Below, piece after piece: positions 1-64,000 of a stretch of DNA of 64,000 nucleotides. The notes below the pieces were generated by a model, which made no database searches, was not told where the DNA came from, and worked only from the letters and a program-made list of their open reading frames with translations. Within the stretch, counting starts at the first letter, position 1; the number at the start of each line of letters is the position of its first letter. Origin of the DNA: an uncultured bacterium (GTDB lineage: Bacteria; Planctomycetota; UBA8108; UBA1146). Location: contig CALEHF010000264.1 of NCBI GenBank assembly GCA_937876125.1, positions 267 through 64,266 of the forward strand. Direction: 5' to 3'. Position numbers and translations under genes: made by a program.

Positions 1-1387
<1,387 letters not shown>

Positions 1388-1500
1388 TCACCCTCTGGGC
1401 TCCGTCGCACGGGAGCGCTCTGGGGCTCTTAGATTTCGTACGTCGGTAGCGCGCAGCCACAGGACTCGATTGGTCCCGGGTCCGCGCGCGGAGCAGGCTC

Positions 1501-2391
1501 CTAAGTAACCGAGCCGCCGATCACTTCCAGGATCTCCTGGGTGATGCTGGCTTGGCGCGTCCGGTTGTAGAGCTGCTTGTATCCCTTGACCATTTCATCC
1601 GCGTTGTCGGTCGCGTTCTTCATCGCAACCCGGCGCGAGATCTGCTCGCACGCCGCTGCTTCGACCAGCGATTGGAAGAAGCGCGTCTTCAAGGAGACCG
1701 GGAGCAAGCGACTGAGAATCGTCCCGGGATCGGGTTCGAGAATGAACTCGGTCCCACCGGTCGACTCTTCCGCCTTCTCACTCTCACTCTCGCCCCCCGC
1801 ACCGAGGGGCAACAGCGGCCGCTCGACGGGGTACTGACGCGAGCCGTTTTCGTAGTGGCAGACCACGATGGCGAGCGCGTCGAGCTCGCCGGCTGCGTAT
1901 CGATCCAAGAGCGGCTCTAGGATCTCCTCCGCCTGCTCATAGGTCGGCTTGTCGTCGATGTGCGTATACGCTTGGGCAACTGCACGCTTCAAGTACTTGA
2001 AGCGCGCGTTGCCCTTCTTGCCGATCATGTGGATCTCGGTCTCGGTGCCTAGGGCGCTGTGACGATCGATCCGCTTCTCGGCCATCTTCAGGACGTTGGT
2101 GTTGTATCCGCCGCAGAGTCCGCGGTTCGCGGTGATGATGATCAACGCCTCTTTGCGAATCTTCTCGGGCACCCGGAGGAGCGGGTACTCCGCGGCCTTC
2201 TCGGGGTCGGACGCGCCGCGGCCGAGGTCGCGCAGCATCTCGCCGAGCTTGTCGCCGTACGGCTGCACCGCCTCGATACGCTTCTGACACACGCGCGACT
2301 TCGCCGTGGAGATCATCTCCATGGTGCGCGTGATCTTCTTCGTGTTCGTGATCGAGCGAATCTTGTTCTTCAGCTCGCGTGCGGTTGCCAC
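1501..2391 (-). CDS. atpG: F1Fo ATP synthase gamma subunit
   Basis: 296 aa reading MATARELKNKIRSITNTKKITRTMEMISTAK...; canonical gamma-subunit N- and C-termini. Position between atpA and atpD. Confidence 0.93.
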   Translation of the reverse strand: MATARELKNKIRSITNTKKITRTMEMISTAKSRVCQKRIEAVQPYGDKLGEMLRDLGRGASDPEKAAEYPLLRVPEKIRKEALIIITANRGLCGGYNTNVLKMAEKRIDRHSALGTETEIHMIGKKGNARFKYLKRAVAQAYTHIDDKPTYEQAEEILEPLLDRYAAGELDALAIVVCHYENGSRQYPVERPLLPLGAGGESESEKAEESTGGTEFILEPDPGTILSRLLPVSLKTRFFQSLVEAAACEQISRRVAMKNATDNADEMVKGYKQLYNRTRQASITQEILEVIGGSVT

Positions 2392-2455
2392 TCGGGCTCA
2401 CTTTCGTTCAGAAACAGCGTCGGACAGCACAAACCCAGAAGAGAGAAAGCAGGTT

Positions 2456-3967
2456 CTAGACTGAGACGTAGTCCTTCTTGAAGTCCTCGACCGCCTTGTC
2501 GAGCTTGGCTTCAGTCTCCTCCGTCATCGAACCGGTGTCGTCGATCTCCTTGAGGATCTCGGGGAACTGGTCGCGCATATGGCTGAGGAGCTTGGGTTCG
2601 AACGCGGCCAGCTGGTTGACCGGCAGCGAGTCGAACTTACCGCCACCCCCGCACCAAATGACGATCACTTCTTCCGCGATCGGCATCGGCTTGTACTGGG
2701 CTTGCTTCAGGATCTCGACCATGCGGAAGCCGCGGTCGAGCTGAGCTTGGGTCGCTTTGTCGAGTTCGGTTCCGAGCTGCGCGAACGCTTCGAGTTCGCG
2801 AAACGCGGACAGGTCGAGACGCAACGTACCGGCGATCTTTTTCATCGCCTTGATCTGCGCCGCACCACCCACGCGCGACACCGAAATTCCGACGTTCACC
2901 GCCGGGCGCTGCCCCGCGAAGAACAGGTTCGGCTCGAGGTAGATCTGACCGTCGGTAATCGAGATCACGTTGGTCGGAATGTACGCCGACACTTCTCCTT
3001 CTTGCGTCTCGATGATCGGCAGCGCGGTCTGAGAGCCGCCGCCGAGGTCATCGGAGAGCTTCGCCGAACGCTCGAGCAGGCGGCTGTGCAAGTAGAAGAC
3101 GTCTCCCGGGTACGCTTCGCGTCCCGGCGGGCGCCGGAGCAGAAGCGACAGTTGGCGGTAGGCCGCGGCCTGCTTCGACAGGTCGTCGTACACGCACAGG
3201 GTGTGTCCGCCCTTGTACATGAAGTACTCCGCCATCGCGCAGCCAGCGTAGGGCGCGATGAACTGAAGGGGCGCGGGGGCCGACGCCGGAGCGCTGACCA
3301 CGATGGTGTAATCCATCGCGCCCTCTTTGGTCAGGCGGTCGACCACGCCGGCGATCGTCGAGCCCTTTTGGCCGATGGCGACGTAGACGCAGATCACACC
3401 CGAATGCTTCTGGTTGATGATCGTGTCGATCGCGATCGCGGTCTTGCCGATCCCTCGGTCGCCGATGATCAGCTGGCGCTGACCGCGGCCCACCGGAATC
3501 ATCGAATCGATCGCTTTGATCCCCGTGAGAAGCGGCTCGTGGACCGACCTGCGGTCCGCGATGCCGGGCGCGGCCGATTCGACCGGACGGTAGGTGTCGG
3601 TGACGATCGGCCCTTTGCCGTCGACTGGGTTGCCGAGCGGATCGACGACGCGCCCCAGGAGCGCTTTGCCGACCGGCACCTGCATGACGGTTCCGGTGCG
3701 CTTCACCTCATCGCCCTCTTTGAGGTCGATGTACTCACCGAGGATCACCGCCCCGATCGAGTTCTCTTCGAGGTTGAACGCCAGGCCCTTCGCGCCGTTC
3801 GAGAACTCGAGCATCTCACCAGCCATGCAGTTGGTGATGCCGTAGATCTGCGCGATGCCGTCCCCGACCTCGAGCACGGTCCCGACCTCGTCGACGGTCA
3901 GCGCGGCTCCGTAACCCTCGATTTCCTTCTTCAGGACCGAGGTGATCTCATCTGCGTTCAATTTCAT
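2456..3967 (-). CDS. atpA: F1Fo ATP synthase alpha subunit
   Basis: 503 aa with Walker A GDRGIGKT and conserved alpha-subunit blocks. Overlaps the atpH stop by 4 nt. Confidence 0.95.
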
Positions 3968-4539
3968 CCGAGTAGGTTCCTCCCGAGTCGAGGGGTGCTC
4001 ATCGCTTCCCTGACATATTTGAGCTTCGTGCGCAGGGAGCCATCGATGACGGTGTCGTCAAAGCGCACTGTCATGCCACCCAAGAGGGTGGGATCCACGG
4101 TCTCCGTGGCGACGATCTCGCCCCCGAGCCGCTCCGCAAGGAGCGTGACGAGGCTCTGCCTCGCGCTACCGGAGATCGGCATCGCCGAGGCAATCTGGAC
4201 GTGCTTGCGTCCTCGCGCTTGGTCGAGGATCTCACCGAAGCAATCGGAGATCTCGATGAAGAGGGTTTGACGCCCCTTGTCGATCAGCAATCGAAGCATG
4301 TTCAACACCGGCACCGCCACTTTGCCCGACAGCGATCTCTCGAGGACTGACTTCTTGTCCCCGCGAGGAATCTTCGGGCTCTCGAAGAACGCCCGCAGCT
4401 GGCGGTCCGACTCGAGAGCCGTCGCAAACGCGGTGAGTTGGTCCGCGAACGCGTCCCCCTCGTCCGCAGCCTCTGCGATCTCGAGGAGCGCTCGCGCGTA
4501 CGTATTGGACGCGGGATGTCGCTTCTTCACCTGCCCCAT
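3964..4539 (-). CDS. atpH: F1Fo ATP synthase delta (OSCP) subunit
   Basis: 191 aa, N-terminus ...[14 protein letters not shown]..., OSCP-like. Operon position between atpF and atpA. Confidence 0.85.
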
Positions 4540-4644
4540 GGGTCGGGCTCCTTCGATAGACGACTCATGCCTCCTGTCGCAGAGACACCGCGAAGCGGCG
4601 CGCGACGGCGGCGAGTCAGTCGCCCAGTCAGTTCTTCAGTTCAC

Positions 4645-4700
4645 AGTTCCGTCAAAGAAACCGTTGCGTCAAAGAAACAGTTGCGTCAAAGAAACGGTCG
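4645..4700. repeat. Intergenic tandem repeat of 3 x 17 bp (GTTGCGTCAAAGAAACN on the plus strand) in the atpF-atpH spacer
   Basis: ccgtcaaagaaaccgtt / gcgtcaaagaaacagtt / gcgtcaaagaaacggtc at 4649, 4666 and 4683. Preceded by a cagttc x3 mini-repeat. Confidence 0.8.
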
Positions 4701-4713
4701 CGCTGAACGCCCG

Positions 4714-5330
4714 TTAGTTGTTCGCTTTGTATTGGTCGATGGTCTGTTGAACGAGTTGCTCTTGGTCGTCGACTGAAACGGCATGACCGACGAGCTTCTC
4801 AGCGATAGCGACCGACAAGTCGACCGCCCGCTTGTGAATCTCGATCACGGCGTTGTCTTTTGCGCGGTCGATCTCGGTGATCGCGCGACCCTTCGCTTCC
4901 TCAGCGGCTTCGCGGGCGTCGGCGATGATTTTTTCTTTCACCGCTTCGGCGTCGCGTTTCCCTTCGGCGACGATCTCGTTGGCATCTTTCCGCGCGGCAG
5001 CCAGCACTAGCTCTTGCTCCGCTTGGAAGCGCTTCTGCTCTTCCCGCATCCGATCGGCCGCCTCGAGGGAGTCCTTGATCTTCGCTTCGCGCTCATCGAG
5101 CGCTTTGATGATGGGACCCCAGGCGATCTTGTAGAGGATTCCAGCGACGACCAGGAAGATGACGACCGCCCAGATCGAAGTCGCGGGCACGATGTCGAGG
5201 AGGCCACCCTGCGGAGCGTGGGCCGCCTCTTCGGCGTGCCCCGCATCCTGAGCGAGGAGGGGAACACCCGCGAGGAGCAGAGCGATCGCAGGGCTAGATC
5301 CGAGAACTCGCGAAGCGAGCTTGCCCGCCA

Positions 5331-5331
<1 letters not shown>
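4714..5331 (-). CDS. atpF: F1Fo ATP synthase subunit b
   Basis: 205 aa with an N-terminal TM helix followed by a long charged coiled coil (EREAKIKDSLEAADRMREE...); typical b subunit. Confidence 0.88.
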
Positions 5332-5657
<326 letters not shown>

Positions 5658-5860
5658 TCAAATCACCCGCTCGAGCGGGCCGCGCTTCCTGGGTCGAAGG
5701 AGAGTGTTCACGAAGTCGATGGTGGAAGAGCGCCAGTGTGTTGCCCGCGTCCCGATTTCCAAAGACGCGGTAGCCCTGGCTGCGTTCCTCCTCCGTGAGG
5801 TTCTCAAGTGTTCAATTGAAGAAGTGTGATCCACTCTCGCCGACTCTTCGCCCCGAGCTG

Positions 5861-6625
5861 CTAGTGCTCTGGGTGAAGCGCCATCGAAAGGAAGACTGTC
5901 GTCAAGAATGTGAAGATGATGGCCTGAATGAAGGCCACCAAGAGTTCGAGGAAGTTGAGAAACACGGCTCCACCGGCGGCGACGACCGCGACGATCGCGC
6001 CGGGGAAAAACCCCTCGACCGCGGTGAAACCGACCACGACGGCGAGCATGATGTGCCCCCCGACCATGTTCGCGAAGAGGCGAATCGCGAGCGCGGCCGG
6101 CTTGATGCAGTGGCCCAGCATCTCGATGGGGATCATCAGCGGCCAGAGGAACCACGGGCCGACCAGAAGGTTCGCCTTCCAGTAATTCACGAACCCGTTG
6201 CGGCGCATTCCTTCGACTTGGTAGACCACCAGGCTGATCACGGCGAGGGCGACAGTCACACTGAAATTGCCGGTCGCGGTCTTTCCGACCACGGGCAGCA
6301 TCCCGAGCAGATTGCAGAAGAGAATGAAGAAGAAAAAGCTCCAGAGGAGAGGGAGGTACTTGTTGGTGTCCTTGCCGAGGAACGGCTGCACCATTTCGTC
6401 ACGGACAAACAGGAGCATTGCCTCGAAAAAGTTCCCGAGCCGCCCCGGGCTGTCGCTCGCGATGCGTTTCGCGACCAGCGGGAAGACGATCAGGCATCCC
6501 GCCCCAGCGATGAGCATGAACACCACGTGCCACGAAATGCCCAGCGCGTCGAGCGCATGAATCTTATGGTCCATGACGTGCGAGAGTGGATCGCCGCTCG
6601 CCAAGGTTAGGAAGAGCGAGTTCAT
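5861..6625 (-). CDS. atpB: F1Fo ATP synthase subunit a
   Basis: 254 aa polytopic membrane protein with the conserved essential-Arg region (AIRLFANMVGGH). Confidence 0.9.
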   Translation of the reverse strand: MNSLFLTLASGDPLSHVMDHKIHALDALGISWHVVFMLIAGAGCLIVFPLVAKRIASDSPGRLGNFFEAMLLFVRDEMVQPFLGKDTNKYLPLLWSFFFFILFCNLLGMLPVVGKTATGNFSVTVALAVISLVVYQVEGMRRNGFVNYWKANLLVGPWFLWPLMIPIEMLGHCIKPAALAIRLFANMVGGHIMLAVVVGFTAVEGFFPGAIVAVVAAGGAVFLNFLELLVAFIQAIIFTFLTTVFLSMALHPEH

Positions 6626-7107
6626 TCTTCCGCGTTTCCTTCGGTCATCTTGTCTTCGGTCACTTTGGAAGTCTCGTCAGGAACGGAAGACTCGGCGACC
6701 GTCCTCTGCAGCTCTCCCGACTGGAGAGCCCGATACAAGGTCAGCACCTCGACACCTAACACCAGCCCATAAAGAGCTGTGGTCACGAGCAGCGTACGCC
6801 GACCCCACTCACTCCCGAACACCCCGTACACCAGTGCTTGACTGGCAGCGAGGACGAAAAGACGTCCTATCAGCCCCAGCATGACGACACTCATCAGGGC
6901 CTGAGGCCGGCAGACCAGCGCCTTTCGCAGGCTCTGGAACCCAGCCACACCCATCAGGCAGCTTGCGAATGCCGCCCAGGAGACCGCGGCAATCACGCCG
7001 CCGGCCGAAGCTTCCGCCCAAGAGTCTCGGAGGAACAGGACCGCGATGCCCGAGCAGACGAGAACCGATCCGACCATACGCAGGAGAAAGGTACGAGCGA
7101 TGCTCAC
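6622..7107 (-). CDS. atpI: ATP synthase protein I-like membrane protein
   Basis: 161 aa hydrophobic protein with 4 predicted TM helices. Sits immediately upstream of atpB with a 4-nt overlap. Confidence 0.6.
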   Translation of the reverse strand: MSIARTFLLRMVGSVLVCSGIAVLFLRDSWAEASAGGVIAAVSWAAFASCLMGVAGFQSLRKALVCRPQALMSVVMLGLIGRLFVLAASQALVYGVFGSEWGRRTLLVTTALYGLVLGVEVLTLYRALQSGELQRTVAESSVPDETSKVTEDKMTEGNAEE

Positions 7108-7439
7108 GACTCCTCCTCTTTTTGGTCGTCACGCTCGTCGACGGACTCACGCGTTTTCGCAGCTCGTTCGCGGTCTGCGACGCTCTTCAACATTCCCCCT
7201 TCGCGGAGGAGCGTCGTGAACATCGAAAACAGCCCGAGAGCGACCCCTCCAAGAACTCCCCACGGCGCGGTTTTGAAGTGACCATCGATCCAAATCCCGG
7301 CCCAGGCCAGAACCCCAAAAGTGATCACTACCTGGAGTCCGAGGGAAGAAGTGCGAACCCATTCGCGTGGGGAGCCGCGACCCTCTGGAGAACCGTCACC
7401 GCGTTCCTCAGGAGACTCACCCGGAGCGCCAGAGTGCAT
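7104..7439 (-). CDS. AtpZ/Atp1-like small membrane protein (ATPase_gene1 family); first gene of the atp operon
   Basis: 111 aa, acidic N-terminus then two TM helices (VVITFGVLAWAGIWIDGHF; WGVLGGVALGLFSMFTTLL). Overlaps the atpI start by 4 nt. Confidence 0.55.
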   Translation of the reverse strand: MHSGAPGESPEERGDGSPEGRGSPREWVRTSSLGLQVVITFGVLAWAGIWIDGHFKTAPWGVLGGVALGLFSMFTTLLREGGMLKSVADRERAAKTRESVDERDDQKEEES

Positions 7440-7610
7440 TTCAGCCCCCGTTCCGAGTCGATTCCACTGATGATGGCGGAGAGACTACCCATCGCCCTTT
7501 GAAAAGGCAAGGGAACCAAATCGAATGAAAGTGCCTCTCGTCGGGGGCGCGGCCATCTACGCCAAACCTCGACCCGAGAAGGACTTACGAAGCTCGTTTC
7601 GCCGACTCTT

Positions 7611-10568
7611 CTAGGGGTCCCCGAGGCCGTCGAGCACCTCTCTGATGAGCGGATCATCCGGGGTCATCGTCTGCCCCCTCTTTGCAACCTCGCGCGCCTT
7701 GTCCAGCTCGCCGAGCTTCCAGTGGCAGTACGCGAGGCGCGGGTACACCTCGCGCACCGGCGGCTCATCGCCGACGAGCATGATCTCGTACTCGCGCTTC
7801 GCGAGACGGAACGCGTTGGTTTCGAAGTACGCGCGCCCGAGCAGGCGATGGGTCTCGACCTCGTAAGGATTGATGTAGGGCGCGTCCCACGCCGCCTCGA
7901 TGACCTTTTCCCAATCCTCACCCGCCGCGTAGTAGTTGCCGACCTTCATCCGGGTGGGGAAGTCATCGCGATCGATGCGAATCAGCTGCTCGAGGACCGC
8001 CACCGCCTCCGCTTCGCTTCCCTCATCATCGAGGAGCGCGGCGAGCTGATGGTAGGCATGGGGTTTGTTGAAGTAGCCGCGAATTCCGAAGGGATGAATC
8101 TCGATCGCTTCACGCAGGAGTTCCTTCGCCCGGGCGTAGTTCTTCTCTTGGGTCTCGATGATCGCTAGCCCCATCCGCGATCGGTACGGGTAGGTCGTCT
8201 TCCCTTTGATCGCCTTCTCGAACTCCCGGCGAGTCGTCCGCGGCTTCTTCTGTTGGAAGGAGAGGTACCCCTTGAGCGCAGCGAGATCGGCGTTGTCGGG
8301 GTCGAGTTTCTCGACCGTTCCCATGACCAATTCCGCATCGGCTTGGCGACGGTTGAACAAGTAGGCCCAGGCGAGGCGCATCCAACCCGCGGCGTCTTCG
8401 GCGTGGTCCTCGGTGTGGTAGCGCAACGCGTTGATGCTCTCCTTCGGCCACTGGGGACCGAGCCCGAACGAGTCGGAGAGCTCGCGAGCGTACTTCGCGA
8501 AGCGCTTGTCGAACGCGGGCAACGAGATGTCGAGCACCTCTTGGAACACTCCGGCGGTGTCCTTTCCGCTCCGGTAGACGTCGAGCATGCGCAGGATCGC
8601 GTCGTATCCCCACTCGCGTTCGATGAAGTCACAGGTCGCGCCACTCTGGTAGTAGCTGACGAGGATCTGGCCCGGGTAAGTCGGGCGCGTGAATCCCTTC
8701 TGGATGTCGGCCATGCCGAGGATTCGATCGGCGTGCACCGCCGTCACCCACTCATCCGCGTAGATCCTCTGCCAACGCTTCTCGCCCCGCCCCTCTTCGA
8801 ACACGCTCAAGCCCTCCCCGAACCAGCGGGGAATGCGGTGCCGCGCCTTGTGAAGCGTCACCACGTGAGCGAACTCGTGGACCGCGACCGCGCCCCAGTT
8901 GCCCGGGATAGCGTTTGGCGTGGTCAGCGTGACCATGCGGCCGAAGCAAACGCCCGAGGCGGCGAGGCCGGGAAGTCCGATCGACCGCGCCGAGAAGTAC
9001 TTGTGTTGTGCGAAGTCTTCGACGGTGATCGGCCGCGTGACCGGCTCTTTGTACTCACGTTCCAGCCGCGCGCGCGTCTCGTACAAGAGCGGCTCGAGAT
9101 ACGGCATCAGGAACGGCGCCTCATCCTCGGGCATCCGAATGACGAAGTCGTCGTTCTTCTTCTCGATGAAGGTGCGATCGATCCGTTTGATCAGTTGCAG
9201 AGTATTGAACGCCCAGACGTTGAACGGATCGGCGTCGAACGCCTTCTGGGTGTACTCGCGCCCGAGCTCATCGCGGCCGGCGCGCAGCGCATTGATCCCC
9301 AACACCACATAGGCGGGCCAGTACTTCGGGTCGAGTTCGACCGCCTTCTGGGCGAAATCGGCGGCTTCGACGTAGAAGAAGCGATCGACCAGCCGCTCCG
9401 CGAGCGACCCGTAGAACGGCGCAGCGTTCGCTTTGGACTCGTCGACCTCTTTCTTGTACGCCGCAAATTCTTCGAGCTTCGCCGTCGCGAAGTAGAGTGC
9501 CGCGAGGCGCCCTTTCCGCCACAAGTCAGAAGGGTTCTGCTCGATTCCCTTTTGGTAGCTCTCCTCGGCCTCCGCCCACTCTTCGTCGTAGAAGGCGATG
9601 TCTCCCGTCAACATCAGCTGCTCGGGGTGGTTCGGATACGCCTGACTCGCCTGCTCGAGGTGTAGCCGGGTCTCTGCGAAGCGATTGCCGGGAAAGGCGT
9701 AGTCGGAGTAGATCGCGCGCGCCAAGCCGACGTGCGCACCCGCGTGATTCGGGTTCTTCTTCAAGGCGTCGGTGAAGTGGCTTCGCGCATCGGGGTAGTT
9801 GTACTTCGAGTAGAGGAGCCAGCCGGAGGCGACGTGGGCGTCGACCGACCCCTTATCGAGGTCGAACGCGGTCGAATAGAGCACCTGATACGCCTCTTCG
9901 TAGCGACCGAGCCCCTCCGCCGCCTTGCCCATCCAAACGAACGCCGAGGGAACCGACGCGCGCACTTGCCCCGCGGTCATCTCTTGGTAGATCGCAAGGA
10001 CCGCTTTCCACTGCTCGATGGCGTCTTCGCGAAGCCCTTCGGCGTGGAGCACTTGCCCGAGCCGGGTGCGCGCCTCGACGAGCTTGCCATCGGCCCGCAC
10101 CGCCTTTCGAAGGAGCACCTTCGCCTGTTCGAGATCTCCGCTCTCTTGGCGGATCGCTCCGGCCACGAGCAGGTACGCGGGATCCGAGGCAACGAACTGC
10201 GGCTGCTTCTGGATGAGTTCGAGTGCTTCCTGAGATCTGCCGGTCTCTCTGAGGAACCGCGCCCAGAGAAGCGGAAAGGCGTCGGGCTCTTCGAGGTACC
10301 AGTCCGCGATCTCGCCGTACTTCCCTACCTCGAGGAGCGCGACGAGCTCGGCGCGCTCATCGGTGGGTTGGTCGGCGCCTGGGGCTGGCTTCTCTTGAGC
10401 CGGACTGTCTGGAGCTCGACTGTCTTGAGCTCGACTGTCTTGAGCTCGACTGTCTTGAGCTCGACTGTCTTGAGCTGGGCCGACTCGCGGAGAGATCGGT
10501 CCCGCCAGCGCAAAGGCGCAGAGACCGAGAACCATGGCAACGGACAGGCGGCAGTTCGAAGGGATCAA
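7611..10568 (-). CDS. Secreted TPR-repeat protein with a peptidase MA-like (HExxH) zinc-metallopeptidase domain
   Basis: 985 aa. Signal peptide MIPSNCRLSVAMVLGLCAFALA, then an (AQDSR)n low-complexity tract. TPR-like helical repeats occupy the first roughly 500 aa. The motif VAVHEFAHVV...WFGEGLSVFEE fits the Peptidase_MA_2 pattern HExxH...W..EGlA, and more TPRs follow. Confidence 0.7.
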   Translation of the reverse strand: MIPSNCRLSVAMVLGLCAFALAGPISPRVGPAQDSRAQDSRAQDSRAQDSRAPDSPAQEKPAPGADQPTDERAELVALLEVGKYGEIADWYLEEPDAFPLLWARFLRETGRSQEALELIQKQPQFVASDPAYLLVAGAIRQESGDLEQAKVLLRKAVRADGKLVEARTRLGQVLHAEGLREDAIEQWKAVLAIYQEMTAGQVRASVPSAFVWMGKAAEGLGRYEEAYQVLYSTAFDLDKGSVDAHVASGWLLYSKYNYPDARSHFTDALKKNPNHAGAHVGLARAIYSDYAFPGNRFAETRLHLEQASQAYPNHPEQLMLTGDIAFYDEEWAEAEESYQKGIEQNPSDLWRKGRLAALYFATAKLEEFAAYKKEVDESKANAAPFYGSLAERLVDRFFYVEAADFAQKAVELDPKYWPAYVVLGINALRAGRDELGREYTQKAFDADPFNVWAFNTLQLIKRIDRTFIEKKNDDFVIRMPEDEAPFLMPYLEPLLYETRARLEREYKEPVTRPITVEDFAQHKYFSARSIGLPGLAASGVCFGRMVTLTTPNAIPGNWGAVAVHEFAHVVTLHKARHRIPRWFGEGLSVFEEGRGEKRWQRIYADEWVTAVHADRILGMADIQKGFTRPTYPGQILVSYYQSGATCDFIEREWGYDAILRMLDVYRSGKDTAGVFQEVLDISLPAFDKRFAKYARELSDSFGLGPQWPKESINALRYHTEDHAEDAAGWMRLAWAYLFNRRQADAELVMGTVEKLDPDNADLAALKGYLSFQQKKPRTTRREFEKAIKGKTTYPYRSRMGLAIIETQEKNYARAKELLREAIEIHPFGIRGYFNKPHAYHQLAALLDDEGSEAEAVAVLEQLIRIDRDDFPTRMKVGNYYAAGEDWEKVIEAAWDAPYINPYEVETHRLLGRAYFETNAFRLAKREYEIMLVGDEPPVREVYPRLAYCHWKLGELDKAREVAKRGQTMTPDDPLIREVLDGLGDP
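10397..10476. repeat. In-frame 15-bp tandem repeat (5 copies, 4 perfect) encoding (AQDSR)4-APDSP in the TPR-peptidase N-terminus
   Basis: gagctcgactgtctt repeated at 10412, 10427, 10442 and 10457, plus a degenerate copy at 10397. Confidence 0.9.
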
Positions 10569-10825
10569 GTGAGAACCTCGCTTTCGGGGCGGGGAGCCAG
10601 AATAGCCGGGTGCGGGCTGGGCGCCACGGCTCTCCCCGAGTGAGTCACGAATTGGTGGAGCCGGAGACGGGTGACTCGGTGCATTGTTTCGAATTTCGAG
10701 ACGCGCACATCGGCTCGCTCTCGACTGCTATAGTGCGTCGCCCGGCTGGATGAGTCGTGCCACCTGTGCCGAAACCTTGCCACGCGTCCCGAAACCATGA
10801 TTGCCGAGAGCGTAGGGGAACTCCC

Positions 10826-11161
10826 ATGCCCATGACCGAAGCCCAAGCCCACCGCGCGGTGCGAGAGGGAATCCGCCGCAACCTTTGGTGGTCGAAGTTC
10901 AGTGCAGCGGCCTACGCGGACATGACGATCGCCGACCTGCGGGACGAGCTGAAAATCTCCCTCGGTAACGAGCTGCCGAGCGAAGGGTCGCGCCTCCTCG
11001 CCCTCGACGTCTCCATCCGTCGCCAGTTCCGGATCTCCGGGTGGAAAGTGCGGGTGCCAAGCCTCGCGTGGTATCGAAACCCCAATCAGCAAGGCGCATC
11101 GGTGGGTGCCATCGCCCTCTACGTGCTCGCTCGACCGCAGACTGAGCTTCCCGGGGACTGA
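10826..11161 (+). CDS. Hypothetical small protein (start uncertain)
   Basis: ORF with non-Arg-biased composition (MPMTEAQAHRAVREGIRRNLWWSKF...) and a GGGGAA RBS-like motif upstream. Competes with an Arg-rich antisense ORF. No recognisable domain. Confidence 0.3.
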   Translation: MPMTEAQAHRAVREGIRRNLWWSKFSAAAYADMTIADLRDELKISLGNELPSEGSRLLALDVSIRRQFRISGWKVRVPSLAWYRNPNQQGASVGAIALYVLARPQTELPGD

Positions 11162-11391
11162 GCTTCCCGGGGGACTGAGCGCTCTCCGCGTCATGGAGCC
11201 CATCGGCCGCGCGCCCTCACCCCGGTTGTTTATGCTCGAAATCTGCGGCAGTGGCTGTTCCGGTCCCTGAGCGTCCATCCGTGACGAAGATCACAGTTTG
11301 CGTACCAGATGTGGGAACCGCTCCTTCTCAGGGTAAAATCGGCCGGCTCTCGGGCAGATCTGACTATTTGTACGCTGACTTGAAAGGTGGG

Positions 11392-12603
11392 ATGGTGACC
11401 ACTCGAACGATCAAGGGGCTCGGATTCTCTCTGTTGACCGTGACCAGCACGCTCCTCCTCCTAGTCCTGCAAACTCCCGCGCACGCAGGCGGACACACGT
11501 GGCGCGTCAACGAGGTGTTCAGCAACTCAGACGGCACGATTCAATTCATCGAGATTCGTGAATGCTGCGGGCTTCCCAACGAGACCGGCCTCAGCGGGCA
11601 CAGCGTCCGGAGCGCGGCCACCGGCATGCAGTTTCCGCTCACCCAGAACCTTGCCGCTGGAACCACGGCGAACGCGCACATCCTGTTCGGAACCGCGGCG
11701 TTCGCCGCACTCCCCGGTGCGCCAGCCCCCGATTTCATCATCAACGACAACTTCATCGGCCTGAACGGCGACACCATCAACTACTTCCCGAACGGTGGGA
11801 GCGATATCGCCTTCCTCGCGGGAGAGCTTCCCATCGACGGGGTCTTGTCGCTCCACGACGATGGTGCGGGCTTCCTCGTGCTCGCGAACACCCCGACAAA
11901 CTTTCTCGGGGTGACCGCGACGATCGATGCGGGGGGCAACAACCCGATCCCGGAAGTGTCGCTGGACTTAGGCGCAAGCGCGGCTCCCGAAGGGGGCGGT
12001 GCGCATGGGGTAAACGTGGTGCTCGGTGGACTCGGGAGTGGCAACGCCACCACCGAAGCGATCACCGTCATGGTCGCCGATAACGGATCCGGAACCGCGA
12101 CCGCGGGGAGTGACTACTCCTCGTTCGGCACCCAATTGGTCACGATCGCGATCGGAGCGGTGGACGGCGATCTCTTTCCTGTCACTCTCGACGTGCTCGA
12201 CGACGCGTTGCCGGAAGGGAGCGAGACGGTCTCTCTCGATCTCGTTTCAGCCACCGGAATGAGCGCCGTCCTTGGCGCCACCATCGCTCACATCGTCACG
12301 ATCCTCGACGACGATGGTCCCCCGCCCGCGACCGAGTTCATCCGGGGCGACATCAACCAGGACGGATCGATCAACATCGCCGACCCGATCCGTGCGCTCG
12401 AAGCTCTGTTCGTGGGGAACCCGACCACCTGCAACGCGGCGGAAGATCTGAACGACGACGGCAACGTCAACATTGGCGATCCGATCTATCAGCTCGGGAG
12501 CCTGTTTTCTATGGGCGACCCGCCGCCCCCACCGTTCCCTGGGTGTGGGCTCGACCCCACCCCCGATGCGTTGATCTGCGCCTCGCATACGCAGTGTCCC
12601 TGA
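11392..12603 (+). CDS. Secreted Calx-beta domain protein with a dockerin-like, 4-Cys C-terminal module (CTD family member 1)
   Basis: RBS AAAGGTGG precedes an ATG at 11392. Signal peptide MVTTRTIKGLGFSLLTVTSTLLLLVLQTPAHA. Calx-beta signature ...ATAGSDYSSFGTQLVTIAIGAVDGDLFPVTLDVLDDALPEGSETVSL. C-terminal 88 aa: FIRGDINQDGSINIADPIRALEALF...DLNDDGNVNIGDPIYQLGSLF...PPPPPFPGCGLDPTPDALICASHTQCP. Confidence 0.75.
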   Translation: MVTTRTIKGLGFSLLTVTSTLLLLVLQTPAHAGGHTWRVNEVFSNSDGTIQFIEIRECCGLPNETGLSGHSVRSAATGMQFPLTQNLAAGTTANAHILFGTAAFAALPGAPAPDFIINDNFIGLNGDTINYFPNGGSDIAFLAGELPIDGVLSLHDDGAGFLVLANTPTNFLGVTATIDAGGNNPIPEVSLDLGASAAPEGGGAHGVNVVLGGLGSGNATTEAITVMVADNGSGTATAGSDYSSFGTQLVTIAIGAVDGDLFPVTLDVLDDALPEGSETVSLDLVSATGMSAVLGATIAHIVTILDDDGPPPATEFIRGDINQDGSINIADPIRALEALFVGNPTTCNAAEDLNDDGNVNIGDPIYQLGSLFSMGDPPPPPFPGCGLDPTPDALICASHTQCP

Positions 12604-12604
12604 A

Positions 12605-13285
12605 GTGAGTCGCGTCCTTGATGTGATTCGGATTTCCCCAACTCAGCGGCGCTCTCGAGGAGCGTCGCTGAGTTTCGGTTTGTTGCTCGGGCTCCTCACT
12701 GGGGTCGTCGCCAGCGGGTGCGCTCCGCACCCGGTGAACACGACTCACCCACCCCAGCTCACTTGCGCCGACTGTCGCGCGGCGCTCCCCGTCAATGGCT
12801 GGTGCACCGTGTGCGAGATCGGCTACGTCGCCGCGGTCCGCATCCGTTCCCACCTCATGCATGAGATGCTCGATGCCCACGGCCACGACATCACCGATTG
12901 GACCCACGACTGTCTCGACTGCGCCGAGCGAATCGAAACCGACGGGTTTTGCAGCCTCTGTGGTTTCGGATTCGTCGACGGCAAGCTGTACTTCACCGCG
13001 CTGACTTGGAGCCTCGGCCTCGGCTCCGTGATCGACCTCGCCGCGAACGACTGTGCCGTGTGCCGAGACCGCTCCGCCGGGTCGTGGTGGTGCGATGAGT
13101 GTCGCCGAGGAATCGTCGGGAACGTCGCATTCACCGACGAAAAGAAGTTCGAGCGAGCTCAGACGGAGTACCGCCGACTCGTCGCCGCGCTGACCTCTCT
13201 CGAGAGGTGCGAGGCGTGCGCGATCAGCCAGTTCCAGGGGATCGAATGCCCCGACTGTCGCGCACGCGAACGCGCCGGGGAGTGA
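12605..13285 (+). CDS. Cysteine-rich lipoprotein made of four tandem zinc-ribbon-like CxxC-x9/10-CxxC units
   Basis: Lipobox LLGLLTGVVASG-C. Then CADC-x10-CTVC, CLDC-x9-CSLC, CAVC-x9-CDEC, CEAC-x9-CPDC. Starts 2 nt after the stop of the upstream Calx-beta/CTD gene. Confidence 0.6.
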   Translation: MSRVLDVIRISPTQRRSRGASLSFGLLLGLLTGVVASGCAPHPVNTTHPPQLTCADCRAALPVNGWCTVCEIGYVAAVRIRSHLMHEMLDAHGHDITDWTHDCLDCAERIETDGFCSLCGFGFVDGKLYFTALTWSLGLGSVIDLAANDCAVCRDRSAGSWWCDECRRGIVGNVAFTDEKKFERAQTEYRRLVAALTSLERCEACAISQFQGIECPDCRARERAGE

Positions 13286-13396
13286 ACGCTCGGGCACCCT
13301 CTTCCCGCAACTCTTGACTTCACTCTGACCTCTGTCGATGCTCCTCTCGTGCACGAGGCTCTTCGCCAGTCTTGTGCATCGAAAGGCGGAGGAGTG

Positions 13397-14341
13397 ATGA
13401 GAGACCACATGCTGATCGACACCAACGGGGCGTTCGTTCGACTCCGCCAGACCCTCACTTTGATGGGCGTGCTGTTGCTCGGTGCGGCTTCCATCAGTCG
13501 TGGCCAAGAGCCGCCTGCCACCGACGGAGAGACCGAAACAAGCACTCTCGACGATGAGGACGAGCTCGAAGAAGAGGAAGAAGCCCCCTCGCGCGCCCTC
13601 CTCGAGTGGTGGCTCGAAAGCCTCGCCATCGACGTGAAGACGATCGAGGGCGCGAATGGCGGGGTCGGGATCGACGTCGAGTGGGAGAAAGAGATCGCCG
13701 AGCTGTATCGCTCGGTCGGCGATACCGACTTTGGGTTGCTGGCGAGCCTCGGGATCGACGGCCGCTTCGGAACCGCCTCAGAGAGAGACGACAACACCCC
13801 GCGCTCCCTCGAAATCACACCACAAATCTATACCCACTGGCGGGTGGCGGACCTCGGCGAGTTCGATCAGACCATCGATCTCGGCGTCTCTCCCGCGAAA
13901 CTCGAGGCCGATCAAGACTTCGACACCGTGAACTACGGCTTCGAAACCTACCTCGCCGCCCCGATCCCCTACTCGTGGTGGTTCGCACGGGGAATCCATC
14001 GCCTGTTCGGCGAGCCGACCCGCCCCCTCGTGAAGCCGATCACGGCGCGCGCCGGGTGGACGATGATCAGTCGGATCGAGGATGAGCAGGACCGCGATAC
14101 GCGCGGGAGGTTCGAGGTCTCCCTTTCAACGCGCATCTTCTTACGCGACACGGTCGGCGTCACGATCGATGCGCGGCACTACTTCGAGGAGGGGGGGAAC
14201 GACTTCGGCTTCGTCGAAGTGGAGGCGGATCTGCCTCTGAGCGAGAACACGCGCCTCGAAATCTCCTACACCGACGGGCGTTTGCCGCTGTCGCCAGATG
14301 CATCGCACACGCTGTCGCTGGGGGTTTCGCTCCGGTTCTGA
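13397..14341 (+). CDS. Secreted, probable outer-membrane beta-barrel-like hypothetical protein
   Basis: Signal peptide MRDHMLIDTNGAFVRLRQTLTLMGVLLLGAASISRG, an acidic linker, alternating amphipathic beta-strand character, and a C-terminal ...LSLGVSLRF with terminal Phe typical of OMPs. Confidence 0.5.
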   Translation: MRDHMLIDTNGAFVRLRQTLTLMGVLLLGAASISRGQEPPATDGETETSTLDDEDELEEEEEAPSRALLEWWLESLAIDVKTIEGANGGVGIDVEWEKEIAELYRSVGDTDFGLLASLGIDGRFGTASERDDNTPRSLEITPQIYTHWRVADLGEFDQTIDLGVSPAKLEADQDFDTVNYGFETYLAAPIPYSWWFARGIHRLFGEPTRPLVKPITARAGWTMISRIEDEQDRDTRGRFEVSLSTRIFLRDTVGVTIDARHYFEEGGNDFGFVEVEADLPLSENTRLEISYTDGRLPLSPDASHTLSLGVSLRF

Positions 14342-14472
14342 GCGCCCGTGGACCGATTCACACCTCCTGGGCCATCCCCCCTCGACCCGGTCTATCGATT
14401 CCCGCTACGATCCGAGGGACCACTGAGCTTTCCGACTGCTTCTGGATCCAAGCCCGAAGGGACAGAGACCCC

Positions 14473-15315
14473 GTGCCAGCGAAGAGGATCGAACCCGGGC
14501 TCTCCCCCACGCGACAGAGGCTCCACGAAATCATCTTCGAGGCGGACACCCCCGCCGGGAAGCGGTTCGATGTCGTGCTCCTCTGGGCGATCGTCATCTC
14601 CACCGGCGCGGTGATGCTCGAGAGCGTGGAGGAGATCAAGGCCGCCCACGGCCCTCTGCTGACGACCGTCGAGTGGGTCTTCACGGCGCTCTTCAGCGTC
14701 GAGTACTTCCTTCGCCTCTGGTGCGTCCGTCGCCCCGCTCGCTACGCCCGCAGCTTCTTCGGGCTGGTCGACCTCGGGTCGATCTTGCCGACCTACCTCA
14801 CCCTCTTCATTCCCGGCGCCCAGCCGTTGATGGTGGTCCGCGCACTCCGTCTGCTCCGCATCTTTCGCGTCTTCAAGCTCGGGCACTTTGTCACCCAGGG
14901 CGATTCGCTGATGCGCGCGCTCCATGCGAGTCGCGTGAAGATTACGGTGTTCCTCTTCGCAGTCATCAACATGACGCTGATCCTCGGCGCCGTGATGTAT
15001 CTAGTGGAGGGGGGGAGTGCGGACAGCGGCTTCACCAGCATCCCGAAGGGGATGTACTGGGCAATCGTGACGATGACCACGGTCGGCTACGGCGATCTCA
15101 CGCCCCAAACCACGCTCGGGCAGTTCATTTCGGCGGGAGTGATGGTGCTCGGGTACGCGATCATCGCGATCCCCACCGGCATCGTCAGTGTGGAGATCGC
15201 GAGAGCGGTGCGGGCGGAGATCTCGACGCAAGCGTGCCCGACCTGCAGCCGCGAGGGGCACGACCCAAACGCCGTCTATTGCAAGCACTGCGGGGCGCGG
15301 ATGGGACATTCGTGA
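14473..15315 (+). CDS. Voltage-gated-type (6TM) potassium channel with a C-terminal zinc-ribbon
   Basis: S4-like RALRLLRIFRVFK, selectivity filter TMTTVGYGDLTP, and a C-terminal CPTC-x11-CKHC. Confidence 0.85.
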   Translation: MPAKRIEPGLSPTRQRLHEIIFEADTPAGKRFDVVLLWAIVISTGAVMLESVEEIKAAHGPLLTTVEWVFTALFSVEYFLRLWCVRRPARYARSFFGLVDLGSILPTYLTLFIPGAQPLMVVRALRLLRIFRVFKLGHFVTQGDSLMRALHASRVKITVFLFAVINMTLILGAVMYLVEGGSADSGFTSIPKGMYWAIVTMTTVGYGDLTPQTTLGQFISAGVMVLGYAIIAIPTGIVSVEIARAVRAEISTQACPTCSREGHDPNAVYCKHCGARMGHS

Positions 15316-15434
15316 GCTCCCGAGCCAGCCATGGCGTGGTTCAAGTGCCGCATTTTTCCAATTCAGCCGCCCAAAGAGAACCTATCCTGCACTTTGGTGA
15401 GGCGACGAGCGCCTCTCTACAGAAGAGGTGACTG

Positions 15435-15911
15435 ATGAATCGACGCGTCCTCTGCCTTGGTGCCCTAGCCCTCCTTTGCGGCTCCGCGTTCGTGGGCGGC
15501 GCCGATCCGGCGCCCCCTTCGGTCCGCTCCCTCGAGTTCCTCGCCGGAGACTGGGAGGCGAATAAGTGGGGCGGTGATTTTCGAGCGCACTACTCGACTC
15601 CCGCGGGCAAAGTGCTCTCCCACAGCACGCAGCACAAAGACAAGACGCTCGCGTTCTACGAATTCGAAGTGTTCGAGGTGAAGGACGGGAAACTCACTCT
15701 GACCCCCTACCCCGGCGGAACTCCTGCCGCTCAGTTCTCGGCAACCAGCATCGTGAAGAACAAGGTCGTGTTCGAAAATCCAAAGAAGGACTTCCCGACC
15801 CGGATCGTCTACGAGCGACCCTCGAAGGATCTGCTCCGCATCACGCTCGACGACCCGCACCACGAAGGTGGGAAGTCGGACGTGTTCGAACTCCAGCGGG
15901 TTGTGCGCTGA
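15435..15911 (+). CDS. Secreted hypothetical protein
   Basis: Signal peptide MNRRVLCLGALALLCGSAFVGGA. Lys-rich, non-GC-biased composition. No confident family assignment. Confidence 0.55.
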   Translation: MNRRVLCLGALALLCGSAFVGGADPAPPSVRSLEFLAGDWEANKWGGDFRAHYSTPAGKVLSHSTQHKDKTLAFYEFEVFEVKDGKLTLTPYPGGTPAAQFSATSIVKNKVVFENPKKDFPTRIVYERPSKDLLRITLDDPHHEGGKSDVFELQRVVR

Positions 15912-16461
15912 TCCGTTCTTCGAGATCGAGACTCGACAAACAAAGAGGCCGGCGCCGCGATGCGAAGACGGTTCCGGTCGGGCCCGCCGCTTCGGCCAAG
16001 AGAAACGTGAAGGCGCCGCTTCCGCACCCGATGTCCGCGCCCACCGTCCCCGGCTCGACCCCGAAGGAGTGCGTGAGAACGTAGTCTCGGAGGGGGCTGT
16101 CGCGATGTTCCGGCGGAACCTGGCCGGCGAGGGGCGGCGCGTTCGCGGGGTAGACCTCGAAGCCGCCTCGCTCCACGAACCAGAGGGGGGCATTGATCGA
16201 AGTCACTCTGGCGGGGCGCTTCGGGTCGGAGTCGGAAGCCTCCATCTCCCACCCCTTCGGAGAAGCCAAACCGGCGGAATTCGCCGCTCTTCCAAGCACC
16301 GGCTGCGGGCCCTTCGAGGGGCTTACCGTTCCCCTCGAAGGAGCGTCCGCCGCGCAGCCAGCGATCCCCACAACAGTCCCAAACGTGCAGCAGAGAAGAA
16401 GTGCGCGTAACTGACCCGCCAGCCTCGGTCCCCCACCGATGTTCCTTTCGCAGTTTCGCAT
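15841..16461 (-). pseudogene. Possible remnant or N-terminal fragment of a class I SAM-dependent methyltransferase
   Basis: Contains MTase motif I, VGADIGCGSGAFTFLLAEAAGPTGTVFAS, but the ORF then degenerates and overlaps the 3' end of the convergent 15435..15911 gene. No in-frame continuation carrying the downstream MTase motifs (post-I, II) was found. Confidence 0.25.
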
Positions 16462-16770
16462 CTCACTCCCCTCCCTTGCCCCTCGCCCGGACCCTCGAAT
16501 TTACCGGCCCCATCCTTGCCACTGACAAACTTCGTCCCTTTGCCGCATCGGCGGCCAGCATCCTACTCTTCGATGGCGGCGCACTGCTCCTTCGAGGGGC
16601 AAACCGACTCGGGGGGGGAGACCTCCGAAGATCCCACTTGGGATACGCCACTACGATTTCCCTGGCAGACGCACCGGTCGCTCTCCGAGAGGGAGCCCCC
16701 CGTCGGCGACGGTTTCGGTTCACTCACAGAACCCGGGCCACCCGATGACGACCGGGCGAGGAGGTGAGAA

Positions 16771-19239
<2,469 letters not shown>

Positions 19240-19270
19240 GACTGCGGCTCGCCGGATACCGGTCATGGAG

Positions 19271-19320
19271 GCGCCGGCGTCCACTTCCCCTCGGGGTCGT
19301 GGGCGCCGGTGGTTTTTTTT
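19271..19320 (+). terminator. Rho-independent terminator downstream of clpC
   Basis: GC-rich imperfect hairpin (ccggcgtccac ... gtgggcgccgg) immediately followed by T8 (ggtggttttttttgcc). Confidence 0.7.
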
Positions 19321-19470
19321 GCCCGGTCGATCCGATTCATAGGCGACCCTCCAATGACCCACCCTCCCCAACCGGTACTCCTCTCTCGCCCGCCTGTGTG
19401 CTACCGTTCGCGGTAGTTGAGTCGGCCCCCCCGCCACGACCTCAGCTCTGAAACGGAGGAGCGAGTCGCA

Positions 19471-21600
19471 ATGCAGTCCATCTATCGCGCGGCTCCTCGC
19501 TCCCCCGGCAAGGATGTCGCACTCGGTATCGCATTCGCGCTCACCTACCTCGTCCTCTCACGACTCTGCATTGCGACCGCCGAATTCCGGGGGGGGTTGC
19601 CATCGGTCTGGCCACCCGCCGGGCTCTCCGCCGCACTCTTGCTCCTTCGGGGCCCGCGCTGCTGGCCCGCGGTCGTGCTCGGCAGTGGGCTCGTCGTTTG
19701 GTCGATGGGCCTCGGGGCACCGACCATCGCGTTCAACTGCCTCGCCCAGCTCGTCGAAGTTCTGCTGTTCATCGGCATCCTGTCCCGCGTGCGCGCATTC
19801 GATCTCTCCCTCTCGCGCACTTCTGACGTCACCAAGTTGATCTTGTGGGCCGCGCTCCCGAGCACACTCATTGGAGGACTGCTCGGAAACTTGGGGTGGT
19901 GGCTCGGTGGCGAACTCGCCGGCGATCAGGTCATCCGCGGCGCTCTCCTGTGGTGGTTGCGGAACTTCGCGGGGATCGTTCTCGTCACACCCTTGATCCT
20001 CGTGTGGTGGCAACGCCCTCTTTGGAGCCGTTCGACCTGGGTGTCGGTCCTCACTCCTTCGCTCCTCTTGGCTCTGGCCGCGATCGGCGTCGGCCGCATC
20101 ACGCCGCCCGCCTCCTTGGGGGCGCTGCTCGGACTCCTCACCCTGACGCTCCCCTTGCCCCTCATCGTGTGGGTCGGCTGGCGTCACGGCATGCACGGAA
20201 TCACCGTGATTCATGTCGCCATGTTCGTCGTCATCACCGAAGCGGGCTACCAACTGAACGCGGTCTACGGTCGAGCGATGGTGGTCCCCCACGTCGAGAT
20301 CGTCGTGTTCGAAGTGCTCGTCGCGATGATCGTCGTGGTCACCAGCCTGCTCCTCACGGCAGCGATTACGGAGAGGCGCGCCCTCGAAGCCTCGGCGCGC
20401 GTATCCCAACGTCTCGATTCCCTCGGGAGACTCGCCGGGGGAGTCGCCCACGACTTCAACAACATGCTCGCGGTGATCACCGCGAACCTGTGGATCGCCC
20501 GAGAGTCTCTCGCGGCAGAACCACATCCCGCAGATCCCAGCGCCCAAGAGCCGATCGAATTCAGCCTCGATCAGATCGAGCAGGCGGTCGAGCGTGCCGG
20601 CGGTCTCACCCGCCAACTTCTCCACTTCGGGAGAAAGGTCGGGGGGCGCGTCGAGGAGGTCGATCTCCCCGAGGTCGTCATCGAGATGAGGAAACTCCTC
20701 CACCACTTGGTCGGCACTCAGATCGAGCTCGAAGTGACGATCGATGATCCGATCGCGCCCATCCACATCGTGCGATCACAGGTCGAGCAGGTTGTCATGA
20801 ACCTGATTCTCAACGCGCGAGACGCCATCACGGGAAGCGGCGAGATCATGATCGGCCTTTCGATGACGAACGACGTGAACCCCGAATCACCCCAAGTGTG
20901 CCTCACGGTGAGGGACACGGGATCGGGGATCGACCGTCGCCTTCTCGAGCGAATCTTCGATCCCTTTGTGACCTCCAAGGAGGATGGACGAGGGACGGGT
21001 CTCGGGCTCGCTACGGTCTACGGGATCGTCAAGAGCGCCGGGGGCAGGATTGCGGTGGAGAGTCTCGTGGGGTCGGGAACGATGTTCTCGGTCCACTTCC
21101 CTGCCGTCGCCACGGAAGTCGCGAAAGGTCCTCAAGAGGAAACTCAGAAGAAGAGTGAGGCTGACCGTGGGCCAGACACCAGCGAGGAGACGCGAGGAGT
21201 CTCGCCAGCGCCCGGGGCCGCGAAGATCCTCGTCTGCGATGACGACGACTCCGTGCGGATGGCGATCGAGGGAGTGCTCTCTTCGGCGGGGTACTCTATC
21301 GTCGCGGCCGGGCATCCAAAAGAAGCGCTTCGCATGCTGGAGGAGGATGAATCGCTCCCCGACCTCCTTCTCACTGACATTGTGATGCCCGATCTCGATG
21401 GCCACCAGCTGGCCGGCCGGGTCCGAACGCTCCACCCGAGTATTCGGGTTCTCTACATGTCAGGCTACGCCAACTCGGGACATGTCGAAGAATCACAATG
21501 GTTGACCAAACCCTTCTCCGCAAAGAGTCTGCTCAGCCGCGTGCGCTTCCTGCTCGATCCGGAGGGCACGAAGCGTCCGCGAGAACCCGAGAGGGGTTAG
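19471..21600 (+). CDS. Hybrid sensor histidine kinase / response regulator with a polytopic (MASE1-like) N-terminal sensor
   Basis: About 8 N-terminal TM helices. HisKA H-box LGRLAGGVAHDFNNMLAVI, an HATPase_c region (GTGLGLATVYGIVK), and a C-terminal receiver KILVCDDDDSVRMAIE...LLLTDIVMPDLDGHQLA. Confidence 0.85.
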   Translation: MQSIYRAAPRSPGKDVALGIAFALTYLVLSRLCIATAEFRGGLPSVWPPAGLSAALLLLRGPRCWPAVVLGSGLVVWSMGLGAPTIAFNCLAQLVEVLLFIGILSRVRAFDLSLSRTSDVTKLILWAALPSTLIGGLLGNLGWWLGGELAGDQVIRGALLWWLRNFAGIVLVTPLILVWWQRPLWSRSTWVSVLTPSLLLALAAIGVGRITPPASLGALLGLLTLTLPLPLIVWVGWRHGMHGITVIHVAMFVVITEAGYQLNAVYGRAMVVPHVEIVVFEVLVAMIVVVTSLLLTAAITERRALEASARVSQRLDSLGRLAGGVAHDFNNMLAVITANLWIARESLAAEPHPADPSAQEPIEFSLDQIEQAVERAGGLTRQLLHFGRKVGGRVEEVDLPEVVIEMRKLLHHLVGTQIELEVTIDDPIAPIHIVRSQVEQVVMNLILNARDAITGSGEIMIGLSMTNDVNPESPQVCLTVRDTGSGIDRRLLERIFDPFVTSKEDGRGTGLGLATVYGIVKSAGGRIAVESLVGSGTMFSVHFPAVATEVAKGPQEETQKKSEADRGPDTSEETRGVSPAPGAAKILVCDDDDSVRMAIEGVLSSAGYSIVAAGHPKEALRMLEEDESLPDLLLTDIVMPDLDGHQLAGRVRTLHPSIRVLYMSGYANSGHVEESQWLTKPFSAKSLLSRVRFLLDPEGTKRPREPERG

Positions 21601-22985
21601 TCCAGCTCATCGAAGATCCGCGCACATTCGCGAAGACTCCGGCGCACTTGCTTCGGCCAGGAAGCTTTCAAGCGACGAAACTGCTTCGCCGCGAGCTCGA
21701 GGATCGAAGTCACAGTCGCGACCGCCAAACCTAGAGGATCGACACGCTGACCACTCGCTTCCACGTAGCCGGCGAGAAACGCAGCTCGGAATTGATCAAC
21801 ATCCGCGATCAACTTTCGTTGCCCCAGCATCCACAGTTGAGCGCAGAAGCTGCCGAGGTCGACAGTCGTGTCGCCCCACCCCGCCCACTCGACATCGAGA
21901 AGCCAATCCACGTCGGGTCCGACGACGATCTGCTCCGGATGGAAATCCCCATGGACCGTGCCGAACGGTCCGGCTTGGCACTCCTTCTCGAGCCTGGCGA
22001 GACGCCTGAAAATCTTCCGCGCGTTCAAATCCAGGTCGGCGGCGGCGAGGTCGAGGAGTCTGGCTGTCTCCGCATGGTCGCGGAGACGATGAGAGGTGTC
22101 TCCTGCCTCCTCGGAAAACGCACCACTCTGATGAAGGTTGGCGATGCGAATGCCCGCTCGTTCCGCGTACTTCACACCGTCTTCCCCCTCGAGGAGACTC
22201 GCGAGCGTGTCCCCCGAGATCTTCTCCATCGCGACGATCTCCAACTCGGGGATCGCGAACAAGACCCGGGGCACTTGCAAGCGAGTCGTCGTCCCGAGAG
22301 CTTCCCTGAGTCGGGTCGTGATCGAGCTCACGGTATGTGCGAGATCCTCCCGCTCGAAACGAAGAACCATGGAGATGTGCGCGGGGGAACTCTCGCCCGG
22401 GACGAACCAGTAACTATCGCAACTAGAGACGAGACGTCGCTCCGGTTTGTAGCGCAGAATTTGAATGGCAAACTGATCCGCATCGAACACCCACCCCGGG
22501 GGGACGAGCGCGCGCAGCTCGGGTTCCAGCTCTTTGGCGAGGGTCTTCGGATCTCGGATCCAGGGGAGGTGAGGCAACCGCGAGTCGTTTGGAAACTCGA
22601 GCCACACCGTGCGCAGCTCGGGGAACAACAGAATCTCGGGAATCAGTTGCCCGGGCACGATGGCAGCGGCATCGGAGCGTCTCACCTCACGCTCGAAGGT
22701 CGCCTCCGACTCACAGCGCGCATAGAGCGAAACCTGCCGCGCACTCGACGACTTCTCAGGAAGAAAGCGCACATCGACCGCGATGACCGCGTCCTTGCCG
22801 GGGTGCGCACGCAGATGCCGAAGTTCGCACGACTCGAGCTTGGCTCCCGCCGTGCACTCGGCGCGCAGTCGCTCGAGAATGGCACCTGGCCGCAGCAGCT
22901 CGCACAGCTCGGGTCCAAGGGATTCGGGGACGTGGAGCGCGTACGGCGTTCGAGCCCCGGACCCACCGGCTCTTTCTAGGGTCAC
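21597..22985 (-). CDS. Aminoglycoside-phosphotransferase (APH)/choline-kinase-like family kinase
   Basis: 462 aa. Brenner motif HGDFHPEQIVV and the downstream LLDVEWAGWGD (DxE) metal-binding motif. Confidence 0.65.
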   Translation of the reverse strand: MTLERAGGSGARTPYALHVPESLGPELCELLRPGAILERLRAECTAGAKLESCELRHLRAHPGKDAVIAVDVRFLPEKSSSARQVSLYARCESEATFEREVRRSDAAAIVPGQLIPEILLFPELRTVWLEFPNDSRLPHLPWIRDPKTLAKELEPELRALVPPGWVFDADQFAIQILRYKPERRLVSSCDSYWFVPGESSPAHISMVLRFEREDLAHTVSSITTRLREALGTTTRLQVPRVLFAIPELEIVAMEKISGDTLASLLEGEDGVKYAERAGIRIANLHQSGAFSEEAGDTSHRLRDHAETARLLDLAAADLDLNARKIFRRLARLEKECQAGPFGTVHGDFHPEQIVVGPDVDWLLDVEWAGWGDTTVDLGSFCAQLWMLGQRKLIADVDQFRAAFLAGYVEASGQRVDPLGLAVATVTSILELAAKQFRRLKASWPKQVRRSLRECARIFDELD

Positions 22986-23670
22986 TTTTGTACCTTGAGG
23001 AGGACGCGCTGCTGGTCGTATCCCGGGGTCCCATGACGTTCCCTGAGCTTGGTCTTCCGATGGCTCCCGACCACCGAAATCGAGGAGAACCCGGCGCGCT
23101 CGACGACGTCGAGCATGAAGGTGCGGGTCGGCAACATTTGGAAGCGCCCTGGCTTCTTGCTCTGACGGCGCACCAGCACCGCCTGGTCCTCATGCTCACG
23201 AGAAATTGCTTCGACATACTCGATGAACGCAAACTCACGGTCAATTCGAAGATCCGATCGATGGCCAAGAGCGGGTGACGCACGTGGTGGAGAACCGCGA
23301 GGAAGAGGACGATGTCGTGGGTTCCGATGTCAGCGGCGCGAAGGTCGAAGAAATCGCACGGGCGGAATTCGACGCGCGAACCTTTCCACCTGTGGATCAG
23401 ATCGAACTTCTCCCGCGCCGCAGGGTGCTGATCGACCGCGAGAATCGGCGCGGCCCCGCGCGATTCGAGCTCGAAAGAGTAGAAGCCCTCGTTGCACCCG
23501 ATATCGAGAACCGAGGTCCCCGTCAGGTCCGCGGGGAGGTCCATCATGGCGAGCTTGTCGGACTCCGAACTTCCCGTTTCGCCTTCCGTCGTCACCCCAT
23601 CCGCGAGCGGGATGCTCTGATACCATTTCTGAGTTTGAATCTGTTCGAGGAGTTCGTCACGCTCGACCAT
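22982..23670 (-). pseudogene. Class I SAM-dependent methyltransferase interrupted by a frameshift near 23180-23230. It is either a pseudogene or a sequencing error, and is translationally coupled to the APH-like gene.
   Basis: The N-terminal about 150 aa, in the frame of ORF 22756..23670, read ...KWYQSIPLADGVTTEGE...VLDIGCNEGFYSFELESRGAAPILAVDQ...VLHHVRHPLLAIDRIFELT and then turn to Arg/Ser garbage. The C-terminal about 65 aa continue in the other frame (ORF 22982..23179: ...PTRTFMLDVVERAGFSSISVV...). That ORF's stop overlaps the APH ATG by 4 nt. Confidence 0.55.
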
Positions 23671-24303
23671 AGTGAAGGTCCTTCCAAAGTAACGCTGCCC
23701 GCTCTCTCCCCCTCTCGGGGCGCACTCGATCCGACCAGGCCGCAGCCGCGCTCAGCAACCCCAGTGCCGCATTGGCAAACGCAGAGGGGGGGCCAGAGAT
23801 GGAAGTTTCAGCTCCTCGGACCGCGCCCAGAGGGCAACACCTACTCCGAGATCGGTCAGAAACTACACCGGAGGGGGACGGAGCGCGGGCGAGGTTGCCC
23901 CAGAACGGAGGCCTCCTCGCCCACGCAAGCTCATTGTGCCATGGGCACAGCGAGAGCACAGCATCAGGAAACCGAGGATCGAGATCGGATCGGCGATGTG
24001 GATCGTTCCGTCGCCATCGCGTCCCGCGGCACGCTCACGGACAAGCGGCTCTCAGAAATGGCAGGCGGTCCGAGTGAGTTTCCCGGTAGCATCCTCGCCT
24101 TTCGTTGATCGCCCGCCCCAGTTGCCTATACTGTGGCGTTATCCCAGCCACCGACTGGAATTACGTCAGCGCCCCCCCAGGACCCTTGCCCGCTCGCCAC
24201 GGGCACCTTGCGAGTCGCTGATCCAATCAGACCCCGTGACATCGACCGAGCGCGCAACCGTGCCGCACATCCCCACGGCGGTCCCCCCTGGAGGAGAACT
24301 AGT

Positions 24304-25038
24304 ATGATCTTCGGGAAGATGTGGGCCGCCGTTCGCGCCCAGTTCAACAAGCTCGCCAACATGTTCTGGGAAGCGGATCCGATCGCCCAGATGCAGTACG
24401 AGTACGACATGGCCGTCGAACAGATGAAGGAGGGGCGCAAGGGGCTCGAGATCTATCGAGGGCTCGTCGAGCGCGTGTCTCGCCAAGTCACCGACGGCAG
24501 TCGTCACGTCGAGCGCCTCGAAGCGCAAACCAAGAGCTACCTGAAGATCGGCGATCGCGAGAGCGCCGCGAAGTTTGCGCTCGAGCTTCAGAAGCTCAAA
24601 CGCGATCTCGCCGAGAACGAGTCTCAGCTCTCGATGCACGAGCAAGCGTACGAGAACAACCTCAAGAAAATCCAGCACGCGAACAAGTCCCTCGGTGAAG
24701 TGCGCCAGAAGATCCGGAAGTACGACGCCGAGCTGAAGATGAGCGAAGCAGAGGCGGAAGTCGCTGCGCTCGCCGAGAGCTTCGAGATGAACGTCACGAC
24801 CGACTTCGGGCAGATCGAGCAGGTGATTCAGGACCGGATCGATGGGAACCGCGGCAAAGCTCGGGTTGCCGCCGACATGTCGAAGCGCGGGATCGCCGAC
24901 ATCGAGGCGGAAGAGCGGCTCGAAGCGTCTCTCGCCGATCAGGCCCTGGCCGACTTCGAAGTCGAGCTCGGCCTCGCCTCGCCCGAGACGACAACCATCG
25001 AAGAGGCCCCGAAGCAGCTCGGCAAAGAAGAGAGCTAG
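24304..25038 (+). CDS. pspA: PspA/IM30 (Vipp1/LiaH) family membrane-stress coiled-coil protein
   Basis: Strong RBS GGAGGAG precedes the ATG at 24304. MIFGKMWAAVRAQFNKLANMF... is followed by a roughly 220-aa heptad-rich helix typical of PspA/IM30. Confidence 0.8.
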   Translation: MIFGKMWAAVRAQFNKLANMFWEADPIAQMQYEYDMAVEQMKEGRKGLEIYRGLVERVSRQVTDGSRHVERLEAQTKSYLKIGDRESAAKFALELQKLKRDLAENESQLSMHEQAYENNLKKIQHANKSLGEVRQKIRKYDAELKMSEAEAEVAALAESFEMNVTTDFGQIEQVIQDRIDGNRGKARVAADMSKRGIADIEAEERLEASLADQALADFEVELGLASPETTTIEEAPKQLGKEES

Positions 25039-25112
25039 CTCTACTCCATTTCGACGACCGCACAACGCCACCACCGAGTGCACACCATCCGTAACATCAG
25101 GGGGGACCAACC

Positions 25113-26834
25113 TTGAGCGCTGGCAACAAACCAAAACCCGTCTTTTACATCGTGATGATCCTCGTCATCGGCGGCCTCGTCGCGTTGGCGATGAGCCAAA
25201 TGGGCGACCAAAAATCAGACGAGGGCTCCGGTAGTTTCTCGGACGACGAACTCAAGGATCTCCAAGGAGACATCGAGTTCCCCGACGAGACCGGAATCAC
25301 CACCGTTCAGGAATACGAGTTCGTCTCGACGACGCGCCTTCCCGAAGTGAAGGGAGTCTCCAACTACAAGGAGCTCACCGATCGCACGGTGAGATTTGCG
25401 ATCAACGTGTGGGCGGGGTGGGGACCGATCATCCACGCCAACGGCGGGTTCTCGCCGGGGAAAGAGTGGACTTCGCCGGGCGGTGAGCCGTTCAAGGTCG
25501 AACTGGTCCTCATCGATGATCCCATCGCGATGCGGGATAGCTATGCGGCTGGGGAAGTGCACATCGGCTGGGCGACCCTCGACATGGTGCCGCTCTTCAT
25601 GGAGTCGCTGAAAAAGGACTCGCGGGTCATGCCGCGGATCTACCAGCAGGTCGACTGGTCGAACGGCGGGGATGGAATCGTCGTCCGGAGTTCGATCCAG
25701 ACGATCTCTGATCTTCGGGGGAAGACCGTAGTTCTCGCCCAAAACTCGCCGTCGCACTTCTTCCTCTTGAACGCTCTGATCAACGCCGGCGTACAGCCGA
25801 GCGAGGTCAGCTTCAAGTTCACTCAAGATGCGTTCCAGGCCGCAGCTGCCTACAACGCCGACAAGTCGATTTCCGCGTGCGTGAGCTGGGCTCCCGACAT
25901 TTACAACCTGTCGGAAGTGAGCGGAAACAAGCTGATCGTGACTTCCGCGACGGCGAACAAGCTGATCGCCGACGTCTGGTTCGCCCGCGCTGACTTCGCG
26001 AAAGATCACCCGGACATCACCGAGGGACTCGTCCGCGGCATCTTCGATTCGATGATCGCGCTCGAGCAGCAGTCGGCCAAACAGGAGCTCGCCCAACTGA
26101 TGTCAGACGGCTTCTCCATCCCGCCGGATGATTGCCTCGCCATGCTCGGCGACGCGCACTCGACGAACTATGCGGAGAACCGCGAGTTCTTCATGAACAA
26201 GAACAACCCGACCAACTTCGAGCGCACCTGGAACACGGCGTACTTCCTCTACACCCGGATCCGTGCGGTCACCCAAAAGGTTCCCTTCGACCAAGTGATG
26301 GATTACTCGATCATTGAGAAGCTCGGCAAGGAGGAGATCTACGCGAGCCAAACCTCCGATTACGGAATGGTGTTCGCGCCCGCGGCGGCGAGTTCATTCG
26401 ATGTCGAGGACGAGATCCTCACCAAGACGGTGGTCATCAACTTCTACCCCAATAGTTGGGACATCTCGAAGGTGACCACGAAGACTGCGAACGGGAAGAC
26501 GATCGAAGAGCTCTACGACCCGAATGCGAAGTTCATCATCGAAGAGGTGGGCAAGCTCGCCGGCCAGTATGGAACCGCGCGGATCGTCATCGAGGGGCAC
26601 ACCGACGCGTCGATGCGCGGCAAGGTGAACGCCTCCCTGGTCAAGGACCTCGCCATGAACCGCGCGAATGCGGTGAAGCAGGCGATCGTGCGCAAGTTCG
26701 ACACCCTCCAGCCGAACCAGTTCTCCGCCACCGGCATCGGTTGGGACCGCCCCGCGGATCCCCAAGACCCGAAGAATCACGCGAAGAATCGCCGCGTCGA
26801 GATCAAGGTCTACCCCGCCGAGGCGGTGAAGTAA
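25113..26834 (+). CDS. Membrane-anchored NitT/TauT (NMT1/SsuA-like) substrate-binding protein fused to a C-terminal OmpA-like peptidoglycan-binding domain
   Basis: N-terminal signal-anchor helix VFYIVMILVIGGLVALAMS. The central roughly 350 aa are SBP-like. The C-terminal RIVIEGHTDASMRGKVNASLVKDLAMNRANAVKQAIV...NRRVEIKVY matches the OmpA_C signature. TTG start at 25113. Confidence 0.7.
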   Translation: MSAGNKPKPVFYIVMILVIGGLVALAMSQMGDQKSDEGSGSFSDDELKDLQGDIEFPDETGITTVQEYEFVSTTRLPEVKGVSNYKELTDRTVRFAINVWAGWGPIIHANGGFSPGKEWTSPGGEPFKVELVLIDDPIAMRDSYAAGEVHIGWATLDMVPLFMESLKKDSRVMPRIYQQVDWSNGGDGIVVRSSIQTISDLRGKTVVLAQNSPSHFFLLNALINAGVQPSEVSFKFTQDAFQAAAAYNADKSISACVSWAPDIYNLSEVSGNKLIVTSATANKLIADVWFARADFAKDHPDITEGLVRGIFDSMIALEQQSAKQELAQLMSDGFSIPPDDCLAMLGDAHSTNYAENREFFMNKNNPTNFERTWNTAYFLYTRIRAVTQKVPFDQVMDYSIIEKLGKEEIYASQTSDYGMVFAPAAASSFDVEDEILTKTVVINFYPNSWDISKVTTKTANGKTIEELYDPNAKFIIEEVGKLAGQYGTARIVIEGHTDASMRGKVNASLVKDLAMNRANAVKQAIVRKFDTLQPNQFSATGIGWDRPADPQDPKNHAKNRRVEIKVYPAEAVK

Positions 26835-26837
26835 CCG

Positions 26838-27641
26838 ATGGCGCAACTCTTCCCACTGCGAGTTCGACCGGGCCGGGTGATGCGCTGGGCCCTCGGTACC
26901 TCGGCGGTCCTCCTTCTCTTCGCCGTGTGGGAATACCTCACGTGGGGCACCGAAGCCGAGTCGCGGATCGTCTCTCCGGTCACCCTTCCGAGTCCCCTCG
27001 AGGTGTACATGAGCATCGGGAACCTGCTGACGGAGCGCGATCTCCTGAAGGGAGTCTCCGCAACGTTGTGGCGGGTCTTCCTCGGCTTCGGGCTCTCGAT
27101 CGCGGTGGGCGCACCGCTCGGAGTCCTCGCCGGCACCTGGCGAGGGATCGAAGCGTTCTTCGCCCCGTTGAGTCTCTTTGGCCGTAACATTCCGATCGCC
27201 GCGTTGATCCCGCTGACCGTGCTCTGGTTCGGGACCGAGAACTATCAGAAGGTGATGTTCATCTTCTTCGCCACCGTGCCCTTCGTGTTCGGGACTGCGG
27301 TGCAGGCGGTGGTCGAAGTGAAGGATCGGTACGTCGAGACGGCGCTCACGCTCGGCGCGAGTCGCGGGCAGGTTCTGAGAAAAGTGCTCTTGCCCCTCGC
27401 ATTGCCCGCGATCTACACCGGGAACCGAATCCTGTTCGGTCTGGCGTTCGGCTACATCATGCTCGCCGAGGCGATCAACGCGAAACACGGCCTCGGTCAC
27501 CTGATCATGACCAGCCAACGGCGCGGGCTGAACGAGCACATCTACGTGATCTTGATGGTGATCGGGCTCATCGCCTACGCGATCGATCGGCTGCTCTTCT
27601 ACATCGAGAAGTCCCTCTTCCCCTACCGGGAGAAGTCATGA
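26838..27641 (+). CDS. ABC transporter permease (NitT/TauT family)
   Basis: 6-TM protein with the EAA-like loop of type-1 ABC permeases. Follows the SBP after 3 nt. Confidence 0.85.
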   Translation: MAQLFPLRVRPGRVMRWALGTSAVLLLFAVWEYLTWGTEAESRIVSPVTLPSPLEVYMSIGNLLTERDLLKGVSATLWRVFLGFGLSIAVGAPLGVLAGTWRGIEAFFAPLSLFGRNIPIAALIPLTVLWFGTENYQKVMFIFFATVPFVFGTAVQAVVEVKDRYVETALTLGASRGQVLRKVLLPLALPAIYTGNRILFGLAFGYIMLAEAINAKHGLGHLIMTSQRRGLNEHIYVILMVIGLIAYAIDRLLFYIEKSLFPYREKS

Positions 27642-28531
27642 GCGGCGCCGACAATCCATCCTCGGCAGAGACCGAGACCGGGCAGCATCCCGCCCCAGCC
27701 GCGACCCCTGAGTCACCGCCAGTGGTCGAGTTCAAGAATGTCACCAAGACCTATGATTCAGGGACGATACGCGCGTTCACCGCGATCGAAAATGTGAATT
27801 TCACCGTGCCCGATCGACCGGATCACGGCGAGATGATTGCGATTCTCGGCCCGAGCGGCTGCGGGAAGTCGACGATTCTTCGCCTGATCGCGGGGCTCTC
27901 TCCGCAACACCCCGCGACGACCGGTGAAGTGTTGGTCAGCGGCACGCCGATCCTGGCCCCCGGAGCCGACCGCGGCATGGTGTTTCAGGCGTACACCTCG
28001 TTCGACAACCGCAACGTGTTCGACAACGTCGCGTTCGGTCTCGAGTGTTGCGGCGTCCCGCGAAAGGAGAGACGGGAGCTCGCGCGCGAATGGATCGTGC
28101 GCGTGGGCCTCGACCCCGATTCCGATGGAGACAAGTACCCCTACCAGCTGTCGGGTGGAATGCGTCAGCGAGTCGCGATTGCGCGCAGCTTGATCCTGCA
28201 CCCGAAGATCATGCTGATGGATGAACCGTTCGGCGCGCTCGATCCCACCACCCGGACTCGGATGCAGGATCTCCTCGTCGGCCTGTGGCGCGATCTCGAG
28301 GCGACTGTCTTCTTCGTGACCCACTCGATCGAAGAGGCGGTCTACCTCGGCGATCGCATCTACATACTCTCCACCTCGCCGGGAACGATCCTGCGCGAAG
28401 TCGAGGTCCCGGCACCCGACCGCCCCGCGCGGGAGATGCAGCGTGAACCTAAGTTCGTCGAGTTGGTGTTCGAGATCCGCGAGATCATCGAACGGCTCGA
28501 AGCTCAGAACGAAGAGAAGCTCGGCGGGTAA
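27638..28531 (+). CDS. ABC transporter ATP-binding protein (NitT/TauT family)
   Basis: Walker A GPSGCGKST, signature LSGGMRQRVAIARSL, Walker B IMLMDEPFGALD. Overlaps the permease stop by 4 nt. Confidence 0.9.
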   Translation: MSGADNPSSAETETGQHPAPAATPESPPVVEFKNVTKTYDSGTIRAFTAIENVNFTVPDRPDHGEMIAILGPSGCGKSTILRLIAGLSPQHPATTGEVLVSGTPILAPGADRGMVFQAYTSFDNRNVFDNVAFGLECCGVPRKERRELAREWIVRVGLDPDSDGDKYPYQLSGGMRQRVAIARSLILHPKIMLMDEPFGALDPTTRTRMQDLLVGLWRDLEATVFFVTHSIEEAVYLGDRIYILSTSPGTILREVEVPAPDRPAREMQREPKFVELVFEIREIIERLEAQNEEKLGG

Positions 28532-28558
28532 ACCCCGCTCTGAGGAGACTCAAAGCCG

Positions 28559-29443
28559 ATGGCCAGACGCGCGAAAGCCGGACTCTGGAGCTACCTGTCC
28601 CAGGCGTTCCTGTTCCGGTGGAATCTACTCTTCGCGCTCGGCGGCGCGGCGGCCGCCGCATTGAGCCCCGCGCCAGAAGTGTTCCTGCCCCTCATCGGGG
28701 CTGTGGAGCTCGCCTACCTTGCGGGGGTCACCTCGATTCCGAAGTTCCGCTCGGCCATCGATGCCAAGACCCACGCCGCCGGTCAGGGCATCCCGCTGAA
28801 TGCCGGGTCCAATCCCCAAAAGACGCTTCAAGCGCTCCTCACCGGACTCGATTCGGTGTCGCTGCGCCGCTTCGAGGCGCTCAGGCGCCGCTGCCTCGAC
28901 ATGCACTCCATCGCGCGCGGGGTCGGCGGGCGGGCGGGGGGTCGCGGACAACGCAAGGCGGAGCAGCTGACCAACCCTGGTCTCGATCGACTCTTGTGGA
29001 CGTTCCTGCGGATGCTCTCCTCGCGCACCTCGCTCGAGCGGTTTCTCGATTCGACGGACGAAGATTCGATACGGCAGAAGTTGGCTGAAACGCGCGTGCA
29101 GCTGACCGAAGCAGAAACTGCGGTCGACGAGCGACTCATCCGCTCGCTGCGCGACAGCTTGGCCACGCGAGAGATGCAACTCGACAACTACCAAAAGGCC
29201 CAGAGCAATGCGACCTTCGTCGCGGTCGAGCTCGACCGCCTCGAAGCCAAGATTCAAACGCTCAGCGAGTTGTCCGTGAACCGGCAAGACCCCGACTTCA
29301 TCTCCCGCGAGGTCGATTCGGTGGCGGCGAGTATCCAGCACACCGAAGAAGCGATGGAGGAGCTGCACCTCGTCGACGGTCTTCTCGACGATCTCGAAGA
29401 GCCCCCCGCGATCCTCGGCGCGCGCATGAAGGAGATCGAGTGA
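28559..29443 (+). CDS. Membrane-anchored coiled-coil protein (hypothetical; possible ESCRT-III/PspA-like helical hairpin protein)
   Basis: Two N-terminal hydrophobic helices, then about 170 aa of charged heptad-like helix and an acidic C-terminus (LVDGLLDDLEEPPAILGARMKEIE). The stop overlaps the start of the AAA ATPase by 4 nt. Confidence 0.55.
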   Translation: MARRAKAGLWSYLSQAFLFRWNLLFALGGAAAAALSPAPEVFLPLIGAVELAYLAGVTSIPKFRSAIDAKTHAAGQGIPLNAGSNPQKTLQALLTGLDSVSLRRFEALRRRCLDMHSIARGVGGRAGGRGQRKAEQLTNPGLDRLLWTFLRMLSSRTSLERFLDSTDEDSIRQKLAETRVQLTEAETAVDERLIRSLRDSLATREMQLDNYQKAQSNATFVAVELDRLEAKIQTLSELSVNRQDPDFISREVDSVAASIQHTEEAMEELHLVDGLLDDLEEPPAILGARMKEIE

Positions 29444-31302
29444 AGCCGGAACGCGGAACCCAGAAGCAGACCGAGCCCGCCGCGGGCGAGGCCGTCGCTC
29501 CCCTCGCTGCGGACGCGAAAGACCCGAACCTCGCCGCGGCGGATGCGATGCTCGGCGTCCCCAAGGAACGCATCCCCGCCTGGTACCCCGAGTGGGCGCG
29601 GCGACTCGCCGAGCTGTACTTCTCCGGCACGACCTCGGCGTTCGTCGTCTCTGGCAACGTCTTCGATCCGGTCGCGATGGAAACGAGCAAGGGGCGCGAC
29701 TATCAACCCCTCGCCGGATTCCTCGCGGAGGAGCTGTTCGGCAGCTGGGACTTGGTGTTCTCCTACGACCTCGCCCGCGGCCTGCGCTGCGTCGCCGGAT
29801 CGAACGGGAAACGTCTGAAGGACATGATCGCCCTCGCCAACCGAAAATATGGCGACATCTCGACGATCCCCCGCGATCCCGCCGCCGCCCTGAACTTCCT
29901 CGACAAAGTCGTGCAAAAGAACCTGATGGCGAAGGCGGAGGATCGCCTGAGCATCGCCATTGCGATCGATCATGCCTCGTACGTCGTGTCGCGCGGGGAG
30001 CCCGGGCACTTGAGCTCACGCATCGCGACCAACCTGGTCACGCTCCTCAATTGGGCGACCAGCCCGTACCTGAAACGCGTGAACATGGCGGTGGTCCTGG
30101 TCGACCCGAAGCACGCCGCGATCAACGAACGCCTCACGTCGAACCCGCACGTGGCGGCGATCGAAGTCGCGCTTCCCGATGAGGACCTGCGCCGTGGATT
30201 CGTCGAAGACCAGACCCAAAAGCTCGATCTCGCCTCCTTCTCCGACTTCGACGCCACTCAGCTCGCCGACCTCACCGCGGGGGTCTCGCTCGCCGACCTG
30301 GAAACTCTGATCCAATCGGCGCGCGAAGGAGGGCGACGCCTCGATGCCTCCCTGTTCCGGGCCTTGAAGAAGCGGCTCATCGAGCGGCAGTGCGAGGGGT
30401 TCCTCGAGTTCATCGAGCCGAAGTGGGGCCTCGACATGGTGGTCGGGCATGAAGCGGCCAAAGATCGCCTCCGAGAAGACGCCTCGCTCCTTGCGAAGGG
30501 TCGCCTCGAGACGGTCCCGATGGGTTACCTCCTGTGCGGCCCGGTCGGAACCGGCAAGAGCTTTCTCGCGCAGTGCGCAACCGGCACCTTCGGAGTGCCC
30601 TGCGTCATGCTGAAGAACTTCCGCTCGAAGTACGTCGGCGAGACGGAGGGGAACCTCCAGAAGGTGCTTTCGGTGCTCCGGGCGATGGGGCCGGTGGTGG
30701 TGATCATCGACGAGGCGGACGCGATGCTCGGCGACCGCGACCAGAGCGGCGACTCTGGGACATCGAGTCGAGTCTTTGCGATGATCGCGGCGCAGATGGG
30801 AGACACCCAATATCGAGGGAAGATCCTCTGGATGCTCCTGACGTGCCGCCCCGATCTCCTCCCGATCGACTTGAAGCGCCAGGGACGCGCCGAGGTCCAC
30901 ATCCCTCTCTTCTACCCGGCCGAGCAAGAAGAGCTGAAGAAGCTGTTCGTCGTCCTCGCGAAGAAGCTCGGAGCGGAGCTCGCCCCCGAGGATGTTCCCG
31001 AGATCCCCCACCTCGGCAATCTGAGTGGTGCGGATGTCGAGGGGATCGTCGGGAGGGCGCGGCGGCGCGCGCTCCTCGCTGGAGCGGACCGCATCACGAA
31101 GGAACACCTCGAGGCCACGCTCGCGCAGTTCATGCCCTCGACCGAGAACCTCGAACGACAACTGCAGGAGACCGCGGCCATCATCGAATGCACCGACAAG
31201 CAGTTTCTCCCGCCGCATGTGATCGAGCGACTCAAGAAGGTCGGCGGGCGGGCGAAGCTCGGAGAGCGCCTCACCGCGCTCGTCCAATTGGTCGGTCGAT
31301 AG
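29440..31302 (+). CDS. Two-domain AAA+ ATPase (degenerate N-terminal AAA-like domain plus classic-clade C-terminal AAA)
   Basis: C-terminal domain: Walker A GPVGTGKSF, SKYVGETEGNLQ, Walker B VVIIDEADAML, and a second region of homology. The N-terminal 330 aa carry a degenerate P-loop-like FVVSGNVFDP. Confidence 0.8.
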   Translation: MKPERGTQKQTEPAAGEAVAPLAADAKDPNLAAADAMLGVPKERIPAWYPEWARRLAELYFSGTTSAFVVSGNVFDPVAMETSKGRDYQPLAGFLAEELFGSWDLVFSYDLARGLRCVAGSNGKRLKDMIALANRKYGDISTIPRDPAAALNFLDKVVQKNLMAKAEDRLSIAIAIDHASYVVSRGEPGHLSSRIATNLVTLLNWATSPYLKRVNMAVVLVDPKHAAINERLTSNPHVAAIEVALPDEDLRRGFVEDQTQKLDLASFSDFDATQLADLTAGVSLADLETLIQSAREGGRRLDASLFRALKKRLIERQCEGFLEFIEPKWGLDMVVGHEAAKDRLREDASLLAKGRLETVPMGYLLCGPVGTGKSFLAQCATGTFGVPCVMLKNFRSKYVGETEGNLQKVLSVLRAMGPVVVIIDEADAMLGDRDQSGDSGTSSRVFAMIAAQMGDTQYRGKILWMLLTCRPDLLPIDLKRQGRAEVHIPLFYPAEQEELKKLFVVLAKKLGAELAPEDVPEIPHLGNLSGADVEGIVGRARRRALLAGADRITKEHLEATLAQFMPSTENLERQLQETAAIIECTDKQFLPPHVIERLKKVGGRAKLGERLTALVQLVGR

Positions 31303-31340
31303 AACCCAACCCGGAACGAAACAACGAAGAGGAGGCCCCC

Positions 31341-31631
31341 GTGGCAAGAACCAGTTGGTTTGACGAGAGCTCCGAAGTCCCGAACCTCGCCCAGAAGGTT
31401 CAAGAACTCGAGTCGTTCACCGATGCGATGGCGGACGGGATGATCAGCAGTGATGAGCTAGATGCCCAGCAAGATCGACTGATCACTGCGATGAAGGCGG
31501 TCGAGGCGGATCTGAACGATACCCAGCATTCGATGGTGACGACGATGCTGGTCGAGATGACCGCGTATGACATCATGCGCACCGTGCACGAGCTCCAGAA
31601 GGAGCGGCTCAAGCTGAAGTTTGGGAGCTGA
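31341..31631 (+). CDS. Small hypothetical protein (97 aa, acidic, helical)
   Basis: Strong RBS GAGGAGG sits 5 nt upstream of the GTG at 31341. Corresponds to the C-terminal 97 codons of the otherwise antisense ORF 30534..31631. Confidence 0.45.
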   Translation: MARTSWFDESSEVPNLAQKVQELESFTDAMADGMISSDELDAQQDRLITAMKAVEADLNDTQHSMVTTMLVEMTAYDIMRTVHELQKERLKLKFGS

Positions 31632-31721
31632 TCTCGGGTCTCCGGTGCTCCAATGTCGACCACGAGCGTGAGGAGGCCAGCCGCGGCTGGCGTCAGAATC
31701 GTGGTCGCTGATTTACGGCGC

Positions 31722-33731
31722 CTAGGGGGTCGCCGCCGCCACCGCAAATGCGGCTGCGTCCGCAGCCGCGCGCGCACGCCCCGCGGCATCTTTCGCGACG
31801 CTATCGTTCCCGGAGTTGTTGAATGCGTCCGCCGCAGTCTGGGCGGCGAGCTCCGCCTGGGCGGCGCGAGAGCCGGCGCCGAGCAGATCTCCCCGTGAAA
31901 TCGCATCGAGAGCGGACGCGAGGGCGTCCTCGGAGTTGGTCGCCGCTGCCACTGCGTAGCCGGCCTGCAGAACGTCATCGTTCTGCTCGGCCACGGTCTT
32001 GACGTTGCGATCCGCGGTGTCCGGCGCTTCCGTTTCCACCTTGTCGGCGTAGTCGACATCTCGCTGCTTGTCGAGATACTCGTTCGGATCGTCGATTACC
32101 TTCCCCATGTATCCCGGATCGTAGGTCCACGGATCGTAGACCGGGGAATCAGGGAGCAAGGAGAGCTTCGAATCCTCAAACTTGAAGTGCACGGGGCGGT
32201 TGTCGTCCCAGAGCACTCGGCGCATCGACACCCCGCTCGGGGTGTACGGCGGCAGAAGTGTTGCATCGAGAAGGTCGGAATCGAAGGACCAGAGCCGCTG
32301 AGGTGGAGAGTAGATCCCCGGTGCTCCCAACGGCGTCGTGGCGTACTGACTCTCGAAGAGGACCGCGAACGCCCCGCGGATCGTGAGCTGCTTCCCGGAC
32401 CAGCTCTCATGCAAACGCACGATGTTCTCGAAGCCACCCGAGCCGTAGCCGTTGTCGATGACGTGACCGCCCACGAACGAGAGATTGAAGGTCGTGTTCG
32501 CCCCCGCCGGGAGTTTGCTCGCTGAAGTCCGGGAGTTGTCCCAGGCATTCGAAAGCAGGTTCACGGCGTCGGCGATCGCCGAAGCGGGCTTCTTCGCGAT
32601 GGTGTTGTAGTCCCCTTGGATGTAGAGGGGGTTCTCCGTCACGACCGTCAACGGAGTCGGAAGAGTCGCGCCGTTGACCAGGCGAATTCCGTTCGGTTGG
32701 GTGGACGTCGAGTCGGTGCGGCGAGCGTAGATCAAACCGTTGGTCGGGAAGAAGCCCGACGCAGCGAGCAACCCGATGTCGATCTCGGTCACTGTGACAG
32801 TGGTCGCTTCTCTCGCATCCCACATCGTGGTTGACGTGACCACCCCAGCGGGAAGAAGGACCGGAACTCCCGCTGCGTTGTATGCCTGTTGGTCGACGAA
32901 TCGGAGGCCCGCGTTCGTCTCGTAGTAGCCGCCGGCTTCGATCGTGGGTAGCTCGGGAACCCCGACCGCCTCGATCCCGTGGGAGCCGCTCTGAACGCCT
33001 CCCCCCCAGCTCGAAAGAGCACCTTGCACCCAACCACTCGAACTCGAATCGTTGGTGTCGGTGAGCTCGACGTAGTTGGTTCCCTGATACTCGCGGATGA
33101 ACACCTGCCCGGGCGAGGTGGGGTCGACCACACGCCCCTTGAAAATCTGGCCGGTCGCTTTGACGTAGTCCGAGTCGATGGTGAGGGTCGCCGAAGTGTC
33201 GAGGTACAGATCGCCGTTGACGTGCACTCGACCCGCGACCGTCATGTCGGGACCCGGGCTCACTTGGCAGATCCCGTCATAGAAGATCGCGAACTGGAAG
33301 ATCGGGGTGATCGAGAGGTCGACGATCCGGGAGATCCTGGAGGTGGCCATCCCTTCGTCCCAACGAGCAGTGATCTGGTAGGGCTGGGCGATCATGCGCA
33401 CCCCGTCGTCGGCGAAACGCTCGACCGGAGCCCCGAGGGTCGTGGCGGTCCACGAGACCCTGCGCCCCCCAACGATCGCGACACCCGCGGTCGGCGGCGG
33501 TTGGAAGTTCGAGACTTCGTCGATCATCTCTTTCTGGGCGATCTCCATTGCGGCCTCGGTGAGACCGATCGCGAGCGTCATGTCCAGCTCGTGACGCATT
33601 GTCTTGGCCTGCAGGATCGTCGTCGTCAGCGTGCCGACGAGCAGAGTTCCGACGATGACAGAGAAGGCGAGCGCCATGATCAGAACGGTGCCGCGTTCGT
33701 TGGGTCTGAGTTGGGCGGCGGGGATCGGCAC
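31722..33731 (-). CDS. Large PilX_N-domain protein, paralog B (start estimated at GTG about 33731)
   Basis: N-terminus ERGTVLIMALAFSVIVGTLLVGTLTTTILQAKTMRHELDMTLAIGLTEAAMEIA matches the PilX N-terminal minor-pilin-like helix. An about 650-aa beta-rich body is co-linear with the upstream paralog (e.g. PNGIRLVNGATLPTPLTVVTENPLYIQGDYNT; PVYDPWTYDPGY). Confidence 0.65.
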   Translation of the reverse strand: MPIPAAQLRPNERGTVLIMALAFSVIVGTLLVGTLTTTILQAKTMRHELDMTLAIGLTEAAMEIAQKEMIDEVSNFQPPPTAGVAIVGGRRVSWTATTLGAPVERFADDGVRMIAQPYQITARWDEGMATSRISRIVDLSITPIFQFAIFYDGICQVSPGPDMTVAGRVHVNGDLYLDTSATLTIDSDYVKATGQIFKGRVVDPTSPGQVFIREYQGTNYVELTDTNDSSSSGWVQGALSSWGGGVQSGSHGIEAVGVPELPTIEAGGYYETNAGLRFVDQQAYNAAGVPVLLPAGVVTSTTMWDAREATTVTVTEIDIGLLAASGFFPTNGLIYARRTDSTSTQPNGIRLVNGATLPTPLTVVTENPLYIQGDYNTIAKKPASAIADAVNLLSNAWDNSRTSASKLPAGANTTFNLSFVGGHVIDNGYGSGGFENIVRLHESWSGKQLTIRGAFAVLFESQYATTPLGAPGIYSPPQRLWSFDSDLLDATLLPPYTPSGVSMRRVLWDDNRPVHFKFEDSKLSLLPDSPVYDPWTYDPGYMGKVIDDPNEYLDKQRDVDYADKVETEAPDTADRNVKTVAEQNDDVLQAGYAVAAATNSEDALASALDAISRGDLLGAGSRAAQAELAAQTAADAFNNSGNDSVAKDAAGRARAAADAAAFAVAAATP

Positions 33732-33786
33732 AATTTCTTCTTCCTGGCGAGAGGACCAGGGGAGCGATCTTCCGTGTTCGGGGGCA

Positions 33787-35934
33787 TTACGGCGTCGCTG
33801 CACTGATCGCCTCCCATGCGGCAGTCTCAGCGGCGCGTGCCCGCTTGAGAGCGTCAAAAGCCTCGGGACGGCCCCCTGAATTGTCGTAGGCAGTCTGAGC
33901 TTCCTCTGCGTAAAAGGTAATCCAGTCGGCAGAGGATCTCGCCGGCCCGAGCGTCCCGCGCGCGATCTTGTCGAGCGCCCAAACCAGCTCGCTCTCCGCA
34001 TTCGAAGCCGCGGTCTCCGCCTGTTGAATGGAGACCTGCTGCGCTGGGGTTGCGGTATCGCCCGACTGTTCAGCGACAGTTTTCGTGGTTCGGTCGGCGG
34101 TATCGGGCTCTTCCGCTTCCGCCTTGTTCGAGTAGTCCACTTTTCGTTCTTTGTCGAGGTACGCGTTCGGGTCGTCGATGATCTTGCTCAGGTATGAGCC
34201 GTCGTAGTTCCACGGATCGTAGACCGGCGTTTCGGGGAAGAGCGAGAGCTTGGAGTCATCGATCTTGAAAATGATCCGCCGGTTGTCATCCCAGTACACT
34301 CGCCGCATGTAGACCCCGCTCGGGGCGTAAGGCGGGAGGAGCGCCGGGTCGAGAAGATCGGGATCGAACGAGAAGACCCGAGTCGGGTCGACGAACGCCG
34401 AAGCGGAGAAGGGGCTCGTCGCATACTGGCTCTCGAACAAGACGACGATCGCGCCGAGGATCGTCAACGTCTGTCCGGTCCAGTCTTCGTGCAATCGGAC
34501 GAGATTCTCGAAACCACCTGAGGTGATGCCATCCTCGACCACTGCACCCGTGAGGATCGACAGGTTGTAGGAAGTGCTCGAGGCGACTTTGGTCGCGACT
34601 TCTCTGGTATTCACGGTGGCGAGTTCGGTGGTGAGCACATGGTCGAGATCGGTAGTTTCCTCGGACGTGGAAGTCTCGACCTTGATCAGCTCGGTCATGT
34701 CGACCCAGTCGTTCGACAGAAGATTCACCGCATCCGCGATCACTGACGCCGGCTGCTTGTTCACCGTGTTGAAGTTGCCTTGGATGTACAGCGGATTGTC
34801 GGTCACGATCGTGAGCGGAGTCGGGAGGGTCGAGCCGTTGACGATCCGGATCCCGTTCGGTGTGGTGACACTCGCTTCGGGCCGGCGAGCGTAAATGAGG
34901 CCGTTGGTCGGGTAGAAACCTGTCGCACTGAGTTGCTCGATATCGATTTCGGTCACAGTGACCGTCTTCTTCTCGCGCGCATCGTAGAAGGATTGCTCTT
35001 TGATGGCGGTGGTCGGGACACTCAGGAGTAACCCTGACCCATTGTAGGCCTGAGTTCCGATGACCTTCAGCCCGGCCGTGGACTCGTAGTAGCCGCCGGG
35101 TTCGATCGTCGTCACATCGGGGCCGGTGACCTTTCCGACCCCATGCGCGCCACTCTGGACCGATCCACTCCAATTCGAGAGCGCCGATTGCACCCAACCG
35201 ACAGAGGCCGCGTCGTCGGCCTCGGTCAGCTCGACGTAATTCGTCGTCTCCTGCTGGCGCACCGTCACGATCCCGGCCCGGGTGTCTTCGTTCAGCCTTC
35301 CGCGGTAGATCCCACCGGTCGCTTGTAGGTGATCGGTATCGATGTCGAGCGTCGTCGGGGTGTCGAGGTACAGGTCACCGTTCACGTGAATCCGGCCGAG
35401 GATCCCCATGGCGGCATCCGGGCTGATTTCGCACAGCATGTTGAAGAAGACCGCATACTGGAACATCGGGGAGAGAGTCAGATCGGCGACCCGAGTGATC
35501 CTCGATGTGGCAGATCCCTCGTCCACCGAGGCGGTGATCTCATAGGGCTGCGCGAGCATCCGCACCCCATCGATATCGAAGCGCTCCACGAGCATACCGA
35601 GCTGCGTCGCAGTCCAGTTGATCGATCGGCTATCGATGGTGACGGTTCCCGAGGTGGGGGGATCTTCGAAGTTTGCGGCCCCGTCGACCATCTGCTTCTG
35701 GGCGAGCTCGATCGCGCCCTCGGCCAAGCCTTGGGCGTAGGTCGCATCGAGTTCATGGCGCATCGTCTTCGCCTGGAGGATCGTGGTGGTGAGCGTGCCC
35801 ACGAGCAGCGTCCCGACGATAATCGAGAACGCCAGAGCCATGATCAGAACCGCGCCGCTCTCGCGGCCCCGCGCTCGATCGAGCAGCAGCTTGGGGTCCT
35901 TGAGGCCGTGGAATTCGGGGAGACGTCTCGCCAA
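33787..35934 (-). CDS. Large PilX_N-domain protein, paralog A
   Basis: N-terminus ESGAVLIMALAFSIIVGTLLVGTLTTTILQAKTMRHELDATYAQGLAEGAIELA, then an about 650-aa beta-rich body. Tandem duplicate of the downstream gene. Confidence 0.7.
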   Translation of the reverse strand: MARRLPEFHGLKDPKLLLDRARGRESGAVLIMALAFSIIVGTLLVGTLTTTILQAKTMRHELDATYAQGLAEGAIELAQKQMVDGAANFEDPPTSGTVTIDSRSINWTATQLGMLVERFDIDGVRMLAQPYEITASVDEGSATSRITRVADLTLSPMFQYAVFFNMLCEISPDAAMGILGRIHVNGDLYLDTPTTLDIDTDHLQATGGIYRGRLNEDTRAGIVTVRQQETTNYVELTEADDAASVGWVQSALSNWSGSVQSGAHGVGKVTGPDVTTIEPGGYYESTAGLKVIGTQAYNGSGLLLSVPTTAIKEQSFYDAREKKTVTVTEIDIEQLSATGFYPTNGLIYARRPEASVTTPNGIRIVNGSTLPTPLTIVTDNPLYIQGNFNTVNKQPASVIADAVNLLSNDWVDMTELIKVETSTSEETTDLDHVLTTELATVNTREVATKVASSTSYNLSILTGAVVEDGITSGGFENLVRLHEDWTGQTLTILGAIVVLFESQYATSPFSASAFVDPTRVFSFDPDLLDPALLPPYAPSGVYMRRVYWDDNRRIIFKIDDSKLSLFPETPVYDPWNYDGSYLSKIIDDPNAYLDKERKVDYSNKAEAEEPDTADRTTKTVAEQSGDTATPAQQVSIQQAETAASNAESELVWALDKIARGTLGPARSSADWITFYAEEAQTAYDNSGGRPEAFDALKRARAAETAAWEAISAATP

Positions 35935-36320
35935 GATGGGTCTTTCCGCGTTGGGTGGAATGTAGCCGAAAAAGATTACGATGCTCCTTCGGAACGCGCC
36001 AACTGACCCGGTGGATCGGAGCCTCTGTTGGAGGGCGAAGCCGCGCTAGAGAGCGCCGAGCCAACACCCCATATGGTGGCCACGGATGGCAGCGTACGGC
36101 CCAGTGGCCGGTTCTCGAAAGGAGCGGCGGCTCGCCCCAGGCCCCCATTTTCGATGACCTACTTTCCGGATTGAGAAATGTTGAAAAGCCTCGGATCGGG
36201 CCGCACTTCGACGGGCCACGGCGGTGCACCTCTTCGTTGAAATGGGCCCTTCGTCACCGATCGGATTGCCGGTTGGAGATCCTCTTCCCCCCGCCCCCAC
36301 CTCCGCGATACCCTGCCCGA

Positions 36321-36680
36321 ATGAGCACCGACTTTTGCCCCCACTGCGACGCTCCCCTGCGCCCGAATGCCGTCGCCTGCCGCGAATGCGGGAGCGACCT
36401 CGAGACGGGGTGGAGTTCCGACATCGACTACCACTCGATCGAACTCCCGGAAGAACCTCTGCCCACCGGCCGCAGCGCGAACTTTCGCACCATTGCGATC
36501 ATTTGCGTCGTCCTCATGCTTGCGGGAGTCCTCGCTCTCCTTGGAATCAAGGACGTCGCGGGGGTCGTCTTGGTCCTCGCGCTGTTCCTCCCGGTCGCGC
36601 TTTCCAAGCTGCCCGGCCGCGATGAACCCGACCAGGATGAGCCACAAGTTCCGAAGAGTGACCGCTACGGAAAGCGCTGA
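36321..36680 (+). CDS. Zinc-ribbon (CPHC-x10-CREC) protein with a C-terminal TM helix
   Basis: MSTDFCPHCDAPLRPNAVACRECGSDL... followed by a TM helix FRTIAIICVVLMLAGVLALLGI...VLVLALFLPVAL. Confidence 0.5.
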   Translation: MSTDFCPHCDAPLRPNAVACRECGSDLETGWSSDIDYHSIELPEEPLPTGRSANFRTIAIICVVLMLAGVLALLGIKDVAGVVLVLALFLPVALSKLPGRDEPDQDEPQVPKSDRYGKR

Positions 36681-36840
36681 TCTTCCACCTCATGCCCAAC
36701 GGGACTGTCCGGCGGCTTTTCTCACCGGAACTGAAGAGGCGAGCCTTGTACTCGTCTCGGCGGCGGTGGATCCTCAAGCGCTCGAGCCGTCCCCGCTCGT
36801 CGATCACTTGCGTTCCCTCTCGACACTTGGAGGTCATCCT

Positions 36841-38850
36841 GTGCCATACACCGACCGGCCCACCCCGCGCCCCCTGCGCGCGCTCTCCCTTGGCTTGGTT
36901 CTCGCACTCCTCTCGGGAGCCGCATTCATCGCCACTCCCGGCTGCTCCACTGGGCGGAGCATCACCGTCCAAGAATCGACCGGCAGCCGCTGGGTCCGAA
37001 ATGGCGACGAGTGGAAGATCCGCATGGTCGATCCGAGCGACGCATCGATCCTCACCGCCGAGCTGAAGGTCGAGCGCGAGGAGTCGAACGGAATCGCGTA
37101 CTACCGCCTCGAACGCGTCGAGTTGTTCCCCCCGGGGGACCCGATGCCGCGCCTCTGGCGGCTCCTGCCTCCGCGCTCGCAACTGCGTGCCCCCGACGGA
37201 ACGGTGCTCGTTCACCCCGACGTCGCGTTGCTCGATTCTCTGGGCGACGCACCCACCCTCGACGAGGCCCTGCCGGTCCTCCCCCTCTGTCTCCATTTCG
37301 ACTCGCGGGGCGAAGCACTCGCTCGCGTCGCGGGGGGGCGCGATGGACGGCGCTCATTCGATGCGCTGATCGAGATTCTCGCGCTCGGCTCCGCCGGCCC
37401 TCTCGGGGACCCGACGCCTGACGACGTATCGGCGCCCATCGGCGGGAGCTCACGGCGCGCCTCAGCTCCCGCCCTTATAGTGCTCGCGACCCGCACCGAT
37501 TTGACTCCGGTTCAGTTCGGAGCGCTCGCGCCGCTGGTCGATCGGTTCCCCACCCGAGACCAGAGAACCAAATTCCTCAAACGGCTGATCGGCAAGGCGT
37601 CGACCGTGGTGATCGCCGAGGCGGTGCCCTCGTTGGCGACGAGCTCGGAGCGCGGAACGATCGTCGAGATCCTGGCTCGCCAGCGCGATCTCACCGAGGA
37701 AGACATGATCGCCATCTGCAAGGCGACGACGACGATCGGATCATCGAGCCGACAGACCGCGGCACTCCTCGAACTCGCACCGTATGGACCGGTCGGACCG
37801 ATTCTCGATGCCACCTCGCATATCGGCAGCTCATCGGGGCGCACGGAGGTGATGCTGGCCCTCGCCGGGAGACGCCCGTTGAGTGCCGAAGAGGCCTCGG
37901 CGATCGCCCGCGACTCGCAATCGATCGGATCGTCTTCGGGGCAGACTCGCGTGGTCGAGAGCTTGGTCGATGTCGCCCCCGTCGCCGACATCATCTCGGC
38001 AGCAGAGACTATCGGGTCACCGTCGGGGCGCAGTACGGTTCTGACCACGCTCGCACGCCAGCCAGGGCTCCCGAGCGAATCTGCGGCTGCCATCGCTCGA
38101 GCGACGGTGCACATCGGCTCCTCCTCCGGTCAAACCGAAGTGCTCGATGAGCTGATCGGCACCGCGCCCACCGCGTCGATCATCGCCGGCGCCGGCGCGA
38201 TCCCCTCGTCGAGAGGTCGAGGGCAGCTCCTCGCGAAACTCGCGCGCCAACCCCAGCTCACGAGGGCAGATGCGAACGCCATCGCCGTCGCGACGCCACA
38301 GATCGGGTCGGCGAACGCCCAAACCACGGTGCTCCTCGCGCTGGTCGGAACCGCCTCGGTGCCGACGATCATCGAAGCGATGACTGCGATCCCCTCCGTG
38401 ACGGGGCGCGGCGAGGTGCTGTTGCACCTCGCGAGTGCGAGCGGACTCGAAGCGGAGTCAGCGACCGCCATCGCAGGCGCGGTCGCCCACGTCTCTTCCA
38501 GCAGCACGACTGCGGGTCAGATTCTGCGCCGCTTGATCGGCCACGCGCCGGTCGAAGTGATCCTCACCGCCGCCTCTTCGGTGCCGTCGTCGAATGAGCG
38601 ATACGAGGTCTTCATCGCCCTGGCTCGGGCTCCGAAACTGGATTCGGTGGATGCGAAGCACGTCGCCGAAGCGACGCGGTTCCTCAGCACTTCCGGGCAC
38701 CAGGCCGAGATACTCACCGCCCTGATCTCGCGCGCACCGCCCTCGGACATCCGGGCGGCGGCTTCGCACATCACCTCGAGATCGCGCCGGGAAGCGCTCC
38801 TCGAGAAGCTCGAGAGCTCGGTGAACGCAGAGAACCCCGTGGGGGATTGA
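36841..38850 (+). CDS. Secreted/lipoprotein-like protein with about ten tandem 33-aa repeats (IGSSSGQT motif)
   Basis: GGAGG RBS sits 7 nt before the GTG at 36841. Signal peptide ...RALSLGLVLALLSGAAFIATPGC. Repeats such as AAIARATVHIGSSSGQTEVLDELIGTAPTASII recur through the C-terminal two-thirds. Confidence 0.6.
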   Translation: MPYTDRPTPRPLRALSLGLVLALLSGAAFIATPGCSTGRSITVQESTGSRWVRNGDEWKIRMVDPSDASILTAELKVEREESNGIAYYRLERVELFPPGDPMPRLWRLLPPRSQLRAPDGTVLVHPDVALLDSLGDAPTLDEALPVLPLCLHFDSRGEALARVAGGRDGRRSFDALIEILALGSAGPLGDPTPDDVSAPIGGSSRRASAPALIVLATRTDLTPVQFGALAPLVDRFPTRDQRTKFLKRLIGKASTVVIAEAVPSLATSSERGTIVEILARQRDLTEEDMIAICKATTTIGSSSRQTAALLELAPYGPVGPILDATSHIGSSSGRTEVMLALAGRRPLSAEEASAIARDSQSIGSSSGQTRVVESLVDVAPVADIISAAETIGSPSGRSTVLTTLARQPGLPSESAAAIARATVHIGSSSGQTEVLDELIGTAPTASIIAGAGAIPSSRGRGQLLAKLARQPQLTRADANAIAVATPQIGSANAQTTVLLALVGTASVPTIIEAMTAIPSVTGRGEVLLHLASASGLEAESATAIAGAVAHVSSSSTTAGQILRRLIGHAPVEVILTAASSVPSSNERYEVFIALARAPKLDSVDAKHVAEATRFLSTSGHQAEILTALISRAPPSDIRAAASHITSRSRREALLEKLESSVNAENPVGD

Positions 38851-39114
38851 GGGCTCCCGAGCCCAGAATTACTCAGGAACGCCCGGCCCCGCAAATTTGC
38901 GGGGCCGAGCGTTTCTGCTCTCCGCTTGCCCGCCTTCGACTCCTTGCAATCTGCCAGGTGTGAGCTCGCCTCTCGCTGTTCAGAAGCTGCGCGGAAGCTG
39001 AACCTCTCTGCAAATCTCGCAAAGAGTCGACTTCGGCCGCGCCCCTCCCTTCGCTATACTCCCCGACCTGTGGGTGGCGGGGAAGCCAACGAGCACCGAG
39101 AGAGGGCACGTCTC

Positions 39115-40320
39115 ATGGGAAAAGTTCTGATCATCGGCGCCGGCGGCGTCGGCAGCGTCGTCGTCCACAAGTGCGCACAGCTCCCCGAGGTGTTCGAGCA
39201 AATCACACTCGCCTCGCGGACCGTGGCGAAGTGCGAGGCGATCGCCGCCGCGGTGAAGAGCCGTCTCGGGCGCGAGATCTCGGTCGCCGAGGTCGATGCG
39301 GATGACGTCGCCCAAATGGTCGCGTTGATCCGCCGCGAGGAGCCGAACCTGGTCCTCAACGTCGCACTCCCCTACCAAGACCTTCCGATAATGGACGCGT
39401 GCCTAGAGACCGGGGTCGACTACCTCGACACCGCGAACTACGAACCGATCGACGTCGCCAAGTTCGAGTATCACTGGCAGTGGGCCTACCGCGATCGCTA
39501 CCGCGAGGCGGGGATCACCGCTCTCCTGGGGAGTGGCTTCGATCCCGGGGTGACCAACGTCTTCTGCGCGTACGCTCTGAAGCATCTCTTCGACGAGATC
39601 CACACGATCGACATCGTCGACTGCAACGGCGGGGATCACGGCAAGGCGTTCGCGACCAACTTCAATCCCGAGATCAACATCCGTGAGGTCACCCAGCGCG
39701 GAAAGTACTGGGAGGGGGAGTGGCACGAGATCGATCCTCTGTCGGTCCACCAGTCGTTCGACTTCCCCGGGGTCGGTGAGCGCGAGATGTACCTCCTCTA
39801 CCATGAAGAGATGGAGTCGCTCGTCGAGCACCTCGCACCGAAGGGACTGAAGCGCATCCGCTTCTGGATGACCTTCGGCCAGGAGTACATCACTCATCTC
39901 CGCGTCCTCGAGAATGTCGGAATGACGCGAATCGATCCGGTCGACTTCGAGGGTCAGAAAATCGTCCCGATCCAGTTTCTCAAGGCGCTCCTTCCCGACC
40001 CTGGTTCGCTCGGCGAGGGGTATCACGGGAAGACTTCCATCGGCTGCGTCATCGCCGGGATCAAGGACGGCCAACCGGTGCGGAAGTTCATCTACAACAT
40101 TTGCGACCACGCCGAGACCTACGCCGAAGTGGGAGCGCAGGCGGTCAGCTACACCACCGGTGTCCCTGCGATGATCGGCGCGAAGATGCTCCTCGAGAAG
40201 CGTTGGCAGGGCCCAGGGGTGTTCAACATGGAGCAGTTCGATCCCGATCCGTTCATGGCGGACCTGAACCAATTCGGACTCCCATGGCATGTCGCCGACT
40301 GCGACCAGCCGATCGAGTAA
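39115..40320 (+). CDS. Carboxynorspermidine/carboxyspermidine dehydrogenase (saccharopine-dehydrogenase family)
   Basis: Rossmann N-terminus MGKVLIIGAGGVGSVVVHKCAQ and family-wide colinearity (…GFDPGVTNVF…). Confidence 0.85.
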   Translation: MGKVLIIGAGGVGSVVVHKCAQLPEVFEQITLASRTVAKCEAIAAAVKSRLGREISVAEVDADDVAQMVALIRREEPNLVLNVALPYQDLPIMDACLETGVDYLDTANYEPIDVAKFEYHWQWAYRDRYREAGITALLGSGFDPGVTNVFCAYALKHLFDEIHTIDIVDCNGGDHGKAFATNFNPEINIREVTQRGKYWEGEWHEIDPLSVHQSFDFPGVGEREMYLLYHEEMESLVEHLAPKGLKRIRFWMTFGQEYITHLRVLENVGMTRIDPVDFEGQKIVPIQFLKALLPDPGSLGEGYHGKTSIGCVIAGIKDGQPVRKFIYNICDHAETYAEVGAQAVSYTTGVPAMIGAKMLLEKRWQGPGVFNMEQFDPDPFMADLNQFGLPWHVADCDQPIE

Positions 40321-40366
40321 CCGTCGGCGCACCGAAATTTCGAAGCCAAATGCCCGAGAGGACCCC

Positions 40367-41581
40367 GTGACCGAGAGCACCGACGACCGCCCGATCGAAA
40401 TTGCGATCCCGGGTGCCGAGCTGACGCGCGTCGCGACCCCAAGCTTCGTCATCGACGAAGCGAGGATCGAGGCGAACTGTCAGATGCTCGATCGGGTTCA
40501 AAAGAAATCCGGCGCGAAGATCCTTCTCGCACTCAAAGGATTCGCAACCTGGGCGCTCTTCCCGACGATTGCGCGCACCCTCGTCGGGTGCACCGCGAGC
40601 GGACTTCACGAGGCGCTTCTCTCCCGCGAGAAATTCGGGGGGGAGGTCCATGTGTATTCCCCGGCATTCTCCGATGGTGATCTCGCCGCGATCCTCCCCG
40701 TCGCCGACCACGTGATCTTCAACTCGCTCTCCCAGTGGCACCGGTTTGCGCCGCACTGGTCTCGGCGCGCACGGGAGACTACGTACTCGCCCCAGGGGGG
40801 ACTGCCGAGTCGCGGCCTGCGCCTGAACCCCGAGCACCGTGAAGTCGAGGTAGAACTCTACGATCCGTGCGCCCCCGGATCGCGCTTGGGAGTCACCGCG
40901 GACCAGCTCGGTGACACGCTCCCCGAAGGAATCGAAGGACTCCACTTCCACACTCTTTGCGAGCTCGGGAGTGATGCACTCGAACGCACTTTGGGTGCCA
41001 TCGGAGATCGATTCGGCGCACATCTCGCCGACCCACGCCTCCAGTGGCTGAACTTCGGTGGCGGGCATCACATCACGCGGCCGGGGTACGATGTCGATCT
41101 CCTCATCACCTTGATCCAGAAACACCGCGAGAAGTACGGCCACCAGGTCTACCTCGAGCCGGGGGAAGCGATCGCGCTCAACGCCGGAGTCCTCGTCGCC
41201 TCGGTCCTCGACGTCGTTCACAACTCGGGAGTCGACACCGCGATCCTCGATGTCAGCGCGACCGCGCACATGCCTGATGTCCTCGAAATGCCCTATCGCC
41301 CGGTCATCGAGGATGCGGGGGAGCCGGGGGCGCGCAAACACACCTATCGCTTGGGCGGCCCGACCTGTCTCGCGGGGGATGTCATCGGCGATTGGTCGTT
41401 CGATGCCCCGCTCGAGCGCGGGAGCCGCATCGTGTTCGGCGACATGGCGCACTACACGGTGGTCAAGACCACGACCTTCAATGGCGTCCCCCACCCTTCG
41501 ATCGCCGTCCGCTGGAAGGGGGGCGCGATCGACGTCGTGCGCACCTTCGGCTACGAGGATTACCGCGATCGGCTCGGGTAA
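40367..41581 (+). CDS. nspC: Carboxynorspermidine/carboxyspermidine decarboxylase
   Basis: PLP-dependent alanine-racemase-fold decarboxylase; PSFVIDEARIEANCQMLDRVQKKSGAKILLALKGFATWALFP... GTG start in frame with ORF 40289. Confidence 0.85.
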   Translation: MTESTDDRPIEIAIPGAELTRVATPSFVIDEARIEANCQMLDRVQKKSGAKILLALKGFATWALFPTIARTLVGCTASGLHEALLSREKFGGEVHVYSPAFSDGDLAAILPVADHVIFNSLSQWHRFAPHWSRRARETTYSPQGGLPSRGLRLNPEHREVEVELYDPCAPGSRLGVTADQLGDTLPEGIEGLHFHTLCELGSDALERTLGAIGDRFGAHLADPRLQWLNFGGGHHITRPGYDVDLLITLIQKHREKYGHQVYLEPGEAIALNAGVLVASVLDVVHNSGVDTAILDVSATAHMPDVLEMPYRPVIEDAGEPGARKHTYRLGGPTCLAGDVIGDWSFDAPLERGSRIVFGDMAHYTVVKTTTFNGVPHPSIAVRWKGGAIDVVRTFGYEDYRDRLG

Positions 41582-41594
41582 GGGTGGACCGTCG

Positions 41595-41963
41595 ATGAGT
41601 GACCCCGCACCCTCGAATGACCTCGAAACCGAGGTCGACCTCTTCACCCTCATGCAAGCGTTCTACGCCGACGCGATGATCGATCCGGTCCTCGCCCCGA
41701 AGTTCGAGGAGCTCGACCTCGACGCCCACATCCCGGTGATCGTCGAGTTTTGGAAGGGGGTGATCATCGGTGGCTCGAACTATCGCGGATCTCCGCTCGC
41801 CGTCCATGTGCCCCTCGCTCTCCTGGCGGAGCACTTCGAAGCGTGGGTCCCGCTCTTCCATCGAACCATCGACGCGCGCTTCCAAGGCGCAAACGCGGAG
41901 ACTTTGAAGTCGCGAGCGGTGACGATCGCTCAGGTCTTCCGGCATCAACTCGGTATCGACTGA
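41595..41963 (+). CDS. Truncated haemoglobin (2/2 Hb, HbO-like group II)
   Basis: LFTLMQAFYADAMIDPVLAPKF, EFWKGVIIGGSNYRG and HVPLALLAEHFEAWVPLFHRTID align with the B-helix, Trp(G8) and proximal-His regions of trHbO. Confidence 0.7.
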   Translation: MSDPAPSNDLETEVDLFTLMQAFYADAMIDPVLAPKFEELDLDAHIPVIVEFWKGVIIGGSNYRGSPLAVHVPLALLAEHFEAWVPLFHRTIDARFQGANAETLKSRAVTIAQVFRHQLGID

Positions 41964-42029
41964 GAGTGCGGTCCGCTAGCCTTGATGAGAGCTCGCCCGG
42001 AGCGTCACCACCTGAAACTGAGGAGCGCG

Positions 42030-42755
42030 ATGTATTCAGGAACCGCCCCCTACTACGACAAGATCTACCAGTGGAAGGACTACGCGGGCGAAGTGGCGCG
42101 CATCCTCGCCCTCCTCGGGGAGCCGTCGCCCTCGACGAGCAATTCCACGCGCGGCGCGCTGCTGGATGTCGCCTGCGGCACCGGTGCACACCTCGAGCAC
42201 TTTTCCGAGCACTTTCGCGTCGAGGGGCTCGACCTCTGCCCCGAGTTGCTCGAGGTGGCACGCGCCCGATTGCCGGGCGTTCCTCTCCATGCAGGGGACA
42301 TGCTCTCCTTTGCTCTCGGCCGGACCTTCGATATCGTCACGTGCTTGTTCAGCGCCATCGGCTACGTCGGCACGATCGATGGCCTCCACCGGGCGATCGA
42401 ACGGATGGGAGCGCACGTCACGCCGGGGGGCGCGCTCGTCATTGAGCCGTGGTTCACTCCTGATGAGTTTCGAGCGAACAGCGCCCACCTTCTCACCATC
42501 GACGAGCCAGAACTGAAGATCGCGCGGGTCAACACGAGCACCCGAAACGGCAGGGTCTCCGTGATGGATCTCCACCACCTCATCGGAACTCCCGAGGAGA
42601 CGGTCCACATCGTCGAGCACCACGAGCTGACTTTATTCGAGCCGGAAGAGATGGTCGCCGCGTTCGAGGCGTCCGGCTTCCAGGTCGAGATCGACGAAGA
42701 GGGGCTCACGGGGCGGGGCCTTTACTACGGCCGGAAAGAGAGCCATCACCGATGA
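42030..42755 (+). CDS. TylM1/DesVI-like SAM-dependent N,N-dimethyltransferase family protein
   Basis: MYSGTAPYYDKIYQWKDYAGEVARI...LLDVACGTGAHLEHF...TCLFSAIGYV...VVIEPWFTPDEF... matches TylM1 along the full length. Confidence 0.7.
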   Translation: MYSGTAPYYDKIYQWKDYAGEVARILALLGEPSPSTSNSTRGALLDVACGTGAHLEHFSEHFRVEGLDLCPELLEVARARLPGVPLHAGDMLSFALGRTFDIVTCLFSAIGYVGTIDGLHRAIERMGAHVTPGGALVIEPWFTPDEFRANSAHLLTIDEPELKIARVNTSTRNGRVSVMDLHHLIGTPEETVHIVEHHELTLFEPEEMVAAFEASGFQVEIDEEGLTGRGLYYGRKESHHR

Positions 42756-43267
42756 TCGAGCTCGACGATCTGCTCTGGGGGGACCTGACCCACGCCTATG
42801 GGAGCGCTGCGAACATCCCCGATCTGTTACGGCAAGTGGCCGCCGATCCGAGCCCGAAGTCGAGTTCGCGCGACGAACCGTGGTTCACGTTGTGGTCCTC
42901 CCTCTGCCATCAGGGCGATGTGTACGAGGCGTCCTTCGCGGCGGTCCCGCACCTCGTCAAGGTACTCCACGTCGCCCAACCACCTTTAGCTTGGGACTTT
43001 TTCGCACTCCCCGCCGCGATCGAGTGCTCGCGCGCTCGCGGCTCGATCGAGATCCCGGTCGAACTCTCTCTCCCGTACACGCGCGCACTCAGCCAACTGC
43101 TCCCCGCGGCGGTGCGACTCGAGAAGGAGCCTTGGAATCACGATGGTGCCCAATCGGTGTGTGCCGCGATCGCCGCAGCCAAGGGCGCCACTGACCTCGC
43201 CGAAGCGCTCCTCGAGCTGGGACCGGAGACCACCCACCGGTTCCTGGTTCGCGAGGGGCTCCGGTGA
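42752..43267 (+). CDS. Hypothetical protein
   Basis: 171 aa. Start overlaps the methyltransferase stop (ATGA). No recognised domain. Confidence 0.5.
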   Translation: MIELDDLLWGDLTHAYGSAANIPDLLRQVAADPSPKSSSRDEPWFTLWSSLCHQGDVYEASFAAVPHLVKVLHVAQPPLAWDFFALPAAIECSRARGSIEIPVELSLPYTRALSQLLPAAVRLEKEPWNHDGAQSVCAAIAAAKGATDLAEALLELGPETTHRFLVREGLR

Positions 43268-43274
43268 GCCGCCG

Positions 43275-43763
43275 ATGGTAATCGAGGTGCGCGAGGCGCT
43301 CTTCGCTGATGCCGAGGGGATTCTCCAGGTCTTGAACCCGATCATTGAGACCGGTCTCTACTCCGCGATGAAGACTCCGCTCACCCTGGCCGAGCAGCGC
43401 GCGTTCCTCGCCGGTTTCACGAAGCGTGGGGTGTTCATCGTCGCGGCCGACGGCGAGACACTCGTCGGGCTCCAGAGCATCGAGCCTGCTCCAGGTCGGT
43501 CCGCCGACCCGGAGATCGGAGAGATCTCCACTTTCGTGCGACTCGGATCCCACCGCCGAGGGATCGGTCGCGCCCTCCATGCGCAAACCCTTCTGGGGGC
43601 AAAAGCGCGTGGCTATCGAACGCTCATCGCGACGATCCGCGCAGACAACCCGAGAGCACTCGCCTACTACCGAAGCCTCGGGTTCGTAAAGACGGCACGG
43701 TGGGATGAGGGAGACTCTTCCGTCGTTCGAACCGAGATCCAGGTCTCCACTGAAACCACCTGA
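43275..43763 (+). CDS. GNAT family N-acetyltransferase
   Basis: Acetyl-CoA-binding motif A, VRLGSHRRGIGRALHAQTL, and the R/Q-x-x-G-x-G/A pattern. Confidence 0.75.
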   Translation: MVIEVREALFADAEGILQVLNPIIETGLYSAMKTPLTLAEQRAFLAGFTKRGVFIVAADGETLVGLQSIEPAPGRSADPEIGEISTFVRLGSHRRGIGRALHAQTLLGAKARGYRTLIATIRADNPRALAYYRSLGFVKTARWDEGDSSVVRTEIQVSTETT

Positions 43764-43776
43764 GAGACGCGCTCAC

Positions 43777-44382
43777 TCACGGGCGTTCGGTGGGCGAACT
43801 CTCCCCCGCCCCCGGGAGCTCGGGCCACTCCCCCCCCGTCGCTTCCTCCGTGAGCAACCGAGCGATGGAGTCATAGCGATAGATCGTCGGAGCTCGATCG
43901 GTCGGAAGCCCGCCCGTGTCGGCAGTGGGCCCATAGGTCGAATAGAGTGGTTTCCCGATCAAACGGAGGAGCGTCGTCAGCTGTCCGCGGTGATGGGCCG
44001 AGTGGGTCAGACGTCGCACGAAGATCCATGCATGAGAGCGTCGCGTATCGAAGAACGCGGTTTCTTCTCCCCACCACTCAGGCGGGCGCGCGCCGAGGAT
44101 GCTCTGCCGCTCTTTGGACACCGCGGCATAGTGCTCGAGGAATGACAGGCGATCTTCGTTCTTGGGGAGCGCGGGGAGTTTCGGCTCGACGGCGAGCATG
44201 TTCCGCATCCATCCATCTTCTGAGACGCATTGATGCACAAAGTGTTCGAGAGGGGTCCGTGCCAGCTCAGCGGGACGGAATCCGAGGTCGGTATCGGCAA
44301 ACAGCGACCAAGCGGTGAGAGTCTTGAGTCGCTCAGTTTCATAGGTCGGGAGCAGGAACTCTCCCGGGTGCGGAATGCTCAT
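43777..44382 (-). CDS. DinB/YfiT-like (DinB_2) metal-dependent hydrolase-fold protein
   Basis: MSIPHPGEFLLPTYETERLKT... and ...HSAHHRGQLTTLLRL, a DinB-superfamily His motif. Confidence 0.55.
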   Translation of the reverse strand: MSIPHPGEFLLPTYETERLKTLTAWSLFADTDLGFRPAELARTPLEHFVHQCVSEDGWMRNMLAVEPKLPALPKNEDRLSFLEHYAAVSKERQSILGARPPEWWGEETAFFDTRRSHAWIFVRRLTHSAHHRGQLTTLLRLIGKPLYSTYGPTADTGGLPTDRAPTIYRYDSIARLLTEEATGGEWPELPGAGESSPTERP

Positions 44383-44552
44383 CGGATCCCCTTTCCCGCC
44401 GTCGAGAGTCACCGTAGCGACTTTGATGTGGCGTGAAAAGCGCTCAAGGCCCCTCGCTCAGAGGAAAGAGGGGAGTCGGTCGCCATCGTAGGGGGGTATG
44501 ATGTCGACATCACTCGACGGACGACGATTTCGACCTAGGAGAGGAGCCTCCC

Positions 44553-46070
44553 GTGCGATCGATATCGCTATTGCCGAGACCCGCGCAGACCATCTTGCTC
44601 TTTCTCTGGATCATGACTCTGTTCTCGTCTCGAGCGGACGCGACGTGGTCGATCGTGATCTGCGACTCGGAGACGAAAGAGGTCGGAATCGCCTCGGTCA
44701 CCTGCCTCAGCCAGTTCAACCTTCGAGCGATCACGCCGGTGGTCGTCGTCGGGAAGGGCGCCGCAGCGGTCCAAGCCGCAGGCGATTTCGATGGCATTCG
44801 GCGTCCCATCATCCGCACCCGGTTTCTCCTCGGGATCGCTCCCACCTCAATGCTTTCGACTCTCTCTCAAGTCGCCGGCCACGCGAGCCGTCAGTACGGC
44901 ATCGTGGACACTCAAGGAAGAACAGCGACGTTCACCGGCGGCTTGAACGCTGATTGGGCGGGCGGTGTGACGGGTGATATTGGGACGCTCTCTTACGCGA
45001 TCCAGGGCAACATTCTGGTGGGGCCATGCGTGGTGAGTGCGGTCGAGACCGCGCTCTTGAACACCCCCGGCGACCTTCCCACCAAGCTGATGGCGGGGAT
45101 GCAGGTCGCGAAAGACGCTGGCGGCGACGGCCGCTGTTCTTGCGCCGGCACGCCGACTTCGTGTGGGTGTCCCCCGGTGTCCTTCACGAAGTCGGGACAC
45201 ATCGGCTACCTCCTCGTCGCTCGGATCGGGGACAGCGAGGACCCGGTCTGCAACGCGAACGGCTGCGCCGATGGCGATTACCTCTACGCGCTCAATGTCG
45301 GCCCCCAGTCGGTGAACGCGCCCGACCCCGTCGATCAGTTGCAGGTGCTCTTCGACGCGCGGCGGGCTGAACTCGCCGGGCGACCGGACGCGCACGCGAG
45401 CACCGCGGCGATCACGGGGGGCGCGAGCGGCCCGCTACTCACCATCGCTCTCGCCGACTACGACGGGTTCGCGGTGACGATGCCCGTCACCATCACGATT
45501 GATCACACCGCCGCGAGCGCAGGTTTGAGTGCGATCGGAGCGCCGGTTGATCTCGGCGGCGGTCAGTTCGAAGTTCCTCTCACCGGCACGGAGATCCCGG
45601 GAATCGACGAGTTTCTGATCACCGTCGACGACGGGTTTCGCCCGGTGGTGCTCTCCCCGCTGCCGAGCTACTGCGCGGGATCGGTCGCGGCAGGGGCGGC
45701 CGACTGCAACGGAAACGCACTCCCCGACTTTTGTGACCTCGCGGCGGAGACCTCGGTCGATCTCGACCTCGACGGTTTTCCGGATGAGTGCGCGCTCTTT
45801 CGACGCGGCGACTGTAACGGCGACGGCGGCATCGATGTCGCCGATGCGATCTTCTCCCTCGAGCACCTCTTTGGTTCCGCCGCCCCCACAGTCAACTGCC
45901 GCGAGGCATGCAACACCAACGGCAGCGCGACCTACGACCTCGGCGATCCGATCACGCTTCTCAGTCACCTCTTCAGCGGCGGCGCCACACTCCCCCCTCC
46001 GTTCATGGAGTGCGGAGTGGATGTCCTCGTCCCGGCGATCGACTGCCAAGCGGGGACGGTATGTCCCTGA
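44553..46070 (+). CDS. Secreted DUF1028 (Ntn-hydrolase-like) protein with the dockerin-like 4-Cys C-terminal module (CTD member 2)
   Basis: Signal peptide, then TWSIVICDSETKEVGIASVTC, the DUF1028 N-terminal Thr-nucleophile motif. C-terminus FRRGDCNGDGGIDVADAIFSLEHLF...YDLGDPITLLSHLFSGG...PPPFMECGVDVLVPAIDCQAGTVCP. Confidence 0.75.
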   Translation: MRSISLLPRPAQTILLFLWIMTLFSSRADATWSIVICDSETKEVGIASVTCLSQFNLRAITPVVVVGKGAAAVQAAGDFDGIRRPIIRTRFLLGIAPTSMLSTLSQVAGHASRQYGIVDTQGRTATFTGGLNADWAGGVTGDIGTLSYAIQGNILVGPCVVSAVETALLNTPGDLPTKLMAGMQVAKDAGGDGRCSCAGTPTSCGCPPVSFTKSGHIGYLLVARIGDSEDPVCNANGCADGDYLYALNVGPQSVNAPDPVDQLQVLFDARRAELAGRPDAHASTAAITGGASGPLLTIALADYDGFAVTMPVTITIDHTAASAGLSAIGAPVDLGGGQFEVPLTGTEIPGIDEFLITVDDGFRPVVLSPLPSYCAGSVAAGAADCNGNALPDFCDLAAETSVDLDLDGFPDECALFRRGDCNGDGGIDVADAIFSLEHLFGSAAPTVNCREACNTNGSATYDLGDPITLLSHLFSGGATLPPPFMECGVDVLVPAIDCQAGTVCP

Positions 46071-46453
46071 TCCACGGGCGCCAGCGCCGCGAGGGGTCCG
46101 CCGCGGCTCGAGCGGTGATCGCGCTGAACTTCGCCTGCATGGCGGGGCTCGCGGCGGTGTTGATCTGGCTGCCGTGGAAGGCGAGCACGGCAGATTTTCC
46201 GGTGCCGCCAGCGCAGGTGGAGTTCCCCGAGGTCGAGCCGCCAACGACAACGCCACCGACTACGCCCACGCCCATGCCCACGCCTTCGATCGAGGAACTC
46301 CTCGGCGCCGATCCACCCCGAACTGATCCTCTGGGTTCTGGCTCTCCGGGAGAAACTCCTCCTCCCACGCTCGAGCCGGGTGACCCCCCTCCGCCCCCAC
46401 CGCCCAAAGAAGAGCCGAAGAAGAAGCCGATGAAGAAGAAGTACTACCGCTGA
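46061..46453 (+). CDS. Small membrane protein with a Pro/Thr-rich and Lys-rich tail (TonB-N-terminal-like)
   Basis: The ATG at 46061 overlaps the upstream stop. TM helix AVIALNFACMAGLAAVLIWL, then PPTTTPPTTPTPMPTP...PPPPPPPKEEPKKKPMKKKYYR. Confidence 0.45.
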   Translation: MSLIHGRQRREGSAAARAVIALNFACMAGLAAVLIWLPWKASTADFPVPPAQVEFPEVEPPTTTPPTTPTPMPTPSIEELLGADPPRTDPLGSGSPGETPPPTLEPGDPPPPPPPKEEPKKKPMKKKYYR

Positions 46454-46799
46454 CGTCGCCCTCACTGCACCTCATGAAACCAGGCTAAGATCACCGCACG
46501 GCGCACCTCCTGCTTACCGTGTCGCCTCCCCTATTTTGCCGTTTACCGGGAACAGAATGTGAGGATTCCATGCTGCGTCCCTCGCTCTCCTTTCCCTCTT
46601 CTCGCTCGGTGGCGTTCCCGCTCTCCCCACCGCGTTCGCCGAAGCGGGCGACCTCGCCGTTCCGGCCGCATACCCCACCATTCAGAGCGCGATCGAAGCC
46701 AGCCTCAACGACGACCGTGTCCTCGTCACTCTCGGCACGTACTTCGAGCAGCTCGTCATCACTGAGCGATCCATCGAGATTGCCGCCGACGGCGGAAGC

Positions 46800-48182
46800 G
46801 TGACCGTCGATGGCGGTGGGATCGGGGACACGATCACGGCGAACCTCGGTGCAGGATTCTCCCTGACGCTCACCGGACTCACCATCACCGGGAGCGACAA
46901 CCAACAAGAGACCGATACCCTGGGGACGGGGCTGTTAGTTTTCGGGGGATCGCTGACCCTCCGCCAGTGCAATGTGATCGGGAACGACCGCGGAGTCTTT
47001 GTGATCGGCGGATCTGGACAGCTGGTGGAGGAGTGCATCTTTTCGGATCACTGGCGCAGTGCATTGGTGTTCACTCAGGCGGATGGCTCGACGACCGTCG
47101 TCGAGAGCCTGTTCACCGAGAGCCTGTTCACCGACAATCACACCTTTAGCGTTGGCGGCGGACTCTTGATCGAGGGATCGGTCAACGGAACGACTGGCGT
47201 GGTCGTCGTTGCGGCCTGCGAGTTCGATGCGAACCTCGCCGAGTTTATCGGGGCCGGAGCGTTCTTCGGCTACCTCGGGAGCGTCCACATGACGCAGACC
47301 TTGTTCACCAACAATGTGTCCCCCGCGAATGCCGGCGCGTTGATCACGAATCAGATCGTGTCATTCCTCGCCGAAGACTGTCGATTCTTCGGAAACCTCG
47401 CCGGGTTGGGTGGCGGGGCGTTCGTCGACTCGATGCCTGGCTTGTCCGTGGAGTTCGAGCGGTGCCTGTTTGTCGACAACGATGTCACCGTTGGCGGCGG
47501 GGCCATCGCCTGCTCGATCAATGGCGGCGACGTCGTCCTGCGTCGCTGCACGATGGCCAACTCTACCTCACCCGGCGCCACCGCGGTGCGAGCCGTCACC
47601 CATCATGTGCTGATCGAGAACAGCATCATCTGGGGAAACGGACCGGGTCCTTTGTTTCAAATGCACCCGGGGGGCTCGGTGGACGTTCGATACTCGGACG
47701 TTCAGGGAGGCATCCCGGGGATCGGAAACTTCGACCTCGATCCGCTCTTCACCGACCCGGCCAATGGCTTCCAGTACTCCCTCCAGCCCGGCTACCCCTG
47801 CATCGACGCAGGGGATCCGGACCACTCCCTCGACCCCGATGGCAGTGTTGTCGACCTGGGTGCGATTCCCTTCCAGCCGAGCAGCGCCTCGCCCCTCGCG
47901 GGGATGGGTCCCCGATTCCTGCGCGGTGACGTCAACGCGGAGAGCCAAGTGGACCTCGCCGATCCGATCGCCCTGCTCAATCACTTGTTCTCGACAACAT
48001 TCTTGAGCTGTGAGGACCGTGCCGACGCGAACGACGACGGTCAGCTCGACATCGCGGATCCGATCCGCCTGTTGGGATTCTTGTTCGCGTCGGGTGATGC
48101 CCCCGCCGCTCCGTACCCGAGCTGCTGGTGGGATGGCTCAGTGGATGCGCTGCGGTGCGTTGACGTGGGCGTCTGCCCCTGA
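46800..48182 (+). CDS. Secreted right-handed parallel beta-helix protein with the dockerin-like 4-Cys C-terminal module (CTD member 3). The real N-terminus probably lies upstream, in-frame from about 46563, with no canonical start.
   Basis: Beta-helix repeats (…NDRGVFVIGGSG…, …GGGAFVDS…, …NSIIWGN…). C-terminus FLRGDVNAESQVDLADPIALLNHLF...ANDDGQLDIADPIRLLGFLF...PAAPYPSCWWDGSVDALRCVDVGVCP. The same frame upstream encodes a clean signal peptide (ASLALLSLFSLGGVPALPTAFA). Confidence 0.65.
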   Translation: MTVDGGGIGDTITANLGAGFSLTLTGLTITGSDNQQETDTLGTGLLVFGGSLTLRQCNVIGNDRGVFVIGGSGQLVEECIFSDHWRSALVFTQADGSTTVVESLFTESLFTDNHTFSVGGGLLIEGSVNGTTGVVVVAACEFDANLAEFIGAGAFFGYLGSVHMTQTLFTNNVSPANAGALITNQIVSFLAEDCRFFGNLAGLGGGAFVDSMPGLSVEFERCLFVDNDVTVGGGAIACSINGGDVVLRRCTMANSTSPGATAVRAVTHHVLIENSIIWGNGPGPLFQMHPGGSVDVRYSDVQGGIPGIGNFDLDPLFTDPANGFQYSLQPGYPCIDAGDPDHSLDPDGSVVDLGAIPFQPSSASPLAGMGPRFLRGDVNAESQVDLADPIALLNHLFSTTFLSCEDRADANDDGQLDIADPIRLLGFLFASGDAPAAPYPSCWWDGSVDALRCVDVGVCP

Positions 48183-48266
48183 ACGTTGGATGACCTTGAT
48201 AATGGAAACGCGAGCCGACGGAGCAGCTCCGCGCGGCTCGCGCCTTCTAAGAGAAGGGCCGACGAT

Positions 48267-51200
48267 TCACTGCACGAGGAGCGCCGGATCACCGAGCAGG
48301 ACCCAACTCCGAATCACGTCCGCGTTCTCTGGATCGTCGGCGAGTTGCTCCTGCGCGTTGCAGATCACATCGCCGATTCGGATCCCCGAGCCGAGGAAAA
48401 GACTGGAGTACAAAGCCTCCGCGAAGACCTGCTGCCTGAGAGTCGTCGTCACCGCGGTCGGTCCGAAGAAGGCAACCGCACCACCCGCCGGTTCGACGAC
48501 CAGCGCTTCCCCGAGGGATGGGGTCCCCGGGTGTTGGAAGAAACCGTTCAGGCAGTTCATGGCGATCACCAACGGGGGGGTCGGGTCGGGACTCAGGGCC
48601 GGCATGTCGCTCAGGAGAAGGATTCCCTCGTCCGCCCACTGCTGTCGGCTTCCGTGACCTGTGTAGTGGACCACCGTCGCACTCGGCCACTCGATCGTGA
48701 TGAGCTCGGTGCGGAGCGCGCTGATCGGCATCGTGTCCAACTCGAGCGAGTGTACGTTGACGCCGATCGGGAGGAGCGGCGGAATCACCGCGCTCATCCC
48801 GTCGAAGTCGTCCCCATCGTCGCCGATGAGGAGCACTCGAGGCTGCGGGAGAACCCGGCCCGGGGAGTCGTGCGCGATCGTTTTCTGGACCATCGTCTGG
48901 CACTCGAGCACGGTCGCGACAGGGAACCGACCCACGGCCAGTTCGGGGACTCCATCCCCATCCAGATCTCCGTAGTGCGCATCGGATGCTGTCTGGATTG
49001 AACCGACCTCGATGAGAGGAGTGGGCAGAATCTGCCGTGGGGAGTTGCCGAGGTGGCCCGCCGGATCGTAGGTCGCATCTCCAACGAGAAGGAGGAATGC
49101 CGGGCCCGGAGGACGTGCCCACTCGAGCGCGTTCTCGATGAATCTCTCAATCGCGTCAGAGGTGGGTCGCCCCCCGTCGAAGCGGTCGTAGATCTCCTCG
49201 AGTGAGACCACGGCGGTTCGCAGCCCCGTTGCGCGTCTCAAGGCCTCGAGCGGAAGGATTTCCGATCGGAACGCGTCGGGGCAAATCGCGATCCAGTCGG
49301 CATCGAGGGCCGCCCGGAGAGTCGTTTCTGTGCCGCGCGATTCGAGAGAGACCGCACCGCGCGCCGCGGCATCCGTGAAAGCCTCCACTACCCCACCGTG
49401 GGGAAGCGTGCACTCCACCGCCCACTCGGCCGGCGAGATCGAACTGACCGCCGCCCCGACGATCCGTCGAGGTTCATCGGTTCCGCTCCGCTGATAGACG
49501 GATATCGCATCGCTCGTGAAACCCTCGAACCGCACCGTGCTGCCTCCCGCGATCCGGGCGCGAAGGCGATCGGCTGCCGCGCTGTACAGCCGGGGATAGG
49601 TCACCCGAAGCGTATCGAGAAAGACGACGTCCGGCGTGTCGAGCAACTCCTGCTCGAGAGTGATCAGGTGAGAGCCGTTCGACACGAGCCCGGCGGGCAC
49701 CGAAAAGGTACCGCAATACGGGCCAGAGCCGTTCGCGGTCGCGACTCCGATCTCGACCCCATCCCAGAGGACGCGAGTGAGATGGTCCAAGGGGGCGAGA
49801 CGGTCCTCGCTCCACCCCTCGAGCCACAACTCCACCAGAGTCGGGGTGGCGGCGGGGGCCACCGCAGCCAGTTCGACGAGGAGTTCGAGAGAACCCGGGC
49901 TCGCGAGAAACTCGTCGAACCAGTGATCGCGCCCCGCACCATCGGCGAGGGACAGAACGTAAATGTCCTCTGCGGAGAACTCGATCCTGTGTGGGGATGC
50001 CCCGACGACGGCTGTAGAGAACGCCGGAGCTCCGGCGATCTCTGGAATTCGAGGAGGGGTGAGCCCGGGAGCGACGAGATCGAGGACGTAGACATCGAGT
50101 TTCGTCTCGGGGTGAGTGAACGGTACCGCGAGAAAATCGATCGCATCCCCCGGGTCGAACGAGCCGTCTGCGCCGCCGACGATGAAGATCGGGCACGCCT
50201 CATCATCACGCCGGAGTCGGAAGCGAGTCGGATCGACGCCGACGGGAAATCCTGCGGCAGCAAGGTCGGAGTGCCTGAGGCGGAGCATCCCGTCGGGCTC
50301 CACTCGGATGCGCAACGCCGCAGAACTCCCCGGAGCGCTCGCCTGGGTGAGCGCGGACGACGAGGAAGCAGTCGGGGTCGGCGTGGGGACCGGGAGCTGG
50401 GTCCCAACCCTCCTTCGGGAAGTGCGCGGGAACCCCATCTCGCTCAACTTCTGGGCAGCGCCATCCATCTGGTTCGGCCCGGCCGCCCTTCCCCTCGCGT
50501 GCTTTGCGACTGTGTTCCCCAGCTGAGACCGCCGCCCCGCCTGGTCGATCTCGATCAATCGGTACTGTGCGCCTGGGTGAGCACCCGGCAGGTCATCGAC
50601 CAAGCGGTAGCTCGCCCCGCCCGGGGCCACTCCGCGGGCGGGTATCAGCTCTGGTCCGATGGGGGTGAACGACCCGCCCGAAGCGGCGCGCTCGAGCTGG
50701 AATCCCAAGCAGCACCACTCGGCAGATGTCTCCCACCCGAGGACGACGTCAAGAGCCCCGGCGGTGGCGGCGAAGGTGTTCAACCGAGCGGGGGTGGAAG
50801 CGCCCCAGATGATGAAACCAGGGGTCACGGTCCCGCCACCGTTGTCGTCCTCGTTCGCAGCGCCGCCGAAGTCGCCACCGTAGGGGTCAAAAGTGATCGC
50901 AGCGGTCGCGGCCTGGGTCACCACGTTGTTCGCTAGATTGCTGTTCGGATCCTCGAAGTAGACCGACGCAAGAGTGACGGCGTTGTCGTTATCCATGATT
51001 GTGAGCAGGGTGCCCCCGGGCGCGCCATATGCGAGATACACGTCATCGAATTGCGTGAGTGCGGTGACCGAGGCGCTGTCGGTGATCTGGAGTCCGAACG
51101 CGTCCATGTACGCGAAGTAGGCACTGCTCGCGTTTAAGATCCCTTCGGCGTCGACGGCAAAAGAATAGCGCCCGGGCGTCGCAGTGTCGGAGGCCGTGAC

Positions 51201-54200
51201 CTGCGCGAGGTCGTTTGCCGTGCCGATCGCCTCGAACATCCCATCGACGGTCAACACCGTGGAAGCGCCGAGCAGAAGCGCCGAACCCGGCTCGAGATCA
51301 AGTGTCCCGGTCACGCCCACGTTGTTGTCTACTTGCAGAGTATCCGCGTCATCGACTTCGAGTTCACCGGAGAGGATCGCGAGGTCGTTGGTCACCGTCA
51401 CGTTGCCACCGGTCAGGGCGACTTGCGCCCCGGTGTCGATCTCGAGATTGAAGTATGTCGCCACCAGGATCGTTCGCCCCGCGGTGGTGTCGTCGTAGAC
51501 GACGGTCCCGGTTCCCGCCGTAAACGTTCCGAACGAGGTGACCGCGCCCCCGAGTTCGAGCCGACCCGACCCAAAGGTTGTGGCACCACCGGTCATGTTG
51601 ATGGTCCCACTGACGTCGAGGGTGCCGCTGGTCATCGTCAGGGTTCCGGGAACGACTAGAGCTCCCGCGTTGGTTGCAGTTCGGGTCCCCTTGTCGATTT
51701 CCAAGTTTTGGTAGCTCAAGATGGGGACAGTCTGGTCGGAGATCTGATCGTCGAACTCCACGGTTCCAGTGCTCGGTGTGAACGTGCCGAGGGAGGTGAC
51801 CGCGTCCCCCAGCTGCAGGCGCCCGGCTCCACTGAAGGTAACGCTTCCCCCAGTCGCGTCGAAGGGCCCGTTGGCATCGACCGTGCCGGTGGAGATCGTG
51901 AGGGTGCCGTTCACGTCCGTCGCCCCGGTGACGGTGACGGTGTTGCTTCCGGCTGCGAAGGTTCCCGAAGTGACCGTGAGGTCTCCGGCGATGGTGAGGC
52001 TCCCGCTCGTGCTCACGGTCCGAGTGCCGCAATCGATCTCGAGATGGTCGTAGGAGACGTTCGCCACGGAGCGGTTCGCAGTCGAGTCGTCGTACTCGAC
52101 CGTCGACGCAATCGCCGTAAATGTACCGAGCGAGGTGACCGTGTTTCCGAGTTCGAGGCGGCCCGCACCAGTGAAGGTGACCGCGCCGCCGGTCGCATCA
52201 AAGGGACCATTCGCATCGAGGGCTCCCGTGGAGATCGTCAGTGTCCCGTTGATGTCGGTGGTTCCACCCACTGTGAAGGTCCGCGTTCCCAACGCGGCCG
52301 TACCAGCAGTCACCGTGAAGTCGTTGGTGATCGTTGCATCCACCGTCGAGCCCATGACACCCGAGGATTTGTTGATGACCAGATCGTACACGGTGAGGGT
52401 CGCGCCACCCTCGTGGTCGAGGTTCTGAGACTCTGTGCCGTTGAAGTTCAAGGTCCCCGCGGTCATCGAGAAGGTTCCCGAGGATGACACGATGAGATCA
52501 CGGTCGAAGTTCATCGTGTTCGAGGTGTCGATCGTGAGGGAGCCCCCTGTGTCGATGTAGATCGACCGAGCGTTTCCGGTGGTGTTCAAAATGGGGTCCC
52601 ACGTCACGCTCCCGACCAGGCAATCATCGGTGGCGGAAGGCACCGACGCGGGAGACCAGTTCAGCGCCACATCCCAGTCGGTCTCGACGCCCGAAGTCCC
52701 CCCGAGCCAAGTTCGCGTGAAGAGGGGCCAATCGATGGAACCGACGGTCCCCTCATTCTCATACACTTCGAGTCCGCCCAGGCCCGTTGGGATCACCATG
52801 TTGATGTTGATCGAAGTTCCGGCCGCCGTCTCGACGTTGTAGGTACACGTCGCGTCGAAGGAGAGTCCGACGAGCGAGTACTGGCTGCTTCCGGAATCGA
52901 GAATGCGCAAGAACGTGTCGTTGGATCCGTCGGCGTCGGGATCGACGTTCTGGAAGTTGACCCGGCGCAGGTTCGCGATGGTCGCGCCATCAGAGATCGT
53001 CAAGCCCGTCGATTCGGGGTTGAAGAACTCGAGCGAGAGGACGTTGATCGTACCCCCGCTCGACACGGTGAATGTGTAGTCGCCACTCCCATCGTTCGTC
53101 ACGGTGGGTATCGTGGTACCGGAGGCGGCAAATGTGCCCCCGCTGTTGATCGTGACGGAGGTCCCGAGCCGCAGGTCACCCCCGTCGGCGAGAAGTAGAG
53201 TCCCATCGACGGAGACCGCGCCGGTGGCGGTCACGTCCCCACCGGTTCCAATCGCGAGGGTCCCTGAGACGACGTTGGTGGTTCCGCCGACCGTGTAGGT
53301 TCCGGAGGCGGTCGCGGAGAAGCTACCGGTATCGATCTCCAAGTTGTTGTAGGTGACAATCTCAAGGGCTTGGTTTGTGGTCTGGCTGTCGTACTCAACT
53401 GTTCCACCGCCGGCGGTAAAGGTGCCCAGACTCGTCACCGTGGCTCCAATCCGGAGCCGCCCAGAGCCAGAGCAGATCACCGAGCCCCCGGTGACGTCGA
53501 GATCACCGTCAACGTCCAGGGTGCACCCCCCGTTGATCGTGGCTGAGTTGTCGATGTCGATGTCGCTAGAGACGGTGACGGTCGTGCTCGAGGTGATCTG
53601 TAGATCGTAGAAGTCGCTCACGCCAGGGGTGGTGACCAGGCTCGTTCCCCCGCCATCGAACGTGACCCGCTGGGTACCGCTCAGGAAGGTCCCGCTATCG
53701 ATCCAGTTTCCGGCGATGAAAGTGCCCCCATCGGGATCGGTGTCGTCCCACGTCCCATTGATCTGCACGTCACCTGCGATGTCGAGAGTGGCATTCACAC
53801 GCTCGAGTGTGCTGCCGGCTTGGATGGTCAAATTGCCGCTCAGAGTGGTGGTGAAGCTTCCGCCCGTTGTCGTGAGCTCTGCGGCCCCTCGCGAGATCAC
53901 CAGGTCGTTACAACTGACATTCCCATTGAAGATGACAGTGTTGCCGGACCCGTTCTCGTTGAGAACGATGTCTCCGGCGAAGGAAATGTCTCCAGAAATC
54001 TCATCGAAGCCGCCGCCGGCAAACGTGATGGAGCCGCTCGCAGTGGAGAGAAGAACGTTGCTCGCTTGCGGGGTAAAATGCCGATAGATCTTGAGGTCGA
54101 ATGTCGTCAGATCGAGGGTCCCGCCCGAGTTGATCGTCAACGATTTGCAGCGTGCGCCGTTGGCATTGAGGCTCGGATAGTTGGTGAGCCCGGAAGGGAT

Positions 54201-54386
54201 GGTGACGTCATCCCCCTGGTTGGGAATCCCGGAAGACCAGTTCGAAGCGATGAACCAGTCGGTGCCGACCGCACCACTCCAAGTGGTGTCGGCGCGGAGC
54301 GGCCCTCCAATCCATAGGAAGAGGGACATGAGGACCAGGATCAGTCGCCATCGACGGCGGCTTCCCCTGAATCGCGGTCTGTACAC
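48267..54386 (-). CDS. Giant (2039 aa) secreted beta-helical repeat protein with a C-terminal peptidase C25 (gingipain-like) cysteine-peptidase domain
   Basis: Signal peptide. About 1200 aa of Thr/Gly-rich beta-solenoid repeats, including roughly 5 near-identical about 105-aa units (…GGAVTFTGAGRLELGNTVTSLGTFTA…). C-terminal domain with catalytic-dyad motifs HYTGHGSRQQWAD and AMNCLNGFF. Confidence 0.8.
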   Translation of the reverse strand: MYRPRFRGSRRRWRLILVLMSLFLWIGGPLRADTTWSGAVGTDWFIASNWSSGIPNQGDDVTIPSGLTNYPSLNANGARCKSLTINSGGTLDLTTFDLKIYRHFTPQASNVLLSTASGSITFAGGGFDEISGDISFAGDIVLNENGSGNTVIFNGNVSCNDLVISRGAAELTTTGGSFTTTLSGNLTIQAGSTLERVNATLDIAGDVQINGTWDDTDPDGGTFIAGNWIDSGTFLSGTQRVTFDGGGTSLVTTPGVSDFYDLQITSSTTVTVSSDIDIDNSATINGGCTLDVDGDLDVTGGSVICSGSGRLRIGATVTSLGTFTAGGGTVEYDSQTTNQALEIVTYNNLEIDTGSFSATASGTYTVGGTTNVVSGTLAIGTGGDVTATGAVSVDGTLLLADGGDLRLGTSVTINSGGTFAASGTTIPTVTNDGSGDYTFTVSSGGTINVLSLEFFNPESTGLTISDGATIANLRRVNFQNVDPDADGSNDTFLRILDSGSSQYSLVGLSFDATCTYNVETAAGTSININMVIPTGLGGLEVYENEGTVGSIDWPLFTRTWLGGTSGVETDWDVALNWSPASVPSATDDCLVGSVTWDPILNTTGNARSIYIDTGGSLTIDTSNTMNFDRDLIVSSSGTFSMTAGTLNFNGTESQNLDHEGGATLTVYDLVINKSSGVMGSTVDATITNDFTVTAGTAALGTRTFTVGGTTDINGTLTISTGALDANGPFDATGGAVTFTGAGRLELGNTVTSLGTFTAIASTVEYDDSTANRSVANVSYDHLEIDCGTRTVSTSGSLTIAGDLTVTSGTFAAGSNTVTVTGATDVNGTLTISTGTVDANGPFDATGGSVTFSGAGRLQLGDAVTSLGTFTPSTGTVEFDDQISDQTVPILSYQNLEIDKGTRTATNAGALVVPGTLTMTSGTLDVSGTINMTGGATTFGSGRLELGGAVTSFGTFTAGTGTVVYDDTTAGRTILVATYFNLEIDTGAQVALTGGNVTVTNDLAILSGELEVDDADTLQVDNNVGVTGTLDLEPGSALLLGASTVLTVDGMFEAIGTANDLAQVTASDTATPGRYSFAVDAEGILNASSAYFAYMDAFGLQITDSASVTALTQFDDVYLAYGAPGGTLLTIMDNDNAVTLASVYFEDPNSNLANNVVTQAATAAITFDPYGGDFGGAANEDDNGGGTVTPGFIIWGASTPARLNTFAATAGALDVVLGWETSAEWCCLGFQLERAASGGSFTPIGPELIPARGVAPGGASYRLVDDLPGAHPGAQYRLIEIDQAGRRSQLGNTVAKHARGRAAGPNQMDGAAQKLSEMGFPRTSRRRVGTQLPVPTPTPTASSSSALTQASAPGSSAALRIRVEPDGMLRLRHSDLAAAGFPVGVDPTRFRLRRDDEACPIFIVGGADGSFDPGDAIDFLAVPFTHPETKLDVYVLDLVAPGLTPPRIPEIAGAPAFSTAVVGASPHRIEFSAEDIYVLSLADGAGRDHWFDEFLASPGSLELLVELAAVAPAATPTLVELWLEGWSEDRLAPLDHLTRVLWDGVEIGVATANGSGPYCGTFSVPAGLVSNGSHLITLEQELLDTPDVVFLDTLRVTYPRLYSAAADRLRARIAGGSTVRFEGFTSDAISVYQRSGTDEPRRIVGAAVSSISPAEWAVECTLPHGGVVEAFTDAAARGAVSLESRGTETTLRAALDADWIAICPDAFRSEILPLEALRRATGLRTAVVSLEEIYDRFDGGRPTSDAIERFIENALEWARPPGPAFLLLVGDATYDPAGHLGNSPRQILPTPLIEVGSIQTASDAHYGDLDGDGVPELAVGRFPVATVLECQTMVQKTIAHDSPGRVLPQPRVLLIGDDGDDFDGMSAVIPPLLPIGVNVHSLELDTMPISALRTELITIEWPSATVVHYTGHGSRQQWADEGILLLSDMPALSPDPTPPLVIAMNCLNGFFQHPGTPSLGEALVVEPAGGAVAFFGPTAVTTTLRQQVFAEALYSSLFLGSGIRIGDVICNAQEQLADDPENADVIRSWVLLGDPALLVQ

Positions 54387-54713
54387 GGTGGCGGTCTCTT
54401 CCTTGGGACCAGCGCCAGGGGACGGGCCTGGTGGTGGGTCCTCGAAGTCTTCATCGTGCGCAGAGCTTCGGAATCTTGAGCGAACCGAGCCGGGCCCGCG
54501 GGCCCCGTTGTAGCTCTTGACCAGAGAACGCCTTAGCGATGGACCGGAGGCGGTTGATCCTGGTCCAAAGGGGCCTATCCCGACGCCCGACGAGTCCGGC
54601 GCGGCGCCGGTTGATTCGCCTCGACAGTTCCACCGCTCCCGGCATCATTTGAGAAGCTGACGCTGGGCGCCACCGCGAGGGCGTCGTACTCCCCCACGTC
54701 TGGAGGTCATTCG

Positions 54714-55772
54714 ATGCTCCGTTTTCTCCCTTCGCTCCCCCGTTGTCTTGCCATGTTCGGGAGTGTGCTCGTCGCCATGAGCCTCACTTCCTGCGCCTCT
54801 TTCGATTCACAACCCCCCCGACCGAGGTGGGCGATCGCGATCCATGGAGGGGCGGGCGTTCCCGCGGACCTCGCGAATCCGGAAGATTACTCCTCTGCGA
54901 TCGAGCGAGCTCTCCAGCTCGGGCAGTCGATCCTCGCCGATGGAGGGACGAGCCTCGATGCTGTGACCGCCGCGTTGGTTCTTCTTGAAGATGACCCGCA
55001 CTTCAACGCGGGTCTTGGCGCGGTGCTCACCAGTGAGGGGGCCTGTGAGCTCGACGCATCGATCATGGATGGCGAGACGCTGAACTGTGGTGCGGTCGCT
55101 TCTGTGACGACGGTGAAGAACCCGATCCTGCTCGCCCGCGCTGTCATGACCGCATCGAAGCATGTGTTTCTCGCCGGCGGGGGCGCCGAGCAGTTCGCGC
55201 GCGAACAAGGCTTCTCACCGGTCGAGAACGACTACTTCAAGACGGAGCACCGACGGAAGAGCCTCGAGCGAGTGAAGGAAGAGGAGCAGCGTGCGAAGAG
55301 CGCTCAGTCTGCCGTCGACCTCTGCGAGCCGGTGTACCTCGGCACGGTCGGTGCGGTTGCGCTCGATCAAGACGGCCACCTCGCCGCCGCAACCTCGACC
55401 GGCGGTCTGACCAACAAGCGCTACGGACGCGTCGGGGATTCCCCGATCATCGGGGCGGGAACCTTCGCCGCCGACACGTCGTGCGCGGTTTCCTGCACTG
55501 GGCAGGGAGAACTCTACATCCGCCATGGGATCAGTCACGCGCTCTCGGCGCTGGTCGAACATGCGGGGCTCTCGCTCGAAGCGGCCGGGGCCCGTCTGAT
55601 CCACCAGGTGCTCCCAGAGGATTCGGGCGGCCTCATCGCGATCGATCGCCACGGCAACATCACGATGCCGTTCAACACCGTCGGCATGCACCGCGGGTGT
55701 GCGGATGCGAACGGGCGGTTTGAGGTGTTGATCTACAAGGAGCCGATCATCAACGCGACGGTCAGCCCGTGA
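54714..55772 (+). CDS. iaaA: Isoaspartyl peptidase / L-asparaginase (Ntn-hydrolase, plant-type asparaginase family), lipoprotein
   Basis: Lipobox LVAMSLTSC. Family motifs AIAIHGGAG and the nucleophile GTVGAVALD. Confidence 0.85.
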   Translation: MLRFLPSLPRCLAMFGSVLVAMSLTSCASFDSQPPRPRWAIAIHGGAGVPADLANPEDYSSAIERALQLGQSILADGGTSLDAVTAALVLLEDDPHFNAGLGAVLTSEGACELDASIMDGETLNCGAVASVTTVKNPILLARAVMTASKHVFLAGGGAEQFAREQGFSPVENDYFKTEHRRKSLERVKEEEQRAKSAQSAVDLCEPVYLGTVGAVALDQDGHLAAATSTGGLTNKRYGRVGDSPIIGAGTFAADTSCAVSCTGQGELYIRHGISHALSALVEHAGLSLEAAGARLIHQVLPEDSGGLIAIDRHGNITMPFNTVGMHRGCADANGRFEVLIYKEPIINATVSP

Positions 55773-56767
55773 ACGGGTGGCTCACAGCTGGCGCGCGGGC
55801 GATGGTGTTCGCGTTGTTGCTCGCTCTGGGTTGCGCGGGAGGACCCGAGGGATCTGCGCGCGCTTTGCCCCTTGCGAGTGAGACGGCGACGACCTCTCCC
55901 CCACCGAACCTTGGCCCCATCACCCCGCGGGCCGGCAGTGGTCCCCTGATGGTGGTCGGGGGTGGCAAGATCCCCGATGCGGTGCGGGCGCGCTTCATCG
56001 AACTCGCGGGAGGCCCCGAAGCACAGATCCTCATTTTCCCGCAGGCATCCGAGCGCGAAGATGCGGGGAGCGGGCACCTGAAAGCTTGGAAAGAGAGTGG
56101 CGCGAACAACGTCGCGATCGCAGAACTCATCGATCCGGTGAGGATCGCGCGAGACCTCGTCCGGGCGGACGCGATCTGGTTCGGTGGCGGAAGTCAGAAT
56201 CGTCTGATGGCTGCGCTCGAAGCTGCAGAGTGCGTCGAAGCGCTCAGGCGCCGTCACCAGCAAGGCTGTGTGTTCGGCGGAACCAGCGCGGGGGCGGCGG
56301 TGATGTCGCAAGCGATGCTCACCGGCGATGCTCACACAGATCGTCTCGAACCCGGCACAACCGTCATCGGCAAAGGGCTCGGGTTGTGGCCGGGGGTGAT
56401 CGTCGATCAGCACTTTCTCCGCCGCCGCCGCTTCCTCAGACTCTTCGCAGCGGTGCTGGATACGCCGGAGCTCGTCGGTGTCGGGATCGATGAGGGTACA
56501 GCGGTCCTGGTCGAGGATGGGTCGTGGGAGGTGATCGGCGGGAGTCCCGTGTTGGTGATCGACGCGCGGGGGGCGGAAGTGTGGGACGCAGAAGTGTCGG
56601 ACACAGAAGTGTCGGACGCGGAAGTGTCGGACGCAGAAGTGTCGGACGCAGAAGTGTCGGACGCAGAAGTGTCGGACGCAGGGGTGAATGAGGAGCGAGC
56701 TCCCTTCCGCGCGGAGGATGTGCGATTGCACGCACTGCCGCCGGGGGTGCGGTGGGTGGCGCGGTGA
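55769..56767 (+). CDS. Cyanophycinase-like peptidase S51 family lipoprotein with a C-terminal (AEVSD)7 repeat
   Basis: Lipobox LLALGCAG. S51 motif GGG..N and the catalytic-Ser box FGGTSAGAAVMS. Overlaps the iaaA stop by 4 nt. Confidence 0.75.
   Translation: MNGWLTAGARAMVFALLLALGCAGGPEGSARALPLASETATTSPPPNLGPITPRAGSGPLMVVGGGKIPDAVRARFIELAGGPEAQILIFPQASEREDAGSGHLKAWKESGANNVAIAELIDPVRIARDLVRADAIWFGGGSQNRLMAALEAAECVEALRRRHQQGCVFGGTSAGAAVMSQAMLTGDAHTDRLEPGTTVIGKGLGLWPGVIVDQHFLRRRRFLRLFAAVLDTPELVGVGIDEGTAVLVEDGSWEVIGGSPVLVIDARGAEVWDAEVSDTEVSDAEVSDAEVSDAEVSDAEVSDAGVNEERAPFRAEDVRLHALPPGVRWVAR
56576..56680. repeat. In-frame 15-bp tandem repeat x7 (gaagtgtcggacgca) encoding (AEVSD)n near the cyanophycinase-like C-terminus
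   Basis: Seven head-to-tail copies at 56576, 56591, ... 56666, the first two with single mismatches. Confidence 0.9.
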
Positions 56768-57320
56768 GGGGGTGAGCCATAGCGAAGGAGCCGAGCGGCG
56801 ATGTCCCCACCCCAAGCGACAAGAGAGGTACGGAACCTCAACACTCTTCTTTCCCCTCAAGAGCGTCACGAACCTGACGAGATGGTCGTTGGTGCGAGGT
56901 TCTCGGGCAAGCGCAACGGGCAAGGTTCGCGGGACCTAACAGCCCGTTCTCACAACTCTCGATCGCATCGATCCCCCCGAGTCCGCCGGGCGGACTCTGC
57001 CGCCAAGTCACAGGACACATCGTCAAAGGACACATCACCCGTCCGGCGCCAGGCGTACGCGGGTCCGCCAAGCGGAATCCGATCTCGGAAGGCGTGACGA
57101 TCGGCCGTGAAACGCGAGATCGGCGCGACTTCGGCTCCACAGCTCGGGTAGGTGGAGGGGCGGGTGCGAGAGGCATAGTTGTTCGTGCGCTGGATCCCTG
57201 GCACAATCCCCCGACTTGGGCTCCAGCGAGAGACGAACCGAGGAATCAGCCATGGGGGGGATCATGATCGCGACGACTTCATCTTCTGCGACTGAACTTT
57301 TCACGACGAAATCCGAGCCG

Positions 57321-58724
57321 ATGGGTCAGCGCCGAACATCCAACCGCCGACGGTCTCTGCTCCTCACCATGCTTGCTGCCACAGCACCGATGTTCTTCGG
57401 CACGACCGCTTTCGCGATGGACTACCTCAACGTTTCGGTGAAGTACATTCTCAGCGCAACCGGCCAGAGGTCGAGCGGAGCCTACTCCACCGACGCGAGC
57501 ATTGTTCAGGTGATGGCCGGGGCGAACCAAGTCTTGGCGAGCAACAACGCCAGCTTCCGCCTCTACCTCGATGAGATCGTCGATGTGGCCGGGCTCTCGA
57601 CCTACTTCGATCTGGATACGGCTGACCAAGATACGCTCGAAAACCTGGTCCGAAACAGTGGCATTTACGGCTGGCGTTCGGACTGCATCAACTTCTACGT
57701 CGTGAACACTCTGAGTTCAAGCGCAGGCGCACTGGGCGGTGCCTGCTCTTTCCCGATGAGTCATGAGATCATCACGATCAACAATCAGGGAATTCTGAAC
57801 GGGCCGGTCGGCTGGTTGCACGAGATCGGCCACTATCTCAGCCTCACCCACACCTTCGAATCCTGCCATCTCCCCGGGTCCCCCGATTCCGATCCGGATG
57901 TTTGTACCGAAGCGGGTGCGACGCACACTGGATTTTGCGGCGACGTCCAAGTGCGCGCGGACGTGTGCGATGACCAAATCAACGTGATGAGCTATCACTC
58001 GTTCAACTTTGCTTCGGGCGATCTCACTTCTTGCCAGCTCAGCCACATGCAGAACGAGTACATGACCCTGAGCAGGACCGCGGTCGTGTCGGTGGACGAT
58101 GGTTTTGAGCCGAACGATACGTGTGCCGCTGGCGTCATCATCGGCGCCGGAGTGTATGCGAATTTGGTCTCCACGACCGACAAGCTGGACTGGTACCGGG
58201 TCTCGGTCCCCAGCGGCGCGACCCTTTCGGTCGTCGTCGACAGCAACCCCCTGTTCGGTTCAGCGGTCGCTGCCGCTTTCTCGAGTTGCCCGCTGACCGT
58301 GCCGCCGCTTTCGACTCCCGGAGTCTGGTCACAAAGCCTCAGCCAGACGGCAGGGGGAGGAGCTCAAGAGTTTCAAGTCGCGGTTTCCCCGACCAGCGAT
58401 TCTGATGGCCGGAGCGAGTACACCATGACGCTCTCGATTGCGGGAGCCACTTGCGACATGCCCTTCGTTCGAGGTGACCTCAACGGCGACAATTCGATTC
58501 AAGTGATCGATGCGATCATCGGGCTCGAGTTTCTGTTCCTGGCTGGCGCCCTCGAGTGTCGCGACGCCGCTGATTTCAACGACGATGGCCAGGTTCAGAT
58601 CCTCGACATCATCTCGGAGCTCACCTATCTCTTCCTCGGCGGGGCGGCACCCGCTCCCCCCGGTCTCGTTTGCGGACCTGACCCGTCGGCGGATTCCATC
58701 GACTGCTGTGTTGGTTGTCCATAG
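57321..58724 (+). CDS. Secreted M43 (cytophagalysin/pappalysin-like) zinc metalloprotease with a PPC domain and the dockerin-like 4-Cys C-terminal module (CTD member 4)
   Basis: Signal peptide. HEIGHYLSLTHTF matches the M43 HEIGHxLGLxHTF zinc site. A PPC-like FEPNDTCAAG...DWYRVSVPSGATLSV follows. C-terminus FVRGDLNGDNSIQVIDAIIGLEFLF...FNDDGQVQILDIISELTYLF...PAPPGLVCGPDPSADSIDCCVGCP. Confidence 0.75.
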   Translation: MGQRRTSNRRRSLLLTMLAATAPMFFGTTAFAMDYLNVSVKYILSATGQRSSGAYSTDASIVQVMAGANQVLASNNASFRLYLDEIVDVAGLSTYFDLDTADQDTLENLVRNSGIYGWRSDCINFYVVNTLSSSAGALGGACSFPMSHEIITINNQGILNGPVGWLHEIGHYLSLTHTFESCHLPGSPDSDPDVCTEAGATHTGFCGDVQVRADVCDDQINVMSYHSFNFASGDLTSCQLSHMQNEYMTLSRTAVVSVDDGFEPNDTCAAGVIIGAGVYANLVSTTDKLDWYRVSVPSGATLSVVVDSNPLFGSAVAAAFSSCPLTVPPLSTPGVWSQSLSQTAGGGAQEFQVAVSPTSDSDGRSEYTMTLSIAGATCDMPFVRGDLNGDNSIQVIDAIIGLEFLFLAGALECRDAADFNDDGQVQILDIISELTYLFLGGAAPAPPGLVCGPDPSADSIDCCVGCP

Positions 58725-58848
58725 CTTGAGTCGAGAGCTTGTTCAACCGGCGGGTCGGTCACCGGCCCCATCCCCAATAGGGGACGGTTCACGGTGCTCC
58801 TGAAGCCAAGAGGAAGGCAGGGCCCGACTTGAAGAGTGCGCTCTACGC

Positions 58849-61608
58849 CTACGGATACTGCCCACAGTCGAGCGTGTCGAGGTCGGTCGGGTCGGGGCCC
58901 ACGCTGGGGAAGGGCGCCGCGGGCGCGGTTCCCCCGGTGAACAGATACGCGAGGAGATAGACTGCGTCTGCTAGGTTGGGAGACCCGCTGTCATTCGCGT
59001 CGATCGCATCGAGACAGCCGACGCTTGTGCCGCTGAACAGATAACTGAGAATCATCACCACGTCCGCGAGATTGACGGCACCGCTCCCATTCGCATCGCC
59101 GCGGAGAAATGGGATCTGCGGAATCGTCAGCAGCTCGACGAGAGCCCCCATCAGCTGGTCGCGAGTGGTCGTGGTGTTGAACAGCCCACCAAATTCGAAG
59201 CTCGCTCCGACGGTACGGTAGTTCGCCGCCTCGCGGTAGATCGCGACGTCGTAGATCGCGAAGGGGCCGTTTGTGAGCAACGAGACTGCGGGGGGAAGCG
59301 GGGCGAGTTCGTCGATGAACGAGTTCTCGCCACCGTAGGGCATCGAGACGAACGAGAAGTCGACAGTCCCGACGTTTTGACCGGTGATCGTGTCGAGGTC
59401 GTTCAAGCCGTCGAAAAAGCCATCGATCGAGAAGAGCGGGTGCAACGTCGTCGCTGGGTCGAACGCCCAGGTATCCGCACCTTCGAGGTAGAGCGCGCTG
59501 CCGCCGAAGTCATTGGTCAAGTATTCGACCAGCGGAATCGCTTCCGCTTCGGTGAGCACGTGGTTCGAGGGAGACACCCCGAGGTTGACCCAGATCCGCT
59601 CGAACTGATCGAGACTCCCACCGGCGGAGATGTCCTCGACCGAGATCACCGACTTGCCATTCGCGATCAGTGAGTTGACCAGAGCCAAGCCGCCGTCGAT
59701 CCCTCCCGCAGCGTCGGGGGGAGACCAGACGAGATCGGTCGCGCCGTTGGTGACGAATGCGACACAGACCCTGCGTGGCGACGCAACGCCGCCGTTCATC
59801 CCAAGGATTGTGTAGGGGTGACTTCCCGCGGAGACCGCCATGTCGACGAAACTGGTCGTCGCGCCCGTGAGGGTCACCACGGGCAGACCCCCCCGAGAGA
59901 TCTCGAAGAATTCGTAGCTGTCGGGGGTGCTCCAGCTGAGAGTCACGTCGCTGCCCACCACGGTACAGTCGAAGGTGGCGACCGGGTTCGGCGCGGTTGC
60001 GAAGTCGAGCAGGACACGCAGATCGAGGCGACCCCACCCCATGAACTGGTCCCAACCCGGAGTGTCTTCGCCCGAGGGGCCGACCTGATCGGCACACGCC
60101 GAAGTGAGCATCGCGCGCACCTCTACCGAGGTGAGATCGGGGCGTAGTGAGAGCAGCAGACCCGCAGCGCCCGCGACGTAGGGACACGCCGCCGAGGTGC
60201 CGTTGAACTCGGGAATGTAGTCCCCTGGGTCCCGGCCCGTGGGCCCGACGATGTCGGTGGTCTGAAGTTTCACTCCCGGCGCAATCAGATCGAGCTCGAG
60301 TCCGTGGTTGCTCCCCCAAAAGGTCTCGCCGTCGCAGGAGGTCGGACTTTTCCGTTCGTCGCAAGGGCTCGAAGCCCCGACTGCGATCACCTCTGGGTAC
60401 TTCGCAGGGTAGACAATCGGGCCGTTGGTGTTTCCGGCGGCGAAGACGAGCACGCACCCGAGGCCGCCGCGTCCGACCGCCAGGGAGTACTGCAATGCGG
60501 ATTGAAGTGCGCTCGAAGGCGGAATCCCCCCCCATGAATTGGAGAGGACATCGGCGCCGGCGTCGGTCGCCCAGGTGATCGCGTCGATTTGCCATGCGAG
60601 CTCCGACCAATGGTCGGCGTAGCCGATCCGCACCGGCATCACCGTGGCGTTCCAACAGACTCCCGCGATTCCGATGCCGTTGTTCCCGGCGGCGGCAGCG
60701 ATGCCCGCGCAGGCGGTCCCATGTTCATCGTCGGGGAGCGCGTTCCCCGGAGAATTTCCCGGTGAAAGTTGGTCGGTCGCTTCGTAGCCGACACCGAGGC
60801 GCGGTGACAGATCGGGGTGTGTGAAGTCGACCCCCTCGTCGAGGATCGCAATCTTTATGCTGGAGACTCCGGTGCCGAGGTCCCAGGCGAGCGGCGCGTT
60901 CATGTCCGCCCCTGCGATCCAACCGGGGGTCTGCGCAGTGTTCTCGAGTGCCCATTGCGTCGGGAAGAGGGGATCGTTGGGCACGCTAAGAGACGGCAGG
61001 TGCACGATGAAGTTCACCTCAGCGGAGGCGACCTCCGGCCAGGCAGCGATCTCGCGAGCGCGTGCGTGGCTCCCGGTGCCCGGGCCGTCGATGGCGACGT
61101 GCAGGATCGGGGTCAGTCCAGGGAACTCGCGGATGAAGCGCGCGCCAGTCGCGGCGAGACGCTCGATGACCGATGCGGTGTCGGCGCCGCGTTCGAGGAC
61201 GACGATGAGTTCCGGCGCGGGGACGAGGGGGACGCCGTCGAAGTCGCGAATTTCGCTCGCGAAACGTACCCCTCTGGTCGAATGTAGACGCGCGATCGCG
61301 CGATCGAAGTCCTCCCCAGAGAGCACCGTCCCGAAGTCGATGAACCAGAGGCCGCGGTAGCCTTTTGGGGTTGCCTGGGGACCCGATGTCGATAAGAGCT
61401 CAGCGATCCTCGCGAGCGTGCCATCGACCGTCTCCGGAAGGACCTCATTGTTCTCGCCGACAAGGATCGCAATCTGCGATGGGATGCGGTGCCCCGGCAG
61501 GGCTGCGTCTGAGTGCCCCGCGGTCGCAGATTCTGCGGCGGAGCTCGAACGAGGTGCGGTGAGGCACACGACAAACCCTAGGAGCAAAATCAGCGAGCGA
61601 GGAGTCAT
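58849..61608 (-). CDS. Secreted subtilisin-like S8 serine protease with the dockerin-like C-terminal module (CTD member 5; lacks the 2nd and 4th Cys)
   Basis: Signal peptide. Catalytic triad boxes AILDEGVD, HGTACAGIAAA and GTSAACPYVAGAAGLL. C-terminus FLRGDANGSGAVNLADVVMILSYLF...ANDSGSPNLADAVYLLAYLF...PAAPFPSVGPDPTDLDTLDCGQYP. Confidence 0.85.
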   Translation of the reverse strand: MTPRSLILLLGFVVCLTAPRSSSAAESATAGHSDAALPGHRIPSQIAILVGENNEVLPETVDGTLARIAELLSTSGPQATPKGYRGLWFIDFGTVLSGEDFDRAIARLHSTRGVRFASEIRDFDGVPLVPAPELIVVLERGADTASVIERLAATGARFIREFPGLTPILHVAIDGPGTGSHARAREIAAWPEVASAEVNFIVHLPSLSVPNDPLFPTQWALENTAQTPGWIAGADMNAPLAWDLGTGVSSIKIAILDEGVDFTHPDLSPRLGVGYEATDQLSPGNSPGNALPDDEHGTACAGIAAAAGNNGIGIAGVCWNATVMPVRIGYADHWSELAWQIDAITWATDAGADVLSNSWGGIPPSSALQSALQYSLAVGRGGLGCVLVFAAGNTNGPIVYPAKYPEVIAVGASSPCDERKSPTSCDGETFWGSNHGLELDLIAPGVKLQTTDIVGPTGRDPGDYIPEFNGTSAACPYVAGAAGLLLSLRPDLTSVEVRAMLTSACADQVGPSGEDTPGWDQFMGWGRLDLRVLLDFATAPNPVATFDCTVVGSDVTLSWSTPDSYEFFEISRGGLPVVTLTGATTSFVDMAVSAGSHPYTILGMNGGVASPRRVCVAFVTNGATDLVWSPPDAAGGIDGGLALVNSLIANGKSVISVEDISAGGSLDQFERIWVNLGVSPSNHVLTEAEAIPLVEYLTNDFGGSALYLEGADTWAFDPATTLHPLFSIDGFFDGLNDLDTITGQNVGTVDFSFVSMPYGGENSFIDELAPLPPAVSLLTNGPFAIYDVAIYREAANYRTVGASFEFGGLFNTTTTRDQLMGALVELLTIPQIPFLRGDANGSGAVNLADVVMILSYLFSGTSVGCLDAIDANDSGSPNLADAVYLLAYLFTGGTAPAAPFPSVGPDPTDLDTLDCGQYP

Positions 61609-61685
61609 GCTGCACCTCTCTGCGAGCCAGCAACGTTAAGAAGCGGCTCGGACGACGACACGCCGCCCGAGCCGCAAAGTGGAGG

Positions 61686-63800
61686 TTACTGAACTGTGAC
61701 TGAGATGCCAATCACCTCGCCCCCGAGGCTCGTCACCACAGTGACCACTGGCGCCGGACCGGGGTTGACCGGTGAGTTGCGCTCTCGCACTTCCCAATCG
61801 CCGAGGGTGTCGACAACCGAGCTGCCGATGAGCGGTCCCGAGGTACCGATCCCGAGATAGATCGTAACGGTGTGACCTGGCCCCGGAATGCTCGACGTAC
61901 CGTTGATGCGCCACATCGCCTTGCTGGTCGTATAGGTCGCTTGAGAGATGTTGAGCGTCGGTACCGCTCCCGCCGGGGTGTCGATCGTGACCGTGTCGCT
62001 CGCCATGCCGAACGGGCCGTTGGCGGTGAGCTGGAAGGTCAGCACGTTCTGCCCCGGCGGCATCGTGAAGACCGGACTGAGCACGGTCGGGTCACTCAGC
62101 GTGACGGTCGCGCCCGCGATCTGTGTCCAGAGAACGTTGTCGAACAGCCCGTCGGCACTCCCGTTGAGAGCTACGAAATCCCCCTCGGCTGCCGTCAGGT
62201 CCGCTCCCGCATTCACGATCGGAGGCAGGGAACCGGTGACGTTCGTGACCACGACCAGATCGGTCGAGCTGGCTCCGAGGCCGTCGGTCACCGTAAGGAC
62301 GATAGTAACTTCGATCGGATCGAGCGGAAGCGTGATCGTCGCGACCGGAGAACTTGCGTTCGTTATCGCGGGCGCCGCTCCTGCGGGGAGGACCGAGGCG
62401 ACCGACCACGAGAAGGTGAGCGCGCCGACCGAGTTGCTGCCGTCGAGAATCAAGGTGCCCCCCGGAGCGCCCGTGACATCGACGCCCGCGTCGGCAAGCA
62501 GCGCCGCCGTGAGCCCGGTCACGACCACGTCGGTGACGGTGCGCCCTCCGGCGGCCGAATCGAGCGTGATCGTCTTCGGCGGGACGGAGATCCCCGTGAC
62601 GGTGAGGGTGCCGGTCGGATCGAGCGTTCCCCCTCCGACCCCGGACGCACCGACACCGATGGAGAGCGACTGAGCGCCGACCGAGTCGGAACTGTTTCCG
62701 CGCACGACCAGCGTGCCCGTACTTTCATCGAACGACGCTTGAATGATCCGAACGAGGTCGGTCAGCGGCGCAACGACCGTGGTCGTGGGTAGGTCGGTGT
62801 AGTTGGTGACCGAGGCGGTCTCCGGAACGGCTTGCGCGTTCGAGATCGGGAAGCGGGCGAAGTAGTTACCGGTCCCCACTTCGTTGATCAGTGCAAACTC
62901 GGTGGATCCGTCCACCGAGGCGCGAAGATCCTGGCCCGGGAACGAGGTGGCCCAGACGCCGACCATGGTGCCCGCAGCGTTCTTCGTATAAGTCGCACGA
63001 TCGATGGTGACCCCGAAGTTCGTGGCGAGCTTGCCGGTCACGATGAAGTTGGGTGTTTGGATGCAGTCGGTCAGTAAGAGCGGATCGGGGCCGAGCGCCG
63101 GATCCGCGCAGAGGTTCGCAGCACCGCGGGCGCCGACGCCCGGGCCTTCGATGCGGAAGTAGTTCGCGCCAATTGGAGATCCGATGACCGTGTGCTCGAC
63201 GCCAATATCGCCGATGAGTCCCGCCGGCGGAGCGGGCGCCACCGCAGGATCCCACTCGAGAAACGGGCCGATCCCGGCATTCAGAAGGCCGGTGAACGGC
63301 GCCGCGCCAAAACCGCGGTCATCGGCGTGGTTGATCTCTCCAAGGCTATCGGACTCGAGATCGATCACCTCGTACGGAGTGGTGATGGTGTAGGAGCTGT
63401 TCGGTTGCAGTCCCTCGATCCGAATGCGGAGGCGACCGAACGACACCTGATCGCCATCGATGACATCGCCGATCGCAAAGGCGCCCTCGAAGGCGATGAC
63501 CAAGGCCGCGTTGCCGCCGGCGGTCGGCGTGGCGGCATCGCAGGTGTACCAGAACACCTCATCTGGGAAGTTGTCTGGGAACGCGAGCGGAAGAAGAACG
63601 TCGGGGCGCTGAAATGCGCAGAGCGCTTCATCGTCACAGAGCCCGAGCACGACACCGTTGGTATCTTCGAGCCACCTCGGGAAGCCGTGAACGGAGTCGA
63701 TCGGGCCCACTGTTTGAATTGTCTGGGCCATGGCGCTCGTTGCGCCGATAAAGAGCAGCCCCATGAGAGCCGCTGAAATCCATCCCTTACGTACGCGCAA
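61686..63800 (-). CDS. Secreted PKD/Ig-like-domain protein (hypothetical)
   Basis: AAGGAGG RBS sits 6 nt before the TTG at 63800. Signal peptide ...ISAALMGLLFIGATSAMA. PKD-like VNAGADLTAAEGDFVALNGSAD and Thr/Val-rich Ig-like repeats. Confidence 0.6.
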   Translation of the reverse strand: MRVRKGWISAALMGLLFIGATSAMAQTIQTVGPIDSVHGFPRWLEDTNGVVLGLCDDEALCAFQRPDVLLPLAFPDNFPDEVFWYTCDAATPTAGGNAALVIAFEGAFAIGDVIDGDQVSFGRLRIRIEGLQPNSSYTITTPYEVIDLESDSLGEINHADDRGFGAAPFTGLLNAGIGPFLEWDPAVAPAPPAGLIGDIGVEHTVIGSPIGANYFRIEGPGVGARGAANLCADPALGPDPLLLTDCIQTPNFIVTGKLATNFGVTIDRATYTKNAAGTMVGVWATSFPGQDLRASVDGSTEFALINEVGTGNYFARFPISNAQAVPETASVTNYTDLPTTTVVAPLTDLVRIIQASFDESTGTLVVRGNSSDSVGAQSLSIGVGASGVGGGTLDPTGTLTVTGISVPPKTITLDSAAGGRTVTDVVVTGLTAALLADAGVDVTGAPGGTLILDGSNSVGALTFSWSVASVLPAGAAPAITNASSPVATITLPLDPIEVTIVLTVTDGLGASSTDLVVVTNVTGSLPPIVNAGADLTAAEGDFVALNGSADGLFDNVLWTQIAGATVTLSDPTVLSPVFTMPPGQNVLTFQLTANGPFGMASDTVTIDTPAGAVPTLNISQATYTTSKAMWRINGTSSIPGPGHTVTIYLGIGTSGPLIGSSVVDTLGDWEVRERNSPVNPGPAPVVTVVTSLGGEVIGISVTVQ

Positions 63801-64000
63801 TGGAAACCTCCTTGATAGGGAACTCTGCCTGTGCACCCCCCTCGATGGCTGACGAACCCCCGTCCGTCGAGACGACCACCTGCAGGTGCTTCCCACCACA
63901 GAACTCCGACTGGTCTTGACTCGCCGCTCCGGCAATCGCATTGAACTCAGGAGCCCCCTCGGTACCGGCGAGGAGGGGGACCGGGGTCGACGCGAACACG

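Follow-up and report, generated by a model that had tools for sequence, protein, structure and literature searches.

A conserved seven-gene operon pairing PspA with a membrane coiled-coil protein and a tandem AAA ATPase in an uncultured planctomycete

Introduction

How polymers of the bacterial ESCRT-III family, such as those of PspA and Vipp1, are disassembled is the question to which the locus described here speaks; according to a 2025 review, a Vps4-like ATPase appears to be absent in bacteria. The locus lies in a 64,000-nt stretch of DNA from an uncultured planctomycete (contig CALEHF010000264.1), which was analysed as a whole and is referred to as the window. An earlier note on this DNA had proposed that a membrane coiled-coil protein (TMcc) and a tandem AAA ATPase, found downstream of a PspA gene and followed by a third small ORF, form an ESCRT-III/Vps4-like membrane-remodelling module. 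The operon and this reading had already been described computationally and hence are not new, since Ravi et al. 2024 (mSystems 9:e00847-23, PMC11237479; main text section 18 and Supplementary Text 2.2 / Table S3) published the same operon type, with OGG56892.1 of Ca. Handelsmanbacteria as the example, and proposed that it serves ATP-dependent remodelling of membranes. In that study the membrane protein was named 'SIG+TM+Snf7', with a divergent Snf7 domain. No experimental work on the operon was found in the literature. The present analysis adds a quantification of the near-invariance of the seven genes, two further recurrent components (a 96-aa protein and a VWA protein), an assignment of the ATPase as Cdc48/Rix7-like rather than Vps4-like, and a caution on the 'Snf7' assignment of the membrane protein.

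Organization of the operon

The three genes of interest form the 3' half of a seven-gene operon on one strand (24304..31631, + strand), in the order PspA, solute-binding protein with OmpA domain (SBP-OmpA), ABC permease, ABC ATPase, TMcc, tandem AAA ATPase and 96-aa protein. The three had been thought to lack an obvious metabolic context, which proved otherwise, as a TauA/SsuA-type ABC transporter with an OmpA-bearing binding protein is encoded in the same operon.

The first gene encodes PspA/IM30 (24304..25038, +, 244 aa; PF04012, E 6e-11) and has a GGAGGAG ribosome-binding site upstream. It ends 3.5 kb before the TMcc gene and lies on the same strand, as the earlier note had it. PspA scored 42.8 bits against a cutoff of 33.9, with residues 2-217 aligned to positions 1-212 of the 220-position model, and shares 66-79% identity with its operon counterparts at six other loci. 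The second gene encodes a membrane-anchored solute-binding protein of the TauA/SsuA/NMT1-like type with a C-terminal OmpA-like peptidoglycan-binding domain (25113..26834, +, 573 aa). It matched OmpA (residues 469-559), NMT1 and Phosphonate-bd in Pfam, ABC_peri_uca and SsuA_fam in NCBIfam, and TauA (6ssy, E 5e-10) and Omp38 (3td3, E 3.6e-8) in the PDB. An ABC permease of the BPD_transp_1 family (26838..27641, +, 267 aa; PF00528, E 1e-21) and an ABC transporter ATPase (27638..28531, +, 297 aa; PF00005, E 1.3e-27) follow, their genes overlapping by 4 nt. Three of the seven genes make up a complete NitT/TauT-type importer.

TMcc, a membrane-anchored all-helical protein of 294 aa (28559..29443, +), starts with ATG, 10 nt after a GAGGAG, and the tandem (type-II) classic-clade AAA ATPase of 620 aa (29440..31302, +; PF00004 and AAA_lid_3) comes directly after it; both ORFs have the coordinates given before. 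The last gene encodes an acidic helical protein (31341..31631, +; pI 4.46) that starts with GTG at 31341, 5 nt after an AGGAGG ribosome-binding site. Its acidic, helical character and ribosome-binding site had been recognized previously, and its length is corrected from 97 to 96 aa. Sixteen of its positions are invariant in 24 sequences, and a family search returned only noise-level Pfam and PDB matches. The matches to SHOCT-like (DUF1707; E 0.057) and to Vps28 each occurred in only 2 of the 24 members and were treated as noise.

A scan of 23600-32000 for promoters and terminators gave hits at chance level, the predicted RNA fold of the intergenic region between the PspA and SBP genes was unremarkable (z +0.58), and no tRNA or Rfam family was found in the window.

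Conservation across genomes

Related loci were searched with TMcc alignment A1, and gene order was counted among the neighbours of TMcc in 80 species-level genomes (GTDB species representatives), mostly of Acidobacteriota, the others being of Myxococcota, Planctomycetota and Gemmatimonadota. Conservation of the coiled-coil/AAA pair as neighbours elsewhere had been suggested as a check, and the AAA ATPase was found beside TMcc in 75/75 loci. The permease (69/69), SBP-OmpA (62/62) and the ABC ATPase (72 of 73) are likewise retained in the TMcc neighbourhood, PspA occupies its operon position in 58/59 loci, and the 96-aa gene is present in 60 of the 70 loci scored for it. A VWA gene stands upstream of PspA in 26/56 loci and is absent in this window. 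The same seven-gene order was also seen in six loci reached by exact-protein look-ups. The flanks of the operon vary among these six loci.

In Acidobacteriota, Myxococcota, Planctomycetota and Gemmatimonadota alike, the order of all seven genes is thus close to invariant, and the arrangement is far from chance, since the same order recurs in essentially every one of the 80 loci. Between phyla the ATPases share 64-66% identity, and their catalytic and pore residues do not vary, which indicates very strong purifying selection. A functional link of PspA to the coiled-coil/AAA pair, as suggested earlier, is strongly backed by this synteny. The three genes are the distal half of this conserved operon, and there is about an even chance that it encodes a PspA-centred machine for envelope or membrane maintenance.

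The membrane coiled-coil protein

The earlier description of TMcc, with two N-terminal membrane helices, a helical hairpin and an acidic tail, was borne out by the AF2 model (mean pLDDT 82.8), the hydropathy profile and the charge distribution. Residues 13-59 (28595..28735, +) contain two hydrophobic helices (AF2 helices 9-34 and 39-59; KD19 peaks 1.5-1.7) predicted to form a membrane hairpin, in which W21, N22, P44 and E50 are invariant (alignments A1 and A3). Both helices are flanked by basic residues, for which reason both termini are predicted to be cytoplasmic. A long hairpin, presumably cytoplasmic, is formed by residues 140-241 (28976..29281, +; AF2 helices 140-188 and 191-241, pLDDT 90-98), and a further helix spans residues 245-267. 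The C-terminal tail (residues 262-294) has a net charge of -9 and carries an EPPAIL motif at residues 281-286 (29399..29416, +). P283, I285 and L286 are invariant in 42 sequences, and in a more diverse set of 77 members the conservation of P283 is still at least 90%; EPPAIL is a candidate ATPase-recognition peptide. According to the model, TMcc consists of a membrane hairpin, a long helical hairpin in the cytoplasm and a tail that is acidic, conserved and contains proline. More than 1765 relatives were found, as were 1150 cluster representatives at 50% identity.

The claim that this protein is ESCRT-III/PspA/Snf7-like found no significant match in any of the searches made. TMcc itself belongs to no family in Pfam, NCBIfam or PADLOC, and 42 TMcc members searched against Pfam at E<=10 gave no Snf7 or PspA match; matches to Trns_repr_metal (FrmR-type, 18/42) and H-kinase_dim (15/42) were set aside as coiled-coil noise. 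The TMcc profile matched nothing significantly among PDB sequences (one match, E 0.13), and Foldseek likewise gave no significant match, its best E-value being 0.34 and a weak resemblance being seen to CdvB2 filament subunits (E 0.43, probability 0.57-0.77). In hhalign, a 77-sequence TMcc family profile was compared with the operon PspAs, with E. coli PspA plus operon PspAs, and with Snf7/CHMP; the profiles were shallow and of low power, and all comparisons gave a probability below 1%. The P value of TMcc against Snf7 was 0.17, and since PspA against Snf7, the positive control, likewise performed poorly (P 0.017-0.087), the hhalign negatives carry little weight. The Snf7/CHMP/PspA seeds were validated by Pfam and by 99% identity to database Snf7; a further protein search, meant to broaden the Snf7 profile, yielded mainly vertebrate CHMP3 and hence little new diversity. 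Neither standard profile searches nor Foldseek reproduced the designation of TMcc as 'Snf7', which should be treated with caution.

The tandem AAA ATPase

The TGA stop of TMcc (29441-29443) overlaps the GTG start of the ATPase (29440) by 4 nt (GTGA; GAGTGAAG), as reported earlier, and from this overlap the ATPase is judged to be translationally coupled to TMcc. Its division into a degenerate N-terminal AAA-like domain (D1) and a C-terminal classic AAA domain (D2) also held. The first ~45 residues are disordered and variable, and D1 follows directly at residues 46-320 (29575..30399, +). In alignment A6 (41 sequences) D1 is without a Walker A motif (FVLHGNxxD), and D-[H/Q] replaces the DE of Walker B; strands and helices alternate in its AF2 model (pLDDT ~85), and a weak in-register match to Sec18/NSF D1 and the paraplegin AAA was obtained. 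As its motifs show, D1 is predicted to be incapable of binding nucleotide.

The D2 cassette with its lid covers residues 355-560 (30502..31119, +) according to Pfam (PF00004 at residues 363-489, E 3.8e-24, plus AAA_lid_3) and the alignment of 41 sequences. Walker A (GPVGTGKS, residues 367-374, 30538..30561, +), the pore loop (SKYVGETE, residues 396-403, 30625..30648, +), Walker B (VVIIDEAD, residues 419-427, 30694..30720, +) and the arginine fingers R470/R480/R483 are invariant in these sequences. With all these elements intact and an aromatic pore loop, D2 is, judged by its motifs, the active cassette, its AF2 model being of low confidence. The SKYVGETE motif noted before is present and corresponds to pore loop 1, not to the second region of homology (SRH). 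A conserved helical extension of ~55 residues forms the C-terminus.

The best PDB sequence matches of the ATPase were the D2 domains of Afg2/VAT/Cdc48 (E 1e-30), and Foldseek aligned the full-length protein with Rix7, MSMEG_0858, p97, Cdc48 and Drg1 (E ~1e-13) over ~600 columns that cover both domains. The NCBIfam scores were 79.8 bits for CDC48 (TIGR01243, cutoff 802), 74.4 for PAN and 46.7 for CdvC (cutoff 650). No MIT domain was found in Pfam, and there were no Vps4 chains among the 60 best PDB sequence matches. The earlier Vps4-like label is thus not upheld: by its sequence and structure matches, the ATPase is a type-II tandem AAA closest to Cdc48/Afg2/Rix7 and not a Vps4 orthologue.

Comparison with known systems

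Compared with the published architecture string of Ravi et al. (PspA, SIG+PBPB+OmpA, TM permease, ABC ATPase, TM coiled-coil protein, inactive classical AAA plus classical AAA), gene order and domain architecture match gene for gene, including the inactive N-terminal AAA domain. Their string ends at the ATPase, whereas here the 96-aa gene follows it, and a VWA gene precedes PspA elsewhere.

As in ESCRT-III plus Vps4 systems (CdvB/CdvC, Snf7/Vps4), PspA, which falls within the ESCRT-III superfamily, is encoded together with a classic-clade AAA with an aromatic pore loop, and a polymer/disassemblase logic is plausible; the substrate candidates have conserved C-terminal tails. Unlike Vps4, which is a single type-I cassette, the ATPase is a tandem type-II protein with a dead D1, and it has neither the MIT domain by which Vps4 recognizes ESCRT-III nor the Vps4 beta-domain. 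Its neighbour is an integral membrane protein without demonstrable ESCRT-III homology, and the operon includes an ABC transporter. With Cdc48/p97, Afg2/Drg1, Rix7/NVL and mycobacterial MSMEG_0858 the ATPase shares two stacked AAA cassettes and the best sequence and structure matches; it differs in having no double-psi-barrel N domain, a D1 without P-loop, a score far below the Cdc48 family cutoff and the conserved helical extension of ~55 residues at its C-terminus.

The operon also resembles the E. coli Psp system (PspF-PspABC), in that PspA is encoded with a possible anchor or sensor (TMcc, cf. PspB/C) and alongside an AAA+ protein to which PspA might bind (cf. PspF), and in the B. subtilis Lia system (LiaI-LiaH) TMcc would be comparable to LiaI. 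However, the AAA here belongs to the classic clade, not the NtrC type of PspF, and has no DNA-binding domain, and no PspB, PspC, LiaI or Toastrack domain was detected. As in FtsH and Msp1/ATAD1, a classic AAA ring may be kept at the membrane by helices, but here the AAA is tandem, there is no protease domain, and the anchor is a separate, coupled polypeptide acting in trans.

Possible functions of the operon

Of the ESCRT-III/Vps4-like module proposed earlier, the PspA link and the tandem AAA stand, the former by synteny; an ESCRT-III fold of TMcc could not be confirmed, and the likeness to Vps4 is not supported. In the scheme that we propose, TMcc would sit in the inner membrane and recruit a hexamer of its coupled ATPase, and it may recruit or co-assemble with PspA, as LiaI or PspBC do. 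The D2 ring would draw PspA and/or TMcc, by their exposed C-terminal tails, through its KYVG pore loops, which might disassemble or recycle the membrane-bound polymer, functionally like Vps4 on ESCRT-III. The binding protein, with its membrane anchor and with OmpA as its clamp on peptidoglycan, could link this cytoplasmic remodelling with a solute of the periplasm or with the geometry of the envelope, and the 96-aa protein and the frequent VWA protein may be accessory subunits or regulators. With lower probability, TMcc would be a membrane-integral, highly diverged ESCRT-III-like subunit that co-polymerises with PspA, with the p97-like tandem AAA as its dedicated disassemblase. If true, bacteria would here possess a complete ESCRT-III/AAA machine with an origin independent of Vps4, wired to a periplasmic or envelope-geometry signal by the binding protein held between inner membrane and peptidoglycan, and this would contradict the view of the 2025 review that bacteria lack an ESCRT-III-remodelling ATPase.

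The absence of a detectable ESCRT-III signal in TMcc fits membrane-protein quality control, a rather unlikely alternative in which a split unfoldase of the FtsH/Msp1/Cdc48-like kind would have TMcc as its membrane anchor or adaptor. PspA would seal the membrane and not serve as substrate, and the clients, to be extracted or reset, would be membrane proteins that have suffered damage, possibly the ABC transporter of the operon or the peptidoglycan-tethered binding protein. An ATPase whose nearest relatives are unfoldases that thread their substrates (Cdc48, Afg2, Rix7, VAT and PAN), that has an aromatic pore loop and no MIT domain, and that is coupled in translation to a membrane protein would suit such a role. 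However, neither a partner protease nor a protease domain is encoded in the operon, TMcc has a conserved cytoplasmic hairpin longer than an anchor would require, and the retention of PspA in all but one of 59 loci argues for a specific, not a generic, partnership.

That the complete NitT/TauT-type importer is as invariant as the AAA pair could instead place transport at the centre, with the AAA, TMcc and PspA as assembly or gating factors of an unusual transporter for sulfonate/taurine/nitrate/urea-like solutes, with a binding protein fixed to membrane and peptidoglycan alike. This is improbable, as importers of the family work without such accessories, genes for the catabolism or assimilation of a solute are absent from the operon, whose flanks vary between genomes, and the OmpA anchor suggests a structural or sensing role of the binding protein, not scavenging. 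A role in anti-phage defence, with the AAA ATPase as an IetA/IteA-like component of a defence island, a context raised earlier as worth checking, is scarcely credible and was rejected: the partial PADLOC IetA matches (E 8e-20) and the NCBIfam IteA match (57.4 bits against a cutoff of 510) are confined to the generic AAA cassette, the IetS protease is absent from the operon, no other defence genes are adjacent, and the extreme conservation, fixed order across phyla and housekeeping-type variable flanks are unlike fast-evolving, patchy islands.

Among genomic candidates for a remodeller of PspA that is driven by ATP, the operon is considered the best, since at least four phyla pair PspA with a membrane adaptor and an AAA of the threading type that is strongly conserved. 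At least one organism in culture, Paraliomyxa miuraensis SMH-27-4 (locus L078), carries it, which makes it directly testable.

Genes and layout of the operon

The gene of the 294-aa membrane coiled-coil protein TMcc (28559..29443, + strand; ATG start, GAGGAG 10 nt upstream) is followed by that of a 620-aa AAA ATPase (29440..31302, +; GTG start), and the TGA stop of the former overlaps the GTG start of the latter (GAGTGAAG). After a 38-nt gap, a third ORF (31341..31631, +), with a GTG start at 31341 and an AGGAGG RBS ahead of it, encodes an acidic 96-aa protein (pI 4.46). The coordinates and features of these three ORFs agree with an earlier note on this DNA, as does the PspA gene upstream on the same strand (24304..25038; PF04012, 42.8 bits against a cutoff of 33.9). 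The same note saw no obvious metabolic context for the trio, which is incorrect, since the trio forms part of a seven-gene run (24304-31631) in which the three genes of a complete ABC importer are packed between PspA and TMcc, the spacings being 3, -4 (an overlap) and 27 nt. The run stops opposite a convergent gene.

The first importer gene (25113..26834) encodes the 573-aa SBP-OmpA, in which a membrane anchor at the N-terminus precedes a solute-binding domain resembling TauA/SsuA/NMT1, and an OmpA-like domain that binds peptidoglycan forms the C-terminus. Among solved structures, TauA (6ssy, E 5e-10) and Omp38 (3td3, E 3.6e-8) come closest to it. The second and third genes encode a BPD_transp_1 permease and an ABC ATPase. 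Judged from its domains, SBP-OmpA would be clamped between the inner membrane and the cell wall, as MotB and TssL are, and receptors of ABC importers do not usually have such double anchoring in inner membrane and peptidoglycan.

The sole sigma-70-like promoter match in 23600-32000 (TTGATC-16-TATACT, 24105..24132) lies 170 nt 5' of the PspA start, the number of such matches being at chance level (1 found versus 0.9 expected). A GC-rich nested hairpin between the convergent gene ends (31657..31707; GACCACGAG...GGCCAGCCGCGGCTGGCG...CGTGGTC) is a possible bidirectional terminator, with a folding energy (-44.5 kcal/mol for 101 nt, z -1.67) statistically not distinct from that of shuffled sequences.

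Conservation of the operon

TMcc belongs to a large orphan family with more than 1765 matches and no Pfam domain, and a profile search placed its relatives in 1150 representative clusters at 50% identity. Exact-protein look-ups recovered the order [VWA]-PspA-SBP/OmpA-permease-ABC ATPase-TMcc-AAA-~95 aa in six of six relatives, among which the genes flanking the operon are unrelated. When GTDB was scanned with one genome for each species, 294 loci with a TMcc relative were found; the best 80 are mostly from Acidobacteriota (Vicinamibacterales, Bryobacterales, Solibacteraceae, Terriglobia), and the remainder of these 80 from Myxococcota (Anaeromyxobacter, Kofleriaceae, Nannocystaceae and the cultured Paraliomyxa miuraensis), Planctomycetota and Gemmatimonadota.

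Neighbors were counted in these best 80 loci by searching their six-frame ORFs with a separate profile HMM for each operon protein. A match had to share the strand and to sit where the gene order places it, and only loci with enough flanking DNA were assessed. The AAA ATPase was found in 75/75 loci, the ABC ATPase in 72/73, the permease in 69/69, SBP-OmpA in 62/62, PspA in 58/59, the 96-aa gene in 60/70 and a VWA-domain gene in 26/56. The pairing of TMcc with the ATPase noted earlier thus holds across genomes, and the whole operon, PspA included, is conserved with it as a fixed set of seven genes.

The 96-aa protein has 16 invariant positions in 24 sequences, with a conserved motif of W6, D8, L23..F26, ADG 31-33, E39 and Q43, and matched no family; SHOCT-like and Vps28 matches, which appeared in only 2 of the 24 members, were regarded as noise. 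Its gene is missing in 10 loci, such as L006 and L016, where a convergent gene directly follows the ATPase. The VWA gene (~260 aa) lies directly 5' of PspA, for example in loci L001, L004, L007 and L008; it was found neither in 23671..24303 of the window nor in the closest Planctomycetota loci (L009, L010, L012), and may be an optional eighth component of the operon.

Several loci depart from the common arrangement. In L029, PspA (2556-3338) and the SBP gene (6613) are separated by an insertion of about 3 kb. The upstream genes (VWA, PspA, SBP, permease) of L053 and L059 appear as several frame-shifted fragments, which may reflect pseudogenisation or errors in long-read assembly. Locus L019 (CAYTLW010000045.1) carries the full operon under the label 'uncultured Enterobacteriaceae'; because the operon is otherwise absent from this family among the hits, L019 probably comes from a MAG that was mis-binned or mislabelled.

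Tandem AAA ATPase

A degenerate N-terminal AAA domain followed by a classic C-terminal one, as described in the earlier note, was confirmed. The C-terminal domain D2 (residues 355-560) is a canonical classic-clade AAA cassette, in which Walker A (367-374, GPVGTGKS), pore loop 1 (396-403, SKYVGETE), Walker B (419-427, VVIIDEAD) and R470/R480/R483 are invariant among 41 sequences (64-85% identical across phyla), giving a threading-competent D2 ring; SKYVGETE, previously read as a second region, is the pore loop. The N-terminal domain D1 (~46-320) has its strands and helices in AAA-domain order (AF2 pLDDT ~85) and lacks a P-loop, with FVLHGNxxD at its position and D-[H/Q] replacing the Walker B DE; its alignment to NSF/Sec18 D1 and paraplegin is weak but keeps the register. 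The whole model matches the type-II ATPases Rix7, MSMEG_0858, p97, Cdc48, Drg1/Afg2 and NVL over ~600 aligned columns (E ~1e-13, probability 1.0), and the nearest solved relatives by sequence are the D2 domains of Afg2, VAT and Cdc48 (E 1e-30). NCBIfam scores, all far under the family cutoffs, were 79.8 bits for CDC48, 74.4 for PAN, 57.4 for IteA, 56.4 for FtsH and 46.7 for CdvC, and the protein carries no MIT domain. Therefore, the ATPase is a tandem AAA protein with a dead D1, and is Cdc48-like rather than a Vps4 orthologue.

Membrane protein TMcc

TMcc is the membrane-anchored partner to which the ATPase is translationally coupled. Its two N-terminal helices are moderately hydrophobic (KD19 1.5-1.7) and flanked by basic residues, and therefore both termini are predicted to be cytoplasmic. 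The AF2 model (42 homologues) is all-helical, with a mean pLDDT of 82.8: a membrane hairpin (residues 9-59) is followed by helices at 61-75, 86-96 and 99-124, a Gly/Arg-rich linker (125-139), a long cytoplasmic helical hairpin (140-188 and 191-241; pLDDT 90-98), a helix (245-267) and a flexible acidic tail (268-294) with a conserved EPPAIL motif. The last 33 residues have a net charge of -9; within the motif, P283, I285 and L286 do not vary among 42 sequences, and across 77 diverse members the conservation of P283 is at least 90%.

The modeled arrangement would fit a hairpin like ESCRT-III alpha1/alpha2-3 followed by alpha4, but the searches made did not demonstrate homology. Foldseek against the PDB gave no match below E 0.34; its top 50 included six CdvB2 filament chains (probability up to 0.77) and no PspA, Vipp1, CHMP or Snf7 entry. 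Snf7 or PspA was found neither when 42 members were run against Pfam at E<=10 nor when PDB sequences were searched with a profile. Aligning the 77-sequence profile with PspA and with Snf7 alignments by hhalign gave a probability <1%, a comparison of little power since the PspA-versus-Snf7 control reached only P 0.017.

Proposed function of the operon

Exactly this gene neighborhood was listed by Ravi, Anantharaman, Aravind, Gennaro and colleagues (mSystems 2024, PMC11237479), who also call the ATPase a tandem AAA with an inactive first domain, and proposed ATP-dependent membrane remodelling comparable to Snf7/Vps4 and tied to solute transport (PMC11237479). The window operon is identical to their example OGG56892.1 at the level of architecture; their description differs in lacking the terminal 96-aa gene and does not name the VWA gene. 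The operon is thus already described computationally. No experimental study of it was found in full-text literature searches, and it is well suited for studying how polymers of the ESCRT-III family might be remodelled in bacteria; according to a 2025 review, a Vps4-like ATPase appears to be absent in bacteria.

The ESCRT-III/Vps4-like module of the earlier note stands in part: PspA synteny and a tandem AAA ATPase speak for it, but the ESCRT-III fold of TMcc is unproven and the ATPase is Cdc48-like. We propose that TMcc would hold the ATPase hexamer at the inner membrane and would bind or co-assemble with PspA; the ATPase may then pull PspA and/or TMcc by their C-terminal tails, so that the polymer is disassembled or recycled, and the peptidoglycan-clamped SBP-OmpA with its transporter may supply a periplasmic or envelope-geometry input. 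Taken as one mechanism, this tethered remodelling has about an even chance of being correct. Alternatively, the genes might form a split FtsH/Msp1-like extractase for membrane proteins, which we consider unlikely, and a transport-centred system with accessory factors seems more doubtful still. A defence module is highly improbable, as the extreme conservation, the fixed gene order and the sub-threshold IetA/IteA scores all argue against it.

Other features of the window

A ClpA/ClpC-type double AAA chaperone (16771..19239) and, after it, a hybrid histidine kinase with a MASE1 domain (19417..21600) are encoded a few kb 5' of the operon; no conserved link between these genes (region 16771..21600) and the operon was seen in other loci. 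Converging on the 3' end of the operon are two tandem paralogous ORFs (31722..35934, - strand; ~660-760 aa, 56% identical over 697 residues) of no Pfam family; in each, the N-terminal segment is hydrophobic and pilin-like (VLIMALAFS.IVGTLLVGTLTTTILQAKTMRHELD) and the C-terminus is rich in Ala. Finally, a 2039-aa ORF (48267..54386, - strand) carries a G8 domain and, at its C-terminus, a gingipain-like Peptidase_C25 domain (E 1e-66); its product is probably a giant protease that is secreted or lies on the surface.

What the first reader, a model, noticed from the sequence alone, without database searches (positions are those of the whole stretch)
44553..61608. Five otherwise unrelated secreted proteins share one roughly 88-aa dockerin-like, 4-cysteine C-terminal module; candidate novel cargo-tagging/anchoring system
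A Calx-beta protein, a DUF1028 Ntn-hydrolase, a beta-helix protein, an M43 metalloprotease and an S8 subtilase have unrelated catalytic bodies. All five end with the same architecture:
- F-x-R-G-D-x-N-x-[DS]-G-x-[IV]-[DN]-[IL]-x-D-x-I-x-x-L-x-x-L-F (Ca-loop 1)
- a Cys, then x-x-A-x-D-x-N-D-[DS]-G-x-x-x-I-x-D-x-I-x-L-L-x-x-L-F-x-G-G (Ca-loop 2)
- a Pro-rich P-x-x-P-[FY]-P-x-C-G-x-D-P-x-x-D-x-x-x-C-x-x-x-x-C-P at the extreme C-terminus.
Module coordinates are 12337-12600, 45798-46067, 47916-48179, 58464-58721 and 58852-59109(-).
The S8 copy has lost Cys2 and Cys4 together, which suggests C1-C3 and C2-C4 disulfides. The two loops resemble type-I dockerin/EF-hand calcium sites, but the F-x-RGD lead-in and the disulfide-stapled Cys-Pro terminus are not part of canonical dockerins.
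Functionally this parallels the T9SS CTD carried by gingipains and S8/M43 proteases in Bacteroidota: a conserved C-terminal tag on a secreted degradome. Four of the five carriers sit in one roughly 17-kb island together with a C25 gingipain-like giant protein. No cohesin-like partner or dedicated processing enzyme is recognisable in the window, so the receptor or sorting machinery is unknown.
Basis: partly seen in the sequence, partly recalled or inferred. Interest (0 to 1): 0.8.

Follow-up and report, generated by a model that had tools for sequence, protein, structure and literature searches.

The report
Disulfide-stapled dockerin tag on secreted proteins
Five unrelated secreted proteins of an uncultured Baltic Sea planctomycete end in the same 88-residue module, which is a divergent dockerin with a cysteine-stapled tail; in related genomes it sits next to cohesin domains, so it most likely plugs proteins into a cellulosome-like surface complex rather than defining a new sorting system.

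Summary
Exactly five 86-90-aa modules lie at the stated coordinates, each ending at a stop codon. An HMM built only from outside sequences finds them at E=4e-29 to 8e-36.

The module is a real, distinct and conserved subfamily:
- The exhaustive search gave 22,408 representative proteins at E<=1e-10, nearly all named ones from Planctomycetota MAGs.
- The Pro-rich/Cys end is conserved.
- Cys co-occurrence supports the predicted C1-C3 and C2-C4 disulfides.

It is still a dockerin. The AlphaFold model (pLDDT 90.6) matches only cohesin-bound dockerins in the PDB.

The "missing" partner exists, though not in this window. In related genomes the module alternates with cohesin domains (signal peptide-[Doc-Coh]n-Doc). 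In a genome sample, 33 of 35 cohesin-bearing ORFs also carried the module.

The tag is neither strictly C-terminal (87%) nor degradome-specific (56 Pfam families among 70 carriers). It is not like a T9SS CTD.

Dockerin-tagged peptidases on cohesin scaffolds have already been hypothesised for Planctomycetes (the "planctosome") and for Cloacimonadota. The cysteine-stapled extension appears undescribed and is mostly missed by Pfam.

Verdict: a new variant of a known kind, of moderate interest.

The parts
11251..12603 (+). Carrier 1: secreted protein with a weak Calx-beta match; module at 12337-12600 (4-Cys form)
   Evidence: ORF. Pfam Calx-beta 18.4 bits (below threshold) and Dockerin_1 12.6 bits. 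Module HMM E=8e-36 with the external HMM. Signal peptide ending ...TPAHA|GG.
44553..46070 (+). Carrier 2: DUF1028 (Ntn-hydrolase-type) protein; module at 45798-46067 (4-Cys form; second Ca loop degenerate, NTNGSATYDLGD)
   Evidence: DUF1028 94.2 bits. No Dockerin_1 hit at all, but the module HMM gives E=6e-30. Signal peptide ...SSRADA|TWSI would expose the Thr.
46800..48182 (+). Carrier 3: right-handed beta-helix protein; module at 47916-48179 (4-Cys form). The true start is probably near 46573, behind an apparent 1-nt frameshift
   Evidence: Beta_helix 48.3 bits. Module E=5e-31. The signal-peptide h-region and AFA|EA site lie in frame upstream of the first canonical start.
57216..58724 (+). 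Carrier 4: zinc metalloprotease (Reprolysin_5 / Peptidase_M43 borderline); module at 58464-58721 (4-Cys form, shortened end CCVGCP). Start uncertain; the public call is 490 aa
   Evidence: Pfam 27.3 and 23.1 bits. Module E=4e-29. Public gene call. RRR-containing signal peptide.
58849..61608 (-). Carrier 5: S8 subtilase; module at 58852-59109 (2-Cys form, C1 and C3 only)
   Evidence: Peptidase_S8 176.5 bits. The tail is the only one passing the Dockerin_1 gathering score, at 25.1 bits. Module E=6e-31. The exact protein is present in ENA/NCBI contigs.
48267..54386 (-). Context, not a carrier: giant secreted protein with a G8 domain and a C-terminal Peptidase_C25 domain; no module
   Evidence: Pfam. 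No module hit. Signal peptide.
54714..56767 (+). Context, not carriers: Asparaginase_2 (54714-55772) overlapping by 4 nt with Peptidase_S51 (55769-56767)
   Evidence: Asparaginase_2 363 bits. Public gene calls with PF03575.

Best explanation
The 88-aa module is a divergent dockerin.
- It has two near-identical EF-hand-like Ca2+ loops, each followed by a helix.
- A roughly 25-residue Pro-rich C-terminal extension folds back onto the core. It is pinned there by a disulfide between the inter-repeat Cys (C1) and C3. In the 4-Cys form a second disulfide, C2-C4, is added.

Proposed mechanism:
1. The carriers are exported by their N-terminal signal peptides.
2. The module folds with Ca2+ and oxidises outside the cytoplasm.
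3. It then binds non-covalently to cohesin domains. In this lineage the cohesins are carried by secreted proteins that themselves bear the same module (signal peptide-[Doc-Coh]n-Doc, Coh-X-Doc, enzyme-Coh-Coh-Doc).
4. The result would be a cellulosome-like, possibly self-assembling, extracellular complex that gathers a broad set of secreted proteins. In this window those are mostly peptidases and hydrolases.

What is shown and what is inferred:
- Shown: the family, its conservation, the predicted dockerin fold, the Cys coupling, the fusion to cohesins in relatives, and the positional statistics.
- Inferred: actual cohesin binding, Ca2+ dependence, the disulfides, and that this particular organism has the cohesins.
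For: - Fold: the AF2 model has pLDDT 90.6 and pTM 0.80. The Foldseek PDB top 30 are all dockerins from cohesin-dockerin complexes (probability about 1.0 for the top hits, falling to about 0.6 at rank 30; TM-to-target 0.34-0.85, 0.6-0.85 for single-dockerin chains; about 55-79 aligned columns).
- Sequence: Dockerin_1 is the only Pfam family hit. The two repeats have the same consensus, D-x-N-x-D-G-x-V-D-I-[SA]-D-A-I-x-x-L-x-Y-L-F.
- Partner, from proteins: the spacers between modules are cohesins.
  - Pfam Cohesin scores 46.2 bits (P0127) and 37.6 bits (P0142), both above the 24.1 threshold.
  - The spacer profile hits only cohesin chains in the PDB; the best is 1aoh at 5e-6.
  - An independent profile from genome loci hits 3l8q at 6.7e-9. 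It also matches the first profile with hhalign probability 98.6%.
- Partner, from genomes:
  - In 80 genome loci, 27 contain a cohesin.
  - 33 of 35 cohesin-bearing ORFs carry the module.
  - 9 of 13 genomes with three or more sampled loci show a cohesin.
- Scaffold proteins have signal peptides followed directly by the first module.
- Disulfides: the dominant patterns are C-C- (195) and CCCC (157). C2/C4 odds ratio is 379 and C1/C3 is 52. The DSSP bridge residues are exactly 32 and 81.
- Published precedent for the concept: PMC6461901 and PMC8542988.
Against: - No cohesin lies in this 64-kb window, and the rest of the organism's genome could not be examined.
- Binding is not demonstrated for any member.
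- Pfam's Cohesin model detects only some of the cohesin-like domains.
- Many non-cellulosomal dockerins have no known cohesin partner.
- The Cys statistics are not corrected for relatedness, and the sample is biased towards multi-copy proteins.
- Model coordinates could not be inspected, so the S-S geometry is indirect.
Confidence: 0.7

Rival explanations
1. A stand-alone Ca2+-binding stability or solubility module, or a ligand or cell-wall anchor, that does not work through cohesins. It would be a dockerin-fold domain that binds something else, such as polysaccharide, an S-layer or outer-membrane component, or simply Ca2+. The disulfides would harden it for the extracellular milieu.
For: - Carriers far outnumber detectable cohesins: 156 modules against 39 cohesins in the sampled loci.
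- 17 of 38 sampled genomes showed no cohesin in the fetched flanks.
- There is no cohesin in the window.
- Tandem arrays of modules alone exist, such as P0126 and P0145.
- Tiny signal-peptide-plus-module proteins exist, such as P0021, P0088 and P0119.
Against: - An excess of dockerins over cohesins is normal in cellulosomal organisms (established knowledge).
- Only +/-10 kb per locus was sampled.
- The near-exclusive coupling of cohesins to this module (33 of 35 ORFs) and the regular Doc-Coh-Doc-Coh-Doc architecture are hard to explain without an interaction.
Confidence: 0.2
2. A C-terminal export or sorting tag. It would be analogous to the T9SS CTD or to exosortase/rhombosortase signals: recognised by dedicated machinery and then cleaved or covalently attached.
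For: - 87% of complete carriers have the module within 8 aa of the stop.
- The cargo is diverse and secreted.
- The extreme end is conserved (C-P), and carriers cluster in islands.
Against: - The module also occurs directly after the signal peptide, internally, and in tandem arrays of up to about 7 full modules (up to 10 detected stretches per protein).
- Its predicted fold is a helical dockerin, not the beta-sandwich of a T9SS CTD.
- There is no hydrophobic transmembrane segment or basic tail after the motif.
- No sortase- or PorU-like gene is seen in the window.
- NCBIfam sorting-signal models do not match.
Confidence: 0.05

Closest known systems
Type I dockerin (Pfam PF00404) of clostridial and ruminococcal cellulosomes
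   Same: - Duplicated segment of about 22 residues, each with a 12-residue EF-hand-like Ca loop plus a helix.
- Internal two-fold symmetry.
- Predicted fold superposes on solved dockerins (rmsd 1.6-3 A).
- Usually C-terminal on secreted enzymes.
- Co-occurs with cohesins.
   Different: - Only borderline Pfam scores.
- Conserved F-x-R lead-in (R 99%).
- Invariant Cys in the inter-repeat linker.
- A conserved extension of about 25 residues, P-P-x-P-[FY]-P-x-C-G-x-D-P-T-x-D-x-L-x-C-x(5)-C-P, with one or two inferred disulfides.
- Gram-negative-type Planctomycetota hosts.
- The cargo is not plant-cell-wall enzymes.
- It is frequently N-terminal, internal or tandem.
'Planctosome' hypothesis (Andrei et al. 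2019, ISME J, PMC6461901)
   Same: - Planctomycetes.
- Cohesin/dockerin modules unrelated to cellulose.
- Dockerin-bearing Zn-peptidases (M12B reprolysin-like).
- Adaptor proteins with a signal peptide, an N-terminal dockerin and a cohesin.
- LTD, P-domain and TSP3 domains occur in the same protein set.
   Different: - It was described for freshwater Nemodlikiaceae (Phycisphaerae). Whether their dockerins carry the Cys-stapled extension was not checked here.
- Here the carrier set is a general exoproteome (56 Pfam families among 70 carriers).
- Alternating Doc-Coh repeat proteins are prominent here.
- The window itself shows only the enzyme side.
Cellulosome-like complex of Ca. Stygibacter (Cloacimonadota; Williams et al. 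2021, PMC8542988)
   Same: Signal-peptide enzymes, including an S8 peptidase and a C25 gingipain-like peptidase, with C-terminal dockerins, plus a cohesin scaffoldin. It is proposed to act in protein and polysaccharide degradation.
   Different: - A different phylum.
- The scaffoldin there is anchored by a T9SS-type CTD.
- In this window the C25 protein has no dockerin.
- No Cys-stapled extension was reported there.
T9SS C-terminal domain of Bacteroidota
   Same: A conserved tag of about 80-100 aa at the C-terminus of many unrelated secreted proteins, including S8, M43 and C25 peptidases.
   Different: - The CTD is an Ig-like beta-sandwich. It is recognised by the T9SS translocon and removed by PorU.
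- The present module is helical and Ca-binding, is not restricted to the C-terminus, and occurs in tandem.

Membership tests
Dockerin (type I-like, PF00404 / dockerin fold) | Two tandem segments, each with a 12-residue D-x-[ND]-x-D-G-...-D calcium loop followed by an alpha-helix | tested here: met
   Alignment and column frequencies: D5/N7/D9/G10/D16 and D37/N39/D41/G42/D48 are conserved at 75-100%. Helices at 15-25 and 47-57 in the model. The DUF1028 tail has a degenerate second loop.
Dockerin (type I-like, PF00404 / dockerin fold) | Scores above the Pfam Dockerin_1 gathering threshold (22.9 bits) | tested here: inconclusive
   Isolated tails score 25.1 (S8, passes), 21.1, 20.7 and 15.5 bits, with no hit for the fifth. 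12 of 70 outside carriers hit at E<=1e-4. Multi-copy relatives pass easily.
Dockerin (type I-like, PF00404 / dockerin fold) | Three-dimensional dockerin fold | tested here: met
Dockerin (type I-like, PF00404 / dockerin fold) | Ca2+-dependent binding to a cohesin module | not testable with these tools
   Support is indirect only: the module is fused with or adjacent to cohesin domains in relatives.
Cohesin-dockerin system ('planctosome'-type) in this organism | Cohesin-bearing protein encoded in the same genome | not testable with these tools
In 38 sampled related genomes, 21 showed a cohesin within the fetched flanks.
Cohesin-dockerin system ('planctosome'-type) in this organism | Dockerin-tagged secreted peptidases | tested here: met
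   The S8 and M43/reprolysin-like carriers have signal peptides and the module.
T9SS C-terminal domain | Ig-like beta-sandwich CTD located strictly at the C-terminus | tested here: not met
   The predicted fold is helical dockerin. 13% of complete carriers have the module away from the C-terminus, and tandem arrays exist.
Exosortase/rhombosortase-type C-terminal sorting signals (PEP-CTERM, GlyGly-CTERM, MYXO-CTERM) | Short motif followed by a hydrophobic transmembrane helix and a basic cluster at the extreme C-terminus | tested here: not met
   The tails end ...C-x(2-5)-C-P, or ...CGQYP in the S8 tail, with no hydrophobic stretch. There was no NCBIfam match.

The most novel reading that the evidence does not exclude
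- The secreted signal peptide-[Doc-Coh]n-Doc proteins polymerise head-to-tail through their own modules. This would form an extracellular protein lattice on marine and brackish Planctomycetota.
- A whole exoproteome, not just glycosidases or peptidases, is displayed on that lattice through the disulfide-stapled dockerin.
- The 2-Cys and 4-Cys forms are two orthogonal specificity classes, for scaffold-scaffold and enzyme-scaffold contacts, analogous to type I and type II dockerins.

The Cys forms do partition:
- Cohesin-less C-terminal carriers: 4-Cys 62, 2-Cys 18.
- Multi-module scaffold proteins: 4-Cys 65, 2-Cys 174.
Probability: 0.25. Interest if true: 0.7.

Novelty: new variant of a known kind. 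Interest (0 to 1): 0.45.

Why it matters
- If these modules do bind their co-encoded cohesins, marine, brackish and groundwater Planctomycetota would own one of the largest cohesin-dockerin systems known. The exhaustive search gave tens of thousands of representative proteins.
- That system would organise a general exoproteome rather than cellulases.
- The module is largely invisible to standard annotation: most carriers get no Dockerin_1 call. Secretome and 'degradome' analyses of these abundant particle-associated bacteria therefore miss it.
- A small, disulfide-stabilised, Ca-dependent dockerin with matching cohesins would also add an orthogonal pair for designer-scaffold biotechnology.

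Tried and rejected
1. The search for related loci with alignments A2 and A1 failed because no stretch was conserved enough. It worked with a four-sequence alignment, A4.
2. The search for homologous proteins with the cohesin profile A3 returned nothing, because of the word-index limitation. No scaffold protein therefore became eligible for structure prediction or contig look-up.
4. The afdb50 library is not installed, so presence in UniProt or in cultured species was not tested.
5. Peer et al. 2009 (PMC3035643) is not held.
6. My signal-peptide heuristic was too permissive: 87% of carriers against 50% of controls. It counts only as weak support.
7. No close relative of the window's organism was among the 80 loci. 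The best were ClpC at 52% and S8 at 43% identity, so genome-level co-occurrence could not be shown for this species.
8. A weak module-HMM hit at 36550-37353(-) (E=0.12) and one at 23866-24051(-) (E=1.7e-3) lie in non-coding junk frames and were rejected.
9. NCBIfam gave nothing for the tails.
10. The idea that the roughly 300 aa between the S8 domain and its tail hide cohesins was rejected. That stretch aligns to the pre-cohesin part of the L011 ortholog, and no cohesin HMM hits it.

Full report
**1. Observation**

Translating the five coordinate sets gives the tails exactly as described. Each runs to the last codon before a stop (ORFs).

- The tails are 44-47% identical to the first one, with 20 invariant columns: F1, R3, G4, D5, N7, D16, L21, L24, F25, C32, N39, D48, L53, L56, F57, G60, P66, D73, C81 and P88.
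- An HMM of the five, searched against all six frames of the window, finds only these five.
- An HMM built solely from 119 external homologs finds the same five full-length at E=4e-29 to 8e-36. The next best hit is E=1.7e-3 in a junk frame.
- The carrier bodies are unrelated to each other: DUF1028, Beta_helix, Reprolysin_5/M43, Peptidase_S8 and a weak Calx-beta.
- All five have signal-peptide-like N-termini by eye.

**2. Source organism**

- The exact proteins occur on ENA contigs of sample ERZ964660 (project PRJEB22997, the Baltic Sea metagenome series) and on a 64,372-bp NCBI contig.
- The window's ATP synthase beta subunit is 78-93% identical to proteins that, where named, are all from 'Planctomycetota/Planctomycetes bacterium' MAGs.
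- The left half of the window is ordinary chromosome: F-ATPase, a ClpC-like ATPase, a hybrid histidine kinase and PspA.

**3. What the module is**

- Pfam sees only Dockerin_1, and weakly. The isolated tails score 25.1 bits (S8, above the 22.9-bit threshold), 21.1, 20.7 and 15.5 bits, and one gets nothing. The match covers only the first 46-56 residues.
- NCBIfam has nothing for the tails.
- An AlphaFold2 model of the first tail, built with 33 homologs, is confident: pLDDT 90.6, pTM 0.80, and pLDDT 87-91 across residues 61-80 of the extension.
- Foldseek against the PDB returns only dockerins from cohesin-dockerin complexes in ranks 1-30. Probability is about 1.0 for the top hits, TM normalised to the target is mostly 0.6-0.85, and rmsd is 1.6-3 A over about 55-79 columns. 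Below rank 30 the hits are noise.
- The core is therefore a dockerin. The last 20 or so residues are an addition with no counterpart in solved dockerins.
- The two Ca-loop/helix repeats share the same consensus, which is the internal symmetry typical of dockerins.

**4. How widespread it is, and whether the Cys-Pro end is conserved**

- The word-indexed search gave 802 hits. Those that carry a name are mostly from Planctomycetota MAGs, with a few labelled Thermoanaerobaculia. Typical query coverage is 92-100%.
- The sequences show the same P-P-x-P-[FY]-P-x-C-G-x-D-P-T-x-D-x-L-x-C-x(5)-C end.
- The exhaustive search of 1.84 billion representatives found 37,853 proteins at E<=1e-3, 22,408 at E<=1e-10 and 511 at E<=1e-30. 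Some of the weaker ones are probably ordinary dockerins.
- Column frequencies over 477 modules are P66 97%, G71 95%, D73 95%, T75 81%, D77 87%, L79 79%, C32 96% and C81 94%.
It is conserved.

**5. Disulfides**

- Among 396 modules with a recognisable G-x-D-P anchor, two patterns dominate: C1+C3 only (195) and all four Cys (157).
- C2 and C4 are present or absent together (odds ratio 379, p=3e-82). C1 and C3 are likewise coupled (odds ratio 52, p=1e-9).
- In the AF2 model the only two residues that DSSP assigns to a beta-bridge are 32 (C1) and 81 (C3).
- Caveats: the counts are not corrected for relatedness, and the model coordinates could not be inspected.
- The 2-Cys form is not a decayed copy. 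It is the majority form in multi-module scaffold proteins (174 against 65), whereas cohesin-less C-terminal carriers are mostly 4-Cys (62 against 18).

**6. The partner**

The top 150 representatives are all multi-module proteins with 2-10 detected copies. A recurring plan is a signal peptide followed by [module + spacer of about 170-190 aa]n + module.

The spacer is a cohesin:
- Pfam Cohesin passes its 24.1-bit threshold in P0127 (46.2 bits) and P0142 (37.6 bits), and is borderline in others.
- 5 of 10 isolated spacers hit Cohesin.
- A profile of 10 spacers hits 27 PDB sequences, all of them cohesins. The best is 1aoh at 5e-6, nearly full length.

A genome scan adds independent evidence. It returned 543 confirmed sites, and the best 80 loci came from 38 MAGs, nearly all Planctomycetota.
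- 27 of the 80 loci contain a cohesin-like domain.
- 33 of the 35 cohesin-bearing ORFs also carry the module.
- 9 of the 13 genomes with three or more sampled loci show a cohesin.
- A second profile, made only from these loci, hits cohesin structures (3l8q at 6.7e-9; 26 of 28 hits are cohesins). It also matches the first profile at 98.6% hhalign probability.

Architectures include Coh-X-Doc (about 480 aa), enzyme-Coh-Doc, and an S8 ortholog of the window's subtilase carrying two cohesins plus the module (L011).

In the window itself no cohesin is detectable with any of the three profiles, although the same profiles hit 17-44 ORFs in the loci. A co-distributed partner family therefore exists. 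Its presence in this particular organism remains unshown.

**7. Position and cargo**

- In the genome sample, 128 of 147 complete carriers (87%) have the module within 8 residues of the stop, and 140 are single-copy.
- The remaining 19 mostly carry it at about residues 45-190 of the open frame, which is directly behind the signal peptide.
- Tandem module-only proteins and tiny signal-peptide-plus-module proteins also exist.
- Half of the loci have two or more carriers within +/-10 kb, so islands like the window's are common.
- Seventy randomly chosen cohesin-less carriers hit 56 different Pfam families. These include FG-GAP, Laminin_G_3, DUF1800, LTD, PKD, Kazal, endonuclease I, S8, beta-helix, penicillin amidase and FGE-sulfatase.
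- The tag therefore marks a general exoproteome, not specifically a degradome. Its non-terminal and tandem occurrence argues against a terminal sorting signal.

**8. Mechanism proposed**

1. Sec (or Tat) export through the N-terminal signal peptide.
2. Ca2+-dependent folding of the two EF-hand-like loops.
3. Oxidation of C1-C3, plus C2-C4 in the 4-Cys form. This pins the Pro-rich extension onto the helical core. It would act as a covalent counterpart of the non-covalent 'clasp' between termini described for some ruminococcal dockerins (my recollection, not tested here).
4. Non-covalent docking onto cohesins of secreted adaptor or scaffold proteins that themselves carry the module. This would allow hierarchical or self-polymerising assemblies.

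Steps 1-3 are inferred from sequence and from the model. Step 4 is inferred from domain fusion and neighbourhood. Confidence that the module is a dockerin homolog is about 0.95. Confidence that it works by cohesin binding is about 0.7.

**9. Comparison with what is known**

- Non-cellulosomal cohesin/dockerin modules are known to be widespread. Peer et al. 2009 is cited, but the paper itself is not held.
- Andrei et al. 2019 proposed a 'planctosome' in freshwater Nemodlikiaceae. It has an anchoring protein with LTD, P-domains, TSP3 repeats and a cohesin. An adaptor carries an N-terminal dockerin and a cohesin, and M12B and M14 peptidases bear dockerins.
- Williams et al. 2021 described dockerin-tagged S8 and C25 peptidases with a cohesin scaffoldin in Cloacimonadota.
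- The present finding belongs to that kind of system.
- Four features appear new, as far as the searchable literature and Pfam/NCBIfam show:
  - the conserved F-x-R lead-in together with the Cys-stapled Pro-rich extension, which defines a very large dockerin subfamily;
  - its systematic under-annotation;
  - the alternating Doc-Coh repeat proteins;
  - the 2-Cys/4-Cys split between scaffolds and enzymes.
- It is not a T9SS CTD and not an exosortase-type signal. The defining features of both were tested and not met.

**10. Verdict**

- Novelty: a new variant of a known kind.
- Interest is moderate (0.45). The system is large and the variant neat, but the central idea (dockerin-tagged secreted enzymes with cohesin partners in Planctomycetes) is already in the literature. 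The key functional step is still inferred.

Noticed in passing
window 54714-55772 (+) and 55769-56767 (+): An Asparaginase_2 (isoaspartyl-peptidase type, 363 bits) overlaps by 4 nt with a Peptidase_S51 (cyanophycinase/dipeptidase E family). The two sit between the C25 and M43 genes and may form a pair for cyanophycin or beta-aspartyl dipeptide utilisation. Neither protein has the module.
   Followed up: partly
window 46563-46800 (+): The beta-helix carrier's signal-peptide h-region and AFA|EA cleavage site lie in the gene's frame directly after a stop codon and upstream of the first canonical start (46800). An ATG ('MLR...') sits one frame over at about 46573. This looks like a 1-nt frameshift, either an assembly error or real.
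   Followed up: partly
window 31722-34001 (-) and 33787-35934 (-): Two tandem paralogous ORFs of 715-760 aa share a prepilin/pseudopilin-like hydrophobic N-terminal segment (VLIMALAFS[IV]IVGTLLVGTLTTTILQAKTMRHELD) and similar bodies. The one scanned (31722-34001) has no Pfam match.
   Followed up: no
window 36367-38850 (+): A large ORF with no Pfam match, built of at least 8 repeats of about 40 aa that carry an 'IGSSSGQT[ER]V' motif. The real start is probably downstream at a lipobox-like 'LLSGAAFIATPGC'.
   Followed up: no
window 48267-54386 (-): A giant (2039 aa) secreted protein with a G8 domain and a Peptidase_C25 (gingipain-like) domain at its very C-terminus. It lies in the middle of the carrier island but has no dockerin-like module.
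   Followed up: partly
L011 6035-10255 (+) (uncultured Planctomycetia MAG, CAZSDP010000003.1): An ortholog of the window's S8 subtilase (43% identity) continues into two cohesin domains and then the Cys-stapled module, all in one 1407-aa ORF. It is an enzyme that is both a cargo and a scaffold.
   Followed up: partly
P0021, P0088, P0119; P0126, P0145, P0148: Some secreted proteins consist of nothing but a signal peptide plus one module (about 120 aa), or of 3-4 tandem modules. They could act as competitors, cross-linkers or caps of a cohesin network.
   Followed up: no
modules across loci and database hits: The 2-Cys (C1+C3) form predominates in multi-module and cohesin-containing scaffold proteins (174 against 65). 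The 4-Cys form predominates on cohesin-less C-terminal carriers (62 against 18). These may be two specificity classes. The counts are not corrected for phylogeny.
   Followed up: partly
L005, L048, L065 (QNYK01, labelled 'Bacillota bacterium MAG 7'): The best-scoring genome locus (100% identical to the first sequence of the query alignment, P0007) comes from a MAG labelled Bacillota, whereas nearly all the other loci are from Planctomycetota. The label is probably a taxonomic mis-assignment of the MAG.
   Followed up: no
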